The position numbers and the translations under genes were made by a program. From a virus (Duplodnaviria > Caudoviricetes): a stretch of DNA of 64,000 nt. How positions within the stretch are numbered: position 1 is the stretch's first letter; each line of letters begins with the position of its first letter. Shown here piece after piece: positions 1-64,000 of the stretch. The DNA is taken from IMG/VR virus record IMGVR_UViG_3300028833_000098, positions 1 to 64,000 of that record; one strand, written 5' to 3'. Below the pieces are notes generated by a model. The model did no database searches, was not told the origin of the DNA, and saw only the letters and a list, made by a program, of their open reading frames with translations.

Positions 1-636
1 TGAAGACGGATCAAGATCATCTCGAACCCAACGAAGATTTCGCGGTTTGAAATTTCTTCTGTCGCCGTCGATGAATTTGATTGTGCAGTGGATGGGGTTT
101 TCGATGGTGCTTTCAGAACGTATACCGAAAGCCTTTGTCACCATTACAGCGACCCTTATTACCGGGTCTGCCGCTGATTCAGGATATGTGTTCTTGTAGT
201 AGTACGACTTGGGAATCTTCAACCTCATATCCCCGGCAATCCATGTGGGGTACACAAGGCATTCCTTTTCGATATCCCATATGTCACCTTCGCTGGATAT
301 CATAAATCCTTTGAACATACGGTACTGCTGTGTGCCATCGTACTTTCTCCACTTCGCCGTTGGGTTTACAGTGACCCATGGATTTGATGCTGTTTCTGTA
401 GTAGTAGTATTTGCTATGGCATTATTATTCTCTGTTTCCGCTTTGGTTTCTTCAGCCATGGGAGCTGGAAGTTCCTCTTCTGTAAATAACGCTCTTACAT
501 TTATGAATGCTTTTGCGTATTCGGCTGAGAGGACTGGGAATAATGCCCCTATGTCGGATACGTTTATTCCCTTGATTGATTCATGAAGGGAATCAACAAG
601 ACCCTTCATTTTTATTGCTGAGCTAAAATTTTTCAT
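1..636 (-). CDS. NUMOD4/HNH-like protein, probably degenerate (3' end runs off the window)
   Basis: Not in the ORF track. ATG at 636 with RBS GAGGAGG; frame open to the window edge. Translation has WRKYDG..FKGFMISSEGDIWD (NUMOD4-like) and IKFIDGDRRNFKPRNLRWV (HNH_3-like). Confidence 0.7.
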   Translation of the reverse strand, partial: MKNFSSAIKMKGLVDSLHESIKGINVSDIGALFPVLSAEYAKAFINVRALFTEEELPAPMAEETKAETENNNAIANTTTTETASNPWVTVNPTAKWRKYDGTQQYRMFKGFMISSEGDIWDIEKECLVYPTWIAGDMRLKIPKSYYYKNTYPESAADPVIRVAVMVTKAFGIRSESTIENPIHCTIKFIDGDRRNFKPRNLRWVRDDLDPSS

Positions 637-671
637 TTCTTTCCTCCTCTTTTTTCTCTGAAAAATGATTG

Positions 672-697
672 TGGGGTATGTTTTTCAACATACCCCG
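672..697. terminator. hairpin, possible terminator
   Basis: GGGGTATG..CATACCCC inverted repeat. Confidence 0.45.
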
Positions 698-724
698 GGT
701 GTGATAGATAGACAAGAGTTATGA

Positions 725-859
725 TTACATGTACTCATTGAAGATTTTCTCCATGTCGTCCATGTCCATCTCGTCAACAGGCTTGAGAGAGCTCCAACAT
801 GTCGTGTTGGTAGCATCATTCTCATCGTCAGCGTATTGACAAATAATCTTGGTCAGCAT
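725..859 (-). CDS. small acidic hypothetical protein (44 aa)
   Basis: MLTKIICQYADDENDATNTTCWSSLKPVDEMDMDDMEKIFNEYM*; lies downstream of a TATATTAT motif on the minus strand; RBS spacing is imperfect. Confidence 0.5.
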   Translation of the reverse strand: MLTKIICQYADDENDATNTTCWSSLKPVDEMDMDDMEKIFNEYM

Positions 860-973
860 AGTTGTTTAATCCTATTTCACCTCCTGTTAAACAAAACACT
901 GACAAGGTTGGAGTTGAGTTGAGGCATGAGCAGTTGCTTATATTGTCATGAACGCTCGTTTCGTTTCTCTTGT

Positions 974-998
974 CATATTAATAATATATATTTGAAAA
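974..998 (-). promoter_or_regulatory. putative early promoter (TATATTAT core)
   Basis: Minus strand reads TTTTCAAATATATATTATTAATATGAC, matching the core of the repeated promoter motif. Confidence 0.55.
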
Positions 999-1023
999 TA
1001 GTTAATAATAAGGAGATGATACA

Positions 1024-2931
1024 ATGGCTTCTATAGCTAAAGACAAGGTATTGAAGGCTGATATAAAAGATATCGGAAAGACATTTATCGAGAACATGTT
1101 TGCCGGTTATCATGATAGAGAAACTGGACAATTTCATGATCCACCTTTTGTACCAACCGAAGTCATATCTTTAAAGAAAGAAGAATATGAATGGGTTGAT
1201 GGATCAATATCAACCACTGTGGGAATGTTGCTCTTCAACAGGTACATCCTTGAAAGAACCGGCATAATACAACATCTTGGTTATTGGAATAATCCAATAG
1301 ATAAAAAGGGCCTCGAAAAGTTAACTTCAGAAGTTAATAACCTGACAATTCAAAACATAATTACTATGCAACAGATGGGTGATTATATTGATTCTCGTGA
1401 TAGATTGGGTTTCTGGTGTGCAGCTTTCTTAGCGGTCGCAATATCACCATCACTAATCAGGCCAATGAACAATGTTAATCAACGTAAAGCCGAATTGTTC
1501 AAGCAGTATGAGAATGAGTTAAATTCAACCAATCCTGTTACTCAGACGATGACAGTTAATAAGATTGAAAAGGAACTCATGGGAATGGTTCGTGAAAATC
1601 TAAAGAATGATCCTGGATATGATCTGTATAGATCAGGCGATGGTAATCTTGATAATAACTATAAGACTATCAACGTTATGAGAGGATCTGTTTTCAATGA
1701 AGGTACAAAACGATACAACGTCGTTGAGAATTCATTGATGAATGGTATAACCAAAAAAGATATAACACCTTTTGCAAACTCTGTGTTGGCCGCAGCATAT
1801 CCTTCTGCAGTTGGTACAGCCGATGCAGGTTATATGGCTAAAATAATACTTGCACTGTTGCAATCAGAACACATTGATCCGAACCCCAATTCTGATTGTG
1901 GAACAACACAAACAATTCCACTCACAATAACACCGAAGAATACTAAATATGTTCTATTCAGATATATAAATGACAATGGTAAAAAGGTTCTGACTGATCT
2001 TCATAATATTCAAAATTATGTTGGTAAAACAGTACAGCTGTATTCTCCTCAGTGCTGCGAAAGAGATGCTATCTGCGGAAAGTGTGCAGGTACTGTATTC
2101 CATAACCTCGGTGTTAAAAATGTAGGTTTGCTTGTTACACAGATCACACAGAAACTGCTGAACATCAAACTCAAATCAAAACATGACCTGTCACAGAACG
2201 CGGGTATCATTCCCAAGGAATATATCTTCTTAGATAAAGAAGGATCATCTTCACTGTATACAATCAATAATGGTATACTAACAAACAAGGTTAAACTCAA
2301 ATTGTTTATACCACGTCTATTGGAAGAACTTGATGGATTTGTTAAAGAACCAACAAACATATCATGCATGGGAATATTCCCCGTCAAGTTCTATGATAAG
2401 GATGATAATGAAATATTATCAACAATGATGATTGTTCCTGCTGTATTGAATTTCAATATATATGACGACGTGCAAGAAGATCCTGATAGTTACATTGTAA
2501 CATATGAAGCAGGATCAGAAATATGTGCGTTGGCCATCCAAAAGACTGCTGTAAATGTAGAATATTTTATAAACCAGATATATCTATATTCAAAATCACC
2601 ACAGGTTCCATATAACCTCATGACAGAACTTATGTTCAGATGTCTGGAAATCAATGGAGTTGATCTTACTGGTCCTGCAATAACATATGAGTTATTGGCA
2701 CGAAGAGTATGCCGTCATGGTGATAAATCCTTTGCGTCAGTATATGGTAAAGGTGAAGCCAATCCAATGGGTTATGAAAAACAACGTTATCGTGAAGCAG
2801 TTCAACAGTCAGGTGTTCTACAAGCAATTCTGTTTGAGGATATCTCAACAGGTATGAACAAAGGTCTTGCACAGACGTTAAATGGTAAACAACCAACAAC
2901 AACACCACTTGAACAAATCATAAAAAGTTAA
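1024..2931 (+). CDS. phage multisubunit RNA polymerase, beta'-like C-terminal subunit (probably virion RNAP)
   Basis: TTVGMLLFN; bridge-helix-like AVGTADAGYMAK; DCGT; Zn site SPQCC..AICGKCAG; trigger-loop-like LLNIKLKSKH. No DFDGD, so beta' is split as in phiKZ/AR9-like phages. Confidence 0.88.
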   Translation: MASIAKDKVLKADIKDIGKTFIENMFAGYHDRETGQFHDPPFVPTEVISLKKEEYEWVDGSISTTVGMLLFNRYILERTGIIQHLGYWNNPIDKKGLEKLTSEVNNLTIQNIITMQQMGDYIDSRDRLGFWCAAFLAVAISPSLIRPMNNVNQRKAELFKQYENELNSTNPVTQTMTVNKIEKELMGMVRENLKNDPGYDLYRSGDGNLDNNYKTINVMRGSVFNEGTKRYNVVENSLMNGITKKDITPFANSVLAAAYPSAVGTADAGYMAKIILALLQSEHIDPNPNSDCGTTQTIPLTITPKNTKYVLFRYINDNGKKVLTDLHNIQNYVGKTVQLYSPQCCERDAICGKCAGTVFHNLGVKNVGLLVTQITQKLLNIKLKSKHDLSQNAGIIPKEYIFLDKEGSSSLYTINNGILTNKVKLKLFIPRLLEELDGFVKEPTNISCMGIFPVKFYDKDDNEILSTMMIVPAVLNFNIYDDVQEDPDSYIVTYEAGSEICALAIQKTAVNVEYFINQIYLYSKSPQVPYNLMTELMFRCLEINGVDLTGPAITYELLARRVCRHGDKSFASVYGKGEANPMGYEKQRYREAVQQSGVLQAILFEDISTGMNKGLAQTLNGKQPTTTPLEQIIKS

Positions 2932-2938
2932 AAAAAAA

Positions 2939-2962
2939 TATGGGGGCATTATGCCCCCATAT
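2939..2962. terminator. bidirectional intrinsic terminator
   Basis: TATGGGGGCA-TTA-TGCCCCCATA between convergent genes, with an A-tract on the left. Confidence 0.8.
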
Positions 2963-2964
2963 AA

Positions 2965-4218
2965 TTAAAAACCATAATCTTCTTCGTCTTCCATCTGTGC
3001 TTTATATTTAGCACGAAGAGCAGCTACTTTCTCCTGTTCTTCACGGAGCTGTCTTTCACGTTCAGCAATAGCTTTCTGTTCAGCAGCAACAAGTACATCA
3101 ATCTTGATGTCTTTACGTTTCTGAACATAACCAGCTTTGTCAATTATAAGCTGATCAATGATATTACGCTTGAACTGACAACCTGCTGCATGAACATGTC
3201 CTCCACCGGATATAAATCCGCATGAAGTCTCGAATTTCTTCTCCAACCATTTGATCAGTTCTGACACATCAGCTCCACCATTTTCCTTGGAGTAGAATGT
3301 GTAACTATATTTGACACCATCAAAACTGAACTTACATACAGCATCGCAGTGATCATATACTTCCTGGAAGATTGATGAATTTCCTTCCATACAATTGAGG
3401 AATGCTACCTGTGTACCATTGACGTTACCAAAGAATCCATTATTAAGATTCCTGGAATCAATTGAATTTCTGTAATTCACTACAGTAACACCATTGGTCA
3501 ACATGGTTGTCAGAACATCATTCTTCTGACGGACATCACCTTCATCAAGTAATTCAACCCATATTTGATTTAACGGATGTTTATCCTTTACGAGCTGAAA
3601 ACCTGCTGTGAAGAACTTTGTGTCAGGGATCTTATGCTTCCATATATCATTGTCATCGATCATTCTTACGACATCGGGAATACGTTCAACACTCTTATCA
3701 CTCACGATAAGTTTGTTGTATTTGGATATCGGCTGTCCTGCATCATTGACACGACAGCATGTGTTTCTGAGATCATCATCATCAAAATCAAACTTTGCAT
3801 TCATTGGTTCAAGCTGGTCTTCATAATTGAAAACATTTGCATAGATCCACGTGAGCATCGTTCCAGATATACCTTCTCTCATGAAGCATCTATAATACTT
3901 ATAAGAATCGAGCTCTGACTTATATGTATTATAAGTTTCTATTCCTGTATGGTGATGATCAATATGTAATACATATACACGGTTATCTTCACATGTACGA
4001 ATAAGATCAAGTGTTGCAGGATCAAGTGATAAATCCACTATGTAGACTATATCACCTTCCTGGAAATCAGGATATCTCTTATCGAGGTTTCCCTGATAAT
4101 TGTACTCGATAAAGCTCTCAGGTGTAAGCTGTTCCATTGGGCTAATGAGATACTGCTTTACCAAGAAAGCAGCACATCTACCGTCATCATCATTGTGATG
4201 AAATATATAACTTTTCAT
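2965..4218 (-). CDS. DHH/DHHA1-family phosphoesterase
   Basis: HHNDDDG, IVDLS, HIDHHHT, DDNDIW and GGGHVHAAG motifs; RBS AAGGAGG supports the ATG at 4218. Confidence 0.88.
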   Translation of the reverse strand: MKSYIFHHNDDDGRCAAFLVKQYLISPMEQLTPESFIEYNYQGNLDKRYPDFQEGDIVYIVDLSLDPATLDLIRTCEDNRVYVLHIDHHHTGIETYNTYKSELDSYKYYRCFMREGISGTMLTWIYANVFNYEDQLEPMNAKFDFDDDDLRNTCCRVNDAGQPISKYNKLIVSDKSVERIPDVVRMIDDNDIWKHKIPDTKFFTAGFQLVKDKHPLNQIWVELLDEGDVRQKNDVLTTMLTNGVTVVNYRNSIDSRNLNNGFFGNVNGTQVAFLNCMEGNSSIFQEVYDHCDAVCKFSFDGVKYSYTFYSKENGGADVSELIKWLEKKFETSCGFISGGGHVHAAGCQFKRNIIDQLIIDKAGYVQKRKDIKIDVLVAAEQKAIAERERQLREEQEKVAALRAKYKAQMEDEEDYGF

Positions 4219-4228
4219 TTCTTCCTCC

Positions 4229-5083
4229 TTAATTTTCAAGCAAACCTGATGGTGCTGACATCTCATCAGCAATTCTCAGTTCGCGTTCTGATGTTGTTTC
4301 GATCATATCTCTGATGTATCCGTTGAATACTATCTGAGCATCTCTTGCAGCGTCTGCCTCTGATTTTGCAATTGTATGTAATGATATAACTCCATCGAGC
4401 TCATCATCATCTTCATCATTAACAATCAGATATTCTGATGGATCAGCATCTTCTTCAATAATGTTAATGATTGTGACGGTGTTGTCAGGTTGGATATGTC
4501 CATATACCTTGTAGCTCTTATTTTCAGGAGAATCCTCATTTGCATCAGGAACAGGAACTTCATCCTTACCAAATACATCTTCCGTCATGAATGTCTCCGG
4601 TAATGTAAACATTGACTGCATTGACATAGAAACCAAGAAGTGGTTTATTGTCTTGGTAAATGACAATAAGTCGAATGCCATAAACTTTACCTTTTCGAGT
4701 GTGCTCAGGGTCGGATTGATCTCAGTATAGTTTGGCTTCATACCATAAGCAGTGAGTCTTTCCATGAATTCCTTATCGAGCATATCGATATATTTATCTC
4801 TCTCTTCAACAGGGAATTCGTTTATTATGAGAAGATTCCTCATTGCATTGATAAGAGATGTTTCCATTTCAGAAAATCCTGAAATGTTCTTAAGACGATT
4901 CTCACCCGAGAACAATTCTGCATTACCAGGATCAAAAGGGTCTATTGTGTATATTGCACCAGTACACGAATGTATTGGTATACACCCTGCATCAACCCTT
5001 TCCTGAATGCTTCCGTCCACCGGAACGTCGTTTGTGGTTTCTTCTCCGATTATCTGATCGAAGAGTTCTTTGTGCTCTGCCAT
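4229..5083 (-). CDS. hypothetical acidic protein
   Basis: Long ORF; RBS GGAGG before the ATG at 5083. Confidence 0.7.
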   Translation of the reverse strand: MAEHKELFDQIIGEETTNDVPVDGSIQERVDAGCIPIHSCTGAIYTIDPFDPGNAELFSGENRLKNISGFSEMETSLINAMRNLLIINEFPVEERDKYIDMLDKEFMERLTAYGMKPNYTEINPTLSTLEKVKFMAFDLLSFTKTINHFLVSMSMQSMFTLPETFMTEDVFGKDEVPVPDANEDSPENKSYKVYGHIQPDNTVTIINIIEEDADPSEYLIVNDEDDDELDGVISLHTIAKSEADAARDAQIVFNGYIRDMIETTSERELRIADEMSAPSGLLEN

Positions 5084-5261
5084 TGTTTTTACCTCCATTA
5101 AAAGATTTACTTTTTCTATATGAAGATATTCGTTTTAGAATATCATCAATGGTTTGTTTTGTATCATCATCAGATACCTGTTCATCTTCCGTTATCTCAA
5201 TACTGTCATCAGAAGGTTTCCTTTTATCCAAAGGATCAGGTTGTTCATATAGGATACACAT
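4992..5261 (-). CDS. small hypothetical protein (overlaps the next gene)
   Basis: RBS GGAGGTG before the ATG; 92-nt overlap with the downstream gene. Confidence 0.45.
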   Translation of the reverse strand: MCILYEQPDPLDKRKPSDDSIEITEDEQVSDDDTKQTIDDILKRISSYRKSKSFNGGKNNGRAQRTLRSDNRRRNHKRRSGGRKHSGKG

Positions 5262-5342
5262 AATTTGTCACCTCCACAAATTTGTAATGATCTGTTAGGT
5301 CATCATGTAAAATATATATGTATTTGAAAGGAGTTTTTTAAA

Positions 5343-5771
5343 ATGTTAGAATTCTCAATTATCACCATCAGTAGTTTTGTTACATTACTTGTCTCTATTA
5401 CACGTTATATAGGCAAGTTCTGTTTCAAGAAAGACATCAGTAGAGCGCTGCCCATATTCTCTATAGTGTTTGGTGTCACTCTTGGCATCTGTGGTTTCTA
5501 TACACCAAATGTAGAAATGGGGTCAAATCTGATAGAAGCTATCTTCATAGGTCTATCAGCTGGTGCTGCAGCAACCGGTATCAATCAGGTTGGTAAACAG
5601 CTCAACAAAAAAGACAAAGAGTATGAAACTCAGAATAGTGTCAACACAGCAATGTCCGTTTTAGGAGAATTCCTGGAGAGTATAAAAACGGATACAACTG
5701 ACATGGATGAATCAGAGTCTTTGCCCGAAGAAGAAAAAGAAACTGATATGGATTACAGTGAAAATGAATAA
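5343..5771 (+). CDS. holin (A118/Phage_holin_5_1-like)
   Basis: Three hydrophobic segments, GLSAGAAATGINQVGKQL motif, acidic tail. Confidence 0.8.
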   Translation: MLEFSIITISSFVTLLVSITRYIGKFCFKKDISRALPIFSIVFGVTLGICGFYTPNVEMGSNLIEAIFIGLSAGAAATGINQVGKQLNKKDKEYETQNSVNTAMSVLGEFLESIKTDTTDMDESESLPEEEKETDMDYSENE

Positions 5772-5777
5772 TGAATG

Positions 5778-5811
5778 AGATATTGCCGGGGCGTAATGCC
5801 CCGGTTATCTC
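5778..5811. terminator. bidirectional terminator
   Basis: GAGATA..CCGGGGCG-TAA-TGCCCCGG..TATCTC between convergent genes. Confidence 0.7.
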
Positions 5812-5824
5812 TGTTCAATTGTTT

Positions 5825-6079
5825 TTAGTGTATGTAAAATTTCAACTCCCCATTCTTATAGACCTTGAAGTCTTTGGAGAGTATGTCGGGATTAGAAAAT
5901 CCCTTTTTGATCGATTCCAGATAATCTGGATTTTTATATCCCATTAATATTTGTCTTTCGGTGCGAGACAACTTAATGGATTTGCCATCTTCTGCAGTTG
6001 CTTCGACTATCTTGTTCGATATGCCGTTGCTTATCTGCTCTTTTATTACCACTTCTTTTATTCTTACCTTCTTTTTCAT
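5825..6079 (-). CDS. small basic hypothetical protein
   Basis: ORF with RBS GGAGG. Confidence 0.65.
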   Translation of the reverse strand: MKKKVRIKEVVIKEQISNGISNKIVEATAEDGKSIKLSRTERQILMGYKNPDYLESIKKGFSNPDILSKDFKVYKNGELKFYIH

Positions 6080-6109
6080 TTAATCCTCCACCTTATTTGT
6101 TTTTATTGG

Positions 6110-7183
6110 TTAACGGAAATAATTGTAACGACCGTCACCCCAGAATGATGTATAGTGAGGGAAGTCGCCCTGATGCTCGAAATAGTATTCGACAGCATCT
6201 ATACAGCTCTGTGTAACATTGCTTCTGTAATATGGAACTGCATATGCAGGGTTGTACTGATATGGTGCTGTCAACACATTGTACACTGTGCTCGGCAGAC
6301 CATTTGTCCAGCCACCATCATAAACGCGGTTCATTACTGTTGCAACTACACAAGCTTTATCATACAGAGATACCCAATCAGAGCCGTATTCCTGAGCAAC
6401 TGTATTGCACAAATAAATACGCTCTTCATCTGTGATATACTGTAATGATGTCAAAGTCGGAGTAGGTATTTGATATGCTGTTACAATCTCTATATCAGGA
6501 TTGCATTCAGTGCAGTATCTACACTCTAAACCTTCTGTACTATGAATTTCATAACACTCATCATTGAACCAACGACATGTATTCCTGTGTACATAATGTG
6601 TACTTGGTTTATACACAACATACTCTCTGTTCTGTACTTCTGGTTCTGAAGTAGTTGTTGTAGTCTCTTCGGCTGATGTCTCTGTAACAGTCGTTGTCAC
6701 AGTTTCATCAGTAACATCTTCCACTGAAGATGCCTTTGTTGTGGTAGACTCAATCACAGTAGTAGTCTGCTTGGTTGTTGTTGATTCAACAGCCTTCTCT
6801 ACCTTAGGAGCTCTCTTAGGCTCTTTATTGGCAATTGAAGTTGTAGTAGTTACGATTGCCGGTGATACAATCGATGCCGTACCTGCTGTTGTTGTAGTGT
6901 TAAGTGTCGTCAACAAGGTCGTTGTTACTTTTCCCTTTGTTGTTGTAGCTCCAGTTGTCGTTGTTGTAACAACAGTTTCCGCAGAACTTGTCGTAGTCTC
7001 GGATACAACCTCCTCCTCAATAACTTCATTTGGGAAGTTATCATTATGCATATTAGAATAATATGCAACAACACCAGTAGAACAACCTACTGCGAAGAGG
7101 ATTCCTGCGGTTATACCAATATAACGCTTAGCATTCCTAAGCTTATTGATAATTGTCTCCTTGTTGATGTTTAATTTACTCAT
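6110..7183 (-). CDS. membrane-anchored cell wall hydrolase (SleB/Hydrolase_2-like) with Thr-rich linker and Cys/His Zn motif
   Basis: N-terminal TM segment; long T-rich linker; VHRNTC..CRYCTECNP; TVAQEYG..VATVMNRV..PSTVYNVLTAPYQY. Confidence 0.8.
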   Translation of the reverse strand: MSKLNINKETIINKLRNAKRYIGITAGILFAVGCSTGVVAYYSNMHNDNFPNEVIEEEVVSETTTSSAETVVTTTTTGATTTKGKVTTTLLTTLNTTTTAGTASIVSPAIVTTTTSIANKEPKRAPKVEKAVESTTTKQTTTVIESTTTKASSVEDVTDETVTTTVTETSAEETTTTTSEPEVQNREYVVYKPSTHYVHRNTCRWFNDECYEIHSTEGLECRYCTECNPDIEIVTAYQIPTPTLTSLQYITDEERIYLCNTVAQEYGSDWVSLYDKACVVATVMNRVYDGGWTNGLPSTVYNVLTAPYQYNPAYAVPYYRSNVTQSCIDAVEYYFEHQGDFPHYTSFWGDGRYNYFR

Positions 7184-7483
7184 TTTAAAACATTCCTTTC
7201 AATTGGATCTTTGCTGTTTACATATGAGGCATTGTAACTTCTATTAAAATTTACCTCATACTTGGACCATTAGGACCTTTCTTGTCATTTTTGTTTTTCA
7301 TTTCGTAAATTTACATACACACTTTGGAGGATTAATTGGTGTACTTAACTGATAGCTTACGCCATCTTTCCACCATATCTTATTGTTGTTCTGATCATGT
7401 TTTTATTTTCCAAACTCGAATGTAAATATTGCGTGGATCCGAGAACACACAGTATTACATCACAATGAAAGGAGTTTTATAAG

Positions 7484-7957
7484 ATGAACAAAGCCGAAGT
7501 AATAGCTATGATTATCAGTGCCGTATTGGGATCCGGTGGACTGGCATCAATCATCATAGCATTATTGAGCTTTAGAAAGTATAAAGCCGAAGCACAACTC
7601 ACAGAACAACAGGCGATAGATGCTCAAAAAGAATCTGAGCGTAAATCAAATGAATACATCACCTCTCAACTAAAAGAACTTACTGAACGTCACGCTGAAG
7701 AATCAGAGAAGTATCGTAAGAAAATTGAGGAAATGACGAATCAAAATGAAGATAAGATAAAAGAATTAACCGAGCAAATAAATTCATTAAACAATCGCGT
7801 CAACCAACTTATGAACTGGATCATTGTTGATAATAACGCTTACAGAACATGGCTCGAATGTGAGCTTCGTAAATTGAAGCCCGATATAAAGTTCCCAAAA
7901 TGTCGACCGGTACCGGGTTTTGAAGATTATGGGGATATTGTAGTTTCTGAAGATTAA
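7484..7957 (+). CDS. membrane-anchored coiled-coil protein (possible lysis accessory)
   Basis: N-terminal TM with LGSGGL, then a heptad-rich region; RBS AAAGGAG. Confidence 0.65.
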   Translation: MNKAEVIAMIISAVLGSGGLASIIIALLSFRKYKAEAQLTEQQAIDAQKESERKSNEYITSQLKELTERHAEESEKYRKKIEEMTNQNEDKIKELTEQINSLNNRVNQLMNWIIVDNNAYRTWLECELRKLKPDIKFPKCRPVPGFEDYGDIVVSED

Positions 7958-7962
7958 GTTTT

Positions 7963-7983
7963 GTGGGCGGGTTTCCCGCCCAT
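7963..7983. terminator. bidirectional terminator
   Basis: GTGGGCGGG-TTT-CCCGCCCAT. Confidence 0.75.
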
Positions 7984-8231
7984 TATCTTTTCCTTCGTTT
8001 TTCTTTTTGGGAAGCTTTATAAGCGTTGATTAAAGTGTTGCAAAAGACATACGATATTGATATCGTTACCAATAACGCAATCACACCAGCGAATATTATT
8101 GCAAATGGAGCCTCAACGAAATCCACGAATGCTCCATAAGCGTACATAATAATCATGGTTGCAACAAGCGAGTTTAATGTAGACAACATCATTACAGATG
8201 TCATCAATCTTGTCAATGTTTTGAATTTCAT
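7983..8231 (-). CDS. small two-TM membrane protein
   Basis: Hydrophobic ORF with a basic tail; TATATTAT motif upstream on the minus strand (8281-8300). Confidence 0.6.
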   Translation of the reverse strand: MKFKTLTRLMTSVMMLSTLNSLVATMIIMYAYGAFVDFVEAPFAIIFAGVIALLVTISISYVFCNTLINAYKASQKEKRRKR

Positions 8232-8314
8232 GTTTTCATATTCCTTTCATTTCTTTTTGCACAATATTGTTCTATCGTGCATATTAATAATATATTTATG
8301 GAATATTAGAAAAA

Positions 8315-8406
8315 TTTTTCTATGCTACCGGTTATTATTTTAACTTTCTACATATATATTATTACTATGATAAAAAATAAACCATTTACACCTTCATTAT
8401 TGAAGG
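8315..8406 (+). promoter_or_regulatory. repeated promoter/stem-loop cassette, copy 1
   Basis: TTTTCTATGCTACC..TTCTACATATATATTATTACTATGATAA..ATAAACCATTTA, then hairpin CCTTCA-TTAT-TGAAGG. Confidence 0.8.
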
Positions 8407-8422
8407 AGAAAGTGAGGACGTT

Positions 8423-8815
8423 ATGAATATGAGATTCGCAAAGCTTGCAAATCCTGATGATTTCTTCCGGGATGCAATGAATCAGGTTAAGAAATTTAGA
8501 TTTGCATATGACGGGTCTATACCCGATCTTTGGTCACCTCCCGGTATCCATATGGTGACCTGTAAACGAGACGCGGACAGGTGGTCGGTTGCCGCCACAC
8601 CAGACCGATTGGTATACAATTACAACAGTTCCGTAGGTAGTATCATCATAGATATCTCAATATTCGATTCACACAATAACAAGAAGATTATCCATTATGA
8701 CGAGTTCTTTAGCGAGAATTTAAATGGAGCAATTAATGAAGAACTCAAAAAACACGTCGAGTTCATGAAGGAGTTCTACGAAACAATCAAAGAAGGAGAT
8801 GACATCGAGGTATGA
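8423..8815 (+). CDS. hypothetical early protein
   Basis: First ORF after the promoter cassette. Confidence 0.7.
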   Translation: MNMRFAKLANPDDFFRDAMNQVKKFRFAYDGSIPDLWSPPGIHMVTCKRDADRWSVAATPDRLVYNYNSSVGSIIIDISIFDSHNNKKIIHYDEFFSENLNGAINEELKKHVEFMKEFYETIKEGDDIEV

Positions 8816-8991
8816 AGTATCGCTGTACATATGACGATGAGCTGAATAAGTTTATCGTTGAAGAAGACGATCCGAACTATGATGGTCCGGTAACAAATGT
8901 CAACGATGATATTTATGTATATCACGTTGAAGCTTCTTCTGTAGAAGAAGCAATAATGATGGCTGAATTTGAAAAGGCCATCGACGATTAA
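8812..8991 (+). CDS. small acidic hypothetical protein (59 aa)
   Basis: Not in the ORF track; MKYRCTYDDELNKFIVEEDDP..EKAIDD*; ATGA overlap with the upstream gene. Confidence 0.65.
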   Translation: MKYRCTYDDELNKFIVEEDDPNYDGPVTNVNDDIYVYHVEASSVEEAIMMAEFEKAIDD

Positions 8992-9009
8992 AGAAAGGAG
9001 GTGTCCTGT

Positions 9010-9435
9010 ATGAGAAAGGACGCTAGATACATTGCAAAGATGGTTGTCCTTGCACAGGACGCCTCTGACGCCGGCAAGGGCTTGGGTATATTGAACATGA
9101 AGATGTCTGATCGATTTACCCAGTATACTGGATACTATGCCAAGAATAAGTATATCGCTTTGGCATTAAAAAGAATATCAACATGCAAGCCTTGTGGGTG
9201 GAATTTTTATGTAAACAAGGAAGATGATCAGAACGGATACCCTTCCGTTCTGACATACTTCCAGTACAAGGATGAAGATGGAAACAGATATGACATCTGT
9301 TTCCATACACCGTTGAGTCAGGCAGAGAATTCCTTTGCTGAATTCATCGGTAAGGGTCGGAAGACACATTGGAATGGCAAGATCGGTGGAGCTCGCCGAG
9401 ATTGTCAGAAACTGGTAGAGCTCTTCGATTTATAA
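9010..9435 (+). CDS. hypothetical early protein
   Basis: RBS AAAGGAGG before the ATG at 9010. Confidence 0.7.
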   Translation: MRKDARYIAKMVVLAQDASDAGKGLGILNMKMSDRFTQYTGYYAKNKYIALALKRISTCKPCGWNFYVNKEDDQNGYPSVLTYFQYKDEDGNRYDICFHTPLSQAENSFAEFIGKGRKTHWNGKIGGARRDCQKLVELFDL

Positions 9436-9681
9436 GAAAGGAAAAGGTGATTATTGCGATGCACATTTGTTGAGGAAGCTGAACCTCGTTAAAGAACAGC
9501 GATTGTCCAGTATCATCAAACGACCATAAGACAAATGGGAGTTTGAATATATTGGAAGGTCTATCTGGTGACGATCGGAGTAATAGACCGCGGGGTAACT
9601 ATCCCTATGATTTTACTGGTTTAAGGATTGTGACGACAAATCTATTCCGAAAAAGGAGTGAGACCAATGACTATAGATAAA

Positions 9682-9715
9682 AAATAAGCCCGCATAACCG
9701 CGGGCTTATTTTTTT
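9682..9715. terminator. bidirectional terminator
   Basis: AAAATAAGCCCGC-ATAACC-GCGGGCTTATTTT. Confidence 0.85.
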
Positions 9716-12012
9716 CACTTTTCTTCTTCATCTTCAGACCACACAATATGTTTTATATTGAGGGCCATGTGCTTAAATGTCTTATAACGACTCTTAAGCC
9801 AAAATCTATCCATCGGAACTGAAGAATCGAATATATCATAATAGTCTCCTATTTTTCCCATATAACGAATTCTCCAGAATGTCTGTTGAGCAGTTATTTT
9901 ACTGCAGAATGGTGATGCTGCTATAATTGTTGTGATACCTTTTATATCAGTACCGGTTCCACATGACTGAATTGTTGTCACAATGATATCACTTCGTTTA
10001 GCATATTCGTTGTCCTTCTTGGAATTCTTTGAACAAATCGTTCTAATATCGAGATCATATTGAAAATCCCGGTCTCTATCGAGATGTGTTTTCAAATAAT
10101 AAACACAGTCTTCACATAGATCTATCAATGGTAAAAATATGAGTATCTTTGCATATTGATCTTTTTCATATGCTGTCTTAACGAGTTCTTCAATACATTT
10201 GAAATGTATGTGCTTTTTGTCATACTGAATAACCCATTTTCCATATGATGCAGGATTCATTCCTTTTCCACCAGCAACCCTATATTTATATATGTTTGGT
10301 TTACAGTGTGTATTGACTTCAACAGTGCTGTAGTTGACCCACCTCTTTGGTGCATCATCAGTAAGTAATGCTGATGGCTTATAGAAAACAGCATTTGAAA
10401 ATACATGTTTGAATATGCTGTTCTCATCTTTACCGGATCTACCTGCTGTTGCGGTTAGATAAAGATTGCGTTTAACATTGAAACAGAAATCCATTATTAA
10501 TGTATCTCTGAATTCAAGATGTGCTTCATCAATTATTTTTAAACCAATACCCAAGTTCTTTGTTATATTCATAACATCAGTCATCTTTTGTATTCTAACA
10601 AGACTTGCTCGAAATGTTGCATGTGTCATTAAATAAACATCATAATCTAATTTCAGTTTACCTTTTGCAATTGCTTCAAGCTCTTCCGTAGAAGTTATCT
10701 CATGTACTTCTTTTGTAGTAAGACCATTCATATTGAACAATGAATTGAACCATTGTCTTCTCAATGCATCTCTATGCATAATAATGAGAGTCTTCATCTT
10801 AAGCTTACACAGTCCGACACCTGAACAGAAGGTGTTATGTGTAACTATGAAGTTCTCTGTAAGATAAAGGTGGTCTGGATTATCAACCTTAATACATCTG
10901 GCTTTTTCTACATGAGAATACTTGATGTCTACTATTCTAAGTTTTTCTTTTTTCTCATAATAGAGCCCTTTATCTTCTTTATTATAATACGCTGAATAAC
11001 CCATCGCATATAATATTGGTAAAGCTACTTCATTTATGTAGAAATTGGTTTCCTCATCATCTATTAGGTCAACATGCACACACCCACATGTACCAATGAA
11101 TCCTTTCATTCTCAGAAAGTCATGCATTTGTTCTGGTGATGAATTTACATATGTGCCATATAATGAATCGAGAGTTGGTGTTATATGTGGACCGAAACAA
11201 GCAGCAACATAAGGTTTCTTCTTATATTGAACGGGTTCACATATCGGGATATACAATTCATGAGTGTTTATAAGATCGATCAATTCCTTAGTATCATAAA
11301 CAGAATACTTTATTTTGTCATCGATATATACTGCCCATAAATGGTCCAAACCACATTGTGCAATTCTACCATCCTCAAATGTCAATTCATAGATATTTTG
11401 TTCTCCATGTTCAAATATACCTATGACCTGGGTCGGTTTACCATGTTTATCAAATACATAGTCACCAATCTTTAGATCACCCATTCTTATGTATCCACTA
11501 CCACAATCTTCATGCTCTATATCAACATATCTACCAGCCTGCAAGACCGTTGACTTCTTCATATGTGTTGTAACTGCAGGAATCTTCCTTGAATAGGGTT
11601 CCATTTTGCCAAAACCACCTGACTTAACTAAAAATAATTGTGATTGATCAGCGTTGTTGTGGTATCCAGCACCAGTAATAAAGTCTATAACATCGACCTG
11701 TTCTTCATTACGAGGTGGAATGATCTCCTCATATTCAAATTTCATTGGTTTGAAAGGATGATATAAATCATATACAACCTTTATGTTACCCAAACACTTT
11801 TGAAGATATTCTATGTCAACACCTTTATGGAGAAACAACGTATCTGTTTCTTTATCATACATAAAACCCAAAGTCTTTGTATCTTCAGCAAACTCATCCT
11901 CATAAGTTAACATATCAATCAGTGTTGATAACAGATACGATGCTTCTTCTCCATTTGATATTGTTATTGATGTAGCTCTAACAGTAACTACAAAACATGT
12001 TGTTGATGCCAT
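9715..12012 (-). CDS. superfamily 2 (UvsW-like/DExH) helicase interrupted by an intein
   Basis: Walker A GGFGK|T split by the intein; IIDEAH, LTAT, GTGTDI, QQTFWRIR. Confidence 0.88.
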   Translation of the reverse strand: MASTTCFVVTVRATSITISNGEEASYLLSTLIDMLTYEDEFAEDTKTLGFMYDKETDTLFLHKGVDIEYLQKCLGNIKVVYDLYHPFKPMKFEYEEIIPPRNEEQVDVIDFITGAGYHNNADQSQLFLVKSGGFGKMEPYSRKIPAVTTHMKKSTVLQAGRYVDIEHEDCGSGYIRMGDLKIGDYVFDKHGKPTQVIGIFEHGEQNIYELTFEDGRIAQCGLDHLWAVYIDDKIKYSVYDTKELIDLINTHELYIPICEPVQYKKKPYVAACFGPHITPTLDSLYGTYVNSSPEQMHDFLRMKGFIGTCGCVHVDLIDDEETNFYINEVALPILYAMGYSAYYNKEDKGLYYEKKEKLRIVDIKYSHVEKARCIKVDNPDHLYLTENFIVTHNTFCSGVGLCKLKMKTLIIMHRDALRRQWFNSLFNMNGLTTKEVHEITSTEELEAIAKGKLKLDYDVYLMTHATFRASLVRIQKMTDVMNITKNLGIGLKIIDEAHLEFRDTLIMDFCFNVKRNLYLTATAGRSGKDENSIFKHVFSNAVFYKPSALLTDDAPKRWVNYSTVEVNTHCKPNIYKYRVAGGKGMNPASYGKWVIQYDKKHIHFKCIEELVKTAYEKDQYAKILIFLPLIDLCEDCVYYLKTHLDRDRDFQYDLDIRTICSKNSKKDNEYAKRSDIIVTTIQSCGTGTDIKGITTIIAASPFCSKITAQQTFWRIRYMGKIGDYYDIFDSSVPMDRFWLKSRYKTFKHMALNIKHIVWSEDEEEK
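10834..11604 (-). mobile_element. class 3 intein (257 aa, starts with Met, no recognisable intact homing endonuclease)
   Basis: Inserted between K and T of the P-loop; MGDLKIGDYV; block B DHLW; block F RCIKVDNPDHLYL; block G VTHN followed by +1 Thr. Confidence 0.85.
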
Positions 12013-12029
12013 TAGAGCATCATCTCCTT

Positions 12030-12320
12030 TTATATAAATTCAACTCTAATATGGTTGAAGTTCTTAATGTCATTAATTTGTTCGTCATTGAAATAACCGA
12101 CTGCAACTACAGATCCATCATAACAAACACGAATCTTTTTATAATTATCCTGTTCAGGAGGACGTTTGAATTCATTTTGTAGTAGTAATGTTACTAATAC
12201 ATTTTCAGTTATGTCTTTTAATTCACCATTACTTTCTTTTGAAAGATGGTACTTATCGCAGAATTCATGTATCGTACTTAATCCGGCGATATTTCTACTG
12301 ATATGTTTATTTTCCATCAT
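12030..12320 (-). CDS. hypothetical protein
   Basis: ORF in a co-oriented operon, with RBS. Confidence 0.6.
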   Translation of the reverse strand: MMENKHISRNIAGLSTIHEFCDKYHLSKESNGELKDITENVLVTLLLQNEFKRPPEQDNYKKIRVCYDGSVVAVGYFNDEQINDIKNFNHIRVEFI

Positions 12321-12543
12321 TGTCCCTCCTGTCGATATGTCCAGATTTTACAAGTAACGCAAGATCTTGATGTAGTATTCCCCTATGCTGAAAAGCACGT
12401 GTCAATATCAAATATTGATCATACGTTAAACTTATTTCCCCCAAAGATTGTCTGCTTATATTAGAATAAATATCATATAACATTGTATCGTTATCATTTA
12501 CCGATACCCCTATATCATGTGTATTATGTTTTATATCAGACAT
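12307..12543 (-). CDS. hypothetical protein
   Basis: ORF in a co-oriented operon. Confidence 0.55.
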   Translation of the reverse strand: MSDIKHNTHDIGVSVNDNDTMLYDIYSNISRQSLGEISLTYDQYLILTRAFQHRGILHQDLALLVKSGHIDRRDNDGK

Positions 12544-12575
12544 TTTAATATCACCCTTAACTTCAGTATTATGTA

Positions 12576-13349
12576 TTACTTTGAACTATCGTCTGTTTTC
12601 TCGAATGGATTGAAAACACGTTTAGTCTTTATGACGATGTCTGCAGATAGTGATGATGTATTGACATTGTATTCGATACACTTCTCTCTATCAACATTGC
12701 CCAGTTTGTCAGCTATCGCTTCAACAGAGATATTGAAGTATTTATGATATCTCTCTGTTTCAAGCTCCTTTGACATGTGCTTTCTTCCATCATCAGTAAC
12801 ACTTTTTACCCAAGTATAGAACTCATCACGTTCTTTAGAAACCTTCTCACGGGACTGTTTATATTTTTCATAATTCATCCCATCATATGTCTGCATGTAA
12901 TAAAGGAGATGCCCGGCCTCGTGCCTTGCTGTATTACGTATGTTTATGTCGATATAGTTATCAAAATCCCATATATGATATAATGCATTCTCAATGAAGA
13001 GATCCATATTAATCTTAACAATTAATTTCTTTATTTGAATACATCCTTTATCATCGGTCTTTGCAGCAAATGTTGCATAACATGGTCTGCTGTTTCTTTT
13101 CACAATACCATCATTGTATGTATTAACGATGAACTGACGTGAGAAGGACTTCTTGTCTTTGTTTGGCTTGAATAATTCATCTTCAACAAAAAGAATTGTT
13201 GAATGGGATACTTTTATTACAACCATATCATGGTATTTCTTTTTGAATATTTCAGGATGGGAATTGAGTGTTTTGAGAACCTCATCCTCGAATATCTTAA
13301 TAAGCTGGGTTTTGAATGACCCAATATCGAATAACTTTGTCTTATTCAT
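12576..13349 (-). CDS. putative zinc metallopeptidase, paralog 2
   Basis: ARHEAGHLL..KYFNISVEAIAD; RBS AGGAG before the ATG at 13349. Confidence 0.7.
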   Translation of the reverse strand: MNKTKLFDIGSFKTQLIKIFEDEVLKTLNSHPEIFKKKYHDMVVIKVSHSTILFVEDELFKPNKDKKSFSRQFIVNTYNDGIVKRNSRPCYATFAAKTDDKGCIQIKKLIVKINMDLFIENALYHIWDFDNYIDINIRNTARHEAGHLLYYMQTYDGMNYEKYKQSREKVSKERDEFYTWVKSVTDDGRKHMSKELETERYHKYFNISVEAIADKLGNVDREKCIEYNVNTSSLSADIVIKTKRVFNPFEKTDDSSK

Positions 13350-14103
13350 TTTTCGACTCCTTTTTGGTTTTATCTTTGCGGACATGAGTTCTTATCACAA
13401 CATCTATTCTGCGTTTGTGATTTTTGAACTGATAGTCTATTGATTTAGCTCTATCAACTTTACCATACATGTCAGCTATACTTTCATTTGGTATATTGAA
13501 GTATTTTTCCAAACGAAGACGTTCTTCGTCATCTGTGAGCGTTCTTGGGGGATCACCTACTGTTGCTTTCCACCATTCCCTCCATGCTTCTTTTTCTTTC
13601 TTATTCTTCTTATCATTTTTAATGAAGAGACTGTCTTTTTTACCATCATATGATATATAGTCGATTATATGACCGGCTTCATGACGAGCTTCTTGTTTCA
13701 GAAAAATCTCGATCCAATTATCGATGTCCCACATATTGGATAATGCTTCTTCAACGAGTATATCTGTATTTACTCTTATCAGTAATTTCGATATCTTCAG
13801 ATTCTTTTTCTTATCCACATTACCATACATATGTGCTATCATTGGAGTAGAGTTTCTTTCATATGCTGAATCATTGTACATATTAACGATGAACTTTCTT
13901 GAGAATGTTTTCCTTTCAGAAGGAAACAACTCATCTTCAACAAAAAGAATTGTAGTGTTTGTAAAACTTACAGAAAATATATCCTTATATTTTTCTGTAA
14001 AAATGTCGGGATATGATGAGAATACTTTATATATTTCATCACATATAATGTTTTCCAACTGCTTACGAAGAGTTGTGAAATCAAATATTTTTACTTTTCC
14101 CAT
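13342..14103 (-). CDS. putative zinc metallopeptidase, paralog 1
   Basis: ARHEAGHII..KYFNIPNESIAD; shares TILFVEDELF and FSRxFIVNxYND with its neighbour; RBS GGAGG before 14103. Confidence 0.7.
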   Translation of the reverse strand: MGKVKIFDFTTLRKQLENIICDEIYKVFSSYPDIFTEKYKDIFSVSFTNTTILFVEDELFPSERKTFSRKFIVNMYNDSAYERNSTPMIAHMYGNVDKKKNLKISKLLIRVNTDILVEEALSNMWDIDNWIEIFLKQEARHEAGHIIDYISYDGKKDSLFIKNDKKNKKEKEAWREWWKATVGDPPRTLTDDEERLRLEKYFNIPNESIADMYGKVDRAKSIDYQFKNHKRRIDVVIRTHVRKDKTKKESKNE

Positions 14104-14147
14104 TGGGATTACCTCCTTTTTTTTTATAATAGTAAGATGTATCTGAT

Positions 14148-14171
14148 TCAAATAAATAATATATATTTACA
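14148..14171 (-). promoter_or_regulatory. putative early promoter (TATATTAT core)
   Basis: Minus strand TGTAAATATATATTATTTATTTGA immediately after a terminator. Confidence 0.55.
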
Positions 14172-14196
14172 TAGGGCGGATAATCCGCCCTATGTA
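14168..14196 (-). terminator. intrinsic terminator
   Basis: TACATAGGGCGGA-TAA-TCCGCCCTATGTA after the topoisomerase gene. Confidence 0.8.
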
Positions 14197-14208
14197 TTTT
14201 GAATAAGG

Positions 14209-16491
14209 TTATGACAAAGTCGCTCTGATACACTTACAACCAGGAACATGTTTTGGACGTGTTGGTTCAACTGCCATTGTTGTCGGCTGTAATGTATTAA
14301 TGTGAACAGTTGAGATTCTCGAATCAGCATGGTACAATGTAACCGACTGATCATTGTCTACACAGAACACTGCTATCAGATCATCCTGTTGAGAAAGTTT
14401 GATAATCGGTTTAGGATCAGCAAACTTCTTAACTGTTGATAGATACTTAGAATGATTAAGTCTAAGACGGCCCAGTCTTGTAACATATACCAAGTATGGT
14501 TTGTTTGAATTGATACAGAACATTCCACGAACTTCACAATCGGTTTTGATTATGAACTGTCCTGCTGCATCAACCGAGTTTACTTTGTTAAGATCAGATG
14601 TTGATATACGCTTACCCATACCATCACTTGTATAGATGAGAATATCTGCGTGGGATGTATCGGGTACTTCTAATATCGAAACGATCTTTTCATCACTTGA
14701 TGTTGGAATGAGAGGTTTTCTGGTTGCATTAGAAGGTATCTTATCTATTGGCATATATTTGATACGACCTTTGTTGGTAAGCATAACTATGTTGTTTATC
14801 TGATTGGATACTGCAGCAACACAATCACCCATCATTGTTTTACCAATAGATGTGAGTGTTAATGGCTTACCATGTGGAACTTTATCAAGATTAACCTTGA
14901 TGAATCTTCCCTTATCATCGATAAGACAAACCTCATTACCGGATATGGGTACAATGTCAGAAGACATGTGTTCGGGATCTTCTGTTTCTGAAAACATAAT
15001 TGAACCATCAGTAAGTATCTGAACGATACTGATGTTGGAACCGTCATTGGTCTGTGAATTGAGTATCTTACTGCGTCTCGGGAAACCATACTTTTCCTTT
15101 ATCTCTTTTATTTCATTAATTACAACATCACGAATCTTTTCTGGATCAGCAACATTCTCATGAATGTAATCTATCTCATCCTTCAGATCACTGATCTTCT
15201 TCTCAGTTGATTTATACTCGGACATGTTTAACTGTGACAATCTGAGATTCTTAACAAAGTTTGCCTGTGATGATGTTACTTTACCTTTATACTCCTTTAC
15301 GAGGTTGGATATAATAGCATCTTCATCAGCCGATCTTTTGAATACACGAATTGTTCTATCAAGATTTTCAGGTGATAACATAAACAGTTTACCTGACAGC
15401 ATATCATATCGAGCAGACTTTTCAACAAGCTCTCTCAAGAACCATCCACGTTTGTACGCAAGTCTGAAATCTATCCATGATCTCAGAATCTGCCGTGGAT
15501 TAAATTCTTTTGTACGGAAATCGTTATCTACAACTACCATGTTTGTTGTTGTAAATCCAACTCTGAATCCAGGTATACGTTTAAACAGTGTCTCAAGTAC
15601 CTTATAAAGATTACACTGTTTACACCTGATGACATATCTGAGACCGTCCTCCAATCTCTCCTGTTCCTGATCAAATGTCAGAATCTCATTGATTCTATTT
15701 GGTCCATCCTGCAGAATACGCAATTGTGTATCAAGCTTTTCGATGAATTGCATATATGGTGTGTTTGTTATTGTGATTACATAATTAACCATATCAATCT
15801 CGAATGAAGATTGCATTACAAATCTATTATCTGCAACGACTATTATATCACATCCGGTTGGAAGATCAGGGACAAGTTTAATCTTTGCATCAGGATTCTT
15901 CAATAACTTGATAGTTGCATCAGCAACCTCATTAATGTTATAAGGAGGAATGTCTGATGATAAAGTATATCCTATGCCTGCAGTACCATTCAACAGAATG
16001 ATTGGGAATCTGGCAGGAAGACATATCGGCTCAACCGCAGAGTCATCATATGATGGCTTCATCGATACTTTTCCGTCAAACTCATCGAACAATGCCTTTG
16101 CTGAAAAGTCTGATAAAGTAATATCAAGATATCTTGCAGCAGCTGCATCATCGCCACCAGCAAGAGTACCTGCATTACCTTCAGTCTCTATGAGTGGAAT
16201 ATTGTTTGAGAATGTTTGACATAATCTTGCAATAGTATCACCAAGGCCTTGGTCGCCATGAGGATGTAATTTCAGCAAGTCTCCCATGAGCACAGAGATA
16301 CGAACATGTTTCTTTCCATAAATGGTATAAAGCTGATATAACATTCTACGTTGTACCGGTTTTAATCCATCCTGAATTTGTGGTATTGCTCTTTGGAGAT
16401 TGACATTAACTCCATACAGGCACATGTATTGTTTTGCTAATGGTCCAATATCGACGTTGGGGATATTTGTATCTCCATATAGTTTTTCCAT
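14209..16491 (-). CDS. type IIA topoisomerase subunit A (GyrA/ParC-like)
   Basis: RAIP..DGLKPVQRR; HPHGD; catalytic AAARY; LLNGTAGIG; C-terminal beta-pinwheel-type repeats (LTNKGRIK, YTSDGMGK, VTRLGRLR). Confidence 0.92.
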   Translation of the reverse strand: MEKLYGDTNIPNVDIGPLAKQYMCLYGVNVNLQRAIPQIQDGLKPVQRRMLYQLYTIYGKKHVRISVLMGDLLKLHPHGDQGLGDTIARLCQTFSNNIPLIETEGNAGTLAGGDDAAAARYLDITLSDFSAKALFDEFDGKVSMKPSYDDSAVEPICLPARFPIILLNGTAGIGYTLSSDIPPYNINEVADATIKLLKNPDAKIKLVPDLPTGCDIIVVADNRFVMQSSFEIDMVNYVITITNTPYMQFIEKLDTQLRILQDGPNRINEILTFDQEQERLEDGLRYVIRCKQCNLYKVLETLFKRIPGFRVGFTTTNMVVVDNDFRTKEFNPRQILRSWIDFRLAYKRGWFLRELVEKSARYDMLSGKLFMLSPENLDRTIRVFKRSADEDAIISNLVKEYKGKVTSSQANFVKNLRLSQLNMSEYKSTEKKISDLKDEIDYIHENVADPEKIRDVVINEIKEIKEKYGFPRRSKILNSQTNDGSNISIVQILTDGSIMFSETEDPEHMSSDIVPISGNEVCLIDDKGRFIKVNLDKVPHGKPLTLTSIGKTMMGDCVAAVSNQINNIVMLTNKGRIKYMPIDKIPSNATRKPLIPTSSDEKIVSILEVPDTSHADILIYTSDGMGKRISTSDLNKVNSVDAAGQFIIKTDCEVRGMFCINSNKPYLVYVTRLGRLRLNHSKYLSTVKKFADPKPIIKLSQQDDLIAVFCVDNDQSVTLYHADSRISTVHINTLQPTTMAVEPTRPKHVPGCKCIRATLS

Positions 16492-16506
16492 TTCGTTTTA
16501 CCTCCA

Positions 16507-18315
16507 TTAATTATTAACACCAAACTGCATATCGAGATATTCAAATACTTCGGATACAGTAGGTTCGTTAAACCAGTTAGACATCAATGAAAACTCATTC
16601 TTATTTTTATAAGTATTCATCAATGGTCCAGTCATATCTTCAGCATGAGGTCTATTCTTGGAATCATGCCAAATATATGCTTGGTTGAATGATGTGTTAT
16701 TGCACATTCCATTCTGGAACACTTCATTGTTTATATTACATTTATACAACAATGACATTGGGTCCATATTCATACCCATTTTAGTTGATGGATAATATGA
16801 TGCTGCATCAGCATCCAGGACACCATACATTATTAAGTTCAATCTCTTTCCATTCAATATTAAACCAGTTGGTTTATTATGTTCTGGGGGTGCGACAAAT
16901 GCACCTTTGAAAGCGGGATCAATATTAGGATCTATCAGAAGTGTATTTGCCTGAACAAATCCTTCATCTTCGAAAATGAATTCTCTGATATTTCTAACGA
17001 TATGGGTTTCCTTAAAACATTTTGCATACTGTGTTGCAAACATATAAGAACGACCCACAAGAGATTGACAGTCATTAGACTTTAATTCGATTGCAAGTTG
17101 TACAACAACGTCACGAACATTATACAAGATAAACTTAATAAAGTCTGTATATGCGAATTGTCTAAACGTTCCTGATTTTGTTTGTGTCAACTTATCGATT
17201 TTAGCAACATCTTTACCAACAGAAGATAGAGAATAACTTCGTCTTTCCTGTTGTGATTTACGAATCATCGCGAACAGTCTCAGTTGACATATGTAAACCG
17301 TATATGTTGATGTATAGAACCAGTCTGATGATGTCTTAAATGAGAACTGTCCAGAATTATCTTCATGATAATACAACTGTTCGGTTTTAAATCCTTCCGG
17401 AATAAAGAAGTCTTTAGGATCATAACCAAGATATTCAATTCTATGAAGTAAATAGTTTTGGTCAAACTTACCATTCCATGATAAACAGAACATTGGTCTA
17501 TATTTATTGATGTAATCAAAGATGGTTTTGATTAATTTGATCTCATCATTGAAATCAAAGAAATGTAATCTTACTTCATAATCAGCAAGATATTTTTTGT
17601 TGTCATCATCATCTTCTTTGACCATTCTCTTGAATTCTGATTGATTGTTTATCATCCAATTATATTCAACCTCTTGTTTCAATAAAAGATTATGAAACTT
17701 TGGATGCAGTTTATGTTTTGGACGTGGTCCGAGTACCATTACAGCACATATCTTTTGTGCCGGTAATATCAATGTAACGGCATTGACAGGTTGCGTTACA
17801 TCCTTGACATCTTTAGGATCGATCGTCTTATCAATAACATCACACTCTATATCAAGGAATGAATATGTTACTTTGGATACATCTATCTGATCTCCATACT
17901 TTTGCAACCATCTTAATCTGAAATATACATCCGGTGAGAAATCTGCTTTAAATACCCATGGGCATTCACACATGAATTTTGTTAATTCTCTACGATGCAT
18001 TGTTGCTGAATTCTTATTAAAGAAATCGGCATATTCACCACCAATATTCATTGCGATTACTTTTGGTATTTCAGATACCTTACAATATACAGGATAACAC
18101 TTATCAATTTCTGCTTGTGAAATTTGATACTTGTTCGTTCTATATTCTTCTTTTAGAAACCATATATCAACAATAGGTTGCTCATATTGAACCTCCAATT
18201 GCTGTGTTATCGGACTCCAATAAATTACCTCGAATGTCTCTGGTGAACGTGAATACCGTACATCAAACAAAATACTACCTTCGGGATAATCCAATTCTTT
18301 TAACTGTTGAACCAT
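16507..18315 (-). CDS. split family B DNA polymerase, N-terminal part (3'-5' exonuclease + motif A)
   Basis: ExoI LDIECD, ExoII WNGKFDQNYL, ExoIII YNVRD, FKGAFV, motif A DAASYYPS; motifs B and C absent. Confidence 0.85.
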   Translation of the reverse strand: MVQQLKELDYPEGSILFDVRYSRSPETFEVIYWSPITQQLEVQYEQPIVDIWFLKEEYRTNKYQISQAEIDKCYPVYCKVSEIPKVIAMNIGGEYADFFNKNSATMHRRELTKFMCECPWVFKADFSPDVYFRLRWLQKYGDQIDVSKVTYSFLDIECDVIDKTIDPKDVKDVTQPVNAVTLILPAQKICAVMVLGPRPKHKLHPKFHNLLLKQEVEYNWMINNQSEFKRMVKEDDDDNKKYLADYEVRLHFFDFNDEIKLIKTIFDYINKYRPMFCLSWNGKFDQNYLLHRIEYLGYDPKDFFIPEGFKTEQLYYHEDNSGQFSFKTSSDWFYTSTYTVYICQLRLFAMIRKSQQERRSYSLSSVGKDVAKIDKLTQTKSGTFRQFAYTDFIKFILYNVRDVVVQLAIELKSNDCQSLVGRSYMFATQYAKCFKETHIVRNIREFIFEDEGFVQANTLLIDPNIDPAFKGAFVAPPEHNKPTGLILNGKRLNLIMYGVLDADAASYYPSTKMGMNMDPMSLLYKCNINNEVFQNGMCNNTSFNQAYIWHDSKNRPHAEDMTGPLMNTYKNKNEFSLMSNWFNEPTVSEVFEYLDMQFGVNN

Positions 18316-18428
18316 ATAAATTACTCCTCCTTCATCTTTTTGTTTTATCAGATAAGTGATTTTGGTTTATTGTATCCTCGATTCGAATGAATAATATATT
18401 CGTTTAAAATAAGAAAAAATCACGGCTA

Positions 18429-18522
18429 TTTTCTATGCTACCGATCAGGATTTTAAAGTTCTACATATATATTATTACTATGATAAGAAAATAAACCATT
18501 TATGAATCTCCCACTATGGGAG
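18429..18522 (+). promoter_or_regulatory. repeated promoter/stem-loop cassette, copy 2
   Basis: Same consensus as copy 1; hairpin CTCCCA-CTA-TGGGAG before the RBS. Confidence 0.8.
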
Positions 18523-18537
18523 TAGAAAGGAGTCATT

Positions 18538-18783
18538 ATGATCATGACTACATTAGCATGTGTCACAATACTGGCAGTCTTTTGCTGTATAGGAGGCGCA
18601 AATGCAAAGGCTCCCAACGCTGGCACTATATTCGCAGACGTTGTGTCAACGTTGTACCTTATCCCATTATTAGTCACAACAGTAATCGTGGCATTAGTCA
18701 TAACAATAATCAAAGCGCCATTCAATTTAATAAGTAAGCTGAAAGGAAAAATCTGGAAGAGAGGGAATGAAAATGATTTATGA
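18538..18783 (+). CDS. small two-TM membrane protein
   Basis: RBS AGAAAGGAG; two hydrophobic helices. Confidence 0.65.
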   Translation: MIMTTLACVTILAVFCCIGGANAKAPNAGTIFADVVSTLYLIPLLVTTVIVALVITIIKAPFNLISKLKGKIWKRGNENDL

Positions 18784-19129
18784 GATTTTTGAGTGCTTTA
18801 AAAGGAACAAAGAAGGGGATGACTACTATGAGATCTTCACAAAGATCTCCCAGGTAGATTCCCTGGATAGCGCCATCCAGGAGGTATATAATCGACTGTC
18901 AGCAAATCCCATGCGGGATTGTGCAAAGATAGATATATACCCGGATGCCGCAATGAGAGTTATGTTACACCCGGATCAAATCGTGGCATATGGTTGGTTT
19001 ATCAAACCAACCAATGATGTGACATGTCACATCGGCGAATCATATACATTCGGCGAATGTACTTTATCAGATGGCCGTTGGCCTGATGATGAAGTACCTG
19101 AAAATGATGAAAAAGAATACTTTAAATAA
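18767..19129 (+). CDS. hypothetical early protein
   Basis: Coupled ORF ending at a terminator. Confidence 0.65.
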   Translation: MKMIYEIFECFKRNKEGDDYYEIFTKISQVDSLDSAIQEVYNRLSANPMRDCAKIDIYPDAAMRVMLHPDQIVAYGWFIKPTNDVTCHIGESYTFGECTLSDGRWPDDEVPENDEKEYFK

Positions 19130-19165
19130 AAATGGTGGGGGAAAATCCCCCACCATTTTTTTTTT
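19128..19165. terminator. bidirectional terminator
   Basis: AAAATGGTGGGGGA-AAA-TCCCCCACCATTTTTT. Confidence 0.85.
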
Positions 19166-19167
19166 GA

Positions 19168-20199
19168 TTAATTCCCATCTTTTATCTTGATAAAGCCGAA
19201 TTGTTTTCCAAGAGCAACCATATGATTATGGTTAGCTCCTTCATCAACCGAAAAGTCAGATGATATATTATGATCTTTTTCTATTGAATCGACCATTCTA
19301 TTGGTATCCTCAGTATTTTTCGTACTTTTTATGAGATGTAATGCAAATTCATGATAAGACATTTTTCTGTTTTCTTTTTTATCAGTATAGCATGTATCTT
19401 CAATGAGATGTTTGTTAGCTTCGGAATCTGTTGTATTCATTCCATATGGAGCCTTTGCTCGAATATCACGAATTTCTTCAGCTAAAGATAAAAATTTTTC
19501 GGATCTTGTACCTTCAGCAGCTTTCACAGCGTTCTGTTCCTTTTGTTTATTTTTTATTTTACTGAGGTATTCACATTTTTCAAAATCTATCTTTGATAAT
19601 GGTCTAACAGGTAGAACAAATTTAAGCTTTACAGAAGTATCTTTTCCTGTGATTTCACCCTGTCTATTTTGTGTACCATTGAAAGGTGAGATTTTGTCAA
19701 CTTGTACAAATGATACTCCTCGGGTGTCTCGTTTTAATAAATTGATCAATTTATACACTGCCTCTATTTTGCCATTATACAATGCACTAATTAATCTATT
19801 CATAAGAGGAGTTCTCTTGATTAGTAGATCTCCTAAAGGATTATTTGGTTCATTGTTTTGTTTCTTTGCTTGTTGAGATGCCTCGAATGCGGAGATTATA
19901 TATTCCGCTAATATATAATTAGATTTTGCTATACTGGGGTTATGTGTTTTGAAATCACATTTGTATGTAAAAAATTTAGAAGGTGTTGATACAGTTTTAC
20001 CTGTATCAACACTAGCTTCCATCACAACTTTATCTGATATCATGTCATTTAATTTATTATATAAAGATTCGGGTATTGTAACATTGTTATTTATGTCACG
20101 TATCAGATTCATCTTGTTTGCATAATTCATATGTGCTTCGAAAACATTGATAGCTGATTCAAGAACAATTGCATCAATATCAATAAAATCAAATTCCAT
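19168..20199 (-). CDS. putative internal head protein (propeptide family, divergent)
   Basis: N-terminus IDIDAIVLESAINVFEAHMNYANK..VVMEA. Confidence 0.55.
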   Translation of the reverse strand: MEFDFIDIDAIVLESAINVFEAHMNYANKMNLIRDINNNVTIPESLYNKLNDMISDKVVMEASVDTGKTVSTPSKFFTYKCDFKTHNPSIAKSNYILAEYIISAFEASQQAKKQNNEPNNPLGDLLIKRTPLMNRLISALYNGKIEAVYKLINLLKRDTRGVSFVQVDKISPFNGTQNRQGEITGKDTSVKLKFVLPVRPLSKIDFEKCEYLSKIKNKQKEQNAVKAAEGTRSEKFLSLAEEIRDIRAKAPYGMNTTDSEANKHLIEDTCYTDKKENRKMSYHEFALHLIKSTKNTEDTNRMVDSIEKDHNISSDFSVDEGANHNHMVALGKQFGFIKIKDGN

Positions 20200-20204
20200 T
20201 TATA

Positions 20205-21356
20205 TCACACCTTTTGAAGATTATTCTTGTTGATAGCAGTTGTAACGTTCTTACCATCGGAAGAAATAACAATTCTGTCACCATTTACTTCAAGAACAGT
20301 GTATACCGAAACAAACATAGTGAACTTCTTATTTGTTCCATACACATAGTTTTGTCCCGATTTGATCTTAACCTTATCACCTTTCTTGAGTGTAATACTA
20401 CCCTTTACGACAACCCAACCTCTACCGGATTTGAGTTTTCCAAATGTAGCACTACCGGAGACCTTCTCATCGATGATAGTGTATACGCCAGTAGCTCCCA
20501 TTGTACCAACCATTCTGCCACCTGCAGATCCATATATGGGTTCACTGGCCTTGAATGATTTGGTGTATTCCTGGAATGTTGATACTGCCTTTACAAGTGT
20601 GATATCATTTGTCTTGATAGGAGATTGAATATTTCTATTCTTAGCTTCATTGAGACCAAGAACGGCTCTATCTCCAGAAATAGATGAGATGTACCATTTC
20701 TCATTTACAACCCACTGAGGAATACCACCACCATTATAGTATCTAGCACCGTCATTTATCTTTACAAGATCGCCGACCTTGAAAGATGTTTTGGATGTAG
20801 ATGATGTTGGATGTGCGGGTGCGGGAGTCGGATTGGTTGTAGCAGCATTCAGCTGAGCATTTACCTTATTACATATTTCTTGTGCTCTTGCTTTGATCCA
20901 AGGACCAGGGCATGCTGTTGCAGCAAACATATAGTGGAATGTGAGTGAACCATTCTTATTACCAGTGAATTCAAGCTTCTTTATACCATTTCTCTTACAG
21001 ATATCAACACAGAGTTTGATAAGAGAATTGTATGCAGCTGTCGATATAGGCCAATTAGGAGCACCATCTGAGTTAGATACCTCAATGGTGATAGCCTGAT
21101 GGTCATTTTCTGGTGAAGATGAACACCATGATCTGTCACTTTCAGGGCATGTTAAAACGATTCTACCATCATTACCGATACCATAGTTGGATGACATCTG
21201 TCTTGATGGTGCAGCAACTATATTGGCAAATGTTTCGATACTATTTACACCAGCCATGTGGTGAATAGTAATCTTTGTAATCGGTTTGTTTCTCGGCGAA
21301 TTTCTGTTTGGAGAAATTCTGGTTAAACTAACCAATGAACTGTTTGTGAATGCCAT
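20205..21356 (-). CDS. N-acetylmuramoyl-L-alanine amidase endolysin (Amidase_2) with C-terminal SH3-like binding modules
   Basis: ITIHHMAG, SSNYGIG, AITIEVSN, TFHYMFAATACPG; FKVGDLVKI and LKKGDKVKI modules; GKLKSGRGWV. Confidence 0.9.
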   Translation of the reverse strand: MAFTNSSLVSLTRISPNRNSPRNKPITKITIHHMAGVNSIETFANIVAAPSRQMSSNYGIGNDGRIVLTCPESDRSWCSSSPENDHQAITIEVSNSDGAPNWPISTAAYNSLIKLCVDICKRNGIKKLEFTGNKNGSLTFHYMFAATACPGPWIKARAQEICNKVNAQLNAATTNPTPAPAHPTSSTSKTSFKVGDLVKINDGARYYNGGGIPQWVVNEKWYISSISGDRAVLGLNEAKNRNIQSPIKTNDITLVKAVSTFQEYTKSFKASEPIYGSAGGRMVGTMGATGVYTIIDEKVSGSATFGKLKSGRGWVVVKGSITLKKGDKVKIKSGQNYVYGTNKKFTMFVSVYTVLEVNGDRIVISSDGKNVTTAINKNNLQKV

Positions 21357-21373
21357 AAATAATTCCTCCTTTA

Positions 21374-21658
21374 TTAATAATAATGGTTAAGATCCCTCTT
21401 TTTGATAATTTTATGTTTGAGCAGATAATCTATGACATCAGTACTATGTAATATGAATTGTTTGCTTGATGTACCTGCTACTGCACGTTTTTTCAAAGCT
21501 TCAAAGTATTCTTTATCCCAAGGCTTTTCTTTCTTTTTTATGTCATAATCAACAAAGAAATTGGGATTCTGTTTTTCATAGTATGATATAATATCATGAA
21601 CTTCTTCACGAGTGTGTCTGCCTTTAAATATGTCAATTATCAAAGAAGCGATTTTCAA
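21374..21658 (-). CDS. hypothetical protein
   Basis: TTG start with AAGGA RBS; KEKPWDKEYF motif. Confidence 0.55.
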   Translation of the reverse strand: MKIASLIIDIFKGRHTREEVHDIISYYEKQNPNFFVDYDIKKKEKPWDKEYFEALKKRAVAGTSSKQFILHSTDVIDYLLKHKIIKKRDLNHYY

Positions 21659-21708
21659 ATTATCATCCTTTTTATCAGGATAAGGATCTTCAGTTATTTT
21701 ATCTTTAA

Positions 21709-23031
21709 CTACACATCCTCCGAAGAATCATCCGACGACGCCTTAGGAGTTTTCTTTCCTTTTATCTTTTTAATAGCTTTATCAAGCTTGGTCGGATTCT
21801 CTTCATGGAGTTTCTTCTTCTCGTCATAATACTTTTGTACAGCAGCCTCATAAGTCTTCATGTCTGCTCCTTTAACAGCATCTTCCGTATTTTTGAAGAT
21901 ATCATTCAAAGCCTTATCGGTTGCTTCGGTGATTTCATCCGCTGTTGCGTCTGCTGGAAGCTTCTTCTTTGTGATAGCTTCATAGTAAGTCTGAACGATC
22001 CTGATCTTATATTTATCATCACTCTCATCATCATTCTGCGGATATTTATCCAGAATTTTGGGATTTGTTTTGGTGACCTTACTGTATATTTTATCAACAA
22101 CTCTGCCCTTAAATTTGTCATCTTCCTCATTCAACTTTATTGGAATATTGATATATCCAACAACCTTCTTTGCAACACTGAGTATTTTTGTACCAGCAAA
22201 TACAGCAGCATTGATTATAGTGAGTTTGTTTGATAATTCCTTGATTGAAACAAGAACATCATGATCTTCTTCATTACCACCATTGATTTTTATTTCCTTA
22301 AGCTTTTTGTCAACAAGTGTTGATGCAGCAACACCTGCTGATGTTAAACCGCCGGCAATACCAGATATATGACCTATGAGGTCTCCCAATGCTCCAAGAC
22401 CCATATCAATGACTTCTGATAATGAATGCTCTTTCTTTTTATGAATAATCTTATCACATTCATCTACGAAAGTTCTTATTTTACTAGGATTAGTAACATC
22501 AAACTCCGCCTTGATCTTTGTAAATAAGTTGAATATAAGATCACCGGTTCCAGCCAACCATGCGATTGCACCAAACGCATCTTTCCAGGTCTTTTTGAAT
22601 TTTATCTTACCAGACTTTTCGTCAAAGTAGACAACGTCTTTGCCTTCTTTTTCGTTGATCTCATTAACCTTTGCTTTCTTTTCTTCGGCATTGGCATATT
22701 TTTCAAACTTATTAGAAGCTTCTTTGAGTTTCTTTCCTAAGGAAGAGTCACTAAAGGCTTTGCTAATAGCTTTACACATTTCCTTTATGAGTCTTGGTAT
22801 AAACATCAGGAAAGTCACGAGCTTATTGGAATCCTTCTTACCAGCCTTCTTAACATTGTCAAGTACGGTTCCCTCCATGATATATTCATCTTTGAGTTCA
22901 TTAGAACAGAAATCCATGAAATCTATCTGTTTACTATATAGAGAAACCATTGATTCCAATACACAGAATGAAGAATTTTCCACCTCTGTATTTACGGCAT
23001 CAATAGCTGTAAGTATTTCGTTACTTATCAT
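21709..23031 (-). CDS. putative internal head/ejection protein (propeptide family)
   Basis: NEILTAID..VLESMVSLYSK..YIMEG, then FLMFIPRLIKEM. Confidence 0.65.
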   Translation of the reverse strand: MISNEILTAIDAVNTEVENSSFCVLESMVSLYSKQIDFMDFCSNELKDEYIMEGTVLDNVKKAGKKDSNKLVTFLMFIPRLIKEMCKAISKAFSDSSLGKKLKEASNKFEKYANAEEKKAKVNEINEKEGKDVVYFDEKSGKIKFKKTWKDAFGAIAWLAGTGDLIFNLFTKIKAEFDVTNPSKIRTFVDECDKIIHKKKEHSLSEVIDMGLGALGDLIGHISGIAGGLTSAGVAASTLVDKKLKEIKINGGNEEDHDVLVSIKELSNKLTIINAAVFAGTKILSVAKKVVGYINIPIKLNEEDDKFKGRVVDKIYSKVTKTNPKILDKYPQNDDESDDKYKIRIVQTYYEAITKKKLPADATADEITEATDKALNDIFKNTEDAVKGADMKTYEAAVQKYYDEKKKLHEENPTKLDKAIKKIKGKKTPKASSDDSSEDV

Positions 23032-23061
23032 TATTTAATCACCTCTGCAATTATAAAAATA

Positions 23062-23088
23062 TCATAGCCGGGAAATCCCCGGCTATGA
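23062..23088 (-). terminator. hairpin/terminator
   Basis: TCATAGCCGGG-AAATC-CCCGGCTATGA. Confidence 0.65.
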
Positions 23089-23104
23089 CATGTCGGGTTA
23101 CATA

Positions 23105-23200
23105 TTACTCTTCTTCACCTTTACCGTTGGATAGTTCTTCCTCCATTTCAGGTGTCAGTTCAACAGAGTCAGTTGTTAAGTTTTTCTCCTTATCATCCAT
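23105..23200 (-). CDS. 31-aa acidic micro-protein
   Basis: Not in the ORF track; MDDKEKNLTTDSVELTPEMEEELSNGKGEEE*; RBS GAAGGAG; overlaps the upstream stop. Confidence 0.55.
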   Translation of the reverse strand: MDDKEKNLTTDSVELTPEMEEELSNGKGEEE

Positions 23201-24683
23201 CGATCTCAGCTCCTTCTTTTGAATAGTCAGGTTTAGTCAGTAAGGAATAATCATCATCCTGATTGTGTTTCTTCCAATACTCTATAGCTCTCTTGTCACC
23301 GATTGGTCTACAGAGAATTGATCCATGAAACTTTTTATCCAAGTCATCACCAAATTTGGTACTAGGACCACCTCTCAATGAACCAAGATATGTCTTCGAA
23401 TATTCCTTTCCATCAATGACTTCAGTACCACCATCATCACCAGTAACTATTGCATGAAACTCATCACGAAGACCCTCATCAACAATATCGGATGTATCAG
23501 GAACTTCAACTTCGGCAGATTCTTTACCCCAGAATTCATCCTTCTGATCCTGCTTTTCTTCACGTGCAAGATTCCTTTCAAGACGTGCTGTTGAAAGTTC
23601 ATCCTGTCTTTCTTCATTACGTTCTTTGAGTTTGGTGAGTTTCTTCTGCTTCTTTGCGATACGCTTCTTGTCCTGTTCGAGACGTTTTGTTTCCTGCTTA
23701 GAACCCTTGATCTTTGATTTGAGTTCTTTTTCTTTGCGCTTCTCTTCAGCAAGTGCCTTATCTTCTTCCGGATCATGGCTGAAGTTAGCTCTTGCTGTAC
23801 CGAGGATTTTTCTTACGAAGAATGGTCCACCGTTAGCCATGTACTTGGCAATCTTACCGCCGATAGCACCGAATGTTGTAACAGTACTACATATCTCGGC
23901 ATATTTGGATATCTCATCCAACATATCCTTGATAGCAGCCTGTTCAGAAGCATCTTTACCTGTCTCAACAGCCTTCTGGAGCTGTTTCTCAAGTTTGAAT
24001 CTGACTTCATCGACGATACCACTAACGGCACGTGAAACACGTGATGAGTCTTTTACCATTTCAAACATTACATCAGCTGTGAGAACTCGTGCTTCATCAA
24101 GAGATGTTTTGCCAGAAAGTATTGATCTGAATTCCTTTACAAGAGTAGAATAACTGGAACCACCATCCCTAAGTTTCTTGAAGATGGGACCAACACCAGA
24201 AACTATCTTGATATAGTTTTTGATGTGCCAAAACTTTTTACCCAGAATGAAGTGTTTCTTAGTAGGTTCAAATGATATATTCTCATTTGACACTGCTTGA
24301 GTATTGGCCTGTGCAGTATTAAGCTTCTGGGGATCATTCTCGTTGTTGAGGTTGTTGATTGCTTCCGGAGCATTCTTATCAAGGTCGTCATCAAACTTGT
24401 CGGTGAATACCGATGCAATAGCTTTGACAATACCTGCCAGAAGACGGGGTATGAAAAGAATTATCTTTTTGAAAGCACTATCGAAAGTATTCTTTCCAGT
24501 AGCTTCATCCATGATTTTTCCTTCCATTACTACAGCTTCCTGGAATATGGAGAATTCAAAGAAATCTGACATTTTGTCATATTCTTTTATCATTGCATCA
24601 AGTACATTGATAGTTGATTCCTGAACGGAATAACCTATATCATCAATCGATGAGAGGATTTCGTTTTCAACATAAACACTCAT
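23193..24683 (-). CDS. putative internal head/ejection protein (propeptide family)
   Basis: NEILSSID..VQES..YDK..FSIFQEAVVMEG, then ILFIPRLL. Confidence 0.65.
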   Translation of the reverse strand: MSVYVENEILSSIDDIGYSVQESTINVLDAMIKEYDKMSDFFEFSIFQEAVVMEGKIMDEATGKNTFDSAFKKIILFIPRLLAGIVKAIASVFTDKFDDDLDKNAPEAINNLNNENDPQKLNTAQANTQAVSNENISFEPTKKHFILGKKFWHIKNYIKIVSGVGPIFKKLRDGGSSYSTLVKEFRSILSGKTSLDEARVLTADVMFEMVKDSSRVSRAVSGIVDEVRFKLEKQLQKAVETGKDASEQAAIKDMLDEISKYAEICSTVTTFGAIGGKIAKYMANGGPFFVRKILGTARANFSHDPEEDKALAEEKRKEKELKSKIKGSKQETKRLEQDKKRIAKKQKKLTKLKERNEERQDELSTARLERNLAREEKQDQKDEFWGKESAEVEVPDTSDIVDEGLRDEFHAIVTGDDGGTEVIDGKEYSKTYLGSLRGGPSTKFGDDLDKKFHGSILCRPIGDKRAIEYWKKHNQDDDYSLLTKPDYSKEGAEIDG

Positions 24684-24703
24684 TGATTATTATCCTCCTT
24701 TCA

Positions 24704-26953
24704 TCAAAATACTTTGTCGTCATTAAACCATTCTATGAATGATTCAGTCAGTACGATATTGTGTTTTGATATAAGATTATTGAGATGCTTATCGAGATCT
24801 TCTGCTTCTTCAGGAGAGAATGTTGTTGAGTTGTATATAGTACTGATATTTGTCTTATGAATATCTGAGAAGTTATCAACGATCCATTTGCAATACTTCT
24901 TTATTTCCGGATCAAGATCCTTCTGTGCAAGAAGAGTCTTCGCTGCACGTACAGAAGCATGACATCTTTCGAGTGGTGTTGGATAAGATGAAAATACATT
25001 CTTATGGAGTTCCATTTCAAGTTTAGCAAGCTCATTAAGCTTCTCTGTTTTGAACTCATTTGGAGTGTACTTTTCCTTACTGCTACCAACGAAGAATGTT
25101 ATAGGAAGCTGATACATTGAAGCAAAGAGATCACAGTAATATTCTTCATAGAGTTTTGCAGAAGAATAGGTTGATATTGCATCAATGTATGCGAGAGATA
25201 ATGTCATTGTTCCCAATAATCCAGCAATACCAGCACCGCCTACTATTACAGGCAGTGCAGCACCTTCTGTCATAATCGTACCAACGATACCAGCAGCTGC
25301 AATAAGTGACCAGGTGATATACCGTGCAGGACCCGGCTTTGAAGTGTTCTTTACAGACTTCTTATATCTCTTTATAAGAGAATCTATATATGCATCAGCA
25401 TTCTCAGTTCTCTTTGCATTAGCAGCAAGTTTCTTTGCTGCACTTTCCTTTTCTTCAACCATCGACAATGCAACGAGCTGCTTAACCATCTTCTTCTTTG
25501 CAATCTTATCTATAAGCTTGCTATTTGAAACAGCATCAATTGAATCAACATAATTCTGCATGATGATTCTCTTTTTCTTAACATCGTCTGTTGAACCAGC
25601 CGCATTAAGTGCTGTTACGAGAGACATAGCCATCTTTGCACTTTCCTCACGTAATACAAGAGAAATGTTATGGAATATCTCATGAAGGAATATCGATACC
25701 ATTGTCTGTCCGAACAGCTTCGAATTAGAGTTATTAGACTCGAAGAATCTGTTGAATACATATATCGATATTGGCTGACCATTAAGCTGGAAACCTTTTG
25801 ATTTTGATATAGTGAGATTTCTCTTTATATCACGATGGAGACGTGTTGCAACGTTCTCGTATCCAGACTTATCTGCAAAGAAACGAATGTTGATATTACA
25901 GTCGAACTGTTTATTCAAACACTCAACACCCTTCTTGAATGATGGGTTATTCAAGAATTTCTTTGTGTCAAGTTTTTCTGCGTCAGCATCCTGTTCAGAA
26001 CGAGCGTCATTGAAGAACTTGATTGCTTTAACAATATTTGAATTATCAAACCTCATGTATTTGATGTCTTCTTTTGTTATAACCTTCTTTTTCTTGGGGT
26101 TTTTCTTTGTGTCAGTTGCAGATTCAACATATACTGAATCAATGGGCTTAACAAAGTCAAAACCATGTTTCTGAAGAAGATCATAACCGAGATGTGTTGT
26201 ATCACCCATCTTAGCTATCATATTTACATGATATGCAGATTCCTGTATTTCATCAGGAATACTTGTTGCCTGAACATTAACTTGATCAGCAGCTTCATCG
26301 GCAGATGCATTCATATCAACATTTGCAGATATGTCTGAATCTTCATCATTGAAATAATCATCGCCAGGTCTTTTTGCACTTGCTGAAGGATCAAATGTTG
26401 GTATTGTGTTGGATGCTCTCAGTTCAGCAACCTTTGCTACGGCAGCGGGTGTATTGGGCATATCAACTGCACCTGAATCATATGCATGAATTTCTCCACC
26501 CTCATCATCATTATAAATACCAATGCATTTACCCTTTGGGCCATTTGATAACATTGATATCTTATCGGCCATCTGACCATTCGCAATGTTTCTTGCCTGA
26601 TAGTCATTGATCTTATCATCTATTCTCTGAGAGATATAATCAAGAACACTTCCTATCGCCTGCATGATAACCTTTGTCTGGCCAGCAGGATTAGCAACAG
26701 GAGGAGCTATGATGGTGTCGTCTTCAACTCTAACCGATGTTGCAGCATCATCAGAAATGATATTCGTTGCAGGTATACCATACATTGCTCCAACTGCTTC
26801 AAGTGCAGCTACAAGATCGGGAGCTTCGGAAACAAGCTTATTGACTTTTTCCTGTACAGAATTTACTACCTGTTTACTTTCAGCCAATGTACTGCTCGTA
26901 TTTGTATTGATATTACTCATTGGAGTAATTGTTTCCTGAATAGGTTTAAGCAT
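24704..26953 (-). CDS. virion-associated M48/HtpX-like membrane zinc metalloprotease, paralog 1
   Basis: FLHEIFHN, TM hairpin, EEYYCDLFA, YPTPLER; RBS GGGAGG before the ATG at 26953. Confidence 0.65.
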   Translation of the reverse strand: MLKPIQETITPMSNINTNTSSTLAESKQVVNSVQEKVNKLVSEAPDLVAALEAVGAMYGIPATNIISDDAATSVRVEDDTIIAPPVANPAGQTKVIMQAIGSVLDYISQRIDDKINDYQARNIANGQMADKISMLSNGPKGKCIGIYNDDEGGEIHAYDSGAVDMPNTPAAVAKVAELRASNTIPTFDPSASAKRPGDDYFNDEDSDISANVDMNASADEAADQVNVQATSIPDEIQESAYHVNMIAKMGDTTHLGYDLLQKHGFDFVKPIDSVYVESATDTKKNPKKKKVITKEDIKYMRFDNSNIVKAIKFFNDARSEQDADAEKLDTKKFLNNPSFKKGVECLNKQFDCNINIRFFADKSGYENVATRLHRDIKRNLTISKSKGFQLNGQPISIYVFNRFFESNNSNSKLFGQTMVSIFLHEIFHNISLVLREESAKMAMSLVTALNAAGSTDDVKKKRIIMQNYVDSIDAVSNSKLIDKIAKKKMVKQLVALSMVEEKESAAKKLAANAKRTENADAYIDSLIKRYKKSVKNTSKPGPARYITWSLIAAAGIVGTIMTEGAALPVIVGGAGIAGLLGTMTLSLAYIDAISTYSSAKLYEEYYCDLFASMYQLPITFFVGSSKEKYTPNEFKTEKLNELAKLEMELHKNVFSSYPTPLERCHASVRAAKTLLAQKDLDPEIKKYCKWIVDNFSDIHKTNISTIYNSTTFSPEEAEDLDKHLNNLISKHNIVLTESFIEWFNDDKVF

Positions 26954-29363
26954 TATTATTACCTCCCTCTGTATTTGTTGTTGTCGCAGCCGAAGAACTC
27001 TGCTGATTTTTGTAATTCTGTATAATTGTTGTATACAGAGCCCATCTTTCCTTGACAATGGGATTAAGGATGTATGTTGTTATTGTACGAGCAAGATCGG
27101 TGAAAGCTTTCTGATATGCTTTTGACAATGTGTCAAGCTTTTTCTTAACACCTTCTGCAAGGTTCTGCTCATTCAACTTTGCATCTATCTTAGTTTTGAT
27201 AGCATCGTTCTTTTTGGCAAATGCCGCAACGGTTTTGTCGATTGCATCGGCAGAACTGAGAACGTCGGAATAGCAATCTTCCCATAGCTGAGGTGTCATA
27301 TCACCAACAGTGGTCTGCTGTGATTCATCAGTTGTATCAAAGAAGTAATACTTGATAACTCTGTCTGTTATATCCTTCCAGTTTGTCTTATCTGCACCAC
27401 CACTATTTTCAGATGTGATGATATTATCGGTATTATCAATACCAAGCATAAGAAGAACCAGTTTTTCGAATGAAGTATTCTGATCACCATTATCAGCGAG
27501 ATAGTTTTCTACTACATTATCATTTGCCTTTTCAAACTTCGGTACAGAGATCTTCCAGTTCTTGTAATCCTTCAGATAAGGTCTGAAATCTCTACCGATT
27601 TTAGAACCAATCTCTTTATTGAGAGAATCATTCTTCTTTATGTATTCAATATACTTATTGAGTTTCTCACGAGACTCTTTACCGAAGTTACTGAATATCT
27701 TCTTGAACCATTCAGCAATCTTTGCCATCAGCTTCTTGATTCCATCAGTATTTGTTGGTTTGATTTCATTGCCGTTACCATCCTTGAATGTGACGCCTTT
27801 ATATCCGCTTTCTTCAGCCTTTGATCCCTGAGAGGAACCTGTCTGATCAGTTGTAGGTGCATCAGCTTCCATGATGTAACCCTCACCAATGAATCCAGGA
27901 GCAGCAGCATTAGGCATATCATCAGTGCACTTGATGACCTGGGTGTTGTTGTAATACAACCTGAGCATGTTTCTTGTAAGAATCTCACCGAGAAGAACAA
28001 GAACATCCTTTGTGAGTTCATAGTTTTCTATAGGTGCACCATCACTATATGCATGAATTATGCCCTTGATTGCTCCAGCGATGCTAATGATGTTTTCAGC
28101 AAGCTCGTCATTACTCTTGAGCTCTACACCACCATACATTTTGTAGATCATATCGAGAGAGTTAGTGATGGGATGAACATGATTGTTTCCAACTGCATCA
28201 CGACGATAGTTTCCATCAAGATAGTTATTACCGAAAGCTATTGTATCAAGCCAATCCACTTTTGTCTGGAATCCAGCAACGTCTTTAAGAGGATCAACAT
28301 ATTCACTTTCGCCATCTTTCTTGAACACATCAGCAAGACAACGCTCATTACATCTATTGATACCGAGGAACATTCTGGCGATTGCATCACCACCATGGAA
28401 ATTTCTACCGGCATCCTTTGGCGCATATTTGTTAACAAGTATTGCGATAGGTGATCTACCATCCTTCATGATGAAATGTAACGCATCATGTGTATCCTTG
28501 AAGTTAGGCGTAACATCCTGAAGAACTACATCTCTCATGTTACAATTGAAAGGAATTCTGTTTCTGATCATGTAGTCATTTGACTTACACATGCAGCATT
28601 CAGTCACAACGTTCTCTTTATCAGAATTCTCATCCTTGACTTTCTTGAAAGTATAGTCTGTTGCCGGATTACAATAAGCATACATCTGTAATACTGTGCA
28701 TGTATTTACAGTAGCTGCAAAGAGTAAGAAATCCTGAACGGTAGTAGTGATAGCCTTCATGATACCTTGAGAATATACACATGCGTCATTCAATATCTTA
28801 GGAAGTGCATCAACAAGCTTCTTTGCATTAGCAGCAAAGTGCATGTCATTCATCTTCTTGATATCTTCAGAAGCAAGTTTGATTCTCTGTACCATTTCTC
28901 CCTTACTGTAGACTGATACAGGACCATAGTCGTTTGCACATACCATCTCAAGATCCTGAAGGGTTTGTGCACGAGGATCTACATGATCATGAGAATCATC
29001 TATGGTAGCATCATCATCTATGGGTGCACTACCATTATCCTCAAAGCATTTCTTAACTGATGCAACGAGGAATGTGTTGAGATCATTCATGTTGTCATGG
29101 AAAAATCCTCCATCAACGGCTCTTACAAGATTATCAACAAATGTTGAAATGTCCTTTGGTGCAATAAATCTTGTGTTGTATGATGTTGCACATACACCAT
29201 AGTCACAATCGATCTTACCAGAACTCATCTTGTTCAATGATTCGAGTGAATCAGAATATGCTTTTACCAATGCATCAAACTTTATTCTGAATGCCTTGGA
29301 AAAATCACATTTCAACTTTGGACTCTCCTCAACAGGAGAAATCTTTTTATTGGATCTATTCAT
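26946..29363 (-). CDS. large putative virion (head) protein
   Basis: 805 aa; internal YIMEA followed by the amphipathic helix GIKKLMAKIAEWFKKIF seen in the paralog family. Confidence 0.55.
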   Translation of the reverse strand: MNRSNKKISPVEESPKLKCDFSKAFRIKFDALVKAYSDSLESLNKMSSGKIDCDYGVCATSYNTRFIAPKDISTFVDNLVRAVDGGFFHDNMNDLNTFLVASVKKCFEDNGSAPIDDDATIDDSHDHVDPRAQTLQDLEMVCANDYGPVSVYSKGEMVQRIKLASEDIKKMNDMHFAANAKKLVDALPKILNDACVYSQGIMKAITTTVQDFLLFAATVNTCTVLQMYAYCNPATDYTFKKVKDENSDKENVVTECCMCKSNDYMIRNRIPFNCNMRDVVLQDVTPNFKDTHDALHFIMKDGRSPIAILVNKYAPKDAGRNFHGGDAIARMFLGINRCNERCLADVFKKDGESEYVDPLKDVAGFQTKVDWLDTIAFGNNYLDGNYRRDAVGNNHVHPITNSLDMIYKMYGGVELKSNDELAENIISIAGAIKGIIHAYSDGAPIENYELTKDVLVLLGEILTRNMLRLYYNNTQVIKCTDDMPNAAAPGFIGEGYIMEADAPTTDQTGSSQGSKAEESGYKGVTFKDGNGNEIKPTNTDGIKKLMAKIAEWFKKIFSNFGKESREKLNKYIEYIKKNDSLNKEIGSKIGRDFRPYLKDYKNWKISVPKFEKANDNVVENYLADNGDQNTSFEKLVLLMLGIDNTDNIITSENSGGADKTNWKDITDRVIKYYFFDTTDESQQTTVGDMTPQLWEDCYSDVLSSADAIDKTVAAFAKKNDAIKTKIDAKLNEQNLAEGVKKKLDTLSKAYQKAFTDLARTITTYILNPIVKERWALYTTIIQNYKNQQSSSAATTTNTEGGNNNA

Positions 29364-29450
29364 ATCAAAGCTCCTTTACATATTTTTTATCCCGGTCTTG
29401 CAGGGAATTATCATTCCGTTTACGAACATTCTATATATTGATAATATTTA

Positions 29451-29473
29451 TTACGGGGGATGATCCCCCGTAA
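29451..29473. other. GC-rich hairpin at a divergent junction
   Basis: TTACGGGGGA-TGA-TCCCCCGTAA. Confidence 0.5.
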
Positions 29474-29495
29474 AATATATATTATTATTTTGAAG
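29471..29495 (+). promoter_or_regulatory. putative early promoter (TATATTAT core)
   Basis: TAAAATATATATTATTATTTTGAAG. Confidence 0.55.
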
Positions 29496-29538
29496 GGAAT
29501 GCCAGGATGAAAACTCTAAATCCAGAAAGGATGATAAA

Positions 29539-29694
29539 ATGAATTCAGAAGTCTTTGAACGGTTTCTCAAATTAGTATCAATTGCAGACAATACTGATCT
29601 GATTGAACCAACGAAGAAAGTTATCAGCAAGGAACTTTCGATCAAATTAAAAGACATTGATAGTCTTGAAACTTATGAACGAGCATATGGTTGA
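29539..29694 (+). CDS. small hypothetical protein (51 aa)
   Basis: Not in the ORF track; MNSEVFERFLKLVSIAD..ERAYG*; RBS AGAAAGGA. Confidence 0.55.
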   Translation: MNSEVFERFLKLVSIADNTDLIEPTKKVISKELSIKLKDIDSLETYERAYG

Positions 29695-29762
29695 TGACCT
29701 TATGTTTATCATCAATAATTCACAATGTTGGCAACCATTTCATCCTGACATTACCTAACATG

Positions 29763-29835
29763 TTTTCTATGCTGCCCCGAAATATATGCTACTGGCTATT
29801 ATTTTGATTTTCTACATATATATTATTACTATGAA
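29763..29835 (+). promoter_or_regulatory. repeated promoter cassette, copy 3
   Basis: TTTTCTATGCTG..TATGCTACTGGCTATTATTTT..TTCTACATATATATTATTACTATGA. Confidence 0.75.
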
Positions 29836-29844
29836 GAAGAAAGA

Positions 29845-30070
29845 AGGTAGACAGTGAAAACTGTCCGGCATATGTAGGTTCATGGGTGTCCTCTTCCACA
29901 CCATGGCTTTTCAGCAGATGCATGTGTCGCATATGAGACGGTGTCCTCAAGATGTTCAGGAGAAGGCCGTCATAATTTAAGTTGATTGAGTAACCTTGGC
30001 AATAGTCGGGGTGAAGATATCAGCTTGACTAAAAATAAAAACAATTTGACACCCGGATGATACACCGGGA
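29845..30070 (+). ncRNA. candidate structured RNA / long structured leader
   Basis: GC-richer non-coding tract with at least 5 helices, a GAAA tetraloop and an AGUA/GAA loop-E motif; family unknown. Confidence 0.55.
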
Positions 30071-30086
30071 GAAAACGGAGGTTATT

Positions 30087-30326
30087 ATGAAAAAGGCATG
30101 GAATAAGGCAATAAATAACTGGGAGAACGCCCGCCGCAAAGAAGCTGACTGGATGCGTCAGCATATGATTCTCGGAATTTTTCTGTTGGGCGGTTTTATC
30201 GTTCTGAAGACAATTCAGATCGAGCTCATTTCTGAAGGCATTGCCAGTAAGCTGACAAAGCACTTCGAAGAAAACGAAGACGCTATTACGTCGTATGACG
30301 AAAAAGAAGACGATGAAACATTTTGA
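30087..30326 (+). CDS. small single-TM protein
   Basis: RBS GGAGG before the ATG at 30087. Confidence 0.6.
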   Translation: MKKAWNKAINNWENARRKEADWMRQHMILGIFLLGGFIVLKTIQIELISEGIASKLTKHFEENEDAITSYDEKEDDETF

Positions 30327-30361
30327 CACCATCATCTTATGATGGAGAAAAGGAGAAAATT

Positions 30362-30832
30362 ATGAGAGTTAATTTAGAAATATTCGACGGCACATCCGAA
30401 GAAATCACATCACTCATTCAGAAGATGAATGAGCTTGGCATGTGCGTGTCCGTAACAAACTATGCCAACTCAGCTGCATCAGTACCTGAGCAGGAAGAGA
30501 AGAAGGTTACTATCAATGATATATGGGAAACCATGCTTGCTGAGATGCCTGGATCATTTGATAAGTATGGCATCGCAAGGTACTGTGCACCTTCAAAGCT
30601 GTCATCGAAGGACAGTGATGAGCTCGATAGGTACATCGAGCTCAGGCTCAAGAATGATTTTGTGGTTCTGAGCATTCCGAATCCCGACAATCTGTATACT
30701 GACATCACATTTATGAGATACACATCAAGGATCCAGACAAGATTCAATGAGAAGTATTTCGGCGAGCTTCTGGATCAGACAGTTGACGATCCGGAGATGA
30801 GAAACTTCATCGAGAAGTATTTCACAAAGTGA
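30362..30832 (+). CDS. hypothetical early protein
   Basis: RBS AAGGAG before the ATG at 30362. Confidence 0.7.
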   Translation: MRVNLEIFDGTSEEITSLIQKMNELGMCVSVTNYANSAASVPEQEEKKVTINDIWETMLAEMPGSFDKYGIARYCAPSKLSSKDSDELDRYIELRLKNDFVVLSIPNPDNLYTDITFMRYTSRIQTRFNEKYFGELLDQTVDDPEMRNFIEKYFTK

Positions 30833-30833
30833 G

Positions 30834-30867
30834 AAAATAACCCGCCTTGCGCGGGTTATTTTTTTTT
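30834..30867 (+). terminator. intrinsic terminator
   Basis: AAAATAACCCGC-CTTGC-GCGGGTTATTTTTTTT. Confidence 0.85.
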
Positions 30868-30937
30868 CATTTTTTATAGGATCCGGAACCGCATGCTAAT
30901 ATATACTATTTAAAATGTATAGAAAGGACTGATAAGT

Positions 30938-31684
30938 TTGCGTAATACAAGATGTCCGTTTTGTCCAAAAATATTTAATGACAAACATAGGTTCTGTAGA
31001 CACATTGCATACAAACACAATGACCAAGTACCCGAAGATTGTGATGATGCTTTAGAATGGGCTTATTCATTATTGGTGGGAAAACCAACAGGTCGTTTAT
31101 GTGTTCAATGTAAAAAGAACCCTGTTCATTTTAACAGAGAGACTCTCAAATACGAGAGATACTGTTCTGATGCATGTAAGGCTGCGTATGCGGATAACTT
31201 TCATAACAAACGAATGGTTGATAAATACGGTAAGCCGCATTTATTGAATGATGCGGATATGCAACGCAAGATGATTTTTAATCATGCACAAGCCAGGGAT
31301 TATTTATGGGATGACCAACACAAATTCAGAATCATCGGATCATATGAAGAAGATTTTCTGAAGCACCTAAAAGATCTTGATTGGTCTCCTAATGATGTCA
31401 TCTGTCCATCACCTCATAATTACTATTACAAATGGGCTGATGGGACAACACATCTCTACATCCCAGATTTCTACATACCATCTTTATCATTGGAAGTAGA
31501 AATCAAAGAGAGTGATAACACACATCCTCGAATGGAACACTCGAGAGAGATTGAACATTTAAAAGATAATCGTCTTGCATATGAGACCAAGAAGACCGGT
31601 ATTCATTACATAAAAATCGTTGATAAAAACTATACTGACTTTGATCAAATATATGTCAAGTCGGATACAAATAAACCTGAATAA
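30938..31684 (+). CDS. zinc-finger + PD-(D/E)xK (TnsA/gp4-like) endonuclease
   Basis: CPFC..HIAYKH; CVQC..YCSDAC; GSYEEDF..YIPDFYIP..EVEIKE. Confidence 0.7.
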   Translation: MRNTRCPFCPKIFNDKHRFCRHIAYKHNDQVPEDCDDALEWAYSLLVGKPTGRLCVQCKKNPVHFNRETLKYERYCSDACKAAYADNFHNKRMVDKYGKPHLLNDADMQRKMIFNHAQARDYLWDDQHKFRIIGSYEEDFLKHLKDLDWSPNDVICPSPHNYYYKWADGTTHLYIPDFYIPSLSLEVEIKESDNTHPRMEHSREIEHLKDNRLAYETKKTGIHYIKIVDKNYTDFDQIYVKSDTNKPE

Positions 31685-31701
31685 GAAAGGTGGTGTAGTG
31701 T

Positions 31702-33351
31702 ATGTTGGATCTCACAATAGTACAGGACTCTGTATATGAAGCAGATGATAACGTTAGAGAATCTATTGACATGATGTATGTCAAACATAAAATGATTCAA
31801 GAGTTTGCCATGAATTCTAATGATGAATCATTGGAATATTATGTAGAATCATCTAACATTCCCGTTGGATCATCTAAAACATTCGATCTTTTTTCTTTTA
31901 ATAATGATCACATTATTCGTGCTATTCGTCATTTCAATAAAGCATATGCTGAATTGGAATTCAGTAGTAAGAAATCAGAATATAATAAATTGAAGAAAGA
32001 TTTTGAAGAAGGTAACAGACCTCTCAATGCAAAGTCCATTAGACCAACCGGTGAGCTTGTCAAAGAAATGAGAGATAAGTTTATAAAACAAGGTGGTCAT
32101 TTTGAGAAGGGATTCAAAGAATTGGAAAAACAATTTGATTGTAATTTCCAAATCTACCTATCACATGCATCTGGCACAGGCACTGCTTTAACAAAGTTCC
32201 CTAAAGATGCTCCTGTTAGTAAGATAACCATATCAAAGAAAAAGGGTTTTCAATTGGGTGGATTAAATATAATCATCAATGTTAACCCAACACAAATCCT
32301 TCAGATCGTTCCTTCTAACAGAAAACTGTTTGGTCAAACATTAACCGCAATTCTCTTGCATGAGATATATCATAACATCGTACACAGTGTTGATATAAGA
32401 AACAGGAATCTTCATAATGATATCAAACGAACATTTTCAGGTGTTGGTAGTAATGAGAATAAGGCTTCAATTGATTCAAAGGTCAATGGATTAATATCCA
32501 GATTTAAATCAGCATTCTCCATAAAAGATATGGAGTTTAATGAAGATAGATCAAAGAATCGATTTTATGTTTTATCCAAAATAAAAGATAACCCAAATGC
32601 ATTGAAAAAGTTTGAAAATGATATCAAGGAGAATGTTGATAAAACCAACTCTGAAAAAGAGCTTGATGATTATATCAAAACTTTGAGCATGATAAAAACA
32701 GTTACGGGTTTGCGTAAAGGCGTTAGAATGGTTGCTACTGCATGTGCCATCTTGCTTGCAGGTTTAGGTTTTGTATTCGGTTCATCATTAATGGCTGCAT
32801 CTGGAATAATCTATTTGGCAATAGTAGCTTTATCAATGTTGATCAAAAAGGTTCTTTCTTTGTTCTCTGTTTCTGTTGGTGTACAGGAAGAATACTTCTG
32901 TGATTTGTTCGCAGCAATGTATAATCTCCCAATACACATAACATCATTCAAGAGACAGATTCAATTGAACAAGGTTAACAAAGAAAAAGTGTCCAAAGCC
33001 AATAAGTTAAATTCTAAAATATATGACAATGTAAAAGATGTTCATCCATTGACATATGATCGTGAACTTGTTTCATATCAAATGGCCAAACAGATACTGG
33101 ATTCTGGTAAACATCTAAAACCGGAAATCAAACGATATCTGAAATATATCGTAAGTCAAAATGAAGGTATTGATGATATGGATGTTTCGCATACAAAACG
33201 TCAAGAGAAACAACTTGATCCTGAAGCAGCAAAAGATCTTCAGAAAACCATTGATGATTTTGTTCGTAAAACAGGCGTTACTGTAACAGAATCATTCATT
33301 GATGATGTTGAAGATTGCATTCTTGATTATTATCTTGAAGAAGGTGAATAA
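31702..33351 (+). CDS. virion-associated M48/HtpX-like membrane zinc metalloprotease, paralog 2 (propeptide family)
   Basis: Propeptide ..VRES..YVK..YYVES; LLHEIYHN; TM hairpin; EEYFCDLFA; HPLTYDR. Confidence 0.65.
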   Translation: MLDLTIVQDSVYEADDNVRESIDMMYVKHKMIQEFAMNSNDESLEYYVESSNIPVGSSKTFDLFSFNNDHIIRAIRHFNKAYAELEFSSKKSEYNKLKKDFEEGNRPLNAKSIRPTGELVKEMRDKFIKQGGHFEKGFKELEKQFDCNFQIYLSHASGTGTALTKFPKDAPVSKITISKKKGFQLGGLNIIINVNPTQILQIVPSNRKLFGQTLTAILLHEIYHNIVHSVDIRNRNLHNDIKRTFSGVGSNENKASIDSKVNGLISRFKSAFSIKDMEFNEDRSKNRFYVLSKIKDNPNALKKFENDIKENVDKTNSEKELDDYIKTLSMIKTVTGLRKGVRMVATACAILLAGLGFVFGSSLMAASGIIYLAIVALSMLIKKVLSLFSVSVGVQEEYFCDLFAAMYNLPIHITSFKRQIQLNKVNKEKVSKANKLNSKIYDNVKDVHPLTYDRELVSYQMAKQILDSGKHLKPEIKRYLKYIVSQNEGIDDMDVSHTKRQEKQLDPEAAKDLQKTIDDFVRKTGVTVTESFIDDVEDCILDYYLEEGE

Positions 33352-33352
33352 T

Positions 33353-33832
33353 ATGGCTTTGGATGAAGTAGGAATTACATTATCGGAAGTAACGAAAAAG
33401 TTCCCAAGGAGATTTCAAACTCTCGGTTATGATGTTGCTTTTGATACAGACTCGATGAACAAACCAAAAATATTATCGTCTTTTGAACTGGGTGTGAATG
33501 TTATACTCACTCTCTTATTCATGAAGCCGGGACAGTTTCCATCAATACCTACATTGGGTATTGATATTGAATCCTATCTTCATGAATATTCTGATGATAA
33601 AAAGATCCCTGCTGAAATCAAAAACAAGTTGTCAGATCAATGTAATCAACTTGATATATCAGGATTAACAATTGATGTATTTTTTGATAAAACCGAAGAA
33701 GGTATTGATGCATTGGTGATTTCAATATCTGGTACAGAGACTGTCAGTTATGGTAATGAAACAGACCATGTCATCATAGGCATTTCTTATGACAAACTAA
33801 ATCGTTTGTACGTAAGAAAAATAAATATGTGA
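33353..33832 (+). CDS. baseplate wedge / sheath initiator (T4 gp25/GPW-like)
   Basis: LLFMKPGQFPSIPTLGIDIESYL resembles the gp25 motif; size fits. Confidence 0.6.
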   Translation: MALDEVGITLSEVTKKFPRRFQTLGYDVAFDTDSMNKPKILSSFELGVNVILTLLFMKPGQFPSIPTLGIDIESYLHEYSDDKKIPAEIKNKLSDQCNQLDISGLTIDVFFDKTEEGIDALVISISGTETVSYGNETDHVIIGISYDKLNRLYVRKINM

Positions 33833-33846
33833 GGTAGGTGATATAA

Positions 33847-34593
33847 ATGGATGCATCGGTAAAAAGAAAAAAGATTGAGGATATCGTTACACAAACATTG
33901 AAACTCATGGATCCAACGGGTATCAATGCAAAGAAGTATGAATCATTTTTCAAATCAATGAATGATGCTCAATTTGCAAAATGGATCAAAGAATTCCTTG
34001 CTGATGAGAAGAGCAACATACGTCTCGATATTGAAGAATTTGGTGATGGTTCAAGAACACTGAAATTCGAGAATATCGAAAAAGCTGCTGATAACCTCGG
34101 TATCAAATTATTCGAATATGTATATATTCCACATGTATCATCTAATCCGAACCGACCCATAAGGACCAAACAGCCAGTATTGGTTGGATACCTTAACGTC
34201 AAAAGAACTCAGCAGCTTGTTACCAAGAAAACTGGTTTGGCATTGAATGACGATGATCGTGATGATATGACAGGTGCAGTTAAAGGTGATGCTAAGGGAG
34301 GAACTACTACTGGTATTGAGAATGAACTTCTCGCCGGTGTTGGTGCCACGGACATCTTATCCGAGATAACAGGTGCTCGTGCTGATAACGTTGCCGAATA
34401 TGACAACATGCTCAGATCAATTGCAGAGACAGGCTCTGTTAGGTTAGCCGATATAAAGACTAATGCATATGATAAACCCACACTTCTTGCGGCGGATTTA
34501 TATTTTGCTGCAATGGGATTAAAAACAGACCTCATATCAGAATCTTATTATTCTGCTGAGAAGATAAAATCTGCATTTGAAGGTGAAACATAA
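33847..34593 (+). CDS. phage RNA polymerase beta-like C-terminal subunit (phiKZ gp149-type)
   Basis: PVLVGYLNVKRTQQ..RDDMTGAVKGDAKGG..IENELLAGVGA..LSEITGARADN aligns by eye with the RpoB C-terminal region. Confidence 0.78.
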   Translation: MDASVKRKKIEDIVTQTLKLMDPTGINAKKYESFFKSMNDAQFAKWIKEFLADEKSNIRLDIEEFGDGSRTLKFENIEKAADNLGIKLFEYVYIPHVSSNPNRPIRTKQPVLVGYLNVKRTQQLVTKKTGLALNDDDRDDMTGAVKGDAKGGTTTGIENELLAGVGATDILSEITGARADNVAEYDNMLRSIAETGSVRLADIKTNAYDKPTLLAADLYFAAMGLKTDLISESYYSAEKIKSAFEGET

Positions 34594-34616
34594 TAAAATG
34601 AAAAGGAGAAGATTTT

Positions 34617-35144
34617 ATGAAGGTAAATATCGTTGGTAAGGGCGTAATCCCTTACATAAACAAGGTTGCACCTGCAATGAATATTGAGGTGAGTGAACCA
34701 ATACTCAAGAAACTGGTTAAGGATCGCCGGTTCAGAATCTTTGATTCAAAAGGTTCAGGTCCTGTAACAGCTGCTACATTTGAAGCTCCTGTCGTAACAG
34801 AGCCTGTTGTTGAGGAGAAGCCCGTTGAGGCACCTAAGCCGAAGAAGAATAAGGCTAAAAAGGAAGAGTATCATCCCGATGTAACTGTAACAGAAGTGCC
34901 TGATGAAATCGGCATTGATCTTGCTCAGACTCTTGATAGTGTTATCGAGACTGCTGTTGAGGTTCCTGCAGAAGAGGAATCTTCAGTTGTTGAAGAGAAG
35001 GTTGAAGAGCCTGTTGCTGAAAAAGAAGAGCTCGAGATTCCTGTAGAGGATGTTGATCTCGATGAGTTCCCTGCTGAAGAGGCTACTAAAGAAGAAGCTC
35101 CTAAGCAGCCTTCCAAGAAGAACAAGAAGAAGAATCGCAAGTAA
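34617..35144 (+). CDS. hypothetical protein, small N-domain + E/P/V-rich tail
   Basis: RBS AAGGAG; low-complexity acidic region, basic C-terminus. Confidence 0.7.
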   Translation: MKVNIVGKGVIPYINKVAPAMNIEVSEPILKKLVKDRRFRIFDSKGSGPVTAATFEAPVVTEPVVEEKPVEAPKPKKNKAKKEEYHPDVTVTEVPDEIGIDLAQTLDSVIETAVEVPAEEESSVVEEKVEEPVAEKEELEIPVEDVDLDEFPAEEATKEEAPKQPSKKNKKKNRK

Positions 35145-35165
35145 TACATAAAGGAGGAATATATA

Positions 35166-36365
35166 ATGATCTTCCTTGAACAGGATGATTTCACTGAGGA
35201 GGAAGCCAGAGTCTTCGTTGAAGCTTATGGTACAAAAGATATTCCTCTAAATGAAACGATCGTAAAACCGATCATGCGTATAATTGCTACACCTAAGAAG
35301 CAGAGGGAATATATTGCTTATGGTGAAGAATTCTTACAGGCTAATTCCGAGATGTTGTCTAAAGAGTTTCCAACCAAAGCAGTATCATTTCCTCGTTCTT
35401 ATGTAGATAATATTTTTGCAATGTTTGGTTTCCAAAAGAACTCATTTAAAGAAAATCTCAAAGAAATTCTCAAAGGTGTTTCTGATAAAACTTCTTTCCA
35501 AACCATTATTGCAAATCCAACGAATGTTATACATTCGATAGTACTCATATATTCTGACCATGTAGGCAATCGTAAATTACGTGATTCTGCACGTCAGCAG
35601 ATGGGTCTTTCGATTTATAATAATACATTCAATCATTTTTTCCATCCGCCTCATCCTATCGAATCGACAATGGCTTATACATACATGAATCTTGATAATT
35701 CATGGAATCTTGTTAAATGCGAGAATGTTATAAACTGGATCGATTTGACAATTGAGACGGCGTATCAATTCTGGCGTACCAGACTTGATCTTGATTTGGA
35801 CACGTCGGTGATGGTTCAATTTCTCAATCGTGTCAGAACATCCTTCCAACAGAACCTACGCTTGCTGGCGAATCAGTATTTTGACACTGTCAATGAAAAT
35901 AAGGGTAACTTGGTTGGTAGTGATGTATCTTCTGATGATATGTACTTTGAAACCAATAACACCGTTAAACTACGAGAAGGTCTCATTCGTCGTATAAACG
36001 GAAAAGACCAACTCTATTGTTCTAAGGGAGATTTGTACAGTGGTATTGCAAAACTCAAGAATGTTAAAGTTGATACTTTATATGAGTTTGCTCAGGAGAT
36101 AAAAACTGAGGATATCGGTCTTATTATCGATACGATATTTTATGTATTTATATCCAAAGAGGGTAATTCGATTGATGATATAAATTCTGTAAAATATATA
36201 TCACGTATAACAAATCTTCCTACAGCAATAGATAGGGCTATTGCTGGTAAACCAATCATATTAACGCTGTCAAAGAAATATAAAATAGATGAATCAATCA
36301 TTCGAGCTTATATTTGTTTGATAGCAACATACATAATGTATCGCATTAACGATGTAAAGGTATAA
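35166..36365 (+). CDS. conserved-looking hypothetical protein (possibly virion)
   Basis: RBS AAGGAGG; acidic N-terminus ending FVEA. Confidence 0.6.
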   Translation: MIFLEQDDFTEEEARVFVEAYGTKDIPLNETIVKPIMRIIATPKKQREYIAYGEEFLQANSEMLSKEFPTKAVSFPRSYVDNIFAMFGFQKNSFKENLKEILKGVSDKTSFQTIIANPTNVIHSIVLIYSDHVGNRKLRDSARQQMGLSIYNNTFNHFFHPPHPIESTMAYTYMNLDNSWNLVKCENVINWIDLTIETAYQFWRTRLDLDLDTSVMVQFLNRVRTSFQQNLRLLANQYFDTVNENKGNLVGSDVSSDDMYFETNNTVKLREGLIRRINGKDQLYCSKGDLYSGIAKLKNVKVDTLYEFAQEIKTEDIGLIIDTIFYVFISKEGNSIDDINSVKYISRITNLPTAIDRAIAGKPIILTLSKKYKIDESIIRAYICLIATYIMYRINDVKV

Positions 36366-36380
36366 CAGGAGGTGATATTA

Positions 36381-37757
36381 GTGTTTGACATACTTACAGC
36401 CATTGATGCATCCCAGGATGAATCACAGGAAGCTGTTATGGAATCTCTTTTTACTACATACGACAAAGCATTGATGATTCTGGAATATCTTGATTCTGAT
36501 GACATAAGTTGTTTTTCAATATTTCAGGAAGCCGCAACGGATAATGACAAAGAGGTTTCTGGAAAAGATAAAGCAAAACAGGGTATTCTTAAAAGTATTT
36601 TTGGTATAATACCAAAACTCATTCAGCGTCTCAAAGATCTTTCGGCGAAAAAATTCGAAGCAAAGAAAATGAAAATGCTCGAAAAGAAAGCCAAGAAGTT
36701 GGGTGTTGATCTTAGCAAGTTATCAGAATCTGAAAAAGAAATGTTATATGCATCCCTCAATAGCCAATTGACGGAGTCTGACATAAATAAGATAATAACA
36801 AAACGTAAACTCATGAGTTTCGGTCTGAAAGCTGGGCTTGGTGCAATTGTTATTGGTGGATCAGCATATTACCTCAATAACAAAAAAGAGCTGGTCGTTG
36901 AGAAGGTTAATGACTTTAAAGGAAAGATCTATAAGAAACTTGATGAAGATGTTCTCAAGGGTGTTCGTGAAGCAACCGATGCTGCGGTTGAAAAAATATC
37001 GAACGTAGCTGATGCAGCAGCAGAAAAAATTAAATCTGCGGCAGATGCTTGTAAGAAAGCTGTTGAAACAGTTATCAATTTCTTAAAGAAACTATTTGAT
37101 GCATTTAAGAAATTTTTCAACATACATCTACTCAATTATGACAAAACAGAGGTTGAAAAAATTCTTTGTAAAATAGATCCAAACACAGGAACCCTTCATG
37201 TCACATTTGATACTGACACCATCAATGAATGGATCAAAGAAACAAAGACCTTTATATCAAACGCATCACAATTCATTGGACGTAAAGTCGTAAACGGCGA
37301 ACTTGAAAAGAACGTCAATGATGAGGGTAAGATGACACGTGGTGGTGCAATTGCCGCAGTTCAGAAAGAACATGATAGTGCTACTATCATGAAGGGCAAG
37401 AATGGAGCAACACTCGTATCGGATTATCGTAATCATCTTGAGAAAATTGCTTCCAAATTTAATGCAAAGGCCGAATATCATCCGATTGACGGCTTCATTA
37501 GCTATTCGTCAGAAATAATCGATGATCTAAATAAGGTATGTGATCTGGCGAAGAAACTAAGTGAAAAATATACCTCTATGGTAGATAATCCAAATAGAAA
37601 ACAGACGGATTACCTTGAAGCTGAGAAAGAGGTTGCAATGACTCTTCGTGGTATTCTCGATACCCAGATCCTTATAACAGAATCGGTTGATGCAATCAAT
37701 AATTACATCAACACTGTTTCTGAAATGACATCTGCTCTTGAAATCGGTTCTGAATGA
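36381..37757 (+). CDS. putative internal head/ejection protein (propeptide family)
   Basis: GTG start; DILTAID..VMES..YDK..FSIFQEA; one hydrophobic segment. Confidence 0.65.
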   Translation: MFDILTAIDASQDESQEAVMESLFTTYDKALMILEYLDSDDISCFSIFQEAATDNDKEVSGKDKAKQGILKSIFGIIPKLIQRLKDLSAKKFEAKKMKMLEKKAKKLGVDLSKLSESEKEMLYASLNSQLTESDINKIITKRKLMSFGLKAGLGAIVIGGSAYYLNNKKELVVEKVNDFKGKIYKKLDEDVLKGVREATDAAVEKISNVADAAAEKIKSAADACKKAVETVINFLKKLFDAFKKFFNIHLLNYDKTEVEKILCKIDPNTGTLHVTFDTDTINEWIKETKTFISNASQFIGRKVVNGELEKNVNDEGKMTRGGAIAAVQKEHDSATIMKGKNGATLVSDYRNHLEKIASKFNAKAEYHPIDGFISYSSEIIDDLNKVCDLAKKLSEKYTSMVDNPNRKQTDYLEAEKEVAMTLRGILDTQILITESVDAINNYINTVSEMTSALEIGSE

Positions 37758-37830
37758 TTTTACGATACGAAAAGTTAAAGCTTCAAATTAGAAGTTTATT
37801 AAAAAATTATACGAAAGGAATGAAATATTT

Positions 37831-39234
37831 ATGAACGAAATCAATGTTCGTAATGAAATTCTTGGTTCTATCGATAATGTCAACGATGTTACTATGGAAT
37901 CGACACTTGATGTAATGGGTTCATTGGCTCTTGCTTATGATAAAGCGGCTATGATAACCGAGTATTCAAATACTGAAGATCTTTCGATGTTCTCTATATT
38001 CCAGGAAGCTGAGGTAGCTGAGGCTAAGAAGGAACCTGGTCTGGGAATGAAGATACTGATGTTTATTCCTAATATCCTCAAGAAGATATGGGAATTCCTC
38101 AAGCAGGCATGGAACGGTGAAATTGTTCCTACTGCAAAGAAGGCTGCAAAGGAAGCAGAGAGTCTTTCTGATAAATTCAAAGGTCTTTTCAATAAGATCA
38201 TCGGTAAGGATGAGAGTTGGATAAGAGAGCATGCGAAAGAACTCGGTATAAGTGGTGCTATGCTTGCACTTGTTCTCGGCGTTGCTACATGGTTCAACAA
38301 GGATAACTTGAAGAAGCTCTTCACAGAATTTATTCAGGGTATCAGTGGTTTCTTCAAGAAAACGTCTGATAACTTCAAGCAGTATGGCGTAATATTCGAG
38401 ATGGTCGTATGGAATAAGTTTAAGACAAACATATCTTTCAAGGGCCTGAAGGATGCTATTACATCACTTCCTAAGTTCTTCAAGGATTGTGCAGCGTATC
38501 ATGAAAGATATATAAAGGGTGGTCTTCCTGGTTCAACCAACGGTGAGATTAAACAGATCGACTATAACAGAACTGATATCAGTGCTATGGAAACAGAACT
38601 CAATGCTCTGAATACAACATTCGACCAGATGACGAATGCTGATATCGTAGTCGCTGATACAGTTGAATACACTATTCCACAGGTAATCGACGGCATTACT
38701 GCAGATCTTGATCCTGATTCAGAAGAAGGTAAAGAGCTTATCGCTACAATGGAGAAGACAGCCAATGTAATGAAGCTCACTGATGAACAGATCAATGCTT
38801 TCTCACAGAATTTCCCTGCAAAGAGTAATATACAGAAGATTCTGTCCAAATTTGCTGGTTGGTTCCAGAAGGTTGGTGGCATGATCGCTGGTTGGTTCAG
38901 GTCTCTGAAGAAGATTTGTACCGACTTCGTCCAGAAGATCAAGGATGCTAGAGATATCGACAAGTCTCTCGATTACGGCAAATCTGACAGTGAGGAGCCT
39001 GCTACAAAGGATTCAAATCCTGGTAATGATAAAGCAGCTACTGATGACCTTACTTCGAATCTCGAAGAGGATAGTACTGCAACATACCCTGCCCAGGCTG
39101 ATGGTGCGGAGACACCTGAGGAAACGGGTCTTGAATCCACACAGGAAGAAATTCCTGAGGGTGAAGAAGCTGTTCAGGAGTCTGCAACAGAGGATGAAGC
39201 CGAAGCAGCTATCAATAATCACTGGTATAGATAA
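37831..39234 (+). CDS. putative internal head/ejection protein (propeptide family)
   Basis: NEILGSID..TMES..YDK..FSIFQEA; ILMFIPNILKKIWEFL; C-terminal VQESA. Confidence 0.68.
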   Translation: MNEINVRNEILGSIDNVNDVTMESTLDVMGSLALAYDKAAMITEYSNTEDLSMFSIFQEAEVAEAKKEPGLGMKILMFIPNILKKIWEFLKQAWNGEIVPTAKKAAKEAESLSDKFKGLFNKIIGKDESWIREHAKELGISGAMLALVLGVATWFNKDNLKKLFTEFIQGISGFFKKTSDNFKQYGVIFEMVVWNKFKTNISFKGLKDAITSLPKFFKDCAAYHERYIKGGLPGSTNGEIKQIDYNRTDISAMETELNALNTTFDQMTNADIVVADTVEYTIPQVIDGITADLDPDSEEGKELIATMEKTANVMKLTDEQINAFSQNFPAKSNIQKILSKFAGWFQKVGGMIAGWFRSLKKICTDFVQKIKDARDIDKSLDYGKSDSEEPATKDSNPGNDKAATDDLTSNLEEDSTATYPAQADGAETPEETGLESTQEEIPEGEEAVQESATEDEAEAAINNHWYR

Positions 39235-39247
39235 TATATCTAATGAG

Positions 39248-39274
39248 GAGATATCCCCATTTCGGGGATATCTC
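39248..39274 (+). terminator. hairpin/terminator
   Basis: GAGATATCCCC-ATTTC-GGGGATATCTC. Confidence 0.65.
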
Positions 39275-39306
39275 TTTCTATTATACAAACAAAGGAGGTA
39301 TGATTG

Positions 39307-40515
39307 ATGATTTCAAAAGAAATTATTGATTCAATCGATGAAGTTGTCATCGAATCAAATATCGATGTATTTGAATCATTATGTGCATCATATGACAAAG
39401 CATATGATATTCTTGAATACTGTTCTGATGACGATGTTGATTTCGGCATGTTTTCTATCATTCAGGAGTCAACCATTGAAAAGGGTGATACTGAATCAAA
39501 TGCAGACATTAAGAAGAAAGATAAAAAGCAAGGCAATATTCTTTCCAAGATGCTTGACGCTATTATCAGTTTCTTCAAAATGATCGGTTCAGCAATTGCC
39601 TCTTTCTTCAGGAAAGCAAAGGAAGGCATTTCTGATAAACTCAGAAAACTTTCTAAGAAATCTGATAAAGAATGCAGCGATGTTCAGGATAAGATCGATA
39701 ATGGTCCTGCTGGGGACAAGCTCGACAAGGCAGCTTCTTCTTTTGAAGAAAAAGCTGAAACAAAAGAAGCGCTTACTGATAACAGTGACGAAGAAAAGTC
39801 TGATGATGGTGAAAAGAAGCCTGATAACAAGACAAAGATACTTGTAAAGGAAAAGAAGATCAAAACACATATCAAGTTTGATGCTTGGATAAAATTCCTT
39901 GAATATAGTTATGCATATACAGAGCGTGTCGTTAACAAAGCAACAGTTCTGACAAAGAGTGATGTCAGGTCTGCAATTGTCAATAGACCAACTCGAGCAA
40001 TTCAGAAGAATAATAAGCCTCTCAAAGACGAAATCGAAAAAGTCCAAGGTGGAGTTGCTGATCTGGTAGGTGACATCAAAGGTGGTTCGGATGTTCGCAA
40101 GGCCCGTCTAAAGAAGCAAACACTTTTCTCAAAGTATTGTAAGAAATATCCCGTATCTGAAGTGGCAGATAGCATAGATAAGATAGATGATCTTCTCAAC
40201 AAGAATATCGAATCATCCAAGAATGCTTTGGAGAAATTCAAAAAGGTTAAGGTTGTTCTCGATAAGGGAAATAATAATTCCACATTCAATAAGCTCGTGA
40301 AGGATATTACCAAGATCCATACAGAGCTTGCCAATATCGGTTCAGTAACTCTGGCTCTCACGAAGTATATTGGTCTCGAGCTCGGTCTTTATGATTCTAT
40401 GCTTGCAATCATCATTCCTATGTTCGATAAGGAAATGGCTGATAAGAAGAAAGCCGAAGAGGAAGCAAATCCAACATTAAATGTCAATGTGAGAACCAAA
40501 AACAATGAGGAATAA
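39307..40515 (+). CDS. putative internal head/ejection protein (propeptide family)
   Basis: KEIIDSID..IES..VFES..YDK..FSIIQES. Confidence 0.65.
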   Translation: MISKEIIDSIDEVVIESNIDVFESLCASYDKAYDILEYCSDDDVDFGMFSIIQESTIEKGDTESNADIKKKDKKQGNILSKMLDAIISFFKMIGSAIASFFRKAKEGISDKLRKLSKKSDKECSDVQDKIDNGPAGDKLDKAASSFEEKAETKEALTDNSDEEKSDDGEKKPDNKTKILVKEKKIKTHIKFDAWIKFLEYSYAYTERVVNKATVLTKSDVRSAIVNRPTRAIQKNNKPLKDEIEKVQGGVADLVGDIKGGSDVRKARLKKQTLFSKYCKKYPVSEVADSIDKIDDLLNKNIESSKNALEKFKKVKVVLDKGNNNSTFNKLVKDITKIHTELANIGSVTLALTKYIGLELGLYDSMLAIIIPMFDKEMADKKKAEEEANPTLNVNVRTKNNEE

Positions 40516-40553
40516 ATTTCCTCATATCAAACTATATGAAAGGAAGAACTTGT

Positions 40554-41390
40554 ATGCCTATGAAGAGTAATCAGACTAACAAGTATGAGACTGCCTGTTT
40601 TATACAGGAAGCCCCTGTTATGTCAGAAATGAATGTTAATGGATATACAATCAAGAAATCTGCAGAAGGTCTTCCGTACTGTGAGTTCGAATCTACTCTG
40701 ATGACATTTAACGAATACAATCGTATGAGACGTCGTTATGATGCAAATAACATTGATACTGTTATTGCATCTGATGAAAGAATCAACGATCTATTGAGAC
40801 GTCATCAGTGGAGAGGTGAATGGAACCATCCAAATCCGGACATCAAGGGTCAACAGTATTCTGATATCCGTATGACTATTCCTGAACCAATAAGAACTTC
40901 ACACTTTATTACGAAACCCCGTCTTGAAGGTGACAGATATCGTGGACATATTATCACACATCCTCGTACAGAGTGTGGTAGAGCTGTTGCATCAGAAATC
41001 ATTGATATCGGTTCAATCCCATGCTTTTCTGTTCGTCTTCTTGGAAACATGATACCCAATGCTCCTGTAAACCAGCCTAACATGAGAGTGTCAAAGGTTA
41101 TCACATTTGATATGGTTGACTTTCCGTCACATGCTGGTGCACAGGCTGACATTACTCCAACACCATATCAGGAAGGTGCTGTCATCTTCTTGAAGGAATT
41201 GGCGAAGTACTGTTGTGAGCAGGATGAGAATATGAAGGTTGTATGCGAATCATTCCAGTTCTCTACAGATGAGATCATGGGAATTCACAATGGTAACATT
41301 GTATTCCAGGAAGCAGATACAAACTCAAGAATTCATATTCCTCTCAAGGGCGATATTCGTAAGGAAGCACTGTCAATAATACTCGGATGA
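40554..41390 (+). CDS. prohead (head maturation) protease, T4 gp21/phiKZ gp175-like
   Basis: NRMRRRY, GEWNHP, FSVRLLG, ITFDMVDFPSH; lies upstream of the capsid gene. Confidence 0.85.
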   Translation: MPMKSNQTNKYETACFIQEAPVMSEMNVNGYTIKKSAEGLPYCEFESTLMTFNEYNRMRRRYDANNIDTVIASDERINDLLRRHQWRGEWNHPNPDIKGQQYSDIRMTIPEPIRTSHFITKPRLEGDRYRGHIITHPRTECGRAVASEIIDIGSIPCFSVRLLGNMIPNAPVNQPNMRVSKVITFDMVDFPSHAGAQADITPTPYQEGAVIFLKELAKYCCEQDENMKVVCESFQFSTDEIMGIHNGNIVFQEADTNSRIHIPLKGDIRKEALSIILG

Positions 41391-41404
41391 TGGAGGATGG
41401 ATAA

Positions 41405-44400
41405 ATGGATGAAAATAAAATTATAATCAAACAATCTTATTTCACCAATATCCAGACCGCTATCAACTGCATCAATGAGTTTTTCTCTTCACAGTTCAAG
41501 AATAAGAATTTCCCTGTTCTCGATGAGGGAATGGATCTTGATCCAACTGTGGAGAGAATTATCTCTCGTCTGAATGTGGTTGATTCATCTTGGGTATTTG
41601 ATGAAAATAAGTTTCAGGATATGATGAATCTCATTAATGGTGAGATTGATAAAATCGATCCTGAGAATGGAGTCTATGGTACAATCATGGATTCTAATAA
41701 TGAAGCACTCATACAGGCTGTTGAATCCTATATCGGTTTCAAGTTCCTGAATATGATAGCTGATAACTTCGAGGCTTTCACTAAATTCATCAATGGTATT
41801 TATACATTCGAATTATTCTACAAGACAGCTGAATATGCTGATGTACTGGAAGTCTTTGATAAGGTTATTCCTTTTGACGAAGTACCCGGTCTTGATCTTG
41901 AAGAAAAGTTCTTCGATGATGCTGCATATGTAGAGGGTCTTATTCAGAACGAGAATGTTTCGTTACCTGATGCTCTCGACTTTGATAGTCAGAAGGAAAG
42001 AATGGAAGCCCGTCAGAATCTTGATGGATATGAAATCCTTGTAGATGATACAGTTCAGGAAGCTGCAGAGGTTAATTATTTTATCAATGATAAACCCCAG
42101 AACATGAAGTATTCTGATTCCCAGAAAAAGTTCATGATCTCAAACGAATTCGAAAGTGCTGTCAATGATCTTGTATCAGGTCTTCGTAAATGTGATACAA
42201 CAGACGATCTCCTCAAGTATTTCCAGGATGCAAATACAATTCCTAAGTTGGTAGATCGTATGAGTAGAACGACTATTCCGTATATACTCGTCAAGGTTCT
42301 TACTAATCCTAAGAAGACACCTGCTGATCTGTCGGCTAAGTTGAAGAAGTATACTGATTCTTATGCATCAATTCTGTCACAGAATAACGGTGCTCGTAGA
42401 TTTGAAAACTATGATCTCTTCTCTACTTTCAAATCTGATAAGGAAGGTACTATCAAATTCATTGAGGACTTCTGCAAACTCAAATTGATAAATGATGCTG
42501 ATGCATCTATTGCGAATAACACATTACTTACAATATTCAATATATTCGATTCCAGAATATATTTGGATCTTGCATATAATGTTGCTCCTGAATCCATCAC
42601 AAAAGAAAAGATGGAGGATGCATTCGTTAAGGAAATCCGTGGCAGGATCAATAAGAACTCTCGTTCTAAGACAGCATATACAGAAGAGGCTCCCAAGGAG
42701 ACTGACGAAACAGGTACTCCAACCGAGACTAAACCTGATACAACAGAAACTGTCAATGAGTATGTATCAACTGAACTGAAAAAGTTCGGTACAATGACTC
42801 ATAATGATATGAGATACTGTGATCAATTCTCAGCTCTTATTGAGAAGGAAATTGATACCATTGATGATCGCATGTTCAATGAGCATGTTTCACCTATACT
42901 TGTTGACGAATATATCGGCGAGTCTTATGATGTAGAATCTCTTGAAGCATTCTATGCAGAGGCTTCTGTTCCGCAGCGTCGTATAAGACTTCAGTCTGCA
43001 ATCAATTCACTGATGCATGATTGCGAGAAAATTGTTTCAATGGATAAACAGCATCGTTGGAATAACAACACATTCTCACGTCAGTACAGAACAACGACTT
43101 CAATGTTCTTGTTCTTCTTGTGTCCCAACATCAATGGTTCTTCCGAAGAGCATACCAATATAAAGCAGCTCCATCATTGGCTGGGTAAGGCTGTTAACGG
43201 TAAAGCAGGTAACTTCACATCTGAACAGATGTCAACTCTATCTCAACTGAGAGATCTCGTTTCAGACATGTGGGGTACTGTTAAGCTGTTCTGGTTAAAT
43301 CCCAGGAACTGGTTTAAGAACATTAATCTTACACAGAATACAGGTATCCAGAAACGTGTAAGAAAGATGGCTGATATTGCCAAACAGATAGTTGCTCTCA
43401 AGGGTGAACTTGGATTTATTAATGACGAAATGTTCGTTGATGAATATGCATTCATGAAACAGTTCTCCGATGAAGTTATCATGGAAGCAACTACTGAAGA
43501 GAACCATAACAGACTCAACAAATCTGTTGGTTTGTTAATGGATGACATGGGTAGAATTGTAAAAATGTCCAAGGAAAATAAATGGACAAACAATTCATGC
43601 CTTTCGATGTTCAGAGCCGGTGAGACACTCAAGAATGTAAAAGAAGCGAAGAAGTATGTTGACCGTGCTATTATCGGTTCAGGTGGTGTCAAAGTAAAAG
43701 ACACTGATACTCTCAAAGAGCTTCTGATCAAGATTAAGGATCTTCTTTCTACCGTAAATGGTATGAAACTCAATCCTTTCATTCATAAGAATATAAAGGA
43801 ATCAGGTCCTGCAAAGAAAGTATCAGTAATAGCAAATGACATCTTTAAAATGAAACCTTCTCTTGGCTTCTTAAAGGATGCTCCTGTAAAGGAAAGATCC
43901 GAAGATAAAAATGACGAGAAGGAAGAAAAAACAGTTGAAGAATCAACTGTTATGGATTTTGAAGAATTCATGGTTGTCATGGAAGCTGCTCCTGAAGATG
44001 GAAGTATTCCAAACTACATGAAGAACAGAATAGCTCTATCAGATAATATGAAGACACAAACAGTTCCTGTTGATCTTCCTGAAGGAGTTCCTCAGAATCC
44101 TATTCCGGATCTTACTCAATCAATTGATACAAAGCTTTCTACCGATAGCAATGATATCAATGATATGCTTGGTTCAGGTTACACACCTGCAAACAAGAAA
44201 GAAGAAGCAAAGACAGTCATCAATATCACAAACAACTATACGAATTCTTTCAATAAGGATTCATATAATACCAGCACAACCACTGATAGTTCTACTGGTA
44301 AGGTGACTAACACAACAACCACGAATACGAATTCTCACAATGATTCTTCTTCAAACAAAGATTCCTCTAACAATAAAAGAACCACATCATCAAATTCAGT

Positions 44401-45115
44401 AAAAACTGATAAATCTGGTTCTAACAATAATAATAATAGCAGCACATCTGCTGAGCTAAAGGAATCGAAGAAGAGTGAAACTTTCTCGAATGGTAAAACC
44501 GTTCAAGAGATGTTCGCATTCTTGGAATCTGCGGCGCCCCAATCAGATAGAAGTGATGCTGGAAAACCTCCTAAGGAGGATTCTTTAACTAAGGCTATGG
44601 ATCGTGACAGGAAAACGTTACCTGCTCAACAGGGAGCGAAGAAAGCTACGACCAAAGCACTTAATACCGGCAAGGCTGTCCTAAAACCCGTTTCTCGAAC
44701 AAAGCAGTGGATCAACAATGTTGTGAACTCTGTAATCAAAAGAGACGAAGATCAAGTCAAGGCCGAGATGTTCGATAATCCTAGCTATCGTTCTGCTGTA
44801 CTCAAAGCAGCTAGACTTGCTACCAAGCTTGGAATGACTGGTGTTTTAACTGCATTAAGTCCGTACCTGGGAGTCGGATATGTGGGAGTTCAGGGCCTTA
44901 AGGCTATGGATAAACATAGACTCAAGGATGAAATGGCTAATGAGCTTATGACTGAACTTGAAATAACAGATCAGAAAATAAGAGATCTTAGCAATTCAAA
45001 TTCCCCTGAAGCATTAAAACAAAAGTATGAACTGATGAGAATTCGTCAGAAGCTTATTGAGAAGATTCCTCAAACAAAGAGATCTTTGATTAAGCATCCA
45101 AGTGATTTGGCATAA
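41405..45115 (+). CDS. large modular virion protein / putative polyprotein
   Basis: 1236 aa; internal tandem duplication; multiple xxE|A/S sites; C-terminal hydrophobic hairpin and coiled coil. Confidence 0.6.
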   Translation: MDENKIIIKQSYFTNIQTAINCINEFFSSQFKNKNFPVLDEGMDLDPTVERIISRLNVVDSSWVFDENKFQDMMNLINGEIDKIDPENGVYGTIMDSNNEALIQAVESYIGFKFLNMIADNFEAFTKFINGIYTFELFYKTAEYADVLEVFDKVIPFDEVPGLDLEEKFFDDAAYVEGLIQNENVSLPDALDFDSQKERMEARQNLDGYEILVDDTVQEAAEVNYFINDKPQNMKYSDSQKKFMISNEFESAVNDLVSGLRKCDTTDDLLKYFQDANTIPKLVDRMSRTTIPYILVKVLTNPKKTPADLSAKLKKYTDSYASILSQNNGARRFENYDLFSTFKSDKEGTIKFIEDFCKLKLINDADASIANNTLLTIFNIFDSRIYLDLAYNVAPESITKEKMEDAFVKEIRGRINKNSRSKTAYTEEAPKETDETGTPTETKPDTTETVNEYVSTELKKFGTMTHNDMRYCDQFSALIEKEIDTIDDRMFNEHVSPILVDEYIGESYDVESLEAFYAEASVPQRRIRLQSAINSLMHDCEKIVSMDKQHRWNNNTFSRQYRTTTSMFLFFLCPNINGSSEEHTNIKQLHHWLGKAVNGKAGNFTSEQMSTLSQLRDLVSDMWGTVKLFWLNPRNWFKNINLTQNTGIQKRVRKMADIAKQIVALKGELGFINDEMFVDEYAFMKQFSDEVIMEATTEENHNRLNKSVGLLMDDMGRIVKMSKENKWTNNSCLSMFRAGETLKNVKEAKKYVDRAIIGSGGVKVKDTDTLKELLIKIKDLLSTVNGMKLNPFIHKNIKESGPAKKVSVIANDIFKMKPSLGFLKDAPVKERSEDKNDEKEEKTVEESTVMDFEEFMVVMEAAPEDGSIPNYMKNRIALSDNMKTQTVPVDLPEGVPQNPIPDLTQSIDTKLSTDSNDINDMLGSGYTPANKKEEAKTVINITNNYTNSFNKDSYNTSTTTDSSTGKVTNTTTTNTNSHNDSSSNKDSSNNKRTTSSNSVKTDKSGSNNNNNSSTSAELKESKKSETFSNGKTVQEMFAFLESAAPQSDRSDAGKPPKEDSLTKAMDRDRKTLPAQQGAKKATTKALNTGKAVLKPVSRTKQWINNVVNSVIKRDEDQVKAEMFDNPSYRSAVLKAARLATKLGMTGVLTALSPYLGVGYVGVQGLKAMDKHRLKDEMANELMTELEITDQKIRDLSNSNSPEALKQKYELMRIRQKLIEKIPQTKRSLIKHPSDLA

Positions 45116-45136
45116 CACAAAGGGGGGATATAACCA

Positions 45137-45745
45137 GTGCCAAACAAAGATCTGTTCTTCATGGTCATGGAGGCTGATGGAGATGAGATGCAAGCATTCG
45201 ATGAGAATGCTCCTGCACCAGAAGATGCTGGTGCTGATGAGACTACCCCTGCTGCTACTGAAGAACCAAGTGGTGGCGAAGGTGATGTCGAAGCACCACC
45301 AGAAATGAATGAGGACGACTTTGGAATGGGTGGTCTGAATGACATGGATAGTGGTGAATCTTCAGAAGGCGAAGAGACTTCTGGTGAAGGTGGTGGTGAC
45401 GAAGAAGCTGATAAACAGGATACAAAGCTTTCAACTAAAGCGAATGATATTTTGAATCAGTCGTTATACACTAAATTCGTCAATCGTAATAGAGAGATAG
45501 AGGACATCATAACAAGTATCAAAGATACTATACCTCTACTCCCAAATGATATCATTAAATCTAATGATAAGTCAATGAACCAACTGAAGGCTGCCCTTCA
45601 AAAAGGACAAGAATACGTTATCAATGATTTCGTAGATTCTGGTTATGGTGAGAACTTATTGTTCTACCAAAAACTGGACAGCTTATATGTACTTCTACTG
45701 AATCGAATTGATACTAATCTGAGAAAAATTGACGTAGGTCAATAA
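45137..45745 (+). CDS. acidic scaffold-like head protein
   Basis: MVMEA site, acidic N-terminal half, directly upstream of the capsid gene. Confidence 0.5.
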   Translation: MPNKDLFFMVMEADGDEMQAFDENAPAPEDAGADETTPAATEEPSGGEGDVEAPPEMNEDDFGMGGLNDMDSGESSEGEETSGEGGGDEEADKQDTKLSTKANDILNQSLYTKFVNRNREIEDIITSIKDTIPLLPNDIIKSNDKSMNQLKAALQKGQEYVINDFVDSGYGENLLFYQKLDSLYVLLLNRIDTNLRKIDVGQ

Positions 45746-45793
45746 TGAAAGACAATATCTTTCGAAATTTAAATCAAAAGGAGTGTTTTATTC

Positions 45794-48031
45794 ATGGCAT
45801 ACAATGTATCAAATATGAACAATGGCCACGGATCATGGTTCCAGGAACAGATGAACATGATTAACAACTCATCTGCTGCAGAGCTGGATTCACTTAGCGA
45901 CACTTTTGCTAAGAATTTTCAGGAAACAGTTACTGATATCGCCAACACATATAACGGCATCAACGTAATGAGAGATGCCAAGAAGATGATGGATAACCCC
46001 GAGATCATGCAGGAATACAAGGTACAGCTTCTTGATCCTATTCTTGAGGAAATCCGTACAGCTGCTGCTGATCAGACAGACCCTGGTGAGAAGTTCCACC
46101 TTGAGAGCGTTGCAGATCAGCTCGAGTCTTCATGGAATGAAAGCCAGAAGAGCTTCCTGGTACAGGAGTCTTATAACACAGCTACATATCTTCCTCTTTC
46201 AACTCTCGACTTCCCTGCTCTGATCAAGCAGTACATCAGATTCCTTGGTAAGGATATCATCCCCGTACAGACTGCTTCTTCAACAAACATCGAGCAGCGT
46301 ATATTCGTTAAGTATCTCGTAAACAACCAGACTGGTGAAGAGTATGAGGTACCTAAGGTATACTGGCAGAAGGAAGCTGACGGCACACCTACATGGAAGA
46401 AGCTCTGGAATGCTGGTAAGGGCGTAAGGATCAACGATAAGGATCCTATCATGCTTGCTGACATAGCTGCTGCTAAGAACAAGAAGTATGATATGTTCAA
46501 TCACCTTCTCCAGGACAACGGTGAGGCATATCCTGAACAGGGTCAGGCTGGTGCATTCGAGAAGACACTGAGAACTCGTCTCTCTTATGACTTCAACATC
46601 CAGTACGTTGCACTCGATGGCTCAACAGAGGATAGTTATTCAGCTATCACATTCTCTGGTGCAGGTACAACAGAGTCTCCTTATTCTCCTGCATATGAGT
46701 CTGGTAAGTACTACACAAAGAGCGGCGAAGAATATACCGCTGTAACTGGTGATGATGCTCCTGCAGACTGGGGTACAGATACAACTGGTAAGTACTACTC
46801 AAAGACTCCTGGTCAGACTGGCGTTAAGAAGGTTAAGCTCCCTGGTGCTGGTATCGCTATTGATATCCAGACTGGTGGTGTATTCCTTAACGGTGACTTC
46901 GCAGATGCTAAGCTTCCCGTTGTTGATCCTAATACAAATATTCCTACAGGTGAAGTTACAGATGCTATCAGCGATATGCTTTCTGGTCGTGTTGACTTCG
47001 TTAAGGGCACACTGACAGCTTCTTCATGCGGCACAATCGTAGGTCTCTATGTTTCTGGTCACATCTCAAACGAGACAAACCTCAGAACAATCGGCTTCAG
47101 AGAGTATCCTCTCATCCGTAAGTTCCTGATCTCCGATGGTTGCAGATTCCAGCTTCCTTTCACAGTTGAAGACTTTGCTGAGGCAAACGCTGCACTCAAC
47201 TTCAACCTCTACAACAGACTCGTTCAGGAGCTCGTTGTTAACCAGGAAATGTTCGAGGATGAGTCAATCCTTGAGTACCTCGACGAGCAGTTCGAGATGT
47301 ATGATGGTTACGATTCAGACGTATTCGCTCTCGAGAGCTATACACATACTGAGTTCTGTGACCTTGATCCTACTTCCATTTCACCTACATTCGCAGGCGA
47401 TCCTTGGGAGTACAGAACCAATGCTATCCACAACGCAATCAACTCTGTAATCTATGAGCTCTGCGATCGTGGTAAGCTTGAGAACCTTGGCTTCGTTATC
47501 TATGCTAACCCCAAGGCTTGTCGTCTCCTCAATAAGTTCGTAACATGGACTGTTAAGAAGAGCACAGAAATCGGTGGTGTTCAGATGAACCACAGCTTCG
47601 GTATCCTTACTGACAGCGATCTCCCGATCCGTGTTGTTGCTTCTAACCGTGTTGACGCTTACACACTCATCCCTGCATACCAGAAGGATGAGGAGGGCAA
47701 TCCTCTTCCTGAGGGCACAATGTCTAAGGAGTACTTCTTCAAGATCGTTGCTTATCCGATGGATAAGTTCCACATCTCCTACAAGCACCTCCGTTTCGCA
47801 CGTCACCTCACAAATTCTCCTGAGAATGCTGGTTACGCTGATATCAACAATCCTGGTGGTCAGGCAGTTCTTATCACAACCTCTGCTCAGTACAAGACAA
47901 TCTCTGTACAGGGTATTCAGGGTCGTGTTATCTGCAAGAACACTGTTCTCGTTCCTGATATCAAGGCTGGTGTTACAACTCCTTCTAACATCACAGACGG
48001 TGGAGAAGACGGCGGCAACAGCATGCCTTAA
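45794..48031 (+). CDS. major capsid protein
   Basis: 745 aa; strong high-expression codon bias; helical N-domain ending LVQES; FPALIKQYIRFLGKDIIPVQ resembles the gp23-type motif; follows the protease; strong terminator after. Confidence 0.8.
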   Translation: MAYNVSNMNNGHGSWFQEQMNMINNSSAAELDSLSDTFAKNFQETVTDIANTYNGINVMRDAKKMMDNPEIMQEYKVQLLDPILEEIRTAAADQTDPGEKFHLESVADQLESSWNESQKSFLVQESYNTATYLPLSTLDFPALIKQYIRFLGKDIIPVQTASSTNIEQRIFVKYLVNNQTGEEYEVPKVYWQKEADGTPTWKKLWNAGKGVRINDKDPIMLADIAAAKNKKYDMFNHLLQDNGEAYPEQGQAGAFEKTLRTRLSYDFNIQYVALDGSTEDSYSAITFSGAGTTESPYSPAYESGKYYTKSGEEYTAVTGDDAPADWGTDTTGKYYSKTPGQTGVKKVKLPGAGIAIDIQTGGVFLNGDFADAKLPVVDPNTNIPTGEVTDAISDMLSGRVDFVKGTLTASSCGTIVGLYVSGHISNETNLRTIGFREYPLIRKFLISDGCRFQLPFTVEDFAEANAALNFNLYNRLVQELVVNQEMFEDESILEYLDEQFEMYDGYDSDVFALESYTHTEFCDLDPTSISPTFAGDPWEYRTNAIHNAINSVIYELCDRGKLENLGFVIYANPKACRLLNKFVTWTVKKSTEIGGVQMNHSFGILTDSDLPIRVVASNRVDAYTLIPAYQKDEEGNPLPEGTMSKEYFFKIVAYPMDKFHISYKHLRFARHLTNSPENAGYADINNPGGQAVLITTSAQYKTISVQGIQGRVICKNTVLVPDIKAGVTTPSNITDGGEDGGNSMP

Positions 48032-48062
48032 TCGTACATAAAGTACATGAATAATTAAAGTG

Positions 48063-48092
48063 GACGGGGGCAACAGCCCCCGTCTATTATTT
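48063..48092. terminator. bidirectional terminator
   Basis: GACGGGGGC-AACA-GCCCCCGTC-TATTATTTT. Confidence 0.8.
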
Positions 48093-48628
48093 TACACTGT
48101 TTCTAAAAAATTCTCTATCATTGCTAAACACATTTTAATTACATATTCAGGTTCTATATCAGAATATGTTTCTAAGGTATTATCTATAATACTTCGCGTG
48201 GAATCCCTTCTTGCGATTTTAAGATTCTTTGATAATAAAACCTCCATATTGATATTTTCTAATATGGTTTCTCTCATTGCTTTTGATTCTTCAGGTGAAG
48301 GTAATCTAAACTCTTTTAAAAGATTTTTTGTTTTAATAACATTATCAAGTTTCTTTTCAACGTTGTCGATACCACTGGATAACGATCCTATGTTCTTATT
48401 GATTATGGTAAGAGCCTTCTTATAATCATTATCCATATTGAATAATTTATCATCTGAATTATCTTGGTTTACTTTCAATTGGTATACTGAGAAAGTCAAT
48501 GATGATATTATGTCATTATTTTCTTTTTTCATTCTTAAAATAATGACGAAGAGAACTGATGTCAATATCAGTAAAATGGATATGGCGACCAGCATGATTA
48601 TTAATAAACATAAACAATTTGTAGACAT
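48092..48628 (-). CDS. N-terminally anchored coiled-coil membrane protein
   Basis: Long TM segment then coiled coil; RBS AAGGAGG; very AT-rich. Confidence 0.65.
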   Translation of the reverse strand: MSTNCLCLLIIMLVAISILLILTSVLFVIILRMKKENNDIISSLTFSVYQLKVNQDNSDDKLFNMDNDYKKALTIINKNIGSLSSGIDNVEKKLDNVIKTKNLLKEFRLPSPEESKAMRETILENINMEVLLSKNLKIARRDSTRSIIDNTLETYSDIEPEYVIKMCLAMIENFLETV

Positions 48629-48672
48629 AATGGATCCTCCTTAAAAATATAAAAGATTGGAAGTGTTATTAA

Positions 48673-50256
48673 ATGAACAGTACTGTTATGAATACTATTA
48701 AAGCTATGATCGAACATAAGAAATATTCTGTTATAACCGAATATGCGAATGTTGTTCATGGAAAGAATAACTTATTTGTTTCTGAATATGGTGGAAACAA
48801 TGTAAGACTATACAAGGACAACGATAACAATGTACGAGTTCTCTGTCCTAAGAACATGGATACTGTACAGGAAGGTTACTTGGCAAAAGCTATTGCCGAT
48901 GGATCTGTGTTTGATGATGCTGATGATATTGATAAGAATGCTTCAGTTATCGAGAGAACTTCAATCCCTTATGATGCAATGATCAATGTTGGTAAAGAAC
49001 CTCCTAAGAACCTTAAACCCATGATCGCTATCGTAGTTGGTAGAATGGGTGATGATGGTTCATTTAGTGTTACTGATGCTGACAGAACCAACGGCGTTAA
49101 TTTCGTTAAGGATGTAACTGCTGCTAATGCAAATGGTGATTCTATAAATGGTGTAGTTGACAATTATCTCGAAAAGGATAAGGAAGGTTTCTATACACCT
49201 GATATCGGTAAAAATATATCAGGACTCAATAATGAGCTTGATGATGTAAATGATACTGATCCCGGCGATGTTGTATCTGATGATGATACAGTTGATTCAT
49301 ACGATGATTATGATATGGATGAATTCGAACGTGATCCTGATGCGCCTGATGAGGAACCCAGCAATCCTGAAGAGGATGGAGTAAACGATGTTCCTCCTGC
49401 CGTTGATCCTGATGCTGATTCAGCATCTGATGCAGAAGATGATGCAGATGAGACAGATAAGACAGAAGAAGTTGAAGAGTGTGGTGACACTAATACTGTT
49501 GAAGAATGCGGTAATAACTGCGTTCCCACAACTACAACTGAATCTGATGAAACTGGTGAGGAAACATTGAGTGCATCAATGGACAATAATGAAGAGACCG
49601 AACCTGCTGCACCTGAGGAAGATCCTATAGCTACAGATGTTGCTAATGGAATAATCGCAAGATATAAACGTGTATCCGAGTGTGGTAATAACTGTGTTCC
49701 CACTGGTAAGGCGGTTGTTCAGGAAGATGATATCGACAATGCTGAAACACCTTCTGATCCTGAAATAGATACACCAACTGATTCTGCAGTTGAACCTACA
49801 ACAGAACCTGCTAGTGATGTTGTATCTGAAGATGGCGCACCAACAGAGGAAACCACCGCTGATGGTTCAGTTAACAAATCACCAATGCCTATGTCGGCTG
49901 AGACAAAAACTATCGCAAACAACCAGATGCATCAGGAAGGTTTCTTAACAAAGAAGCCCAAAAAGCTAAAACCCATCGGAAGAGACGTGGTAGCATACAT
50001 AACTTGCGAGATGAATGATATACATTCAGCAAATGATCAAGCTATGTTAGCCGGTTATACTTGCTCTAAGATAGAACTGGTAGATTGGTACATCACCGTA
50101 CTTGATACTCAGGATCCTAAGTATATCGTACCTCATACACGTCAATATCTCGTAACTATTAAAGCACAGCTCGAAAGCCTGCTTGCACAGATATTGAAGA
50201 TTCGTCCTATCAATAGGACTGATCAGATTTGGCGTGTTAACTACCCAACAGTATAA
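48673..50256 (+). CDS. putative virion protein with a long acidic linker
   Basis: Folded-looking N- and C-domains; D/E-rich middle; VQEG, VQED and HQEG sites. Confidence 0.6.
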   Translation: MNSTVMNTIKAMIEHKKYSVITEYANVVHGKNNLFVSEYGGNNVRLYKDNDNNVRVLCPKNMDTVQEGYLAKAIADGSVFDDADDIDKNASVIERTSIPYDAMINVGKEPPKNLKPMIAIVVGRMGDDGSFSVTDADRTNGVNFVKDVTAANANGDSINGVVDNYLEKDKEGFYTPDIGKNISGLNNELDDVNDTDPGDVVSDDDTVDSYDDYDMDEFERDPDAPDEEPSNPEEDGVNDVPPAVDPDADSASDAEDDADETDKTEEVEECGDTNTVEECGNNCVPTTTTESDETGEETLSASMDNNEETEPAAPEEDPIATDVANGIIARYKRVSECGNNCVPTGKAVVQEDDIDNAETPSDPEIDTPTDSAVEPTTEPASDVVSEDGAPTEETTADGSVNKSPMPMSAETKTIANNQMHQEGFLTKKPKKLKPIGRDVVAYITCEMNDIHSANDQAMLAGYTCSKIELVDWYITVLDTQDPKYIVPHTRQYLVTIKAQLESLLAQILKIRPINRTDQIWRVNYPTV

Positions 50257-50270
50257 GGAGGGATAAATCA

Positions 50271-50843
50271 ATGGATGTAAAGAATCTTTCTATGACAACA
50301 ACCGTAGAGAACAATAAAAATCTCTTCGAGGATGTTGCTAAAGAATATAATAAAGCTAAAGATGTATTCCGAGTTCAATACAAAATACTGAACTATGATA
50401 AGATAATAGATGAACTCATATCTTATCTGGACGGATACAAGAAATATGCTGATAACGGTTCGGATAAATATAAAGGAAAGGTACTCACAATATCAAGAGC
50501 ATTTTTCGACAAAATGTTTACTGATAAAGAGTATAAAAGAAAGATCAACCTTTCGGAATTCAGAGAGATCAACTTCAATTATCTTAAGAGAACCAAGGAG
50601 CTCCAATCCGTAGTAGAATCTACATTGAAGGATGCTGAATCAAATGGAGAATTGAATTCTCTGATAAGAATGATAGATAACCAGTTTAAGAAACTGGCAA
50701 AGGTTAACCGAGATGATATGAAGATCTATCTTTGGATCGTTAATTCGGATTCAACATTCTTCAAGTTTAAGCTTGACGAAAAGACAAGAAAAGCGTATTA
50801 TGATAAATCCTCTCCGGTAATGCATAAAGTCGTTAAGAAGTAA
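50271..50843 (+). CDS. hypothetical helical protein
   Basis: RBS AAGGAGG; in the structural operon. Confidence 0.65.
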   Translation: MDVKNLSMTTTVENNKNLFEDVAKEYNKAKDVFRVQYKILNYDKIIDELISYLDGYKKYADNGSDKYKGKVLTISRAFFDKMFTDKEYKRKINLSEFREINFNYLKRTKELQSVVESTLKDAESNGELNSLIRMIDNQFKKLAKVNRDDMKIYLWIVNSDSTFFKFKLDEKTRKAYYDKSSPVMHKVVKK

Positions 50844-50855
50844 GGTGGTGATGAT

Positions 50856-51614
50856 ATGAATATATCGGATGTAATAAACGATATTAAATTATCACAAGGA
50901 CTTCAAAACATTGCACTTCCATTTGATGAACCTGTTGAAAATGTTATTGGGGAGATATTACGAATGACAGTTCGTGAATACTCTGAATTCAAACCATATA
51001 AACAGGAATGCTTTGCTGTAAAAAAGAATCTCAGATCTCCTAATGAGATTGCTAAAAAAGAAGGAATATTCTTCTTACCTGAAGAATGTACTCGGGCTCC
51101 TGTTAAAGATGCTAAAGCTGAAATAACTGGATCAACTCCTGATGATGCAATGGTTACTACAAATACATTCACTGTTGGTACACCATTTGTGGGTTTTGGT
51201 TCATATTATCCTCAGGACATTCTGAATGCACAAATGACAGGTGCTGCAATAAACAAATATTCTGGTTTATCATCACAATTGCCTAACTCGGAATATCTTG
51301 GTTATAACAAAATCAAGTTATATAATTTCCCTGAGCAATGTTTCATCAAGTTCACTGTGGAAAGAGTTCATGACTATTCATTGGAGACTCTTCCTGATAC
51401 TTGCTATGAGACATTCGTTGAACTGGCAACGTTGGATGTGCAGCGTACATTATACAACCAGATTAAAAACATGCAAAATGTTGGTTCTGCATTTAAAGAA
51501 ATTCAATTAAAGATTGAAGACTGGTCTGGTGCAGAAAAAGAACAAAAAGCATGGATGGAAAAATACCGTGGTACATTCCATCTTGATAAACCCGATCTAA
51601 TTACGTTCTTCTAA
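50856..51614 (+). CDS. putative neck / head-tail adaptor protein
   Basis: Size and position; C-terminal FVELATLDVQRTLY..IQLKIEDWSGAE pattern typical of jumbo-myophage neck proteins. Confidence 0.5.
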   Translation: MNISDVINDIKLSQGLQNIALPFDEPVENVIGEILRMTVREYSEFKPYKQECFAVKKNLRSPNEIAKKEGIFFLPEECTRAPVKDAKAEITGSTPDDAMVTTNTFTVGTPFVGFGSYYPQDILNAQMTGAAINKYSGLSSQLPNSEYLGYNKIKLYNFPEQCFIKFTVERVHDYSLETLPDTCYETFVELATLDVQRTLYNQIKNMQNVGSAFKEIQLKIEDWSGAEKEQKAWMEKYRGTFHLDKPDLITFF

Positions 51615-51630
51615 TAACCATATGGTTTAT

Positions 51631-51658
51631 TATGATGGGGACATCAGTCCCCATCATA
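51631..51658 (+). terminator. hairpin/terminator
   Basis: TATGATGGGGAC-ATCA-GTCCCCATCATA. Confidence 0.65.
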
Positions 51659-51692
51659 TAAGCCTCATCTATATAATAAGGAGGTGAATGTA

Positions 51693-54600
51693 ATGGCCCG
51701 TAACTTAGTTACACAGACATTAAATATTCTCCAAGGTGGCGTCAAAGAAGCTGGTAAAGATTATTTTTCTAATATGATATCTTTCTACAATGATGCCAAA
51801 AATGTTAAGAATACACTGATAAATTCCGGTACGGATGTATCAGATACGTTTGCTCGTTTAAAGAGAACCAATGTTACTAAAGCTATTTCGGATTGGTTCT
51901 ACCAGGAAGAATCTTCTTCTGAGATGGAGCTCAATGGTAACACAGATGAATTCGATCCCGGATTTAAAGGTTCTGATTCTGATAGTCCAAAATTAGACGG
52001 TGAATCAAGTAAGCCATCTGGTCTTACTGTTGATGCTATGATGAATATCTCCAATAAGCAAACAAATGCTATATTGAAGGTAGGTCGTCGTCAGAACGAA
52101 CAGTCAGTGGCTAACACCGCAGAAATCATTTCTACAATCGATACTCGTTCTGCAGAAATGATTACTTCTTTGAATAATATCAACAAGACACTGTTGGGAA
52201 TCAGTAGCCGTCTTGATAAGATCATCGAATTACAGGCTGTTCCACTCACAGATCAAAAGGAAATTGATAAGGGTGGTCTCTATCAGGATGGTAATCTATC
52301 GCTGATGAGAATCTTTGAAGCTACAAAACAAAATGTTTTGACAACCGGACCAATGTCATTATTGACAACTGGTATCGATATGCTTCGTTCAGGAGCATTG
52401 ACACCAACGGCTCTTGCTGGTATTGGCATCAAAGGCCTTGCTGGTAAGATAAAGGTTAACGGTAAATCATTCGATGATTGGGGTAATGCATTCAATGAGT
52501 TGATTGGAACTGCAACCCAAACGGCAATGAATGAAATGATCAATTCCAATTTCTTCCAAAAATACATTGGTAAGATAACTGGATTTGAAGGTAATAAGGA
52601 TTATGGAACGATAGTCCCAAATCATTATGATAATAAACGTGCCGTGTTTGACGGAATGACAAGACAATCTATTGTCAATGTAATTCCGGAAATGCTTGCT
52701 AAGATCAATGAGTCATTATCAGGTCAATCATATTCACTTGATAGTCGTGGTAAATGGGTAGCTGGTCCTGCGAAGAATGAGTTCAATGAAGTAACGCGTG
52801 CTTCATTTGGTAGCTCTGGTCTCAAGGATAATACTATAAATTCAATTTCCAATGCTGGTGTACAGAGTATTGGAAAGAAGATACCAACGGCTGATATTGA
52901 AAAAGCTGCAAAGGCTCTCACGATGACCATCGTTATGGATCAACACGCTAAGGGTGATCGTGCATTTACAATATCACAACTCAAGGGTGATTTAACAAAC
53001 CAGGTCATTCAGGCATGTGAAGTATTGTCAATGACAGGTGGAGATCCAAAATACTGGGCAAAGGTTTGTAATTCAATCATTATACAACTTTCATCTGGTA
53101 TGATGGATGCTGCAGGTTTTGTTCGTAATGTAAATGACTCTGTTCAAAGGATGATAAATGAAGCTACTCAGTTTGCTCAGTCTGGTAAACAGAATGCTTC
53201 ACAAGCAACAACGTTGTCATTCAATATGGCAGCTAACCAGTTCTTGGAACAATATGCACCTAAGGCAGAAACCGCCAAGATTGCTGAATCACATAACAAG
53301 GGTACTCTTATCGATGGTAAAAACATCAGAGTTGATGAAAGCAATAAGGTTGGTAAATTCTCTGTTAATCAGTACATCGGAGGTATCTTCTATTTACTCA
53401 ATAGAGGTATCAATGTTCGTATTGATAAAGACGGTTCTAAATACGATGGTATTAATCTTGCTGATGTAAAACCTGACTCTGTACCATATGTATCTGATGA
53501 TACGTTTGGCAAGATGGTCAAAGGTATGCTTGCTGGCAATAAAAATGCCGTTAGTGATGCCGTTAAAGAAGAGATGGGTGTTGCTAAGAAGGAAAAAGGA
53601 TTCATCAGTAAGATACTCGATAATCCTGCAATGCTTTTCAATTCATTGACGAATATGTTCACTGGAGGTAGTGTAAATTTCCAGGGATTGAAAGACAAAG
53701 CCAAGAGTATACTTGGTGAAGAAAGATATAATGCCATCGCTGATAAGCTCTCTGGTGTTAAAGATCGCATTACTCATGATGATAGATATATTGCAGCTAA
53801 ACTTGCAGCAGAAGAAACTGTTGAAAAGTTAAAGAACAAGGGCAATGAGTTATATGATAAATTTGGTCATACACGTATTGGAAATAATATGATGTATGCA
53901 AAGGATTCATTAAAACTCAAGGCTGCTGAAGATACCATCAATCATATGAAAATTGATGATGAGATGGATCAAGAAGCTGTGTCAATCGCAAAGTATTATA
54001 CAAGCAGAGGTATGCTTGATGAAGCAGCTTCGGCAGTATCAGGTATAAAGAATGAGAATGTAAAAACTGCATTTTTGAACTTTGTAAGTATTCAGAAGAA
54101 GCGTTTACTTGGCCAACAAGCATTAGCCGAAGGAGAAACTCCTGATATCGGATCAATATTAATTGAAAAAGATATCAAGGAGGGTAAGGATGGCAAGCCA
54201 GGTACAACCAATTCATTGTTATTCAAAATACTTGGTATAGTTGGTAAGATTGGTAAGTTCGTTGGTAATATGGCAACTCGTGGTATTACCAACATCTTCT
54301 ATGGCTTGAAGTCAATGGGTCAAGCTTTGTTCGGTTATGAAGACTTTGATCCTGTTAAAGGTATCAAGTACAAGAACAAAGGTATCTTTAGAAATCTTAC
54401 AACTGAACTTGTCGCAGCTCAATGGAGAACAGCGAAGCATATAGTCAATGGCATCAGTAATCGAGTATTTGGTGAAGGTGATGCCGAATTCGTTGACGGA
54501 AAACTTGTTAATACCAAAAAGAAAACTCTTCATGAAAGATACAATGATAAAATCGACAAACTCGCCAGAACCAAAAATATTGTGGATGAAAACGGTTTTG

Positions 54601-57600
54601 TCATTGACAGTGAAGAGAGTTGGCTGAATAAAACGGCAATAGGTTCCTATAGTCGTGAAGCAAAGTTTGTTGACGGAAAGTTCCAGGGATACGAACTTCG
54701 AAAAGACACTGCCATGACATATGCCGACACGTTGAAACATCCAATTGAGGCTGTTTCCAAGGCTCTTGGAAACTTCAAACAGAATTTGGATTTCGTTGGT
54801 GAGAAAGCTGTTGAAGGAGTAAAGACAGCTATAACCGAAGTATCAGGTTTCCTCAAAAATCTGAAAACAAACATCGGAAAAGCATGGACAGGTTTCAAGA
54901 ATACCAAGGTTGGTAATGCATTAACAAATAACAAAATCACAAGAGGATTCTTCTCTGGATGGAATCAAGCAAAACAGGCTAGACTTGAAAAGCAACAAAA
55001 GAAGAAGAAAGAAGAAGACAGATACGAGCATCCGCTTCAAGCAGAAATCGTTGATAGTATATCTCCTACAGAAGGACAAGCCACAGGCCATAAAAAGAAA
55101 AGCATATTCCATGAGATATATGAAAAGCTCTTCGGAAGTAAAAATGATAGCGTAGTATCTCTGTTGAAGAAACAGGTTGACTTCCAGGAAGAAGAAGCTT
55201 CAGAAAATAAGAATAATACTACCGATGATGAATCTGGTAAGAAAAAGGGAATCATTGAAAGAGGCAAGGATTTCATAGCGTCAGCAAAGGCTAAAGTAAC
55301 AAGCATGTTTTCATCTGAAAAGGACATTTCTCCTGCTGACGGTGCCGTTAGTGGTGGTGGCATGCTCAGCCATATCGGAAACACCTTAGGTAGTATGGCC
55401 AAGATGTTCGGTGGTTTCTTACAGATGTTTGCAGGTGTTGCTGAACTGATTGGTTCGATAGTTATGAGTTTGGAGGGATTCCAAGCATTACGAGATCTTG
55501 TAAAGAGTATTCTCGTTGATGGTTTGAAACCTTTGAACGAAGTATTCTATACAATCATAGATCTGATAAAACCTGTTACAAAGGTATTGACGAAGATAGT
55601 TAAGGTAATCGCTGAAACTATTAGTACAATAGCAAATGCAATTATCGATACAATCTCGCCTATCATAGAAGCATTAGAACCAATATTTGATTCGTTGTTT
55701 AAGATACTATCACCTATTTTGAAAGTAGTTACAGTAATACTTGACGTAGTACTTATGCCTATCAAGATGATACTCGAAGTATGTCAGCCTCTATTTGAAG
55801 GAATTGCATACAGAGTACAAGCTATTTCAGGTATACTTGAAATGGGCGTTGGCTTCTTGATGTCTGGCTTAGGAAAGATAATCACTGGTATCGGATTCGT
55901 TGCAGATCTATTGGGTAAATTCTTACCCGGTGATGACAAGGAAGTTGATGTTACTCTTGGTGAAGTAGGACTAAACATAATGAATGGTGCGGACGAGATG
56001 ATGGATCAAGGTAAGCAAGACTTCCTCGAAGGTATCGAAGGTGCCTGGGGCAAACTTCTTGAATTCTTCACCGGTACACCATACGAAGGCAAGTCCAAAG
56101 AAGTTATTTCAGAAGCATACGGCGTTCCAGCTAAACTCGGCAATGACTTCGGAGCTGGTGATGTTTATACAACAAACAACTATTACGGTTCAGGTAATCC
56201 TATGGATCAACACTCATACGGAAATTTCATGAACATGTCAAATCGTGGTTGTGGACCTGTTGCGCTTGCTGATGCATACGGTCGTCGTTCAGGTAACCAG
56301 GTTAATCCTGCATTACTCACAGGCGTAATGGGTGCAAGTGGAACATATGATCCTAGCAGAGGAACATCGGTTTCTTCGATGATGGCTATGGGTAATGCCA
56401 TGGGAATGGGTATGCGTGCAGGTGGAGTTACTGCAGCTTCATTACAGCAAGCATCTCCTACCAATCCAATCACAATTCTTGGTAGTGGTGCTGGATTCGG
56501 CACACGTAAAGGAAGCAATCACTATGTCAACGTGGTTGGTTCTGATAAGAATGGTGGTACATATGTATCCAATCCATTAACAGGTAGAATCGAAAGACAT
56601 TCAACAGGTAACATCGTTAACAATTCTAAACTCGGTCTATACGGCTCTGGTGACGATAGTGATCTATCAGAGTATGGATTCTCACAGGATGCACAGGATT
56701 CACTCAATCGTCTCAAGGAGATTACCAATAAACTCACTGGTATGTTCCTTGGTGACGATGATAGTACTACTCGTGCTAAGAACAAGAAGGCTGTTGAACA
56801 TATGAAGAACACCCTCAAGAAAGAGGATTACGATGCTGTCGAAACACAGGTTGTTGCTGAACTCAAGAATCGTTATCCAAAATATGAAGACGAAACCGAC
56901 GATGAATATGAGAAACGTATAAGACTGAAACTCGTTACTCCCGAAGGTACTAAGTTACTTGTTAGCTTTGGTTCTGATAAGATGAAGAATACCGTTGAAG
57001 GTAGAATTGCATCACAGAATGAAGGAATCAACTCAATGATGGAGGCTGATAAAGCTTCTCGTGAAGCATTGTCTGCAGCATATGATTCATTTAAATCACA
57101 ACTTGCATCATCGGGTGTTGAATCAGTTACAGGTGCCGAGATGGCAATGTTTGAACCAATCATTCATCTCACTCCAGAGCTTACAAAACAAGAAGCAAAT
57201 GGTAGATACATTTCTTCACCTGTACATGACTTCTTTAATGCAACGAGCGTTGAAGGTAAGGTTGGTGCCAATAGATCCGGTGGTGCAAAGGGTACTGTTT
57301 ATAGTGCTGGCCGTGGTGGTTGGTTCGGTAATTACGGTGGTCCTCAAAACGACGAAGGTGTTGGTTCTACAGGTAAGGTTCATGAAGGTGTACTCCTTCA
57401 TTATCTCAATGACGCTGGTGATGGTAATGCAGTAGCTAGAGCTATAACCGGTGGTACAGTAACATACGTTACAAAGGATAAAGAAGGTGCTGGTAATGGT
57501 CTTGGTAATGCTGTAAAGTGGCGTGACTCTGGTGGTATGTATCACTGGTACATGCATATGGCATCCATCGATAAGGATGTACAGGAAGGTACTAACATCG

Positions 57601-59792
57601 AACCAGGTCAGCTCATAGGTTACTTCGGCAAGTCTGGTCTATCGGATGATTCTGGAAGCAACGTTCTCAGATATGTTGTTACATCTGCAGGTCCTCAGGG
57701 ATCTACCGGTGACCAGGGTTATATAAACCCATTCACATATTGGCAGTTCAGAGCAATGTCAGATGACCTGATTGGTAACTCTGAAAAGGAGAAGATCTAT
57801 AATTATCTCGTTAATCATTTCGGTATGAGTGAAGCTGGTGCAGCAGGTGTTATGGGTGTACTCTCAAATGAAGGTATGCTCGAACCTGAACCATACGCAG
57901 CTCAAATGGAAGGTATTTTCGGTAACAATAAGGCTGAAATGTCCAAGAAATATTCGACACTTGAAGCAATGAATGATTATACCGTCAATACGTTATTCCC
58001 CAACTATGAAAGAAATGGTGTTGGAATAAACAAGGGAGGTTATCTTTCTGACGGTAAATATCTCCCTGGTATCGGCCTTGCACAATGGACAGGTCCTCGT
58101 GCTCGAGCATTATATGACTTTGCTAAATCAAAGGGTATGAACTGGTATGATCTCCAGGCACAGCTTGACTTTATGGAAGCTGAAAAGTCCAGCACATTTA
58201 GTTCATTGATGACAATGCTCGGCAGTAAGACGATAAGTCCTAAACAGGCTGCTGATGCATGGATGACTCAATACGAGGCTGGTGCATCAGGTACTAATCC
58301 ATATGATTCATGGTTAAGTGCAACTCAGATCACTAACCGTGAAAATGCTGCAGAAAATCTTTATCGTGAACTGTATGGTCATGTTGCAAATACTGCCGCT
58401 ACTGCAAAACCAGATGATGACGGTGTCTATAGAGGAAAGTTCATTGCATCTGCAACCAATCCTAATGCATTTTCAGGAGATGGTTATTTCTCTGCAAACG
58501 GCGGAGCAATATTGGCGGATTATGGTAAACCAACAATAACATCAGTAAATATTAACGGAAGCCCATCAGGTAACTCACCACTACATGAGTTCTTTAGTAA
58601 GACCGCCGGTGGTAAGGCAATGAGTGGTGAAGGAAACTGGTACAAACAGCGTAACTCTCCAAATAGTAAAGGTCAGGGTTCTTCTGGTGCTGACCATTAC
58701 GGTATAGATTTCTGGTGGGATTCTAACACAGAAGGTAGAGAACTTCATGCAACAACCGGTGGTGTTGTTGATCAAGTACAAGGTGGCAATGCTTATAACG
58801 GTGGCTGCGGTAATAACATTCGTTGGTTGGATGATTCAGGTTATCTACACTGGTATATGCATATGAAAGATACGCCAAAACTCAGTAGAGGTGCTAAAGT
58901 TTCTCCAGGTCAACTACTTGGATATGTTGGTAATACCGGTGATAGTAGTGGAGCTCATCTGCATTATAGTATCATCGATAATTCCAAATTTAACGGTTAT
59001 TCAAGTTCACCTGGTAATGTGAATCCGTTGTTGTACTTCGGCAATTATGATTCCGCAGGTCCACAGACAAATCCGAATAGTCGTGGTGGTTTGACATTCT
59101 TGTCTGGCGAAACAACACCTACATCTCAGGGATACATTGCGAGCGCAGTAACAAAGATGTTGGAAGCTCGTGATGCTGCAGATCCAGGTTTCGATATATG
59201 GAACGCTGCAAATTATATATCCAATACAGGTGAACCAAGGAATTTGGCATTATCTCAAATAGCATCATACTATAACAACGCAATTAGTACAGCCAATCTG
59301 GCAACAACAACTAGAAACAATCCCGGTTTTATGAGCTTATACGGTCCTAGTCGTTGGGATTTTGATAATGGTAAAACAATGTCAATGACAGATCTCAATG
59401 ATATGCTTGCAGATTATATGTCTGGAAAGAAAAGACCTTTCACAAACTTCTTGTCGGCCCTTAAATCGGCAACAGGTTCAGGTGACATTATGCCTTCTTC
59501 TGACATACCACCAATTGATATTAACAAACTCATGGAAGATTCTTCCAATAATGGTTTCAACGCGATGCAGCAATACGTTAACAAGTACGACATTAAAACT
59601 GATGACTCACACACAACGGACATGTTGGATAAATTGAGTAGTATGACGTTTAATGTCAGAGCTAAACGCGTAGAGGAACTTCTTGAAATATTGATAGCAA
59701 AGGTTGATGGTAACCGCGCTCCAGACGCACCACTTCCTGAGTTATTCGATGAAGGAATTCCCGAAGCTGTTACGAGACTCTCTATGGGTTAA
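51693..59792 (+). CDS. giant tape-measure-like tail protein with C39-like peptidase, two M23 domains and phage tail lysozyme
   Basis: Helical N-terminal half with I/L-x-P repeats; GCGPVALA..HYVNVVG..SNP; HYGIDF..YMHM..HLHY; GAAGVMGVLSNEG..GIGLAQWTG. Confidence 0.8.
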   Translation: MARNLVTQTLNILQGGVKEAGKDYFSNMISFYNDAKNVKNTLINSGTDVSDTFARLKRTNVTKAISDWFYQEESSSEMELNGNTDEFDPGFKGSDSDSPKLDGESSKPSGLTVDAMMNISNKQTNAILKVGRRQNEQSVANTAEIISTIDTRSAEMITSLNNINKTLLGISSRLDKIIELQAVPLTDQKEIDKGGLYQDGNLSLMRIFEATKQNVLTTGPMSLLTTGIDMLRSGALTPTALAGIGIKGLAGKIKVNGKSFDDWGNAFNELIGTATQTAMNEMINSNFFQKYIGKITGFEGNKDYGTIVPNHYDNKRAVFDGMTRQSIVNVIPEMLAKINESLSGQSYSLDSRGKWVAGPAKNEFNEVTRASFGSSGLKDNTINSISNAGVQSIGKKIPTADIEKAAKALTMTIVMDQHAKGDRAFTISQLKGDLTNQVIQACEVLSMTGGDPKYWAKVCNSIIIQLSSGMMDAAGFVRNVNDSVQRMINEATQFAQSGKQNASQATTLSFNMAANQFLEQYAPKAETAKIAESHNKGTLIDGKNIRVDESNKVGKFSVNQYIGGIFYLLNRGINVRIDKDGSKYDGINLADVKPDSVPYVSDDTFGKMVKGMLAGNKNAVSDAVKEEMGVAKKEKGFISKILDNPAMLFNSLTNMFTGGSVNFQGLKDKAKSILGEERYNAIADKLSGVKDRITHDDRYIAAKLAAEETVEKLKNKGNELYDKFGHTRIGNNMMYAKDSLKLKAAEDTINHMKIDDEMDQEAVSIAKYYTSRGMLDEAASAVSGIKNENVKTAFLNFVSIQKKRLLGQQALAEGETPDIGSILIEKDIKEGKDGKPGTTNSLLFKILGIVGKIGKFVGNMATRGITNIFYGLKSMGQALFGYEDFDPVKGIKYKNKGIFRNLTTELVAAQWRTAKHIVNGISNRVFGEGDAEFVDGKLVNTKKKTLHERYNDKIDKLARTKNIVDENGFVIDSEESWLNKTAIGSYSREAKFVDGKFQGYELRKDTAMTYADTLKHPIEAVSKALGNFKQNLDFVGEKAVEGVKTAITEVSGFLKNLKTNIGKAWTGFKNTKVGNALTNNKITRGFFSGWNQAKQARLEKQQKKKKEEDRYEHPLQAEIVDSISPTEGQATGHKKKSIFHEIYEKLFGSKNDSVVSLLKKQVDFQEEEASENKNNTTDDESGKKKGIIERGKDFIASAKAKVTSMFSSEKDISPADGAVSGGGMLSHIGNTLGSMAKMFGGFLQMFAGVAELIGSIVMSLEGFQALRDLVKSILVDGLKPLNEVFYTIIDLIKPVTKVLTKIVKVIAETISTIANAIIDTISPIIEALEPIFDSLFKILSPILKVVTVILDVVLMPIKMILEVCQPLFEGIAYRVQAISGILEMGVGFLMSGLGKIITGIGFVADLLGKFLPGDDKEVDVTLGEVGLNIMNGADEMMDQGKQDFLEGIEGAWGKLLEFFTGTPYEGKSKEVISEAYGVPAKLGNDFGAGDVYTTNNYYGSGNPMDQHSYGNFMNMSNRGCGPVALADAYGRRSGNQVNPALLTGVMGASGTYDPSRGTSVSSMMAMGNAMGMGMRAGGVTAASLQQASPTNPITILGSGAGFGTRKGSNHYVNVVGSDKNGGTYVSNPLTGRIERHSTGNIVNNSKLGLYGSGDDSDLSEYGFSQDAQDSLNRLKEITNKLTGMFLGDDDSTTRAKNKKAVEHMKNTLKKEDYDAVETQVVAELKNRYPKYEDETDDEYEKRIRLKLVTPEGTKLLVSFGSDKMKNTVEGRIASQNEGINSMMEADKASREALSAAYDSFKSQLASSGVESVTGAEMAMFEPIIHLTPELTKQEANGRYISSPVHDFFNATSVEGKVGANRSGGAKGTVYSAGRGGWFGNYGGPQNDEGVGSTGKVHEGVLLHYLNDAGDGNAVARAITGGTVTYVTKDKEGAGNGLGNAVKWRDSGGMYHWYMHMASIDKDVQEGTNIEPGQLIGYFGKSGLSDDSGSNVLRYVVTSAGPQGSTGDQGYINPFTYWQFRAMSDDLIGNSEKEKIYNYLVNHFGMSEAGAAGVMGVLSNEGMLEPEPYAAQMEGIFGNNKAEMSKKYSTLEAMNDYTVNTLFPNYERNGVGINKGGYLSDGKYLPGIGLAQWTGPRARALYDFAKSKGMNWYDLQAQLDFMEAEKSSTFSSLMTMLGSKTISPKQAADAWMTQYEAGASGTNPYDSWLSATQITNRENAAENLYRELYGHVANTAATAKPDDDGVYRGKFIASATNPNAFSGDGYFSANGGAILADYGKPTITSVNINGSPSGNSPLHEFFSKTAGGKAMSGEGNWYKQRNSPNSKGQGSSGADHYGIDFWWDSNTEGRELHATTGGVVDQVQGGNAYNGGCGNNIRWLDDSGYLHWYMHMKDTPKLSRGAKVSPGQLLGYVGNTGDSSGAHLHYSIIDNSKFNGYSSSPGNVNPLLYFGNYDSAGPQTNPNSRGGLTFLSGETTPTSQGYIASAVTKMLEARDAADPGFDIWNAANYISNTGEPRNLALSQIASYYNNAISTANLATTTRNNPGFMSLYGPSRWDFDNGKTMSMTDLNDMLADYMSGKKRPFTNFLSALKSATGSGDIMPSSDIPPIDINKLMEDSSNNGFNAMQQYVNKYDIKTDDSHTTDMLDKLSSMTFNVRAKRVEELLEILIAKVDGNRAPDAPLPELFDEGIPEAVTRLSMG

Positions 59793-59799
59793 TATAAAA

Positions 59800-59831
59800 A
59801 AATATTGCCGGGGATTACCCCGGCAATATTT
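59800..59831. terminator. bidirectional terminator
   Basis: AAATATTGCCGGG-ATTA..CCGGCAATATTT between convergent genes. Confidence 0.8.
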
Positions 59832-59858
59832 CTATTTTACATTGTCCCGGCATTTAAT

Positions 59859-60059
59859 TTAGTAAAAGTTCCACCCATTGTTTCGGGCCACATTTACTAT
59901 CTCTTGGGCCTCTTCAAGGGTGAAGTATTTTTCCCAACCATACATTTCAGCGATCCAATCGCTTACGACCTGTTCGGGGACCTCGCGGAACTCCTCCCAT
60001 TCGTAAGCGCTCTGGATCATCCTTGCTACCTCGGGGATACTATACAACTTTTCTGACAT
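59859..60059 (-). CDS. small hypothetical early protein
   Basis: RBS AAGGAGG. Confidence 0.7.
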   Translation of the reverse strand: MSEKLYSIPEVARMIQSAYEWEEFREVPEQVVSDWIAEMYGWEKYFTLEEAQEIVNVARNNGWNFY

Positions 60060-60068
60060 AATTCCTCC

Positions 60069-60332
60069 TTACCAAGTTCCGTTGACATTTAATCCTATTT
60101 CTGCGGTGTGCTGTGCTGCTATCTCTTCTCGCCAGAACAATGCATCATCTACTAGGTATTTGTACATGTAGGTTTGTGTATAGTGAATCTCATAACATAC
60201 GTCTGGTTCATTCTTAAATATATACCTTATTCTGTCTTTCAATGTGTCAGCCTTCAGCACGTCTTCGGTTCTTCTGATTTTTGATAACTTTTTGTCATAA
60301 AATTCCTGTGGTTTCATATTCACTGTTCTCAT
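60069..60332 (-). CDS. small hypothetical early protein
   Basis: RBS AAAGGAG before the ATG at 60332; first gene after promoter cassette 4. Confidence 0.7.
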   Translation of the reverse strand: MRTVNMKPQEFYDKKLSKIRRTEDVLKADTLKDRIRYIFKNEPDVCYEIHYTQTYMYKYLVDDALFWREEIAAQHTAEIGLNVNGTW

Positions 60333-60347
60333 AATTTTCTCCTTTCT

Positions 60348-60440
60348 CTCCATTAAGGAGTTTCGTAAATGGTTTATTTTCTTATCATAGTAATAATATA
60401 TATGTAGAACTTTAGAATCCTGAAGGGTAGCATAGAAAAA
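60348..60440 (-). promoter_or_regulatory. repeated promoter/stem-loop cassette, copy 4
   Basis: Minus strand TTTTCTATGCTACC..TAAAGTTCTACATATATATTATTACTATGATAAGAAAATAAACCATTTA, then CTCC-TTAAT-GGAG. Confidence 0.8.
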
Positions 60441-60448
60441 AAATAACT

Positions 60449-60485
60449 TATGCATACAGGTGGGGCCAAGCCCCACCCATACACA
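60449..60485 (-). terminator. long terminator hairpin after the HU-like gene
   Basis: Minus strand TGTGTATGGGTGGGGC-TTG-GCCCCACCTGTATGCATA..TTTTTTT. Confidence 0.75.
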
Positions 60486-60542
60486 CAAAATGGAGATAAA
60501 ACTATGGGACCCAACGCACAAAGGTCCTAAGTCGTTAGAGGA

Positions 60543-60968
60543 TTACTTCTTGAAAGCGTCTCTCTTGATCTTGAGCTTGGGCTCTTCATGAGCCTTAGTT
60601 GTCGACTTGTACTCCTTACCCTTATTGGGTCCATCGATTGTAATGATGCCCTTTGAAACCTTCTCAGGTACCTTAACAACCTTGAGAGTTGCAGGAGCTG
60701 TCTTATCGTCAGCTGCAGGAATGTCGAAAGCTCTCTGTTCATCATGCATAAAGCCGGATACGAACTCGGGGATCTGAGTTACGGTGTTTGTGATATCGGG
60801 AGTCATCTCATCAAGAATACCGATCTCATCCTTTGACGGATATCCTGCCTTTGCATAGAACTTCTTTGCATCCTGAACGAATGCATGCTGAAGATTTGCA
60901 GCAGGTGTTGCTGTGCTGTTGCCATAGTTAGCAAAAGCTGCGAATGAAAAGCCTTTAGTAGTTGCCAT
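60543..60968 (-). CDS. HU/TF1-like DNA-binding protein
   Basis: TLKVVKVPEKVSKG..GPNKGKEYKSTTKAHEEPKLK resembles the HU beta-arm; highly biased codons. Confidence 0.6.
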   Translation of the reverse strand: MATTKGFSFAAFANYGNSTATPAANLQHAFVQDAKKFYAKAGYPSKDEIGILDEMTPDITNTVTQIPEFVSGFMHDEQRAFDIPAADDKTAPATLKVVKVPEKVSKGIITIDGPNKGKEYKSTTKAHEEPKLKIKRDAFKK

Positions 60969-61062
60969 TTTAATTTCCTCCTTGGATTTTAATTGTATTT
61001 ATTTCAAGAGATTATATCTCTTGCTACCGATGAAACTATATGTGTTTTTAAAATTAAAAATT

Positions 61063-61254
61063 TTATCCACCAATCAGTCCATCTATTACACCGACAAGTC
61101 CACTGACTTGCTCTTCTGTTAAAGGCTGACGTGTGGTTATATCTATACATGTGAAACCTTTACCAAGAAGATTCAATACCTCTGATGGTGTGGCAGTTGG
61201 TAGTTCACCTACCTTTTTACCACATGCATCAAGTATTACTATAGAATATGTCAT
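61063..61254 (-). CDS. small hypothetical protein
   Basis: RBS AAAGGAG before the ATG at 61254. Confidence 0.6.
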   Translation of the reverse strand: MTYSIVILDACGKKVGELPTATPSEVLNLLGKGFTCIDITTRQPLTEEQVSGLVGVIDGLIGG

Positions 61255-61307
61255 GGTAACAATTTCTCCTTTCGTTGTACTCACATTTCTTTTATTTTGT
61301 TCTCTTT

Positions 61308-61721
61308 TTATTTATATATATCTATGATGGTTTTAATCCATCCATAAGTTATGTCCAAAGGTAACTCAAACGGTATATCACAATCAAGTGACATGATAAT
61401 GTTATTATATGACATTTTGTTCTTGTTACAAACGATGTCATCTATGTATGCTGATAATGTTTCCAAAATGTTATCATCACACGATAGTTTATTATATGTT
61501 ACACAACATGGGTTTGGTTCATATAATATTTTTATCTCATATAGTTCTTCCGTATGAAATATATTTACATATTCATTGTATATTCTATTTGACATATCAA
61601 TGTACAGTTCGTCAATATGTTTTATTATTACATCTTCATCAAAAATGGCTTTTCTGTACATTATATGAAATTGTATGAGTGTGTTTATTATTAGTGGTAA
61701 AGCTTCTTTTATATTTATCAT
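61308..61721 (-). CDS. hypothetical protein
   Basis: RBS AAAGGAGG before the ATG at 61721; the longer track start spans a terminator. Confidence 0.55.
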   Translation of the reverse strand: MINIKEALPLIINTLIQFHIMYRKAIFDEDVIIKHIDELYIDMSNRIYNEYVNIFHTEELYEIKILYEPNPCCVTYNKLSCDDNILETLSAYIDDIVCNKNKMSYNNIIMSLDCDIPFELPLDITYGWIKTIIDIYK

Positions 61722-61776
61722 ATCAGCATACACCTCCTTTCCGGAGAATAATATATTTTTGTTAATTATAATTAAA

Positions 61777-61806
61777 TGTATATGCCGGGATATCCCGGCA
61801 TATACA
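61777..61806 (-). terminator. hairpin/terminator
   Basis: TGTATATGCCGGG-ATAT-CCCGGCATATACA. Confidence 0.75.
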
Positions 61807-61819
61807 AAATAATTATTCA

Positions 61820-62869
61820 TTAGAAATCGAGATCATCACGTTTATTATCGGATGTATCTACTGTTGATGAACTATCAGGAAGATCCTTATCGCCACTATT
61901 TGTAGTGCCGTTATTACCACCTGACTTTGAGGAAGTGTTGGATGTGGATTTTTCATCATCTTCATCATCCTCAGATCCTTTATTTGCGCGTGTATCATAG
62001 TGATCGATCTTGGCTTTAAGATTTTTCATCTTAATATTGTACTTATCGATCATCTTTGTGTATCTATGTTCGATACGTTTCTTGCGCTGGGTTGCGGGAA
62101 TCTTCTTATATTCATCATAAGCTTTCTTTGCAGCTTCATACTCCTTGGAGATCTTCTCATATTGTTCGATCTTCTTATCATATGATCTGGAAAGGCATGC
62201 TGATATAAGTGATATAGGATTCAGCGAAGCAGCTGTTCTGAACACACCATTCAAAATACCGAATACACCTTCGATTACACCGACAACTGTATCTGCTGCT
62301 GCAGTAACAATACCAACTGATGCAGCTTCCTGAGTAATTGCATCGCCTTTTGGAGTAATGGGTTTATTCTTCTTAACAGCAGCTGCTGCCTTCTCATACA
62401 TCTTCAATACTTTCTGATCATAATCTTTTCCGTTTTTAGTTATGAACTCGAAACGAACCTTGTCATCATCAGAAAGATTGGTTGGTTCCTCATATACGAG
62501 ACCATTTTCTGTTGCCTTTGTGTAAGTGAAGATTGTCATCATTACTGATATCATGATGCGTATTCCGTTTGTAAAACATACCGCATATGCAGTATTCTTG
62601 TCATTCGGTTTAGCCATGTATTCACCTATCATTTTCTTCCATATAGGTTTATGCAATGATGCGAACATATCCTTTACACCGGTGATAACTTTTGTTGGTG
62701 CATTTTTAACACCATCACCAAGAGTCTTGACATCTTTTGATATAATATCATAACAAGGATGTTTGGTGATATCACCTTTCATCTTGTATTCATCACCGCT
62801 CTTGTTTTTGTATGTTCTTTTAACATTCTTCAATGTTATCTCAGTATACTTTTTGAACTTTTCATACAT
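61820..62869 (-). CDS. putative virion protein
   Basis: Internal ITQEAA site followed by a hydrophobic segment and coiled coil. Confidence 0.55.
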   Translation of the reverse strand: MYEKFKKYTEITLKNVKRTYKNKSGDEYKMKGDITKHPCYDIISKDVKTLGDGVKNAPTKVITGVKDMFASLHKPIWKKMIGEYMAKPNDKNTAYAVCFTNGIRIMISVMMTIFTYTKATENGLVYEEPTNLSDDDKVRFEFITKNGKDYDQKVLKMYEKAAAAVKKNKPITPKGDAITQEAASVGIVTAAADTVVGVIEGVFGILNGVFRTAASLNPISLISACLSRSYDKKIEQYEKISKEYEAAKKAYDEYKKIPATQRKKRIEHRYTKMIDKYNIKMKNLKAKIDHYDTRANKGSEDDEDDEKSTSNTSSKSGGNNGTTNSGDKDLPDSSSTVDTSDNKRDDLDF

Positions 62870-62890
62870 GATATTCTTACCCTCCCTTCA

Positions 62891-64000
62891 TCAAGCACCA
62901 AGCATCTTGAATACATCACGAGTCTTGGTACCAACAGTATCAAGTGTTGCAAGCTGTTTGTTTACAGCCGCAAGTGAATGTACATCATAGTCGCTATTCA
63001 TATCAGGAAGGAGAATCTTAATGGATTCACGATCTGTATCAATGATAATGAGTGACATGAGGAACAGTTCACCACAGAACTTCTTTGCTGCAGAAGGTTT
63101 GAGCAGATCAATATCTGTCTGAGCCTTGATGTTATCAACGTCAGTCTGTGTCATTATGATAGAAGCATTAGGGATCATACCATTCTGGAGATCACCTTTA
63201 CCCTGCTTATCCTTAATAAATACTTTGAATAGTGATTTTCCCTGAACAACAGCAGCAGCAGGAGCATCACCCTTCATATGCGCAAGTTCATATAGACGAC
63301 GATACCACTTTCTATTGGGATCACGTGAATCAGCAGCAGTCTGTTTCTTTTCCTTTATACGGAATACGAGATCCTTCAAGAACTTCAGTTCTCCTGCACG
63401 CCATTTAACCTTTCTGGAAATCTTATCCATTTCCTTAAGAGGATACTTGGCAACTTCAGGAAGAATTGAAGACTGTACCATACGAGTATGACACTTAACT
63501 CCGACAACATACTCGATAGGCTGGAGGGAATCATCCTTATTGAGCATATTGAGAGTTACCTTCATCAACAAGGGTTTCATAGTGTTCATCTTTTCACACA
63601 GCTTATCATTTACATATGATATGTTAGTGGTCTTAACACTCTGAAGAGCCTTTGTCTTTTCAAGAGAAAGATTGTCAGCCTTCCACTGGTCAACCTTTGT
63701 CTTTGCTTTAGCCTGTTTGATTCTATCGCCGGTTGTTGCGATGGTTTGGATTGAATTCGCAATATCACCAGGTGCCTTTGCAAGGTTATCGATTCCACTA
63801 GCTATTTGGTTGAATGCCTGTGAACGAGCTACGGGATGAGCCATATCGATTGTTCTTGCATCATGTGCCGATGGTCCTTCCAATCCATGATCAGTTGTAT
63901 AATTCATATATGTCATGAATGCATTTTCAGGACCATTTCCGACATCAACCTGATGACCGTTCAACATATTGAACAGCTGCTGACGTGTACCATATTGGAT
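62891..64000 (-). CDS. putative conserved virion structural protein (5' end outside the window)
   Basis: Frame stays open upstream of 63967 (IQYGTRQQLFN) to the window edge. Confidence 0.6.
   Translation of the reverse strand: MQYGTRQQLFNMLNGHQVDVGNGPENAFMTYMNYTTDHGLEGPSAHDARTIDMAHPVARSQAFNQIASGIDNLAKAPGDIANSIQTIATTGDRIKQAKAKTKVDQWKADNLSLEKTKALQSVKTTNISYVNDKLCEKMNTMKPLLMKVTLNMLNKDDSLQPIEYVVGVKCHTRMVQSSILPEVAKYPLKEMDKISRKVKWRAGELKFLKDLVFRIKEKKQTAADSRDPNRKWYRRLYELAHMKGDAPAAAVVQGKSLFKVFIKDKQGKGDLQNGMIPNASIIMTQTDVDNIKAQTDIDLLKPSAAKKFCGELFLMSLIIIDTDRESIKILLPDMNSDYDVHSLAAVNKQLATLDTVGTKTRDVFKMLGA

Follow-up and report, generated by a model that had tools for sequence, protein, structure and literature searches.

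The internal proteins of phage T4 carry an N-terminal capsid-targeting sequence (CTS) that is cleaved (PMC5694885, PMC10052503) and that is sufficient for packaging (PMC5694885, citing Mullaney and Black). The head propeptides of giant phages are long and their function is unproven: head proteins of SPN3US and phiKZ lose N-terminal propeptides of 20-254 aa, for which the literature on these phages only presumes, and does not show, a CTS-like action (PMC5694885, PMC10052503). Two SPN3US proteins, gp53 and gp54, have 15 identical residues in common that were called "reminiscent of the T4 CTS" (PMC5694885). We find that phiKZ gp93, gp94, gp95 and gp97 begin with a similar ..L(D/E)SLE motif.

The window analyzed here, a stretch of 64,000 nucleotides from an uncultured giant (jumbo) phage of sheep and cattle guts, encodes proteins that begin with a shared segment, hereafter called the leader. 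A sequence-only reading of this DNA had proposed that seven ORFs share a portable N-terminal tag, and all seven are present at the starts that it gave. In the list below, the arrow marks the putative cut site.

19168..20199 (- strand): protein A, 343 aa; probable divergent leader at aa 1-61 (nt 20017-20199), ending VVME↓A; body with no family assigned
21709..23031 (- strand): protein B, 440 aa; leader at aa 1-53 (nt 22873-23031), ending YIME↓G and followed by a FIPRL helix; body helical and a paralogue of that of C
23193..24683 (- strand): protein C, 496 aa; leader at aa 1-49 (nt 24537-24683), ending SIFQE↓A; FIPRL helix and helical K/E-rich body
31702..33351 (+ strand): protein D, 549 aa; divergent leader at aa 1-49 (nt 31702-31848), ending YYVE↓S; linker 49-65, body 66-507
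36372..37757 (+ strand): protein E, 461 aa counted from GTG 36372; leader to aa 53 (nt 36372-36530), ending SIFQE↓A; IIPKL helix, helical body
37831..39234 (+ strand): protein F, 467 aa; leader at aa 1-59 (nt 37831-38007), ending SIFQE↓A; folded body 69-388, acidic disordered tail 385-467
39304..40515 (+ strand): protein G, 403 aa counted from TTG 39304; leader to aa 55 (nt 39304-39468), ending SIIQE↓S; helix lacking the IP motif, helical body

Protein E probably starts at 36381 rather than at GTG 36372, because its ESM Atlas entry begins at residue 4; the start codons of G are TTG 39304 and ATG 39307.

The shared N-terminal module is significant in B, C, E, F and G. All-against-all BLASTP finds that these proteins have their first 80-125 aa in common (E values of 1e-13 to 4e-3) and nothing else, and a five-sequence leader HMM scores them at 1e-21 to 1e-31 among the 430 ORFs of the 110-kb contig. 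Protein D is not significant in that search (E = 0.56). However, the N-termini of 61 D orthologues align with the leader family at an hhalign probability of 96.3% (E = 1.9e-9), and an HMM built solely from D-type leaders matches protein E at 9.6e-9, F at 3.2e-8, B at 1.9e-4 and G at 9.1e-4, in register at their N-termini. By these profile comparisons, D is a true, divergent member of the family. Protein A, the best non-member match of the five-sequence HMM (E = 0.012), aligns in register with the family over 31 columns (hhalign probability 80%, E = 1.3e-5), and its single distant orthologue, in genome G001, ends its leader in SIFTE↓A. Only five homologues of A were found; A is a probable but not proven member on these alignments.

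Related genomes contain five to eight leader-bearing genes each, and the body classes persist as orthologous groups, with orthologues of B present in G001-G003. The related contig G005 yields no leader match, despite encoding a protease that is 68% identical. A profile search recovers 704 metagenomic protein clusters (50% identity) that match the leader, 308 of them at E<=1e-10. In all seven copies of the window and in the best 150 of the 704 matches, the segment begins within residues 1-13, and is thus N-terminal.

Leaders are 42-62 aa long overall (42-57 in the metagenomic family, with a median of 55, and 49-61 in the seven copies of the window), and carry a charge of -9.4 ± 1.7, compared with +2.3 for the following 50 aa. 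Two or three helices are predicted per leader, and these are not packed against the body. In AF2 models the bodies are confident, whereas the leader is detached and of low confidence (pLDDT <50 for F 1-68 and for the D linker 49-65), such that the putative cut site adjoins a flexible linker. At its C-terminal end the leader has F-x-I-F-Q-E, the next residue being A, G or S, and conservation of the Glu and Gln is about 90%; the frequencies among 164 sequences are 0.90 for F at P6, 0.82 for I at P4, 0.82 for F at P3, 0.89 for Q at P2, 0.93 for E at P1 and 0.84 for A/G/S at P1'. Proteins D and B of the window lack the canonical FQE and have YVE and IME instead, D ending in YYVE↓S where its orthologues mostly have CFQE↓G. 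Protein C has a second site, VVME↓G, five residues past SIFQE↓A. The longest nucleotide word common to any two leaders is 16 nt, and their conservation therefore results from protein-level selection and not from recent gene conversion.

Similar sites occur in head genes that lie beyond the last carrier.

40536..41390 (+ strand): prohead maturation protease of the S80 (phiKZ gp175) family, directly downstream of G, identified by PF20034 and phrog_3014
45137..45745 (+ strand): scaffold-like protein, 202 aa; N-terminal half with a charge of -29, C-terminal half helical
45794..48031 (+ strand): major capsid protein, identified by phrog_20655 (E = 9.2e-11)

The protease matches Pfam PF20034 with E = 3.6e-6 and 26.8 bits (cut-off 23.4) and phrog_3014 with E = 2.3e-12, and its match to PF03420, the T4-type S77 family, falls below the cut-off. 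We infer the scaffold-like character of the 202-aa protein only from its composition and its place between the protease region and the capsid gene. A hydrophobic-[QM]-E↓[AS] site is 100% conserved across 15-18 orthologues of each of these proteins: F[VI]QE↓A at residue 25 of the protease (18/18), [VI]ME↓A at residue 12 of the scaffold-like protein (16/16) and [LV][IV]QE↓S at residue 125 of the capsid protein (15/15, as is WFQE at residue 18). This pattern of conservation suggests that the S80 protease here prefers hydrophobic-Gln-Glu, as opposed to the A/S/G-X-E of its Pseudomonas and Salmonella relatives. An Amidase_2+SH3 endolysin is the sole basis for the Gram-positive host that had been proposed.

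We favor the view, with a probability of roughly 60%, that the shared N-terminal segment serves head-interior proteins as a propeptide for prohead targeting or assembly, which the prohead protease removes; its conserved sequence features point this way, and only gene context places the carriers in the head interior. The leader would bring or hold each carrier in the assembling prohead, the likeliest partner being a common core or scaffold component. The S80 protease would cut after ...F-x-I-F-Q-E, ahead of A, G or S, and the acidic leader would exit the head before or during DNA packaging, such that a neutral-to-basic mature protein remains.

A propeptide of this kind looks like a longer version of the T4 capsid-targeting leaders, which are found on IPI-III and Alt and are processed by the protease gp21. 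In both systems an N-terminal leader with a hydrophobic-X-Glu end is carried by unrelated proteins, and here too the prohead protease presumably removes the leader once the carrier has reached the prohead core. The hydrophobic P3 residue of the present site (F/Y/I/V-Q-E) is also nearer to the L/I-X-E of T4 than to the S/A/G-X-E of phiKZ. However, the leaders here comprise 42-62 aa with predicted helices, compared with 10-19 aa in T4, they have no detectable sequence relation to the T4 leaders, and the protease is of the S80 (phiKZ gp175) rather than the S77 family. The phage resembles phiKZ, 201phi2-1 and SPN3US in being a jumbo phage with an S80 protease (gp175/gp245 in those phages), in having several head proteins with N-terminal Glu-cut propeptides, which are predicted here, and in having paralogues with conserved N-termini. 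It differs in that one long leader family occurs on detectably unrelated bodies, including a non-paralogous HExxH protein, in the use of F-Q-E rather than A/S/G-X-E, and in belonging to a lineage with no cultured relative. The HMM for phiKZ_IP (PF12699), the family of paralogous internal head proteins of those phages, matches none of the carriers even at E<=10. Searched in six frames, the contig has no more than a sub-threshold match of 14.8 bits in another gene, a level also seen in control genomes.

The carriers are heterogeneous: F is probably gp86-like, D combines a conserved HExxH motif with two hydrophobic segments, B and C are paralogues of each other, and E, G and A are helical. The sequence-only reading had called all of them cargo to be injected, a label that is wrong for at least F, the body of which is structurally nearest to phiKZ gp86, which is attached to the capsid wall on its inner side. 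The AF2 model of F 69-388 superposes on residues 127-397 of PDB 8y6v chain G (8y6v_G), which is gp86, a minor capsid protein that binds at the vertex on the inner surface; the VIA-align Z of 9.0 (rmsd 5.1 Å, 232/297 residues) is suggestive and not proof, since helical folds reach middling Z by chance. This chain is the sole match for F at Z>=8 among 48,161 chains and ranks first in both Foldseek-seeded and unbiased searches, in which the next rows have Z of 5.4 and 6.3. In sequence, a profile of 36 F relatives misses 8y6v_G at E<=10, and the identity is 9%. phiKZ gp86 is itself trimmed by gp175 (PMC11297242). It has ...SQE↓A and then an amphipathic helix just upstream of its modelled part, such that F and gp86 both have an N-terminal part, an X-Q-E↓A site and then an amphipathic helix; the N-terminal part of gp86 (~116-126 aa), however, bears no resemblance to the leader. 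On the strength of the model, F probably belongs to the inner capsid wall as a gp86-like protein and is not injected cargo.

Protein D has a paralogue in the window that lacks the leader.

24704..26953 (- strand): leaderless paralogue of the D body, 749 aa; a different 300-aa N-terminal region, starting MLKPIQE↓T

Residues 66-538 of D align with residues 302-745 of this paralogue (BLASTP E = 2e-39), and an LHEI[YF]HNI motif is common to both. The homology begins exactly at D residue 66, right after the leader, and the paralogue is unmatched by every leader HMM tried. As judged from these alignments, the relationship between D and its leaderless paralogue is real modularity. Since D has the leader and its paralogue does not, the leader appears to have moved between unrelated bodies at least once. 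After the disordered linker at 49-65, D has two hydrophobic segments at 340-394 and a HEIYH motif, and residues H220, E221, H224, E396 and E397 are invariant in 44 homologues. The proposal that D is a metalloprotease is thus borne out as far as HExxH and the downstream Glu pair are concerned; the fold resemblance to M48 proteases is weak, with VIA-align giving Z of 5.6 for ZMPSTE24, 5.5 for Ste24 and 5.0 for BepA, amid unrelated helical matches at Z 6-7. No Pfam or PHROG family matches D, and Foldseek returns nothing at E<=1e-3.

Whether the other carriers also reflect a portable tag is less clear. The bodies had been described as poorly alignable, which is correct for every pair (hhalign probabilities with strict body profiles are <25%) except B and C, which are homologous with hhalign probabilities of 88-99.7%, the value being 88% (E = 2.8e-6) once sequences common to both profiles are removed. 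The helix with IPR/IPK/IPN that had been seen after the tag is there in B, C, E and F, and G has the helix without IP. In these five proteins conservation runs beyond the putative cut site into a helix at 71-95, and in the F family this helix is more conserved than the leader (0.66 versus 0.57); in the D family the leader is less conserved than the body (0.32 versus 0.49). The functional unit may therefore extend past the leader. The claim of a modular tag thus holds for a discrete N-terminal module, absent from the paralogue of D, with a strongly conserved Glu site like those that T4-type and S80 prohead proteases cut; it is not supported by B and C, which are full paralogues, or by the helix past the putative cut site that these two share with E, F and G. 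For the latter five proteins, tandem duplication with fast divergence of the bodies accounts for the pattern just as well as a portable tag does, and they probably arose by duplication of a leader-plus-first-helix unit. We regard it as doubtful, though worth considering, that the leader is a self-sufficient, transferable packaging signal by which a large clade of uncultured gut jumbo phages recruits proteins to the head, including HExxH enzymes, through leader shuffling.

A less probable alternative to the propeptide reading with a movable leader is ordinary paralogy, in which helical internal head proteins of a single family, multiplied by tandem duplication, kept an N-terminus of ~100 aa for assembly while their bodies diverged beyond recognition, with nothing portable. 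The genes do lie in tandem arrays (B-C and E-F-G), the B and C bodies are homologous, every carrier body is helical with no Pfam domain found, and in the best 150 of the 704 metagenomic matches the conserved block consists of the leader together with the first body helix (profile positions 2-116). A permissive six-round jackhmmer search also connects B/C-class with F-class bodies; however, pairwise phmmer finds no B-F link, and the jackhmmer connection may be profile drift. In the ESM Atlas, the clusters closest to the bodies of E and G are of phiKZ_IP type (scores of 0.76-0.82), which is a lead only and not evidence. Against common descent of the whole set, the strict body profiles connect only B and C, the match of a 524-aa protein in genome G004 is confined to the leader (profile positions 2-58), and D has the leader alone in common with the others, its body family including the leaderless paralogue.

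It is improbable that the mature proteins instead keep the segment as a domain for docking or oligomerisation, such as a helical hairpin with affinity for the capsid wall or a core protein, in which FQE is a structural motif and not a cut site. The module is helical with heptad-like conserved hydrophobic residues, and SPN3US removes some propeptides incompletely (PMC10052503). Nonetheless, a near-invariant Glu and small residue beside a disordered linker resemble the conserved sites in the capsid protein, scaffold-like protein and protease, keeping a net charge of about -9 on every copy would come at a cost in a DNA-filled head, and AF2 leaves the module undocked on the body. Least probable, by a little, is a zymogen-like pro-domain that inhibits or chaperones membrane-active or proteolytic bodies and keeps them inert in the producing cell until the protease removes it, with targeting secondary or absent: D has a conserved zincin-type HExxH, N-terminal pro-peptides are frequent on such enzymes and the acidic leader could mask the basic amphipathic helix that follows it, but the leader also occurs on F, a gp86-like structural protein with no hint of an activity in need of masking, leader and body are not in contact in the AF2 models, and the paralogue of D manages without a leader.

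For the propeptide reading that we prefer, the leader family provides a sharply bounded, alignable and abundant example, with hundreds of clusters, five to eight genes per genome and a near-invariant putative release site. The lack of a cultured host for the phage limits the practical value of the family. The leaderless paralogue of D is a natural control, with which the targeting hypothesis becomes concrete enough to test. Should the leader be a transferable signal, its fusion to any protein would load that protein into the capsid, and jumbo phages would have their own equivalent of the T4 CTS, for which both the partner and the F-Q-E release site are defined.

All seven open reading frames that the sequence-only reading had grouped by a shared N-terminal segment are present in the window, with proteins A, B and C encoded on the minus strand (19168-24683) and D, E, F and G on the plus strand (31702-40515). 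The first 80-125 residues are common to B, C, E, F and G (BLASTP, E values of 1e-13 to 4e-3), with no similarity further on. In a contig-wide scan, an HMM built from these five N-termini recovers its own members at 1e-21 to 1e-31 among 430 contig ORFs; A is the best non-member (0.012), and the value for D (0.56) is not significant.

Both remaining proteins can nevertheless be connected to the family through their homologues. Most orthologues among 89 collected homologues of D open with a leader of like architecture ending in CFQE↓G (the arrow marks the putative cut point), and D-type N-termini align with the leader family at 96.3% probability (hhalign, E value of 1.9e-9). An HMM trained solely on D-type leaders, leaving out all of the five, matches E (9.6e-9), F (3.2e-8), B (1.9e-4) and G (9.1e-4) at the N-terminus and in register. 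D is therefore a genuine member, and its copy in the window has drifted to YYVE↓S. Protein A has few homologues, and a search of related loci with A as the query returned no relatives. A small A profile matches the leader family at 80% probability (hhalign, E value of 1.3e-5), and in its one distant orthologue the leader closes with SIFTE↓A; A is therefore rated a probable member.

The shared segment is real, discrete and widespread, and it is undescribed as a family. A set of 1.84 billion representative proteins, searched with the leader profile, contains 704 matching clusters at E≤1e-3, of which 308 reach E≤1e-10, and in all of the best 150 of the 704 clusters the match starts at residues 1-13. 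In a more distant relative, a 440-residue protein (locus L018, 1198-2520, plus strand) carries a compressed leader of ~37 residues (..ILESEYNVLMALMKSYEK..FYCME↓AG). The standard leader profile finds no match in the contig of L018 or in the related contig G005, and the family is thus wider than the HMM counts suggest.

Leaders of the metagenomic family are 42-57 residues long (median 55), reaching 61-62 residues in the window and related genomes, and carry a net charge of -9.4 ± 1.7, versus a mean of +2.3 for the following 50 residues; those of the window range from -7 to -13. Among 164 sequences, the end of the leader is marked by F at P6 (0.90), I at P4 (0.82), F at P3 (0.82), Q at P2 (0.89), E at P1 (0.93) and A, G or S at P1' (0.84). 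In B, C, E, F and G this end is followed by a poorly conserved linker and then an amphipathic helix (consensus KIL.FIPRLI). AlphaFold models the leader of F (residues 1-68) as helical, detached and of low confidence (pLDDT <50); the helix (71-95) is part of a body predicted with confidence (70-385, pLDDT ~85-93), and the final 80 residues are acidic and disordered. The leader of D is likewise predicted as a helix pair (pLDDT ~60), joined by a linker (49-65, pLDDT <50) to a confident body (66-507).

Gene conversion between leaders was rejected, as no shared word exceeds 16 nt and FSIFQEA is encoded by differing codons. Without long shared nucleotide words, the likeness of the leaders is put down to selection and not to recent conversion. 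A genome-specific leader signature would suggest co-evolution with a partner, although the effect is small (identity of 0.404 versus 0.370, permutation p=0.015) and we do not lean on it.

The gene for the S80 (phiKZ gp175-type) prohead protease begins 21 nt downstream of G, and hydrophobic-Q-E motifs cluster in the head module. Three sites are 100% conserved among the 15-18 orthologues aligned: in the protease, F[VI]QE↓[AS] at residue 25; in an acidic, 202-residue scaffold-like protein, [VI]ME↓A at residue 12; and in the capsid protein, [LV][IV]QE↓S at residue 125. T4, phiKZ and SPN3US trim the counterparts of these proteins at these positions (PMC5694885, PMC10052503). Because the leaders end in the same conserved signal, beside a flexible linker, we infer that they are substrates of the adjacent S80 protease. 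This enzyme would prefer a hydrophobic residue at P3 and Gln at P2, whereas the S80 relatives that have been studied prefer A/S/G-X-E. If the protease also has a C-terminal self-cleavage site, as in gp175 and gp245, residue 238 is a more likely position than 259, because VVCE↓S at the former is conserved in 94% of orthologues and VFQE↓A at the latter in only 11%.

The leader might be a portable element, or its carriers might be plain paralogues that have diverged beyond it; both descriptions apply, to different members. Two cases count for portability, the first of which involves another gene of the window:

24704-26953, minus strand, leaderless paralogue of the D body, 749 aa (identified by homology to D)

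Residues 66-538 of D are homologous to residues 302-745 of this protein (E value of 2e-39), with the motif LHEI[YF]HNI in both, and the homology starts exactly at the end of the D leader and linker. The paralogue instead has an unrelated 300-residue N-terminus, and it is matched by none of the leader HMMs. The second case is a 524-residue protein that matches the leader alone (profile positions 2-58); it is encoded by G004, a complete 231-kb genome with terminal repeats that is one of the 23 related IMG/VR loci in our comparison set. A block in the N-terminal region of the 749-residue paralogue (..SE(A/S)PDL(V/I)(A/T)ALEAVGAMYGIP..) is conserved and recurs in 700-830-residue relatives from other phages. 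The paralogue also begins with MLKPIQE↓T, and for this reason may be processed by the leader-cutting protease through a different N-terminal region.

Three observations count for paralogy. The bodies of B and C are homologous (hhalign probability of 99.7% with shared sequences and 88% without), metagenomic matches cover leader plus helix (profile positions 2-116), and in the F family conservation is higher in the helix (0.66) than in the leader (0.57) or body (0.24). The proposal that the bodies align poorly thus fails for B and C, but holds for every other pair (<25% by hhalign). Permissive jackhmmer iteration is needed before the B/C bodies are linked to that of F, and neither pairwise phmmer nor hhalign supports the link. 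Body classes are orthologous groups kept across the related genomes G000-G003. Leader identity between classes within one genome (0.40) comes close to that between orthologues across genomes (0.45), while the helix behaves as ordinary orthologous sequence (0.475 versus 0.26). A tag carried by varied proteins, as the sequence-only reading proposed, is accordingly supported for D and probably for A, and only half supported for B, C, E, F and G.

Pfam detects no recognisable domain, only coiled-coil or helical noise, in the seven carriers, 82 metagenomic representatives or nine related-genome carriers; the PF12699 HMM does not match the carriers, and PHROGs yield nothing useful for them. When the body of F is compared with 48,161 PDB representatives, one structure stands out (Z 9.0 against 6.3 for the next best; rmsd 5.1 Å over 232 residues): chain G of the phiKZ capsid, identified as gp86, a minor capsid protein at the inner wall. 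The gp86 sequence contains ...TISQE↓A and then an amphipathic helix just before its modelled part. Given this resemblance, F is more likely to be a wall-lining structural protein than injected cargo. The earlier suggestion of an injected payload is without support, and F speaks against it. Foldseek found no PDB match for D or F at E≤1e-3, and BFVD matches of F, with weak E-values, include jumbo-phage virion proteins of RP12, AR9 and PS119XW, which we take as illustration and not as evidence. For E and G, weak ESM Atlas pointers to phiKZ internal head proteins (0.76-0.82) fall below the level that counts.

Protein D had been called a metalloprotease, which is plausible but not established: H220, E221 and H224 of its HExxH motif are invariant, as are E396 and E397, but D matches no family, and its fold similarity to M48 proteases is weak (Z 5.0-5.6, among helical noise). 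D also has two strong hydrophobic segments. Transmembrane segments in all bodies, which would fit ejection proteins, were considered and dropped; in a Kyte-Doolittle scan, D alone has support (340-394), and F, C and G are marginal.

The DNA belongs to a ruminant-gut jumbo phage. The window makes up the first 64 kb of a 109,744-bp IMG/VR viral contig (~41% complete by CheckV), and gut metagenomes of sheep and cattle from nine studies contain near-identical DNA. Against 50,697 GenBank phage records, a 12-kb query (megablast) and the protease and leader (tblastn) give no match, and the sole cultured-phage match of the capsid protein is Staphylococcus jumbo phage SA1, at 21% identity. The contig encodes the S80 protease (phiKZ gp175 family; PF20034 above cut-off, phrog_3014) and a major head protein (phrog_20655). 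Two further genes lie among the carriers:

33847-34593, plus strand, beta-subunit fragment of a multisubunit RNA polymerase, 248 aa (phrog_3233, E value of 7e-45)
20205-21356, minus strand, endolysin with Amidase_2 and SH3 domains (Pfam)

Flanked by D on one side and the E-F-G array on the other, the polymerase gene lies within the head-gene region. Its product may belong to a polymerase packaged in the virion, of the kind seen in phiKZ-like phages, as one of the subunits. The endolysin gene sits between A and B and itself lacks a leader. RNA-library contigs from two studies cover E, F, G and the protease (36372-41390) at no less than 99% identity, which is no proof of transcription because such libraries can contain DNA. 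These contigs end near the E/F and F/G gene junctions, where one DNA run ends too.

What is said here beyond sequence conservation is our interpretation. The best-supported mechanism is that the leader serves as a prohead-targeting or assembly propeptide, and that the adjacent S80 protease would cut at F-Q-E to release it. In phiKZ (83676-101332), gp93, gp94, gp95 and gp97 each begin with a comparable short motif (..L(D/E)(K/S)L(S)LE..), which together with the SQE↓A-helix arrangement of gp86 offers a small-scale parallel to the leader-plus-helix layout. The leader would be a new and exceptionally clear-cut version of a device that T4 has in its capsid-targeting sequence and phiKZ-like phages have in their long propeptides.

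What the first reader, a model, noticed from the sequence alone, without database searches (positions are those of the whole stretch)
29845..30070. Unannotated ~230-nt structured RNA directly behind an early-type promoter
Seen (folded by hand): hairpin GACAGU-GAAA-ACUGUC (29850-29865, GNRA loop); 10-bp stem GGCAUAUGUA/UGCAUGUGUC (29867-29928) enclosing CAUGG-GUG..CAC-A-CCAUG with loop UCCUCUUC; stem GACGGU/GCCGUC with inner UCCU/AGGA; stem UUAAGUUGAU/AUCAGCUUGA carrying an internal AGUA/GAA loop closed by ACCUUGGC-AAUA-GUCGGGGU; and CCCGG/CCGGG before the next RBS. GGUGUCCUC occurs twice. Known: AGUA/GAA is the loop-E/sarcin-ricin module, and many G-U pairs point to selection at the RNA level. 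UCCUC is complementary to Shine-Dalgarno GAGGA. Inference: an early phage sRNA (anti-RBS regulator, or protein/defence decoy) or a cis-regulatory leader. I could not match it to hammerhead, twister, pistol, tRNA or common riboswitch consensus by eye.
Basis: partly seen in the sequence, partly recalled or inferred. Interest (0 to 1): 0.72.

Follow-up and report, generated by a model that had tools for sequence, protein, structure and literature searches.

The report
Structured early leader RNA, jumbo phage
A 254-base folded, non-coding leader lies between an AR9-type early promoter and the first gene of a small operon in an uncultured rumen jumbo phage. It is transcribed, its fold is kept by compensating mutations and it matches no catalogued RNA family; its job is untested, and I think it most likely protects and controls that early message.

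Summary
The + strand folds much better than shuffled controls (z -3.7); the other strand does not (z -1.6).

Nine distinct homologous leaders from rumen and gut assemblies keep the fold: 97% of cells are paired against 32-43% when partners are slid, with compensatory changes in P1, P2, P4 and P5. No reading frame is conserved, and Rfam gives nothing.

The promoter matches the experimentally defined AR9 virion-RNA-polymerase early consensus, AAATATATATTAT-N6-G(+1). That places the start at G29833. Metatranscriptome contigs from three studies begin 11-39 nt downstream, skip the promoter and run on into the 79-aa gene. The RNA is therefore a 254-nt 5' leader rather than a terminated sRNA, although processing is not excluded.

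Sister cassettes and orthologous loci have 55-80 nt leaders, so P1-P4 (about 180 nt) is a clade-specific insertion.

The most widely kept hairpin, P4, carries an invariant GUA/GAA (sarcin-ricin-like) internal loop. It belongs to a hairpin family that related phages use as intrinsic terminators, but here it has no U-tract.

Function is unknown. My best guess is a cis-acting stability and control platform. The scan has noted other structured jumbo-phage leaders in other genomes; none shares sequence with this one.

The parts
29763..29832 (+). Promoter cassette: upstream TTTTCTATGCTGCC element and AR9-type early core ACATATATATTAT (29814-29826) plus a 6-nt spacer
   Evidence: Motif shared by 7-8 cassettes in the window. 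It matches the AR9 vRNAP early consensus AAATATATATTAT-N6-G (PMC5312081, text and Table S2).
29833..29849 (+). Predicted +1 (G29833) and single-stranded polypurine 5' tail GAAGAAGAAAGAAGGUA
   Evidence: The start site is inferred from the AR9 consensus. RNA contigs begin at 29844, 29848, 29854 and 29872, and none covers 29737-29843.
29850..29865 (+). P1, 5'-proximal hairpin; variable in sequence and dispensable
   Evidence: Compensatory variants: GACAGU/ACUGUC, GUUAG/CUAAC, GAUGGUUU/AAACCAUC, GGUGG/CCAUC. Absent in L043.
29866..29929 (+). P2: outer stem 29866-76 with 29919-29; inner P2a 29881-29905 with CU-rich loop 29889-96
   Evidence: The outer stem is 100% paired in 9 sequences and changes only through pair-preserving substitutions. 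P2a is invariant.
29930..29936 (+). Linker CAUAUGA, able to pair alternatively with the 3' strand of P2
   Evidence: This alternative hairpin is chosen in the MFE folds of L026 and L027.
29937..29971 (+). P3, hairpin burying an SD-like AGGAG against UCCUC
   Evidence: Predicted in all folds. Nearly invariant, so there is no covariation information.
29977..30028 (+). P4, hairpin with the GUA/GAA (sarcin-ricin-like) internal loop (29988-92 / 30013-15) and a GGCAAUAG apex
   Evidence: Kept in relatives with 72-79% identity in the neighbouring 805-aa protein (L027, L002, L037) and in terminator hairpins of 6 related phage records. It is 94.9% paired against 36-47% when slid, with 7 pairs changed on both sides.
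30029..30051 (+). A-rich single-stranded linker, resembling the AAAAUAAACCAUUUA start of the standard short leaders
   Evidence: Comparison with the cassettes at 8352, 18465 and 60391.
30052..30069 (+). P5, pre-SD hairpin
   Evidence: Two interchangeable forms, CCCGG/CCGGG and CUCCC/GGGAG. Equivalent hairpins occur in the other cassettes.
30077..30326 (+). SD GGAGG (30077-81) and the 79-aa membrane-type ORF (30087-30326), the first gene of the unit
   Evidence: ORF list; homologues P0001 and P0002. The SD is unpaired in the MFE fold.

Best explanation
The region is the 254-nt 5' untranslated leader of an early message of an uncultured rumen jumbo phage. The phage is AR9-like, and its relatives encode multisubunit RNA polymerases. 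Transcription starts at about G29833 from a virion-polymerase-type early promoter and runs through five hairpins (P1-P5) into a 79-aa membrane-protein gene.

Shown: the fold, its conservation, its transcription and its continuity with the gene. Also shown: P1-P4 (about 180 nt) is an insertion into an otherwise standard short cassette leader.

Inferred: the leader acts in cis. The polypurine tail plus the 5' hairpins would shield the 5' end of the message. P4, whose GUA/GAA internal loop and GGCAAUAG apex stay invariant while its stems covary, would be a protein-recognition hairpin. The same hairpin type caps the 3' ends of transcripts as a terminator in related phages. Through P4 the stability, processing or translation of this early message would be set.
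For: Fold: z -3.68 on the + strand against -1.56 on the - strand.

Conservation: in 9 distinct leaders, 96.8% of cells are paired against 32-43% when slid. Six pairs change on both sides, and the stems of P2 and P4 vary only by pair-preserving changes.

Not coding: every frame has at least 4 stops, the 32-aa ORF is frameshifted in L026 and L027, and there is no synonymous bias.

Promoter: it equals the AR9 early consensus (PMC5312081), with 7 perfect copies against 0.17 expected. Relatives carry RNAP beta-like ORFs, and the nearest cultured DNA polymerase is that of AR9/PBS1.

Transcription: RNA contigs from 4 runs in 3 studies start at 29844-29872, leave 29737-29843 uncovered and continue to 30104-30132 inside the CDS. 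There is no U-tract after P4, and the SD is open in the MFE fold.

Insertion: sister cassettes and orthologous loci have 55-80 nt leaders.

Constraint: against L027 the leader is 86% (paired) and 70% (unpaired) identical, while the downstream CDS is 41% identical.

P4 family: the hairpin recurs with covariation as terminators in G003, G004, G005, G006, G008 and G009.
Against: All homologues come from one narrow clade. P2a and P3 never vary, so their pairing is untested by covariation. The shuffle control is not a probability.

Contigs cannot show strand, exact ends or abundance, so a processed stable RNA is not excluded.

Six or seven other cassettes of the same genome work with short leaders. 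Close relatives (L032, L003) lack the module and L043 lacks P1, so the element is accessory. Generic end-protection does not explain the strong sequence conservation of P2a and P3.

No binding protein was identified. No stability or translation effect has been measured.
Confidence: 0.55

Rival explanations
1. P1-P4 is a functional RNA in its own right: a trans-acting regulator, or a decoy or sponge for a host or phage protein. It would be co-transcribed with the early message and released by cleavage in the A-rich linker (30029-30051), leaving P5 as the new 5' hairpin of the mRNA.
For: The module is a discrete insertion into a standard leader. P2a, P3 and the loops of P4 are conserved at the sequence level beyond what the structure needs. 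It has a patchy, accessory distribution among close relatives. P4 is homologous to hairpins that mark 3' ends elsewhere. The leader is better conserved than the gene it precedes.
Against: There is no terminator. RNA contigs bridge P4 to the CDS in all four runs, with similar contig depth for the leader and downstream pieces (depth is only a weak indicator). No second copy or target was found.
Confidence: 0.2
2. The leader is a factor-dependent attenuator. P4, a terminator-family hairpin without a U-tract, stops or pauses the phage polymerase only when a factor binds its GUA/GAA loop, and so times read-through into the operon.
For: P4 is homologous to genuine terminators of related phages. The 3' strand of P2 has an alternative pairing partner.
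Against: No U-tract is present in any of the P4-bearing leaders examined. Read-through RNA is seen in every run. In L002 and L037, P4 starts within a few tens of nucleotides of the promoter core, too close to the start for an obvious sensing domain.
Confidence: 0.1
3. The module is a neutral relic of cassette shuffling: the tail and terminator of a lost gene, now simply read through.
For: PeSL-like cassettes recombine here. The 51-aa ORF cassette is present or absent among near-identical strains, L043 has a terminator plus promoter in place of P1, and L041 mixes P5 types. P4 resembles terminators.
Against: Variable stem positions are essentially all pair-preserving. The leader is far better conserved than the adjacent CDS against L027. 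Folding energy is well beyond the shuffles.
Confidence: 0.07
4. The leader is a riboswitch or another ligand-sensing RNA.
For: It is a long structured 5' UTR, and there is possible alternative pairing around P2.
Against: No Rfam hit appears even at E<=10. The hairpins are serial, without a conserved multi-helix junction. There is no terminator or SD-sequestering platform, and the SD is open. The downstream gene is a small membrane protein with no metabolic link.
Confidence: 0.03
5. A small protein or leader peptide, or a DNA-level element such as an operator or origin, explains the conservation.
For: A 32-aa ORF lies at 29882-29980 and an 86-aa ORF was called in L027. There are three CATATG/CATGTG palindromes. 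The cumulative GC-skew minimum falls at 28-30 kb.
Against: Frames are broken by stops and by +1/+2 indels, and substitutions are mostly non-synonymous in every frame. G-U pairs and the strand asymmetry of folding point to RNA. The region is present in RNA libraries while its promoter is not.
Confidence: 0.05

Closest known systems
Long 5' UTRs of AR9 early transcripts (Lavysh et al. 2017, PMC5312081)
   Same: Same promoter grammar, AAATATATATTAT-N6-G(+1), read in AR9 by the virion RNA polymerase. AR9 UTRs span 26-491 nt, and a few early ones reach 190-340 nt (Table S2). Their role is stated to be unknown and possibly translational.
   Different: No sequence similarity was found to any GenBank phage. 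For this leader the fold, its covariation and its modular origin are documented here.
PeSL (promoter-early stem-loop) cassettes of T4-type phages RB49/phi1 (Arbiol et al. 2010, PMC2839356)
   Same: Repeated early promoter plus stem-loop terminator units flank small orphan genes and mediate insertion, deletion and replacement between close relatives. The same is seen here: the 51-aa ORF cassette polymorphism and the terminator-plus-promoter swap in L043.
   Different: PeSL promoters are sigma70-type and PeSL stem-loops are simple terminators. Here the promoter is AR9-type. The element of interest is a 180-nt multi-hairpin RNA inside one leader, in single copy.
Sarcin-ricin / loop E (bulged-G) motif, AGUA/GAA or GGUA/GAA (e.g. 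PMC1865062)
   Same: The internal loop of P4 reads AGUA/GAA in the window and GGUA/GAA in L037. GUA and GAA are invariant in the 9 aligned hairpins, and helices that covary lie on both sides.
   Different: The first position also takes U (L002) and C (G003), and an extra conserved purine precedes it. The three-dimensional S-turn geometry is untested. This is a motif resemblance, not homology to rRNA.
Intrinsic terminators of the related phages (G003, G004, G005, G006, G008, G009)
   Same: Same hairpin family as P4: GUAAC ... GGCAAnAGCC ... GnGAA, with covarying stems.
   Different: Those have GC-rich stems, A-tract/U-tract flanks and sit at gene ends. P4 has G-U-rich stems and no U-tract, and it lies in a 5' leader.
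5' stabilisers and RNase III processing hairpins of phage early mRNAs (T7 R1.1-type sites; SP82 and cryIIIA STAB-SD polypurine stabilisers). Cited from my own knowledge, not checked here.
   Same: A polypurine, SD-like 5' tail, a 5'-proximal hairpin, and a stacked helix of about 20-24 bp interrupted by an internal loop, all in an early phage leader.
   Different: No cleavage or stabilisation data exist. RNase III recognition does not explain the invariant apical loop of P4.

Membership tests
Any Rfam 15 family (ribozymes, riboswitches, sRNAs, leaders) | Score at or above the family's gathering threshold | tested here: not met
   There were 0 matches at gathering score in the whole window. The best sub-threshold hits had E 0.56-9.3 and were far below their cut-offs.
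AR9-type vRNAP early promoter | AAATATATATTAT, a 6-nt spacer, then G at +1 | tested here: met
   ACATATATATTAT-TACTAT-G lies at 29814-29833 (12 of 13 positions plus the G). There are 7 perfect copies of AMATATATATTAT-N6-G in the window against 0.17 expected. The consensus comes from PMC5312081.
AR9-type vRNAP early promoter | Early timing and dependence on a virion RNA polymerase | not testable with these tools
   Only indirect evidence is available. Relatives encode RNAP beta-like ORFs, but none was found in the 41%-complete record itself.
5' leader (part of the mRNA) | RNA continuous from the start site into the coding sequence, with no terminator in between | tested here: met
   Contigs 29844-30132, 29848-30104, 29854-30128 and 29872-30121 in 4 RNA runs cross the ATG at 30087. 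There is no hairpin plus U-tract between 29833 and 30087. Contigs cannot prove single molecules.
Stand-alone sRNA | Own terminator or a discrete 3' end | tested here: not met
   P4 is followed by CUAAAAAUAAAAAC, not a U-tract. No contig break occurs at 30028-30055. A 3' end made by processing is not testable here.
Sarcin-ricin / loop E motif | AGUA (or GGUA) opposite GAA, flanked by helices | tested here: met
   The window has AGUA/GAA at 29989-92 / 30013-15. GUA and GAA are invariant in 9 hairpins, and both flanking helices covary.
Sarcin-ricin / loop E motif | S-turn backbone with a bulged-G base triple | not testable with these tools
   This needs a structure or chemical probing.
Intrinsic terminator | GC-rich hairpin immediately followed by a U-tract | tested here: not met
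   Relatives' family members have it. P4 in the window, L002, L037, L026 and L027 does not.
Kink-turn | A 3-nt bulge followed by tandem sheared G-A pairs next to a canonical stem | tested here: not met
   Read by eye: the strand entering the upper stem ends in UA/AA, not GA. No L7Ae-domain protein is found in G000-G004.
Riboswitch | A conserved aptamer junction plus an expression platform that hides the SD or forms a terminator | tested here: not met
   The hairpins are serial, the SD is unpaired in the MFE and consensus folds, and there is no terminator. Ligand binding is untestable here.
Small ORF / leader peptide | An open frame kept among homologues, with synonymous-biased change | tested here: not met
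   There are at least 4 stops per frame. Frameshifting indels occur in L026 and L027. Synonymous to non-synonymous counts are 1-5 against 9-18 in every frame.
PeSL-like mobile regulatory cassette | Repeated early promoter with an adjacent stem-loop terminator, flanking orphan genes, with indel polymorphism at cassette borders | tested here: met
   Terminator 29451-73 lies next to the promoter core at 29473-92. The 51-aa ORF cassette is present in the window, L022 and L023 and absent in L021, L025, L027 and L002. L043 has a terminator plus promoter in place of P1. The promoter type differs from the sigma70 type of PeSLs.

The most novel reading that the evidence does not exclude
The GUA/GAA hairpin (P4 and the terminator hairpins of related phages) is the docking site of an as yet unidentified phage or host RNA-binding protein that marks transcript ends. 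In that case the P1-P4 module is a separate early RNA that is cut from the message. It would act in trans as a sponge for that protein, or through its CU-rich anti-SD-like loop on ribosomes or SD regions. This would be a new class of early jumbo-phage regulatory RNA.
Probability: 0.18. Interest if true: 0.7.

Novelty: new variant of a known kind. Interest (0 to 1): 0.5.

Why it matters
Long 5' UTRs on early transcripts of AR9-like jumbo phages have been reported, but their role is unexplained (PMC5312081). This case gives one a defined secondary structure, evolutionary support and metatranscriptomic evidence of expression. It also gives a clear modular history: about 180 nt inserted into a standard cassette leader.

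The analysis also reveals a recurrent hairpin type with a sarcin-ricin-like internal loop. This phage group uses it both as a terminator and in a leader. That points to a shared RNA-protein recognition step in the handling of phage transcripts.

If the element stabilises or gates early messages, it is a compact and testable model for post-transcriptional control in phages that bring their own RNA polymerase. It could also serve as a portable 5' module for expression in Firmicutes.

The distribution is narrow and the function is unproven, so the immediate impact is moderate.

Tried and rejected
Rfam, at gathering score and at E<=10: nothing usable.

blastn of the region against GenBank phages: no match. 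tblastn of the 805-aa neighbour against the same set: no match.

Related loci through the 156-aa and 79-aa proteins in IMG/VR: none.

Pattern scans for P4 and for P2a in metagenome contigs, genome contigs and viral contigs: only the contig of L002. The first P4 pattern required ATTG and so would have missed the GGTTG variants.

Covariance models: R1 and R2 (P4) find no second P4 in the 110-kb record. R3 (P2-P3) finds nothing in 10 related phage records.

A loose GNGUA...GAAGRU pattern is not enriched over its reversed control.

Small-ORF explanation: rejected.

K-turn reading of P4: rejected on sequence.

A lambda boxB-like reading of P1: rejected, because the loop is not conserved and P1 is absent in L043.

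Duplicated GGUGUCCUC as a functional repeat: rejected, because the second copy is not kept in L026.

L7Ae or L25 domain proteins as partners: none in G000-G004.

RNAP Pfam domains in the window's own record: none, but the record is only 41% complete.

The genome search with 'relatives' is not available for virus records.

RNA contigs of all four runs stop at 30104-30132. I read this as the fragment length of low-coverage libraries anchored at a fixed 5' end, not as a 3' end. The parts without RNA cover are not used as evidence, apart from the promoter gap.

Full report
CONTEXT. The window is the first 64 kb of a 109.7-kb IMG/VR virus record that CheckV rates 41% complete. Identical or near-identical proteins occur on contigs of up to 279-285 kb, so this is a jumbo phage. 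The DNA is found in sheep, cattle and goat gut samples. The finding lies in the 723-bp gap between an 805-aa gene on the minus strand (26946-29363) and plus-strand genes that begin with a 79-aa membrane-type ORF (30087-30326).

The nearest cultured DNA polymerases are those of Bacillus phages AR9 and PBS1, at 25% identity. Five related phage records all carry RNA-polymerase beta-like ORFs, and the complete 231-kb record carries two. The window's own incomplete record shows none.

THE OBSERVATION.
- Plus strand: MFE -75.4 kcal/mol against -58.1 +/- 4.7 for dinucleotide shuffles, z -3.68, with 0 of 200 shuffles as good.
- Opposite strand: z only -1.56. This fits the many G-U pairs and an RNA-level structure.
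- Rfam: nothing at gathering score in the whole window, and only chance-level hits at E<=10.

PROMOTER AND START SITE. AMATATATATTAT-N6-G occurs seven times perfectly in the window against 0.17 expected, each time in front of small genes. This puts +1 at G29833, so the leader is 254 nt long.

Metatranscriptome contigs from four runs in three studies begin at 29844, 29848, 29854 and 29872. None covers 29737-29843. The upstream cassette behaves the same way: its predicted +1 is G29492, and its contigs start at 29500 or 29501. The contigs continue to 30104-30132, that is 17-45 nt into the coding sequence.

So the RNA is made, starts at this promoter and is continuous with the message. Contigs cannot give strand, exact ends or abundance.

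HOMOLOGUES AND STRUCTURE. No GenBank phage matches at the DNA level. I reached nine distinct versions of the leader through the neighbouring proteins:
- strain variants: L021, L025, L041, L044;
- more distant forms: L026, L027, L042, L043.

RNAalifold returns the same five hairpins. On the six-row alignment (five distinct sequences), 96.8% of cells form standard pairs against 32-43% when partners are slid by 1-3 columns. Six pairs change on both sides.

The hairpins behave as follows.
- P1 changes its sequence completely but stays a hairpin: GACAGU/ACUGUC, GUUAG/CUAAC, GAUGGUUU/AAACCAUC, GGUGG/CCAUC. It is missing in L043, where a terminator plus a promoter core abuts P2. P1 is therefore dispensable.
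- The outer stem of P2 and both stems of P4 vary only through pair-preserving substitutions.
- P5 exists in two interchangeable forms.
- P2a and P3 never vary. This shows constraint, or recent common descent, but says nothing about their pairing.

Against L027 the leader is 86% (paired) and 70% (unpaired) identical, while the downstream coding sequence is only 41% identical.

NOT CODING. All three frames carry at least four stops in the window. The 32-aa ORF at 29882-29980 is frameshifted by +1 in L026 and by +2 in L027. In every frame non-synonymous differences far outnumber synonymous ones. The 86-aa ORF called in L027 is an artefact of that lineage's indels.

MODULAR ORIGIN. The other cassettes of this genome (8352+, 18465+, 60391-) have leaders of 55-80 nt, and so do the orthologous loci of relatives (L032, whose 805-aa protein is 74% identical, and L003 at 60%). 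Those leaders consist of CTATGATAAGAAAATAAACCATTTA, a small hairpin and the SD.

In the window, about 180 nt (P1-P4) sit between CTATGAAGAAGAAAGAAGG and an A-rich stretch that resembles the standard leader, followed by P5 and the SD. Relatives whose 805-aa protein is 72-74% identical (L002, L037) have only P4, close behind the promoter. The system as a whole resembles the PeSL cassettes of T4-type phages (PMC2839356):
- a terminator lies next to a promoter (29451-29492);
- a 51-aa ORF cassette is present in some near-identical strains and absent in others;
- parts are mixed between lineages (L041, L043).

P4. Across lineages the upper stem of P4 covaries: 96% paired against about 40% when slid. 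Meanwhile AUUG-N-GUA-R-C, GCAAUAG and G-N-GAAG-R-U stay fixed.

A covariance model of P4 found no second copy in this genome. It did find clear relatives in six related phage records (G003, G004, G005, G006, G008, G009). There the hairpin has a GC-rich stem, follows a stop codon and is followed by a U-tract, so it is an intrinsic terminator.

On nine aligned hairpins, the 8-bp upper helix and a 3-bp helix (29985-87 with 30016-18) are 94.9% paired against 36-47% when slid. Seven pairs change on both sides. This leaves an asymmetric internal loop, 5'-(G/A)NGUA-3' over 5'-GAA-3'. The window reads AGUA/GAA and L037 reads GGUA/GAA. Both are accepted sarcin-ricin sequences (PMC1865062). L002 (UGUA) and G003 (CGUA) are not on that list. 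The S-turn geometry itself is untested.

P4 in the leader has no U-tract, and RNA reads through it.

MECHANISM. Shown: a transcribed, conserved, non-coding, five-hairpin leader with an open SD.

Inferred: it acts in cis on the early message. The 17-nt polypurine, SD-like tail and the 5'-proximal hairpins fit the 5'-stabiliser logic known from Firmicute and phage mRNAs; this rests on my own knowledge and was not tested here. The P4 type of hairpin sits at transcript ends in both contexts, 5' in L002 and L037 and 3' in the terminators. Invariant loops with covarying stems are the usual signature of a protein-recognition site.

I put 0.55 on this cis stability/control reading. The rivals are:
- a processed trans-acting or decoy RNA, 0.2;
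- a factor-dependent attenuator, 0.1;
- a neutral relic of cassette shuffling, 0.07;
- a riboswitch, 0.03;
- a peptide or DNA-level element, 0.05.

The CU-rich P2a loop can pair about 5 bp with the SD in all variants (-6.4 to -10.2 kcal/mol). This is suggestive but not diagnostic.

NOVELTY. Long early 5' UTRs are on record for AR9 without explanation: 26-491 nt over all transcripts, and among those from early promoters 200, 214 and 340 nt are listed. PhiKZ leaders are mostly 31-40 nt (PMC8244752).

This scan has already described other structured leaders on jumbo-phage early cassettes in other genomes. None shares sequence with this one. Unlike most of those, this one is single-copy, and it contains a hairpin from a terminator family. 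I therefore class it as a new variant of a known kind, of moderate interest.

Noticed in passing
window 29446-29790: A self-contained cassette is present in the window, L022 and L023. It is absent, with clean borders, in L021, L025, L027, L028 and L002. It comprises terminator 29451-73, a perfect AR9-type early promoter at 29473-92 and a 51-aa ORF at 29539-29694. RNA contigs cover 29500-29735.
   Followed up: partly
window 29364-29445 (upstream of the 805-aa gene, minus strand): About 80 nt directly upstream of the 805-aa gene are 78-86% identical in phages whose 805-aa proteins are only 41-60% identical (L003-L011). The stretch includes the small palindrome GGAAU-UAUC-AUUCC. It is probably a strongly conserved promoter or leader of this gene, which may be a late or virion gene.
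   Followed up: no
L045 1501-1552; L054 1501-1552 (-); L055 1498-1549 (-); L059/L060; L061: Related jumbo phages use intrinsic terminators whose stem is interrupted by the same GUA/GAA asymmetric internal loop and capped by GGCAAnAGCC. Conserved non-Watson-Crick loops are unusual in terminators and suggest a protein partner.
   Followed up: partly
window 8365-8390, 18478-18503, 60366-60390 (-), 30033-30050: The element (A)AAATAAACCATTTA follows the early promoter in the standard cassettes. A related A-rich stretch follows P4. In L002 a similar ATAAACCAAAACAATG element also follows an internal terminator in front of the next gene. It could be a second, non-early promoter or a translation or processing signal.
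   Followed up: no
window 28000-30000: Cumulative GC skew reaches its minimum here, exactly where gene orientation switches from minus to plus. The divergent gap could also hold a replication origin.
   Followed up: no
window 29868-29875, 29919-29926, 29930-29936: There are three copies of a palindromic GCAUAUG/GCAUGUG heptamer. The middle one can pair with either neighbour, giving P2 or a short alternative hairpin. L026 and L027 prefer the alternative in their MFE folds. This may be a switch, or simply a by-product of the palindrome.
   Followed up: partly
window 30104-30142: RNA contigs of all four runs end at 30104-30132 and resume at 30138-30484. This is most simply explained by the fragment length of low-coverage libraries anchored at a fixed 5' end. 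A processing site inside the first 15 codons is not excluded.
   Followed up: no
L049, L053 (G001), L048, L050-L052: Relatives of this phage encode RNA-polymerase beta-like proteins of about 750-770 aa. The complete 231-kb genome also has a second match inside a 1429-aa ORF, which scores below the Pfam cut-off. This fits the two-polymerase (virion and non-virion) strategy of AR9/phiKZ-like phages.
   Followed up: partly
window 30938-31684: The 248-aa protein downstream of the unit matches PHROG 15137 (endonuclease) and has a faint DUF7487 match. It has an N-terminal zinc-finger-like CxxC...HxxxH motif. It is conserved next to this locus in the window's strain variants and in L027, L037, L041, L042 and L043, and may be a homing-type nuclease.
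   Followed up: no

Follow-up and report, generated by a model that had tools for sequence, protein, structure and literature searches.

The head-maturation protease gp21 of phage T4 and the S80 proteases of phiKZ and SPN3US cut head proteins after the glutamate of x-x-E motifs (PMC9026906, PMC10052503, PMC5694885). In SPN3US, all known gp245 cuts except the protease's own remove an N-terminal propeptide (PMC10052503), so several stable products of one chain would be unusual. A polyprotein analogy has already been drawn for the phage ‘polyvalent proteins’ by Iyer et al. 2017 (PMC5512222). Among giant phages there is as yet no confirmed scaffold protein (PMC5694885), and how these phages select and load the dozens of proteins of their head interior is largely unexplained.

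We analysed a window of 64,000 nt (the whole stretch of DNA under study) within a 109.7-kb IMG/VR contig of an uncultured phage. A frame at 41405-45115 on the plus strand, open over 1236 aa, encodes a 140-kDa modular head protein, P0001, known here from its sequence and from models; we found no published description of a protein of this type in the literature. The gene and its neighbours are as follows, with arrows marking candidate cut positions.

36372..40515, plus strand: three tandem genes with leaders of ~55 aa ending FSIFQE↓A, FSIFQE↓A and FSIIQE↓S
40536..41390, plus strand: prohead (head-maturation) protease, 284 aa, matching Pfam Peptidase_S80 and phrog_3014
41405..45115, plus strand: modular head protein P0001, open frame, 229 homolog clusters at E ≤ 1e-3
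45137..45745, plus strand: conserved 202-aa protein with a MVME↓A site at aa 12
45794..48031, plus strand: major capsid protein (phrog_20655 major head protein, 9.2e-11)

Only 14 nt separate the end of the protease gene from the start of the P0001 gene, and the major capsid protein gene is the second gene 3' of the latter. The protease assignment draws on Pfam Peptidase_S80 (E 3.6e-6; 26.8 bits against a 23.4-bit cut-off) and on phrog_3014, head maturation protease (2.3e-12). The 202-aa protein, which has an acidic Pro/Gly-rich middle and a helical C-terminus, invariably lies between the P0001-type gene and the capsid gene. The order protease, P0001, 200-aa protein, capsid protein recurred in a relative (L003); a distant family (L008) has an equal arrangement, but without the adjacent protease.

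Searches with P0001 returned no Pfam family at E ≤ 0.01, no PHROG match and nothing beyond chance matches among PDB sequences. Among 50,697 phage records (INPHARED), neither megablast nor tblastn found a match to the gene, and the capsid protein's phage match, in the Staphylococcus jumbo phage SA1, reached only 21% identity, leaving this phage without a cultured relative for comparison. A Foldseek search of BFVD and the PDB with a 900-residue model of P0001 retrieved no match at E ≤ 0.001, the weaker ones being generic helical bundles of the vinculin/talin type, and VIA-align of the C block found generic helical hairpins alone (Z 8-9, within noise for helical models). These matches being generic helical ones, P0001 is given no fold assignment.

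The leaders of the three tandem genes end at aa 53-59 and served as the reference motif for the phage's protease. That motif, a hydrophobic residue, Gln or Met, and Glu, followed by Ala, Gly or Ser, is found at all three leader ends, on both flanks of the protease itself (FIQE↓A at aa 25, VFQE↓A at aa 259), at aa 12 of the 202-aa protein and at aa 125 of the capsid protein, where a candidate maturation site, LVQE↓S, precedes the mature part. The sites of P0001 conform to it. A strict version, [VILFYMTC][VILFYM][QM]E[AGS], occurred three times in P0001 against 0.12 expected (P = 0.0006, shuffling) and 18 times across the whole contig (33,906 residues). Eleven of these 18 copies lie within 70 residues of an N-terminus, all of them in two gene blocks of the window, 19168-24683 (minus strand) and 36372-50256 (plus strand); of the seven deep copies on the contig, P0001 holds three.

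The sequence-only reading had proposed five protease sites in this protein, and all five are present, with P1 glutamates at 219, 519, 694, 860 and 1041. The numbers quoted in that reading are those of the P1' residues, not P1.

42050..42064, plus strand: site 1, TVQE↓A (E219), in a segment of pLDDT < 50 (216-221)
42950..42964, plus strand: site 2, FYAE↓A (E519), in a segment of pLDDT < 50 (506-520)
43475..43489, plus strand: site 3, VIME↓A (E694), in a segment of pLDDT < 50 (679-695)
43973..43987, plus strand: site 4, VVME↓A (E860), in a segment of pLDDT < 50 (844-866)
44498..44530, plus strand: site 5, tandem pair TVQE↓M (E1035) and FLE↓S (E1041)

We compared these positions among relatives. 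At site 1, 41 of 42 aligned homologs have Glu, 36 a hydrophobic P3 and 39 a small P1'. Site 2, off the strict motif through Ala at P2, retains the P1 Glu and an aromatic or aliphatic P3 in 19/19 relatives that have the following module (repeat unit A), P2 varying among A, E, Q, M and I. Site 3 reads (V/Y/F)(I/F)(M/Q)E↓AT in 22/22 relatives with repeat unit B. Site 4, whose E860 is kept in 32/38, lies immediately N-terminal to a conserved G-x-IP-x-YMK-x-RI anchor; hydrophobic-(Q/M)-E is found within 12 aa before that anchor in 32/51 clusters, against 4% expected, the remainder mostly having hydrophobic-x-E. Throughout, the homolog counts are not phylogenetically independent and P values for conservation thus overstate the evidence. 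Among the 24 nearest relatives, sites 1-4 all retain their P1 Glu wherever the flanking module is present. Within the N block (519 aa, 43-sequence alignment), the only glutamates kept in at least 75% are E219, E452, E482 and E506.

At site 5, a second motif, TVQE↓M, lies six residues N-terminal to FLE↓S. Among 68 aligned relatives, 37 have both glutamates, 21 only E1041, 10 only E1035 and none neither, so that the two look redundant in the alignment. E1035 was considered as the true site in place of E1041 and dropped, E1041 being better kept (58/68 versus 47/68).

The AlphaFold model (mean pLDDT 81) provided a separate view of the sites, which the sequence-only reading had placed at domain boundaries. 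For sites 1-4 the model agreed: E219, E519, E694 and E860 all fall in linkers of pLDDT < 50, which make up 14% of the model. The chance of four in four is about 4e-4 by residue fraction and about 0.01 given that 24 of the 76 glutamates in the model are in such linkers. At site 5, E1041 ends a short confident helix (1033-1041) followed by low-confidence residues, rather than lying in a clear linker. In the otherwise variable disordered linkers, the conserved residues are the Glu and the hydrophobic P3.

That pattern weighs against P0001 being an uncut large multidomain virion protein whose linkers keep hydrophobic-x-Glu for folding, flexibility or binding. Conservation of the acidic linkers could in principle have causes other than cleavage, and packaging without processing has precedents in the N4 virion RNA polymerase and some polyvalent proteins (PMC5512222). 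However, the same motif is carried by the leaders, the protease and the capsid protein, at positions that are regularly cleaved in T4, phiKZ and SPN3US; each added cassette in the relatives described below comes with an added motif; and the tandem glutamates of site 5 are never both lost. We consider an uncut protein very improbable.

Divided at the candidate sites, P0001, which models as all-helical, comprises the following modules.

41405..42061, plus strand: module 1, aa 1-219, acidic (pI 4.05), helical (AF2 pLDDT 80-95)
42062..42961, plus strand: module 2, aa 220-519, acidic (pI 4.8), helical
42962..43486, plus strand: repeat unit A, aa 520-694, basic (pI 9.4), helical bundle
43487..43984, plus strand: repeat unit B, aa 695-860, pI 8.5, helical bundle then acidic tail
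43985..44527, plus strand: module 5, aa 861-1041, including an N/S/T-rich disordered tract
44528..45112, plus strand: C-terminal domain, aa 1042-1236, basic (pI 9.9; AF2 pLDDT 80-97)

The architecture is thus an acidic N block (modules 1-2), variable cassettes, a disordered N/S/T-rich tract and a basic helical C-terminal domain, with a hydrophobic-(Q/M/x)-Glu followed by a small residue at each boundary. Module 1, the beginning of the conserved N block, is conserved in about 45 clusters. In module 2, a disordered acidic/Thr linker occupies aa 425-440, with a conserved TVxE↓YV (E452) beyond it, and another conserved motif, YIGE↓S (E506), lies at the end of the module. The linker and final module noted in the earlier reading were also recovered: the tract spans about aa 942-1019 (nt 44228-44461), with 68% N+S+T over aa 940-1020, and C-terminal to it AF2 models a helical module of long hairpins, moderately hydrophobic over 1142-1165. 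No other part of P0001 is as widely conserved as this C-terminal domain.

The cassette region of P0001 consists of two diverged copies of one basic helical module. A tandem duplication whose unit is the cleavage product had been read here, and the alignment bears out a real duplication of residues 520-694 and 695-860: BLASTP of 521-695 against 696-861 gave 27% identity over 147 columns (E 6e-14), and Smith-Waterman alignment scored 129-132, with shuffled sequences averaging 30 (sd 5; z = 18-20). Every other segment pair within P0001 stayed at z = 2 or below in the same comparison. The copies are in register with the sites, the alignment starting eight residues past the site in both, and the unit of duplication is the inter-site unit, four close relatives (P0167-P0170) lacking exactly unit A. 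No function was recognisable for the repeat units in Pfam, PHROG, PDB, atlas or fold searches, a protein-atlas search with unit A yielding no usable match.

Inspecting the relatives more broadly revealed that whole inter-site modules are gained, lost and exchanged, as the sequence-only reading had predicted. The N and C blocks are common to about 50 homolog clusters (860-1556 aa), which differ in what separates the blocks: from 0 to about 670 aa of unrelated cassettes, almost always with the motif at their borders. In about 20 clusters the gap between the blocks is 0-8 aa, with one site as the joint (e.g. YNIIQE↓QETGDIP); in the others, unrelated cassettes fill about 150-670 aa. One relative (P0004) has an additional HExxH module of ~295 aa together with an additional VFQE↓S site; this module, for which there are weak zincin leads, occurs in two of about 50 clusters (P0004 and P0006). 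Among the relatives there were also weak SMI1/KNR4 (SUKH) matches over the full profile (E 0.0056 and 0.026, both sub-threshold in Pfam); a profile of these SUKH-like cassettes matched no PDB sequence, and with two sub-threshold matches as its basis the SUKH assignment is weak. The distant family carries a NUDIX domain (Pfam 6e-14 to 3.5e-13) and has only the C-terminal helical domain in common with P0001 (hhalign E 4.9e-41); hhalign detected no relationship between the N blocks of the two. In all homologs, the C-terminal domain remains C-terminal.

The same reading had also asked whether modules are encoded as separate genes, and of this we found no case. No shorter protein matched the repeat region, and in BLAST searches no ORF elsewhere on the 109.7-kb contig, two M48-like genes included, matched the modules of P0001 or the HExxH, SUKH-like or other cassettes of the relatives. 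A 199-aa protein (P0056) that had appeared to be a stand-alone module was ruled out as a contig-end fragment.

A multi-module protein encoded amid phage head genes, with NUDIX and HExxH modules in its relatives, both being among polyvalent-protein domains (PMC5512222), recalls the polyvalent proteins of Iyer et al. 2017; on that account P0001 would be injected whole and later processed in the host by an embedded or host peptidase, not by the prohead protease. We regard this account as very improbable for P0001. Pfam detected neither a peptidase module nor a known polyvalent domain in the protein, the HExxH module is confined to the two clusters named above while the sites are kept in all, and the boundary motif also occurs on the capsid protein and the protease, which speaks for cutting by the prohead protease.

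More serious, if in our judgement unlikely, is the proposal that P0001 is a scaffold or core protein only, cut for clearance before DNA packaging, whose middle part would tune scaffold size or valency and none of whose fragments would be a working mature protein. Its gene occupies the classical scaffold position in the interval between protease and capsid protein, its N block is acidic and helical like T4 gp22 (PMC5694885), its C domain is modelled as a long helical hairpin, and the roughly 20 clusters without a cassette imply that the constant ends suffice alone. However, just five to seven conserved sites in 1236 aa would leave folded pieces of 19-34 kDa, in contrast to T4 gp22, which is cut to short fragments that leave the head (PMC5694885). 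The basic repeat units and C domain (pI 8.5-9.9) resemble DNA-associated internal proteins. The NUDIX hydrolase, zincin-like HExxH and SUKH-like modules at the cassette position of relatives would be odd in discarded material; since enzymes ill suit a discarded scaffold, these modules (NUDIX, and the weak SUKH and zincin leads) look cargo-like.

On balance, we favour, with fair though not high confidence, a reading in which P0001 is a head-interior precursor with conserved ends, prohead-protease cuts at its boundaries and exchangeable cassettes between them; as judged from sequences and models, it is probably a single chain by which several proteins are brought into the head together. The precursor would enter the prohead core via its conserved ends, and the S80-type protease would then cut after the boundary glutamates E219, E519, E694, E860 and E1035 and/or E1041, yielding about six pieces of 19-34 kDa in fixed 1:1 ratios. 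More speculatively, both repeat units and the C domain, being basic, would probably remain with the DNA, as internal proteins or ejected ones, and the acidic N-block pieces may act as a scaffold that is displaced. The site-bearing linkers would serve as evolutionary joints, at which cassettes could be duplicated, lost or replaced with the constant ends undisturbed. The polyprotein proposed in the earlier reading thus draws computational support from boundary sites, a shared motif, conservation and module exchange; separately encoded modules, which it had proposed to look for, were not found.

We tentatively extend this reading to a more general scheme, which is possible but doubtful: the C-terminal helical domain may serve a large superfamily of jumbo-phage proteins as a general handle for loading into the prohead (scaffold anchoring), and the cassette region may be a natural plug-in slot, whose cargo is freed by the protease and injected as an early anti-host or anti-defence effector. 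Such cargo (NUDIX hydrolase, zincin, SUKH-like immunity domain or helical repeat units) would be co-assembled with the scaffold in fixed stoichiometry. If true, this would add a second, polyprotein-based solution to cargo loading beside the T4 capsid-targeting sequence (CTS) and would identify the long-sought scaffold of a giant-phage group. The family comprises at least 229 clusters (50% identity), and its architecture is readable: constant ends, a slot for cassettes and joints marked by protease sites, from which the identity of the loaded proteins, their ratio and their cut positions can be predicted. It further suggests effector exchange between phages by cassette swapping at the linker joints, and is a natural model for packing foreign proteins into large capsids.

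With respect to known systems, the closest resemblance is to processing of the T4 and S80 type (T4 gp21, phiKZ gp175, SPN3US gp245). The protease family is the same (Pfam S80), cutting follows the Glu of a three-residue motif, predicted here for P0001, and the motif is found on the capsid protein, the protease ends and internal head proteins (PMC9026906, PMC10052503). With its hydrophobic P3 and mostly Gln or Met at P2, the P0001 motif is nearer that of T4 gp21 (LIE-9 in gp21 itself, PMC9026906) than the A-x-E or S-x-E of SPN3US and phiKZ (PMC5694885). In known substrates the part removed is an N-terminal propeptide (PMC10052503), whereas the five to seven sites of P0001 lie deep in the chain at domain boundaries.

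As with the T4 CTS cargo (IPI-III, Alt), a constant element would bring variable cargo into the prohead and then be removed by the protease, and the cargo set varies among related phages (PMC9026906); the three tandem genes with their shared leader are themselves CTS-like. T4 uses one short N-terminal tag per gene. P0001, by contrast, has its first site at aa 219 and no short N-terminal targeting leader, holds several cargo modules in a single chain, framed by the large constant blocks at its N and C ends, and has as its most conserved element a C-terminal domain of 195 aa.

With polyvalent proteins (PMC5512222), P0001 shares its long multi-module build, its location among head genes, and predicted packaging and release as separate domains. 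There, release is proposed to occur via embedded peptidase domains; the junctions of P0001 carry the prohead protease motif instead, and the protein contains neither two recognised effector or enzymatic conflict domains nor an embedded processing peptidase (MPTase or similar). The comparison with eukaryotic-virus polyproteins made in the sequence-only reading holds operationally, but the protease is encoded by a separate upstream gene rather than in the same polypeptide.

Like the scaffolds T4 gp22 and P22 gp8, P0001 is encoded between protease and capsid protein and has helical, elongated constant parts. Unlike them, it is four to five times larger and has natural exchangeable cassettes. Pfam, PHROG and PDB sequence searches linked it to no characterised scaffold, and the fold searches returned generic helical matches. 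With its cargo N-terminal to a conserved C-terminal helical domain, P0001 resembles the engineered scaffold-cargo fusions of P22.

P0001, a 1236-aa, 140-kDa head protein and candidate polyprotein, proved to be modular, with a candidate prohead-protease motif at each joint; the motif is conserved, and relatives exchange cassettes at the joints. All five cut sites proposed by the sequence-only reading are present, with P1 glutamates at residues 219, 519, 694, 860 and 1041 (sites 1-5). Deep copies of the strict motif, [VILFYMTC][VILFYM][QM]E[AGS], occur three times against 0.12 expected (P = 0.0006), and additional non-strict sites are FYAE|A and the pair TVQE|M / FLE|S (the bar marks the cut position). 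The tandem repeat is likewise borne out: residues 521-695 and 696-861 are 27% identical over 147 columns, their local score exceeds that of shuffles by 18-20 standard deviations, and the same segment-versus-segment comparison found no relatedness between other segment pairs of P0001. Repeat and sites are in register, the alignment of each copy beginning 8 residues past its own site. Also present are the N/S/T-rich tract (N+S+T = 68% across residues 940-1020) and the helical C-terminal module.

The gene lies within a run of head genes:

36372-40515 (+), three tandem genes upstream of the protease gene
40536-41390 (+), prohead protease, 284 aa (Pfam Peptidase_S80, E = 3.6e-6, above the gathering score; phrog_3014, 2.3e-12)
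41405-45115 (+), P0001, 1236 aa, the ORF between the protease and the 202-aa ORF
45137-45745 (+), 202-aa ORF, between the P0001 gene and the major capsid protein gene
45794-48031 (+), major capsid protein (phrog_20655, 9.2e-11)

Searches of Pfam, PHROG and PDB with P0001 returned no match, and neither did 50,697 phage genomes. The IMG/VR record holding the window derives from an environmental sample and spans 109.7 kb at an estimated completeness of 41%; the phage genome would therefore measure ~260 kb, that of a jumbo phage. The contigs that carry closer relatives reach 277-289 kb. Elsewhere, a 248-aa ORF (33847-34593, +) hits phrog_3233, annotated 'RNA polymerase beta subunit' (7.4e-45), which points to a phage RNA polymerase that is multisubunit and split, a feature of other jumbo phages.

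The claim that the sites fall at domain boundaries was assessed with AlphaFold2 on residues 1-900, using a 43-sequence alignment (mean pLDDT 81). Segments with pLDDT <50 comprised residues 216-221, 425-440, 506-520, 575-582, 641-643, 679-695, 830-866 and 875-900, and the model places all four sites of this region (sites 1-4) inside such segments, which make up 14% of residues, suggesting that they sit at boundaries. A model of the C block (residues 830-1236) predicted disorder at 830-859 and 942-1019, a short helix (1033-1041) terminating at E1041, and confident long helical hairpins from 1060 to 1225.

The P1 glutamate of sites 1-4 is kept in each of the 24 closest sequences bearing the flanking module, while P2 varies. 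Within the N block (modules 1-2), the only glutamates kept in at least 75% of the 43-sequence alignment are E219, E452, E482 and E506. Glu is retained at 860 in 32 of 38 aligned sequences and at 1041 in 58 of 68; none of the 68 has lost E1035 and E1041 jointly. Of 51 clusters, 32 have the motif ≤12 aa from the C-block anchor, compared with 4% expected, the nominal P being inflated by the relatedness of the clusters. Two further positions in module 2 drew our attention: E452 (42758-42763) forms TVxE|YV directly past a disordered acidic/Thr linker (residues 425-440) and is Glu in 41/43 sequences, and E506 (42917-42925) forms YIGE|S, 13 aa ahead of site 2, and is Glu in 33/41. Both may serve as additional or reserve cut sites.

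The reference set for the protease motif comes from the phage's own genes. The three genes upstream of the protease have in common a ~55-aa N-terminal leader, past which their sequences diverge:

36372-37757 (+), leader ending FSIFQE|A
37831-39234 (+), leader ending FSIFQE|A
39304-40515 (+), leader ending FSIIQE|S

This leader looks like a loading tag akin to the T4 CTS, used beside the polyprotein in the same phage. The protease itself carries FIQE|A (aa 25) and VFQE|A (aa 259); T4 gp21, phiKZ gp175 and SPN3US gp245 all self-process C-terminally (PMC9026906, PMC10052503), and T4 gp21 has a further motif copy near its N-terminus (PMC9026906). Motif copies were also seen in the 202-aa protein (MVME|A, aa 12), the major capsid protein (LVQE|S, aa 125) and the gene after it (48673-50256; TVQE|G, aa 67). 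Across the whole contig, 33,906 residues contain 18 copies of the strict motif; 11 of these copies lie ≤70 residues from an N-terminus, all of them in the blocks 19168-24683 (-) and 36372-50256 (+). The former block comprises three genes whose strict motifs lie at a distance of 49-61 residues from the N-terminus (VVME|A, YIME|G, and IFQE|A plus VVME|G), probably encoding further head proteins with cleavable leaders. An 805-aa ORF (26946-29363, -) has a strict copy, YIME|A, deep inside (aa 499), and may represent a further precursor made of two parts. A 2702-aa ORF downstream of the head genes (51684-59792, +) contains several loose copies and zero strict ones.

An exhaustive phmmer search for relatives of P0001 yielded 229 clusters. 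About 50 full-length relatives (860-1556 aa) have in common the N block (residues 1 to ~510) and the C block (~864 to 1236), separated by 0-8 aa in ~20 clusters and by ~150-670 aa in others. Where there is no insert, one motif joins the blocks, as in YNIIQE|QETGDIPDYM. The inserts of different relatives are mutually unrelated and include the helical repeat unit (1 or 2 copies), a SMI1/KNR4 (SUKH)-like module (weak yet full-length Pfam matches), a hydrophobic module, an HExxH module (weak M48/M78 leads) and others; nearly all are bordered by hydrophobic-Q-E.

Homologs indeed gain and lose whole inter-site modules, as had been anticipated. P0004, 54-56% identical to P0001 and encoded in the same gene order (locus L003), keeps all five site positions and has an extra HExxH module of ~295 aa (residues 853-1147; L003 8557-9441) that comes with an extra site, VFQE|S. 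This cassette contains HEEGH, is bordered by VFQE|S and VIME|Q, and gave weak protein-atlas leads to Peptidase_M48 and M78 (0.87-0.89); BLAST against all ORFs of the window's contig gave no match. Conversely, among 16 closer relatives, P0167-P0170 are missing exactly repeat unit A (residues 520-694), and their near relative P0159 has both units.

In a second, distant family (at least 45 clusters) the N block is another one: hhalign found no similarity between the two families there, and matched their C domains at E = 4.9e-41. Its cargo differs and includes a NUDIX hydrolase (Pfam, 6e-14 to 3.5e-13) in P0101 and P0123 (L008 1885-5421 and L007 37-4425) and also in P0103. Hydrophobic-x-E|S/A motifs flank this cargo, which sits after the N/S/T/H-rich tract, not before it. 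After the distant-family gene there likewise come an acidic protein of ~200 aa and a capsid protein assigned to the same PHROG. In both families, the ~200-aa protein is invariably encoded with the modular gene on one side and the capsid gene on the other:

window 45137-45745 (+), ~200-aa protein
L003 10660-11271, ~200-aa protein
L008 5461-6084, ~200-aa protein
L007 4465-5040, ~200-aa protein
L005 686-1291, ~200-aa protein

Its features are a site at aa 12-15, a middle region that is rich in Pro/Gly and extremely acidic, and a helical C-terminus that is conserved; the N-terminal site shifts in step with the family, from MVME|ADGDE (near) to FLYE|APGDD (distant). The protein is a candidate for the true scaffold or core protein.

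Inside the prohead, we infer, the protease would cut the joints of P0001 to release ~6 pieces in equal numbers, with expected sizes of ~25, 34, 20, 19, 19 and 22 kDa. More speculatively, the acidic modules 1 and 2 (pI 4.05 and 4.8) would function as a core or scaffold, the repeat units and the C domain, all basic (pI 8.5-9.9), would remain with the DNA, and the C domain might serve as the loading handle. The main rival, that P0001 is purely a scaffold cleaved solely for disposal, suits the gene's position and the cassette-free relatives, but fits neither the enzyme cargo of relatives nor the large size of the folded fragments, and we regard it as rather unlikely.

It is established that T4-type and S80 proteases cleave head proteins after Glu, and that cargo is loaded via removable targeting sequences (PMC9026906, PMC5694885, PMC10052503). 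In SPN3US, the known cuts, the protease's own excepted, all take off N-terminal propeptides (PMC10052503). Packaged multi-domain 'polyvalent proteins' are known from Iyer et al., who likened them to polyproteins and suggested that embedded peptidases bring about their release (PMC5512222). Our literature search found no account of a protein in scaffold position whose exchangeable cassettes lie between prohead-protease motifs.
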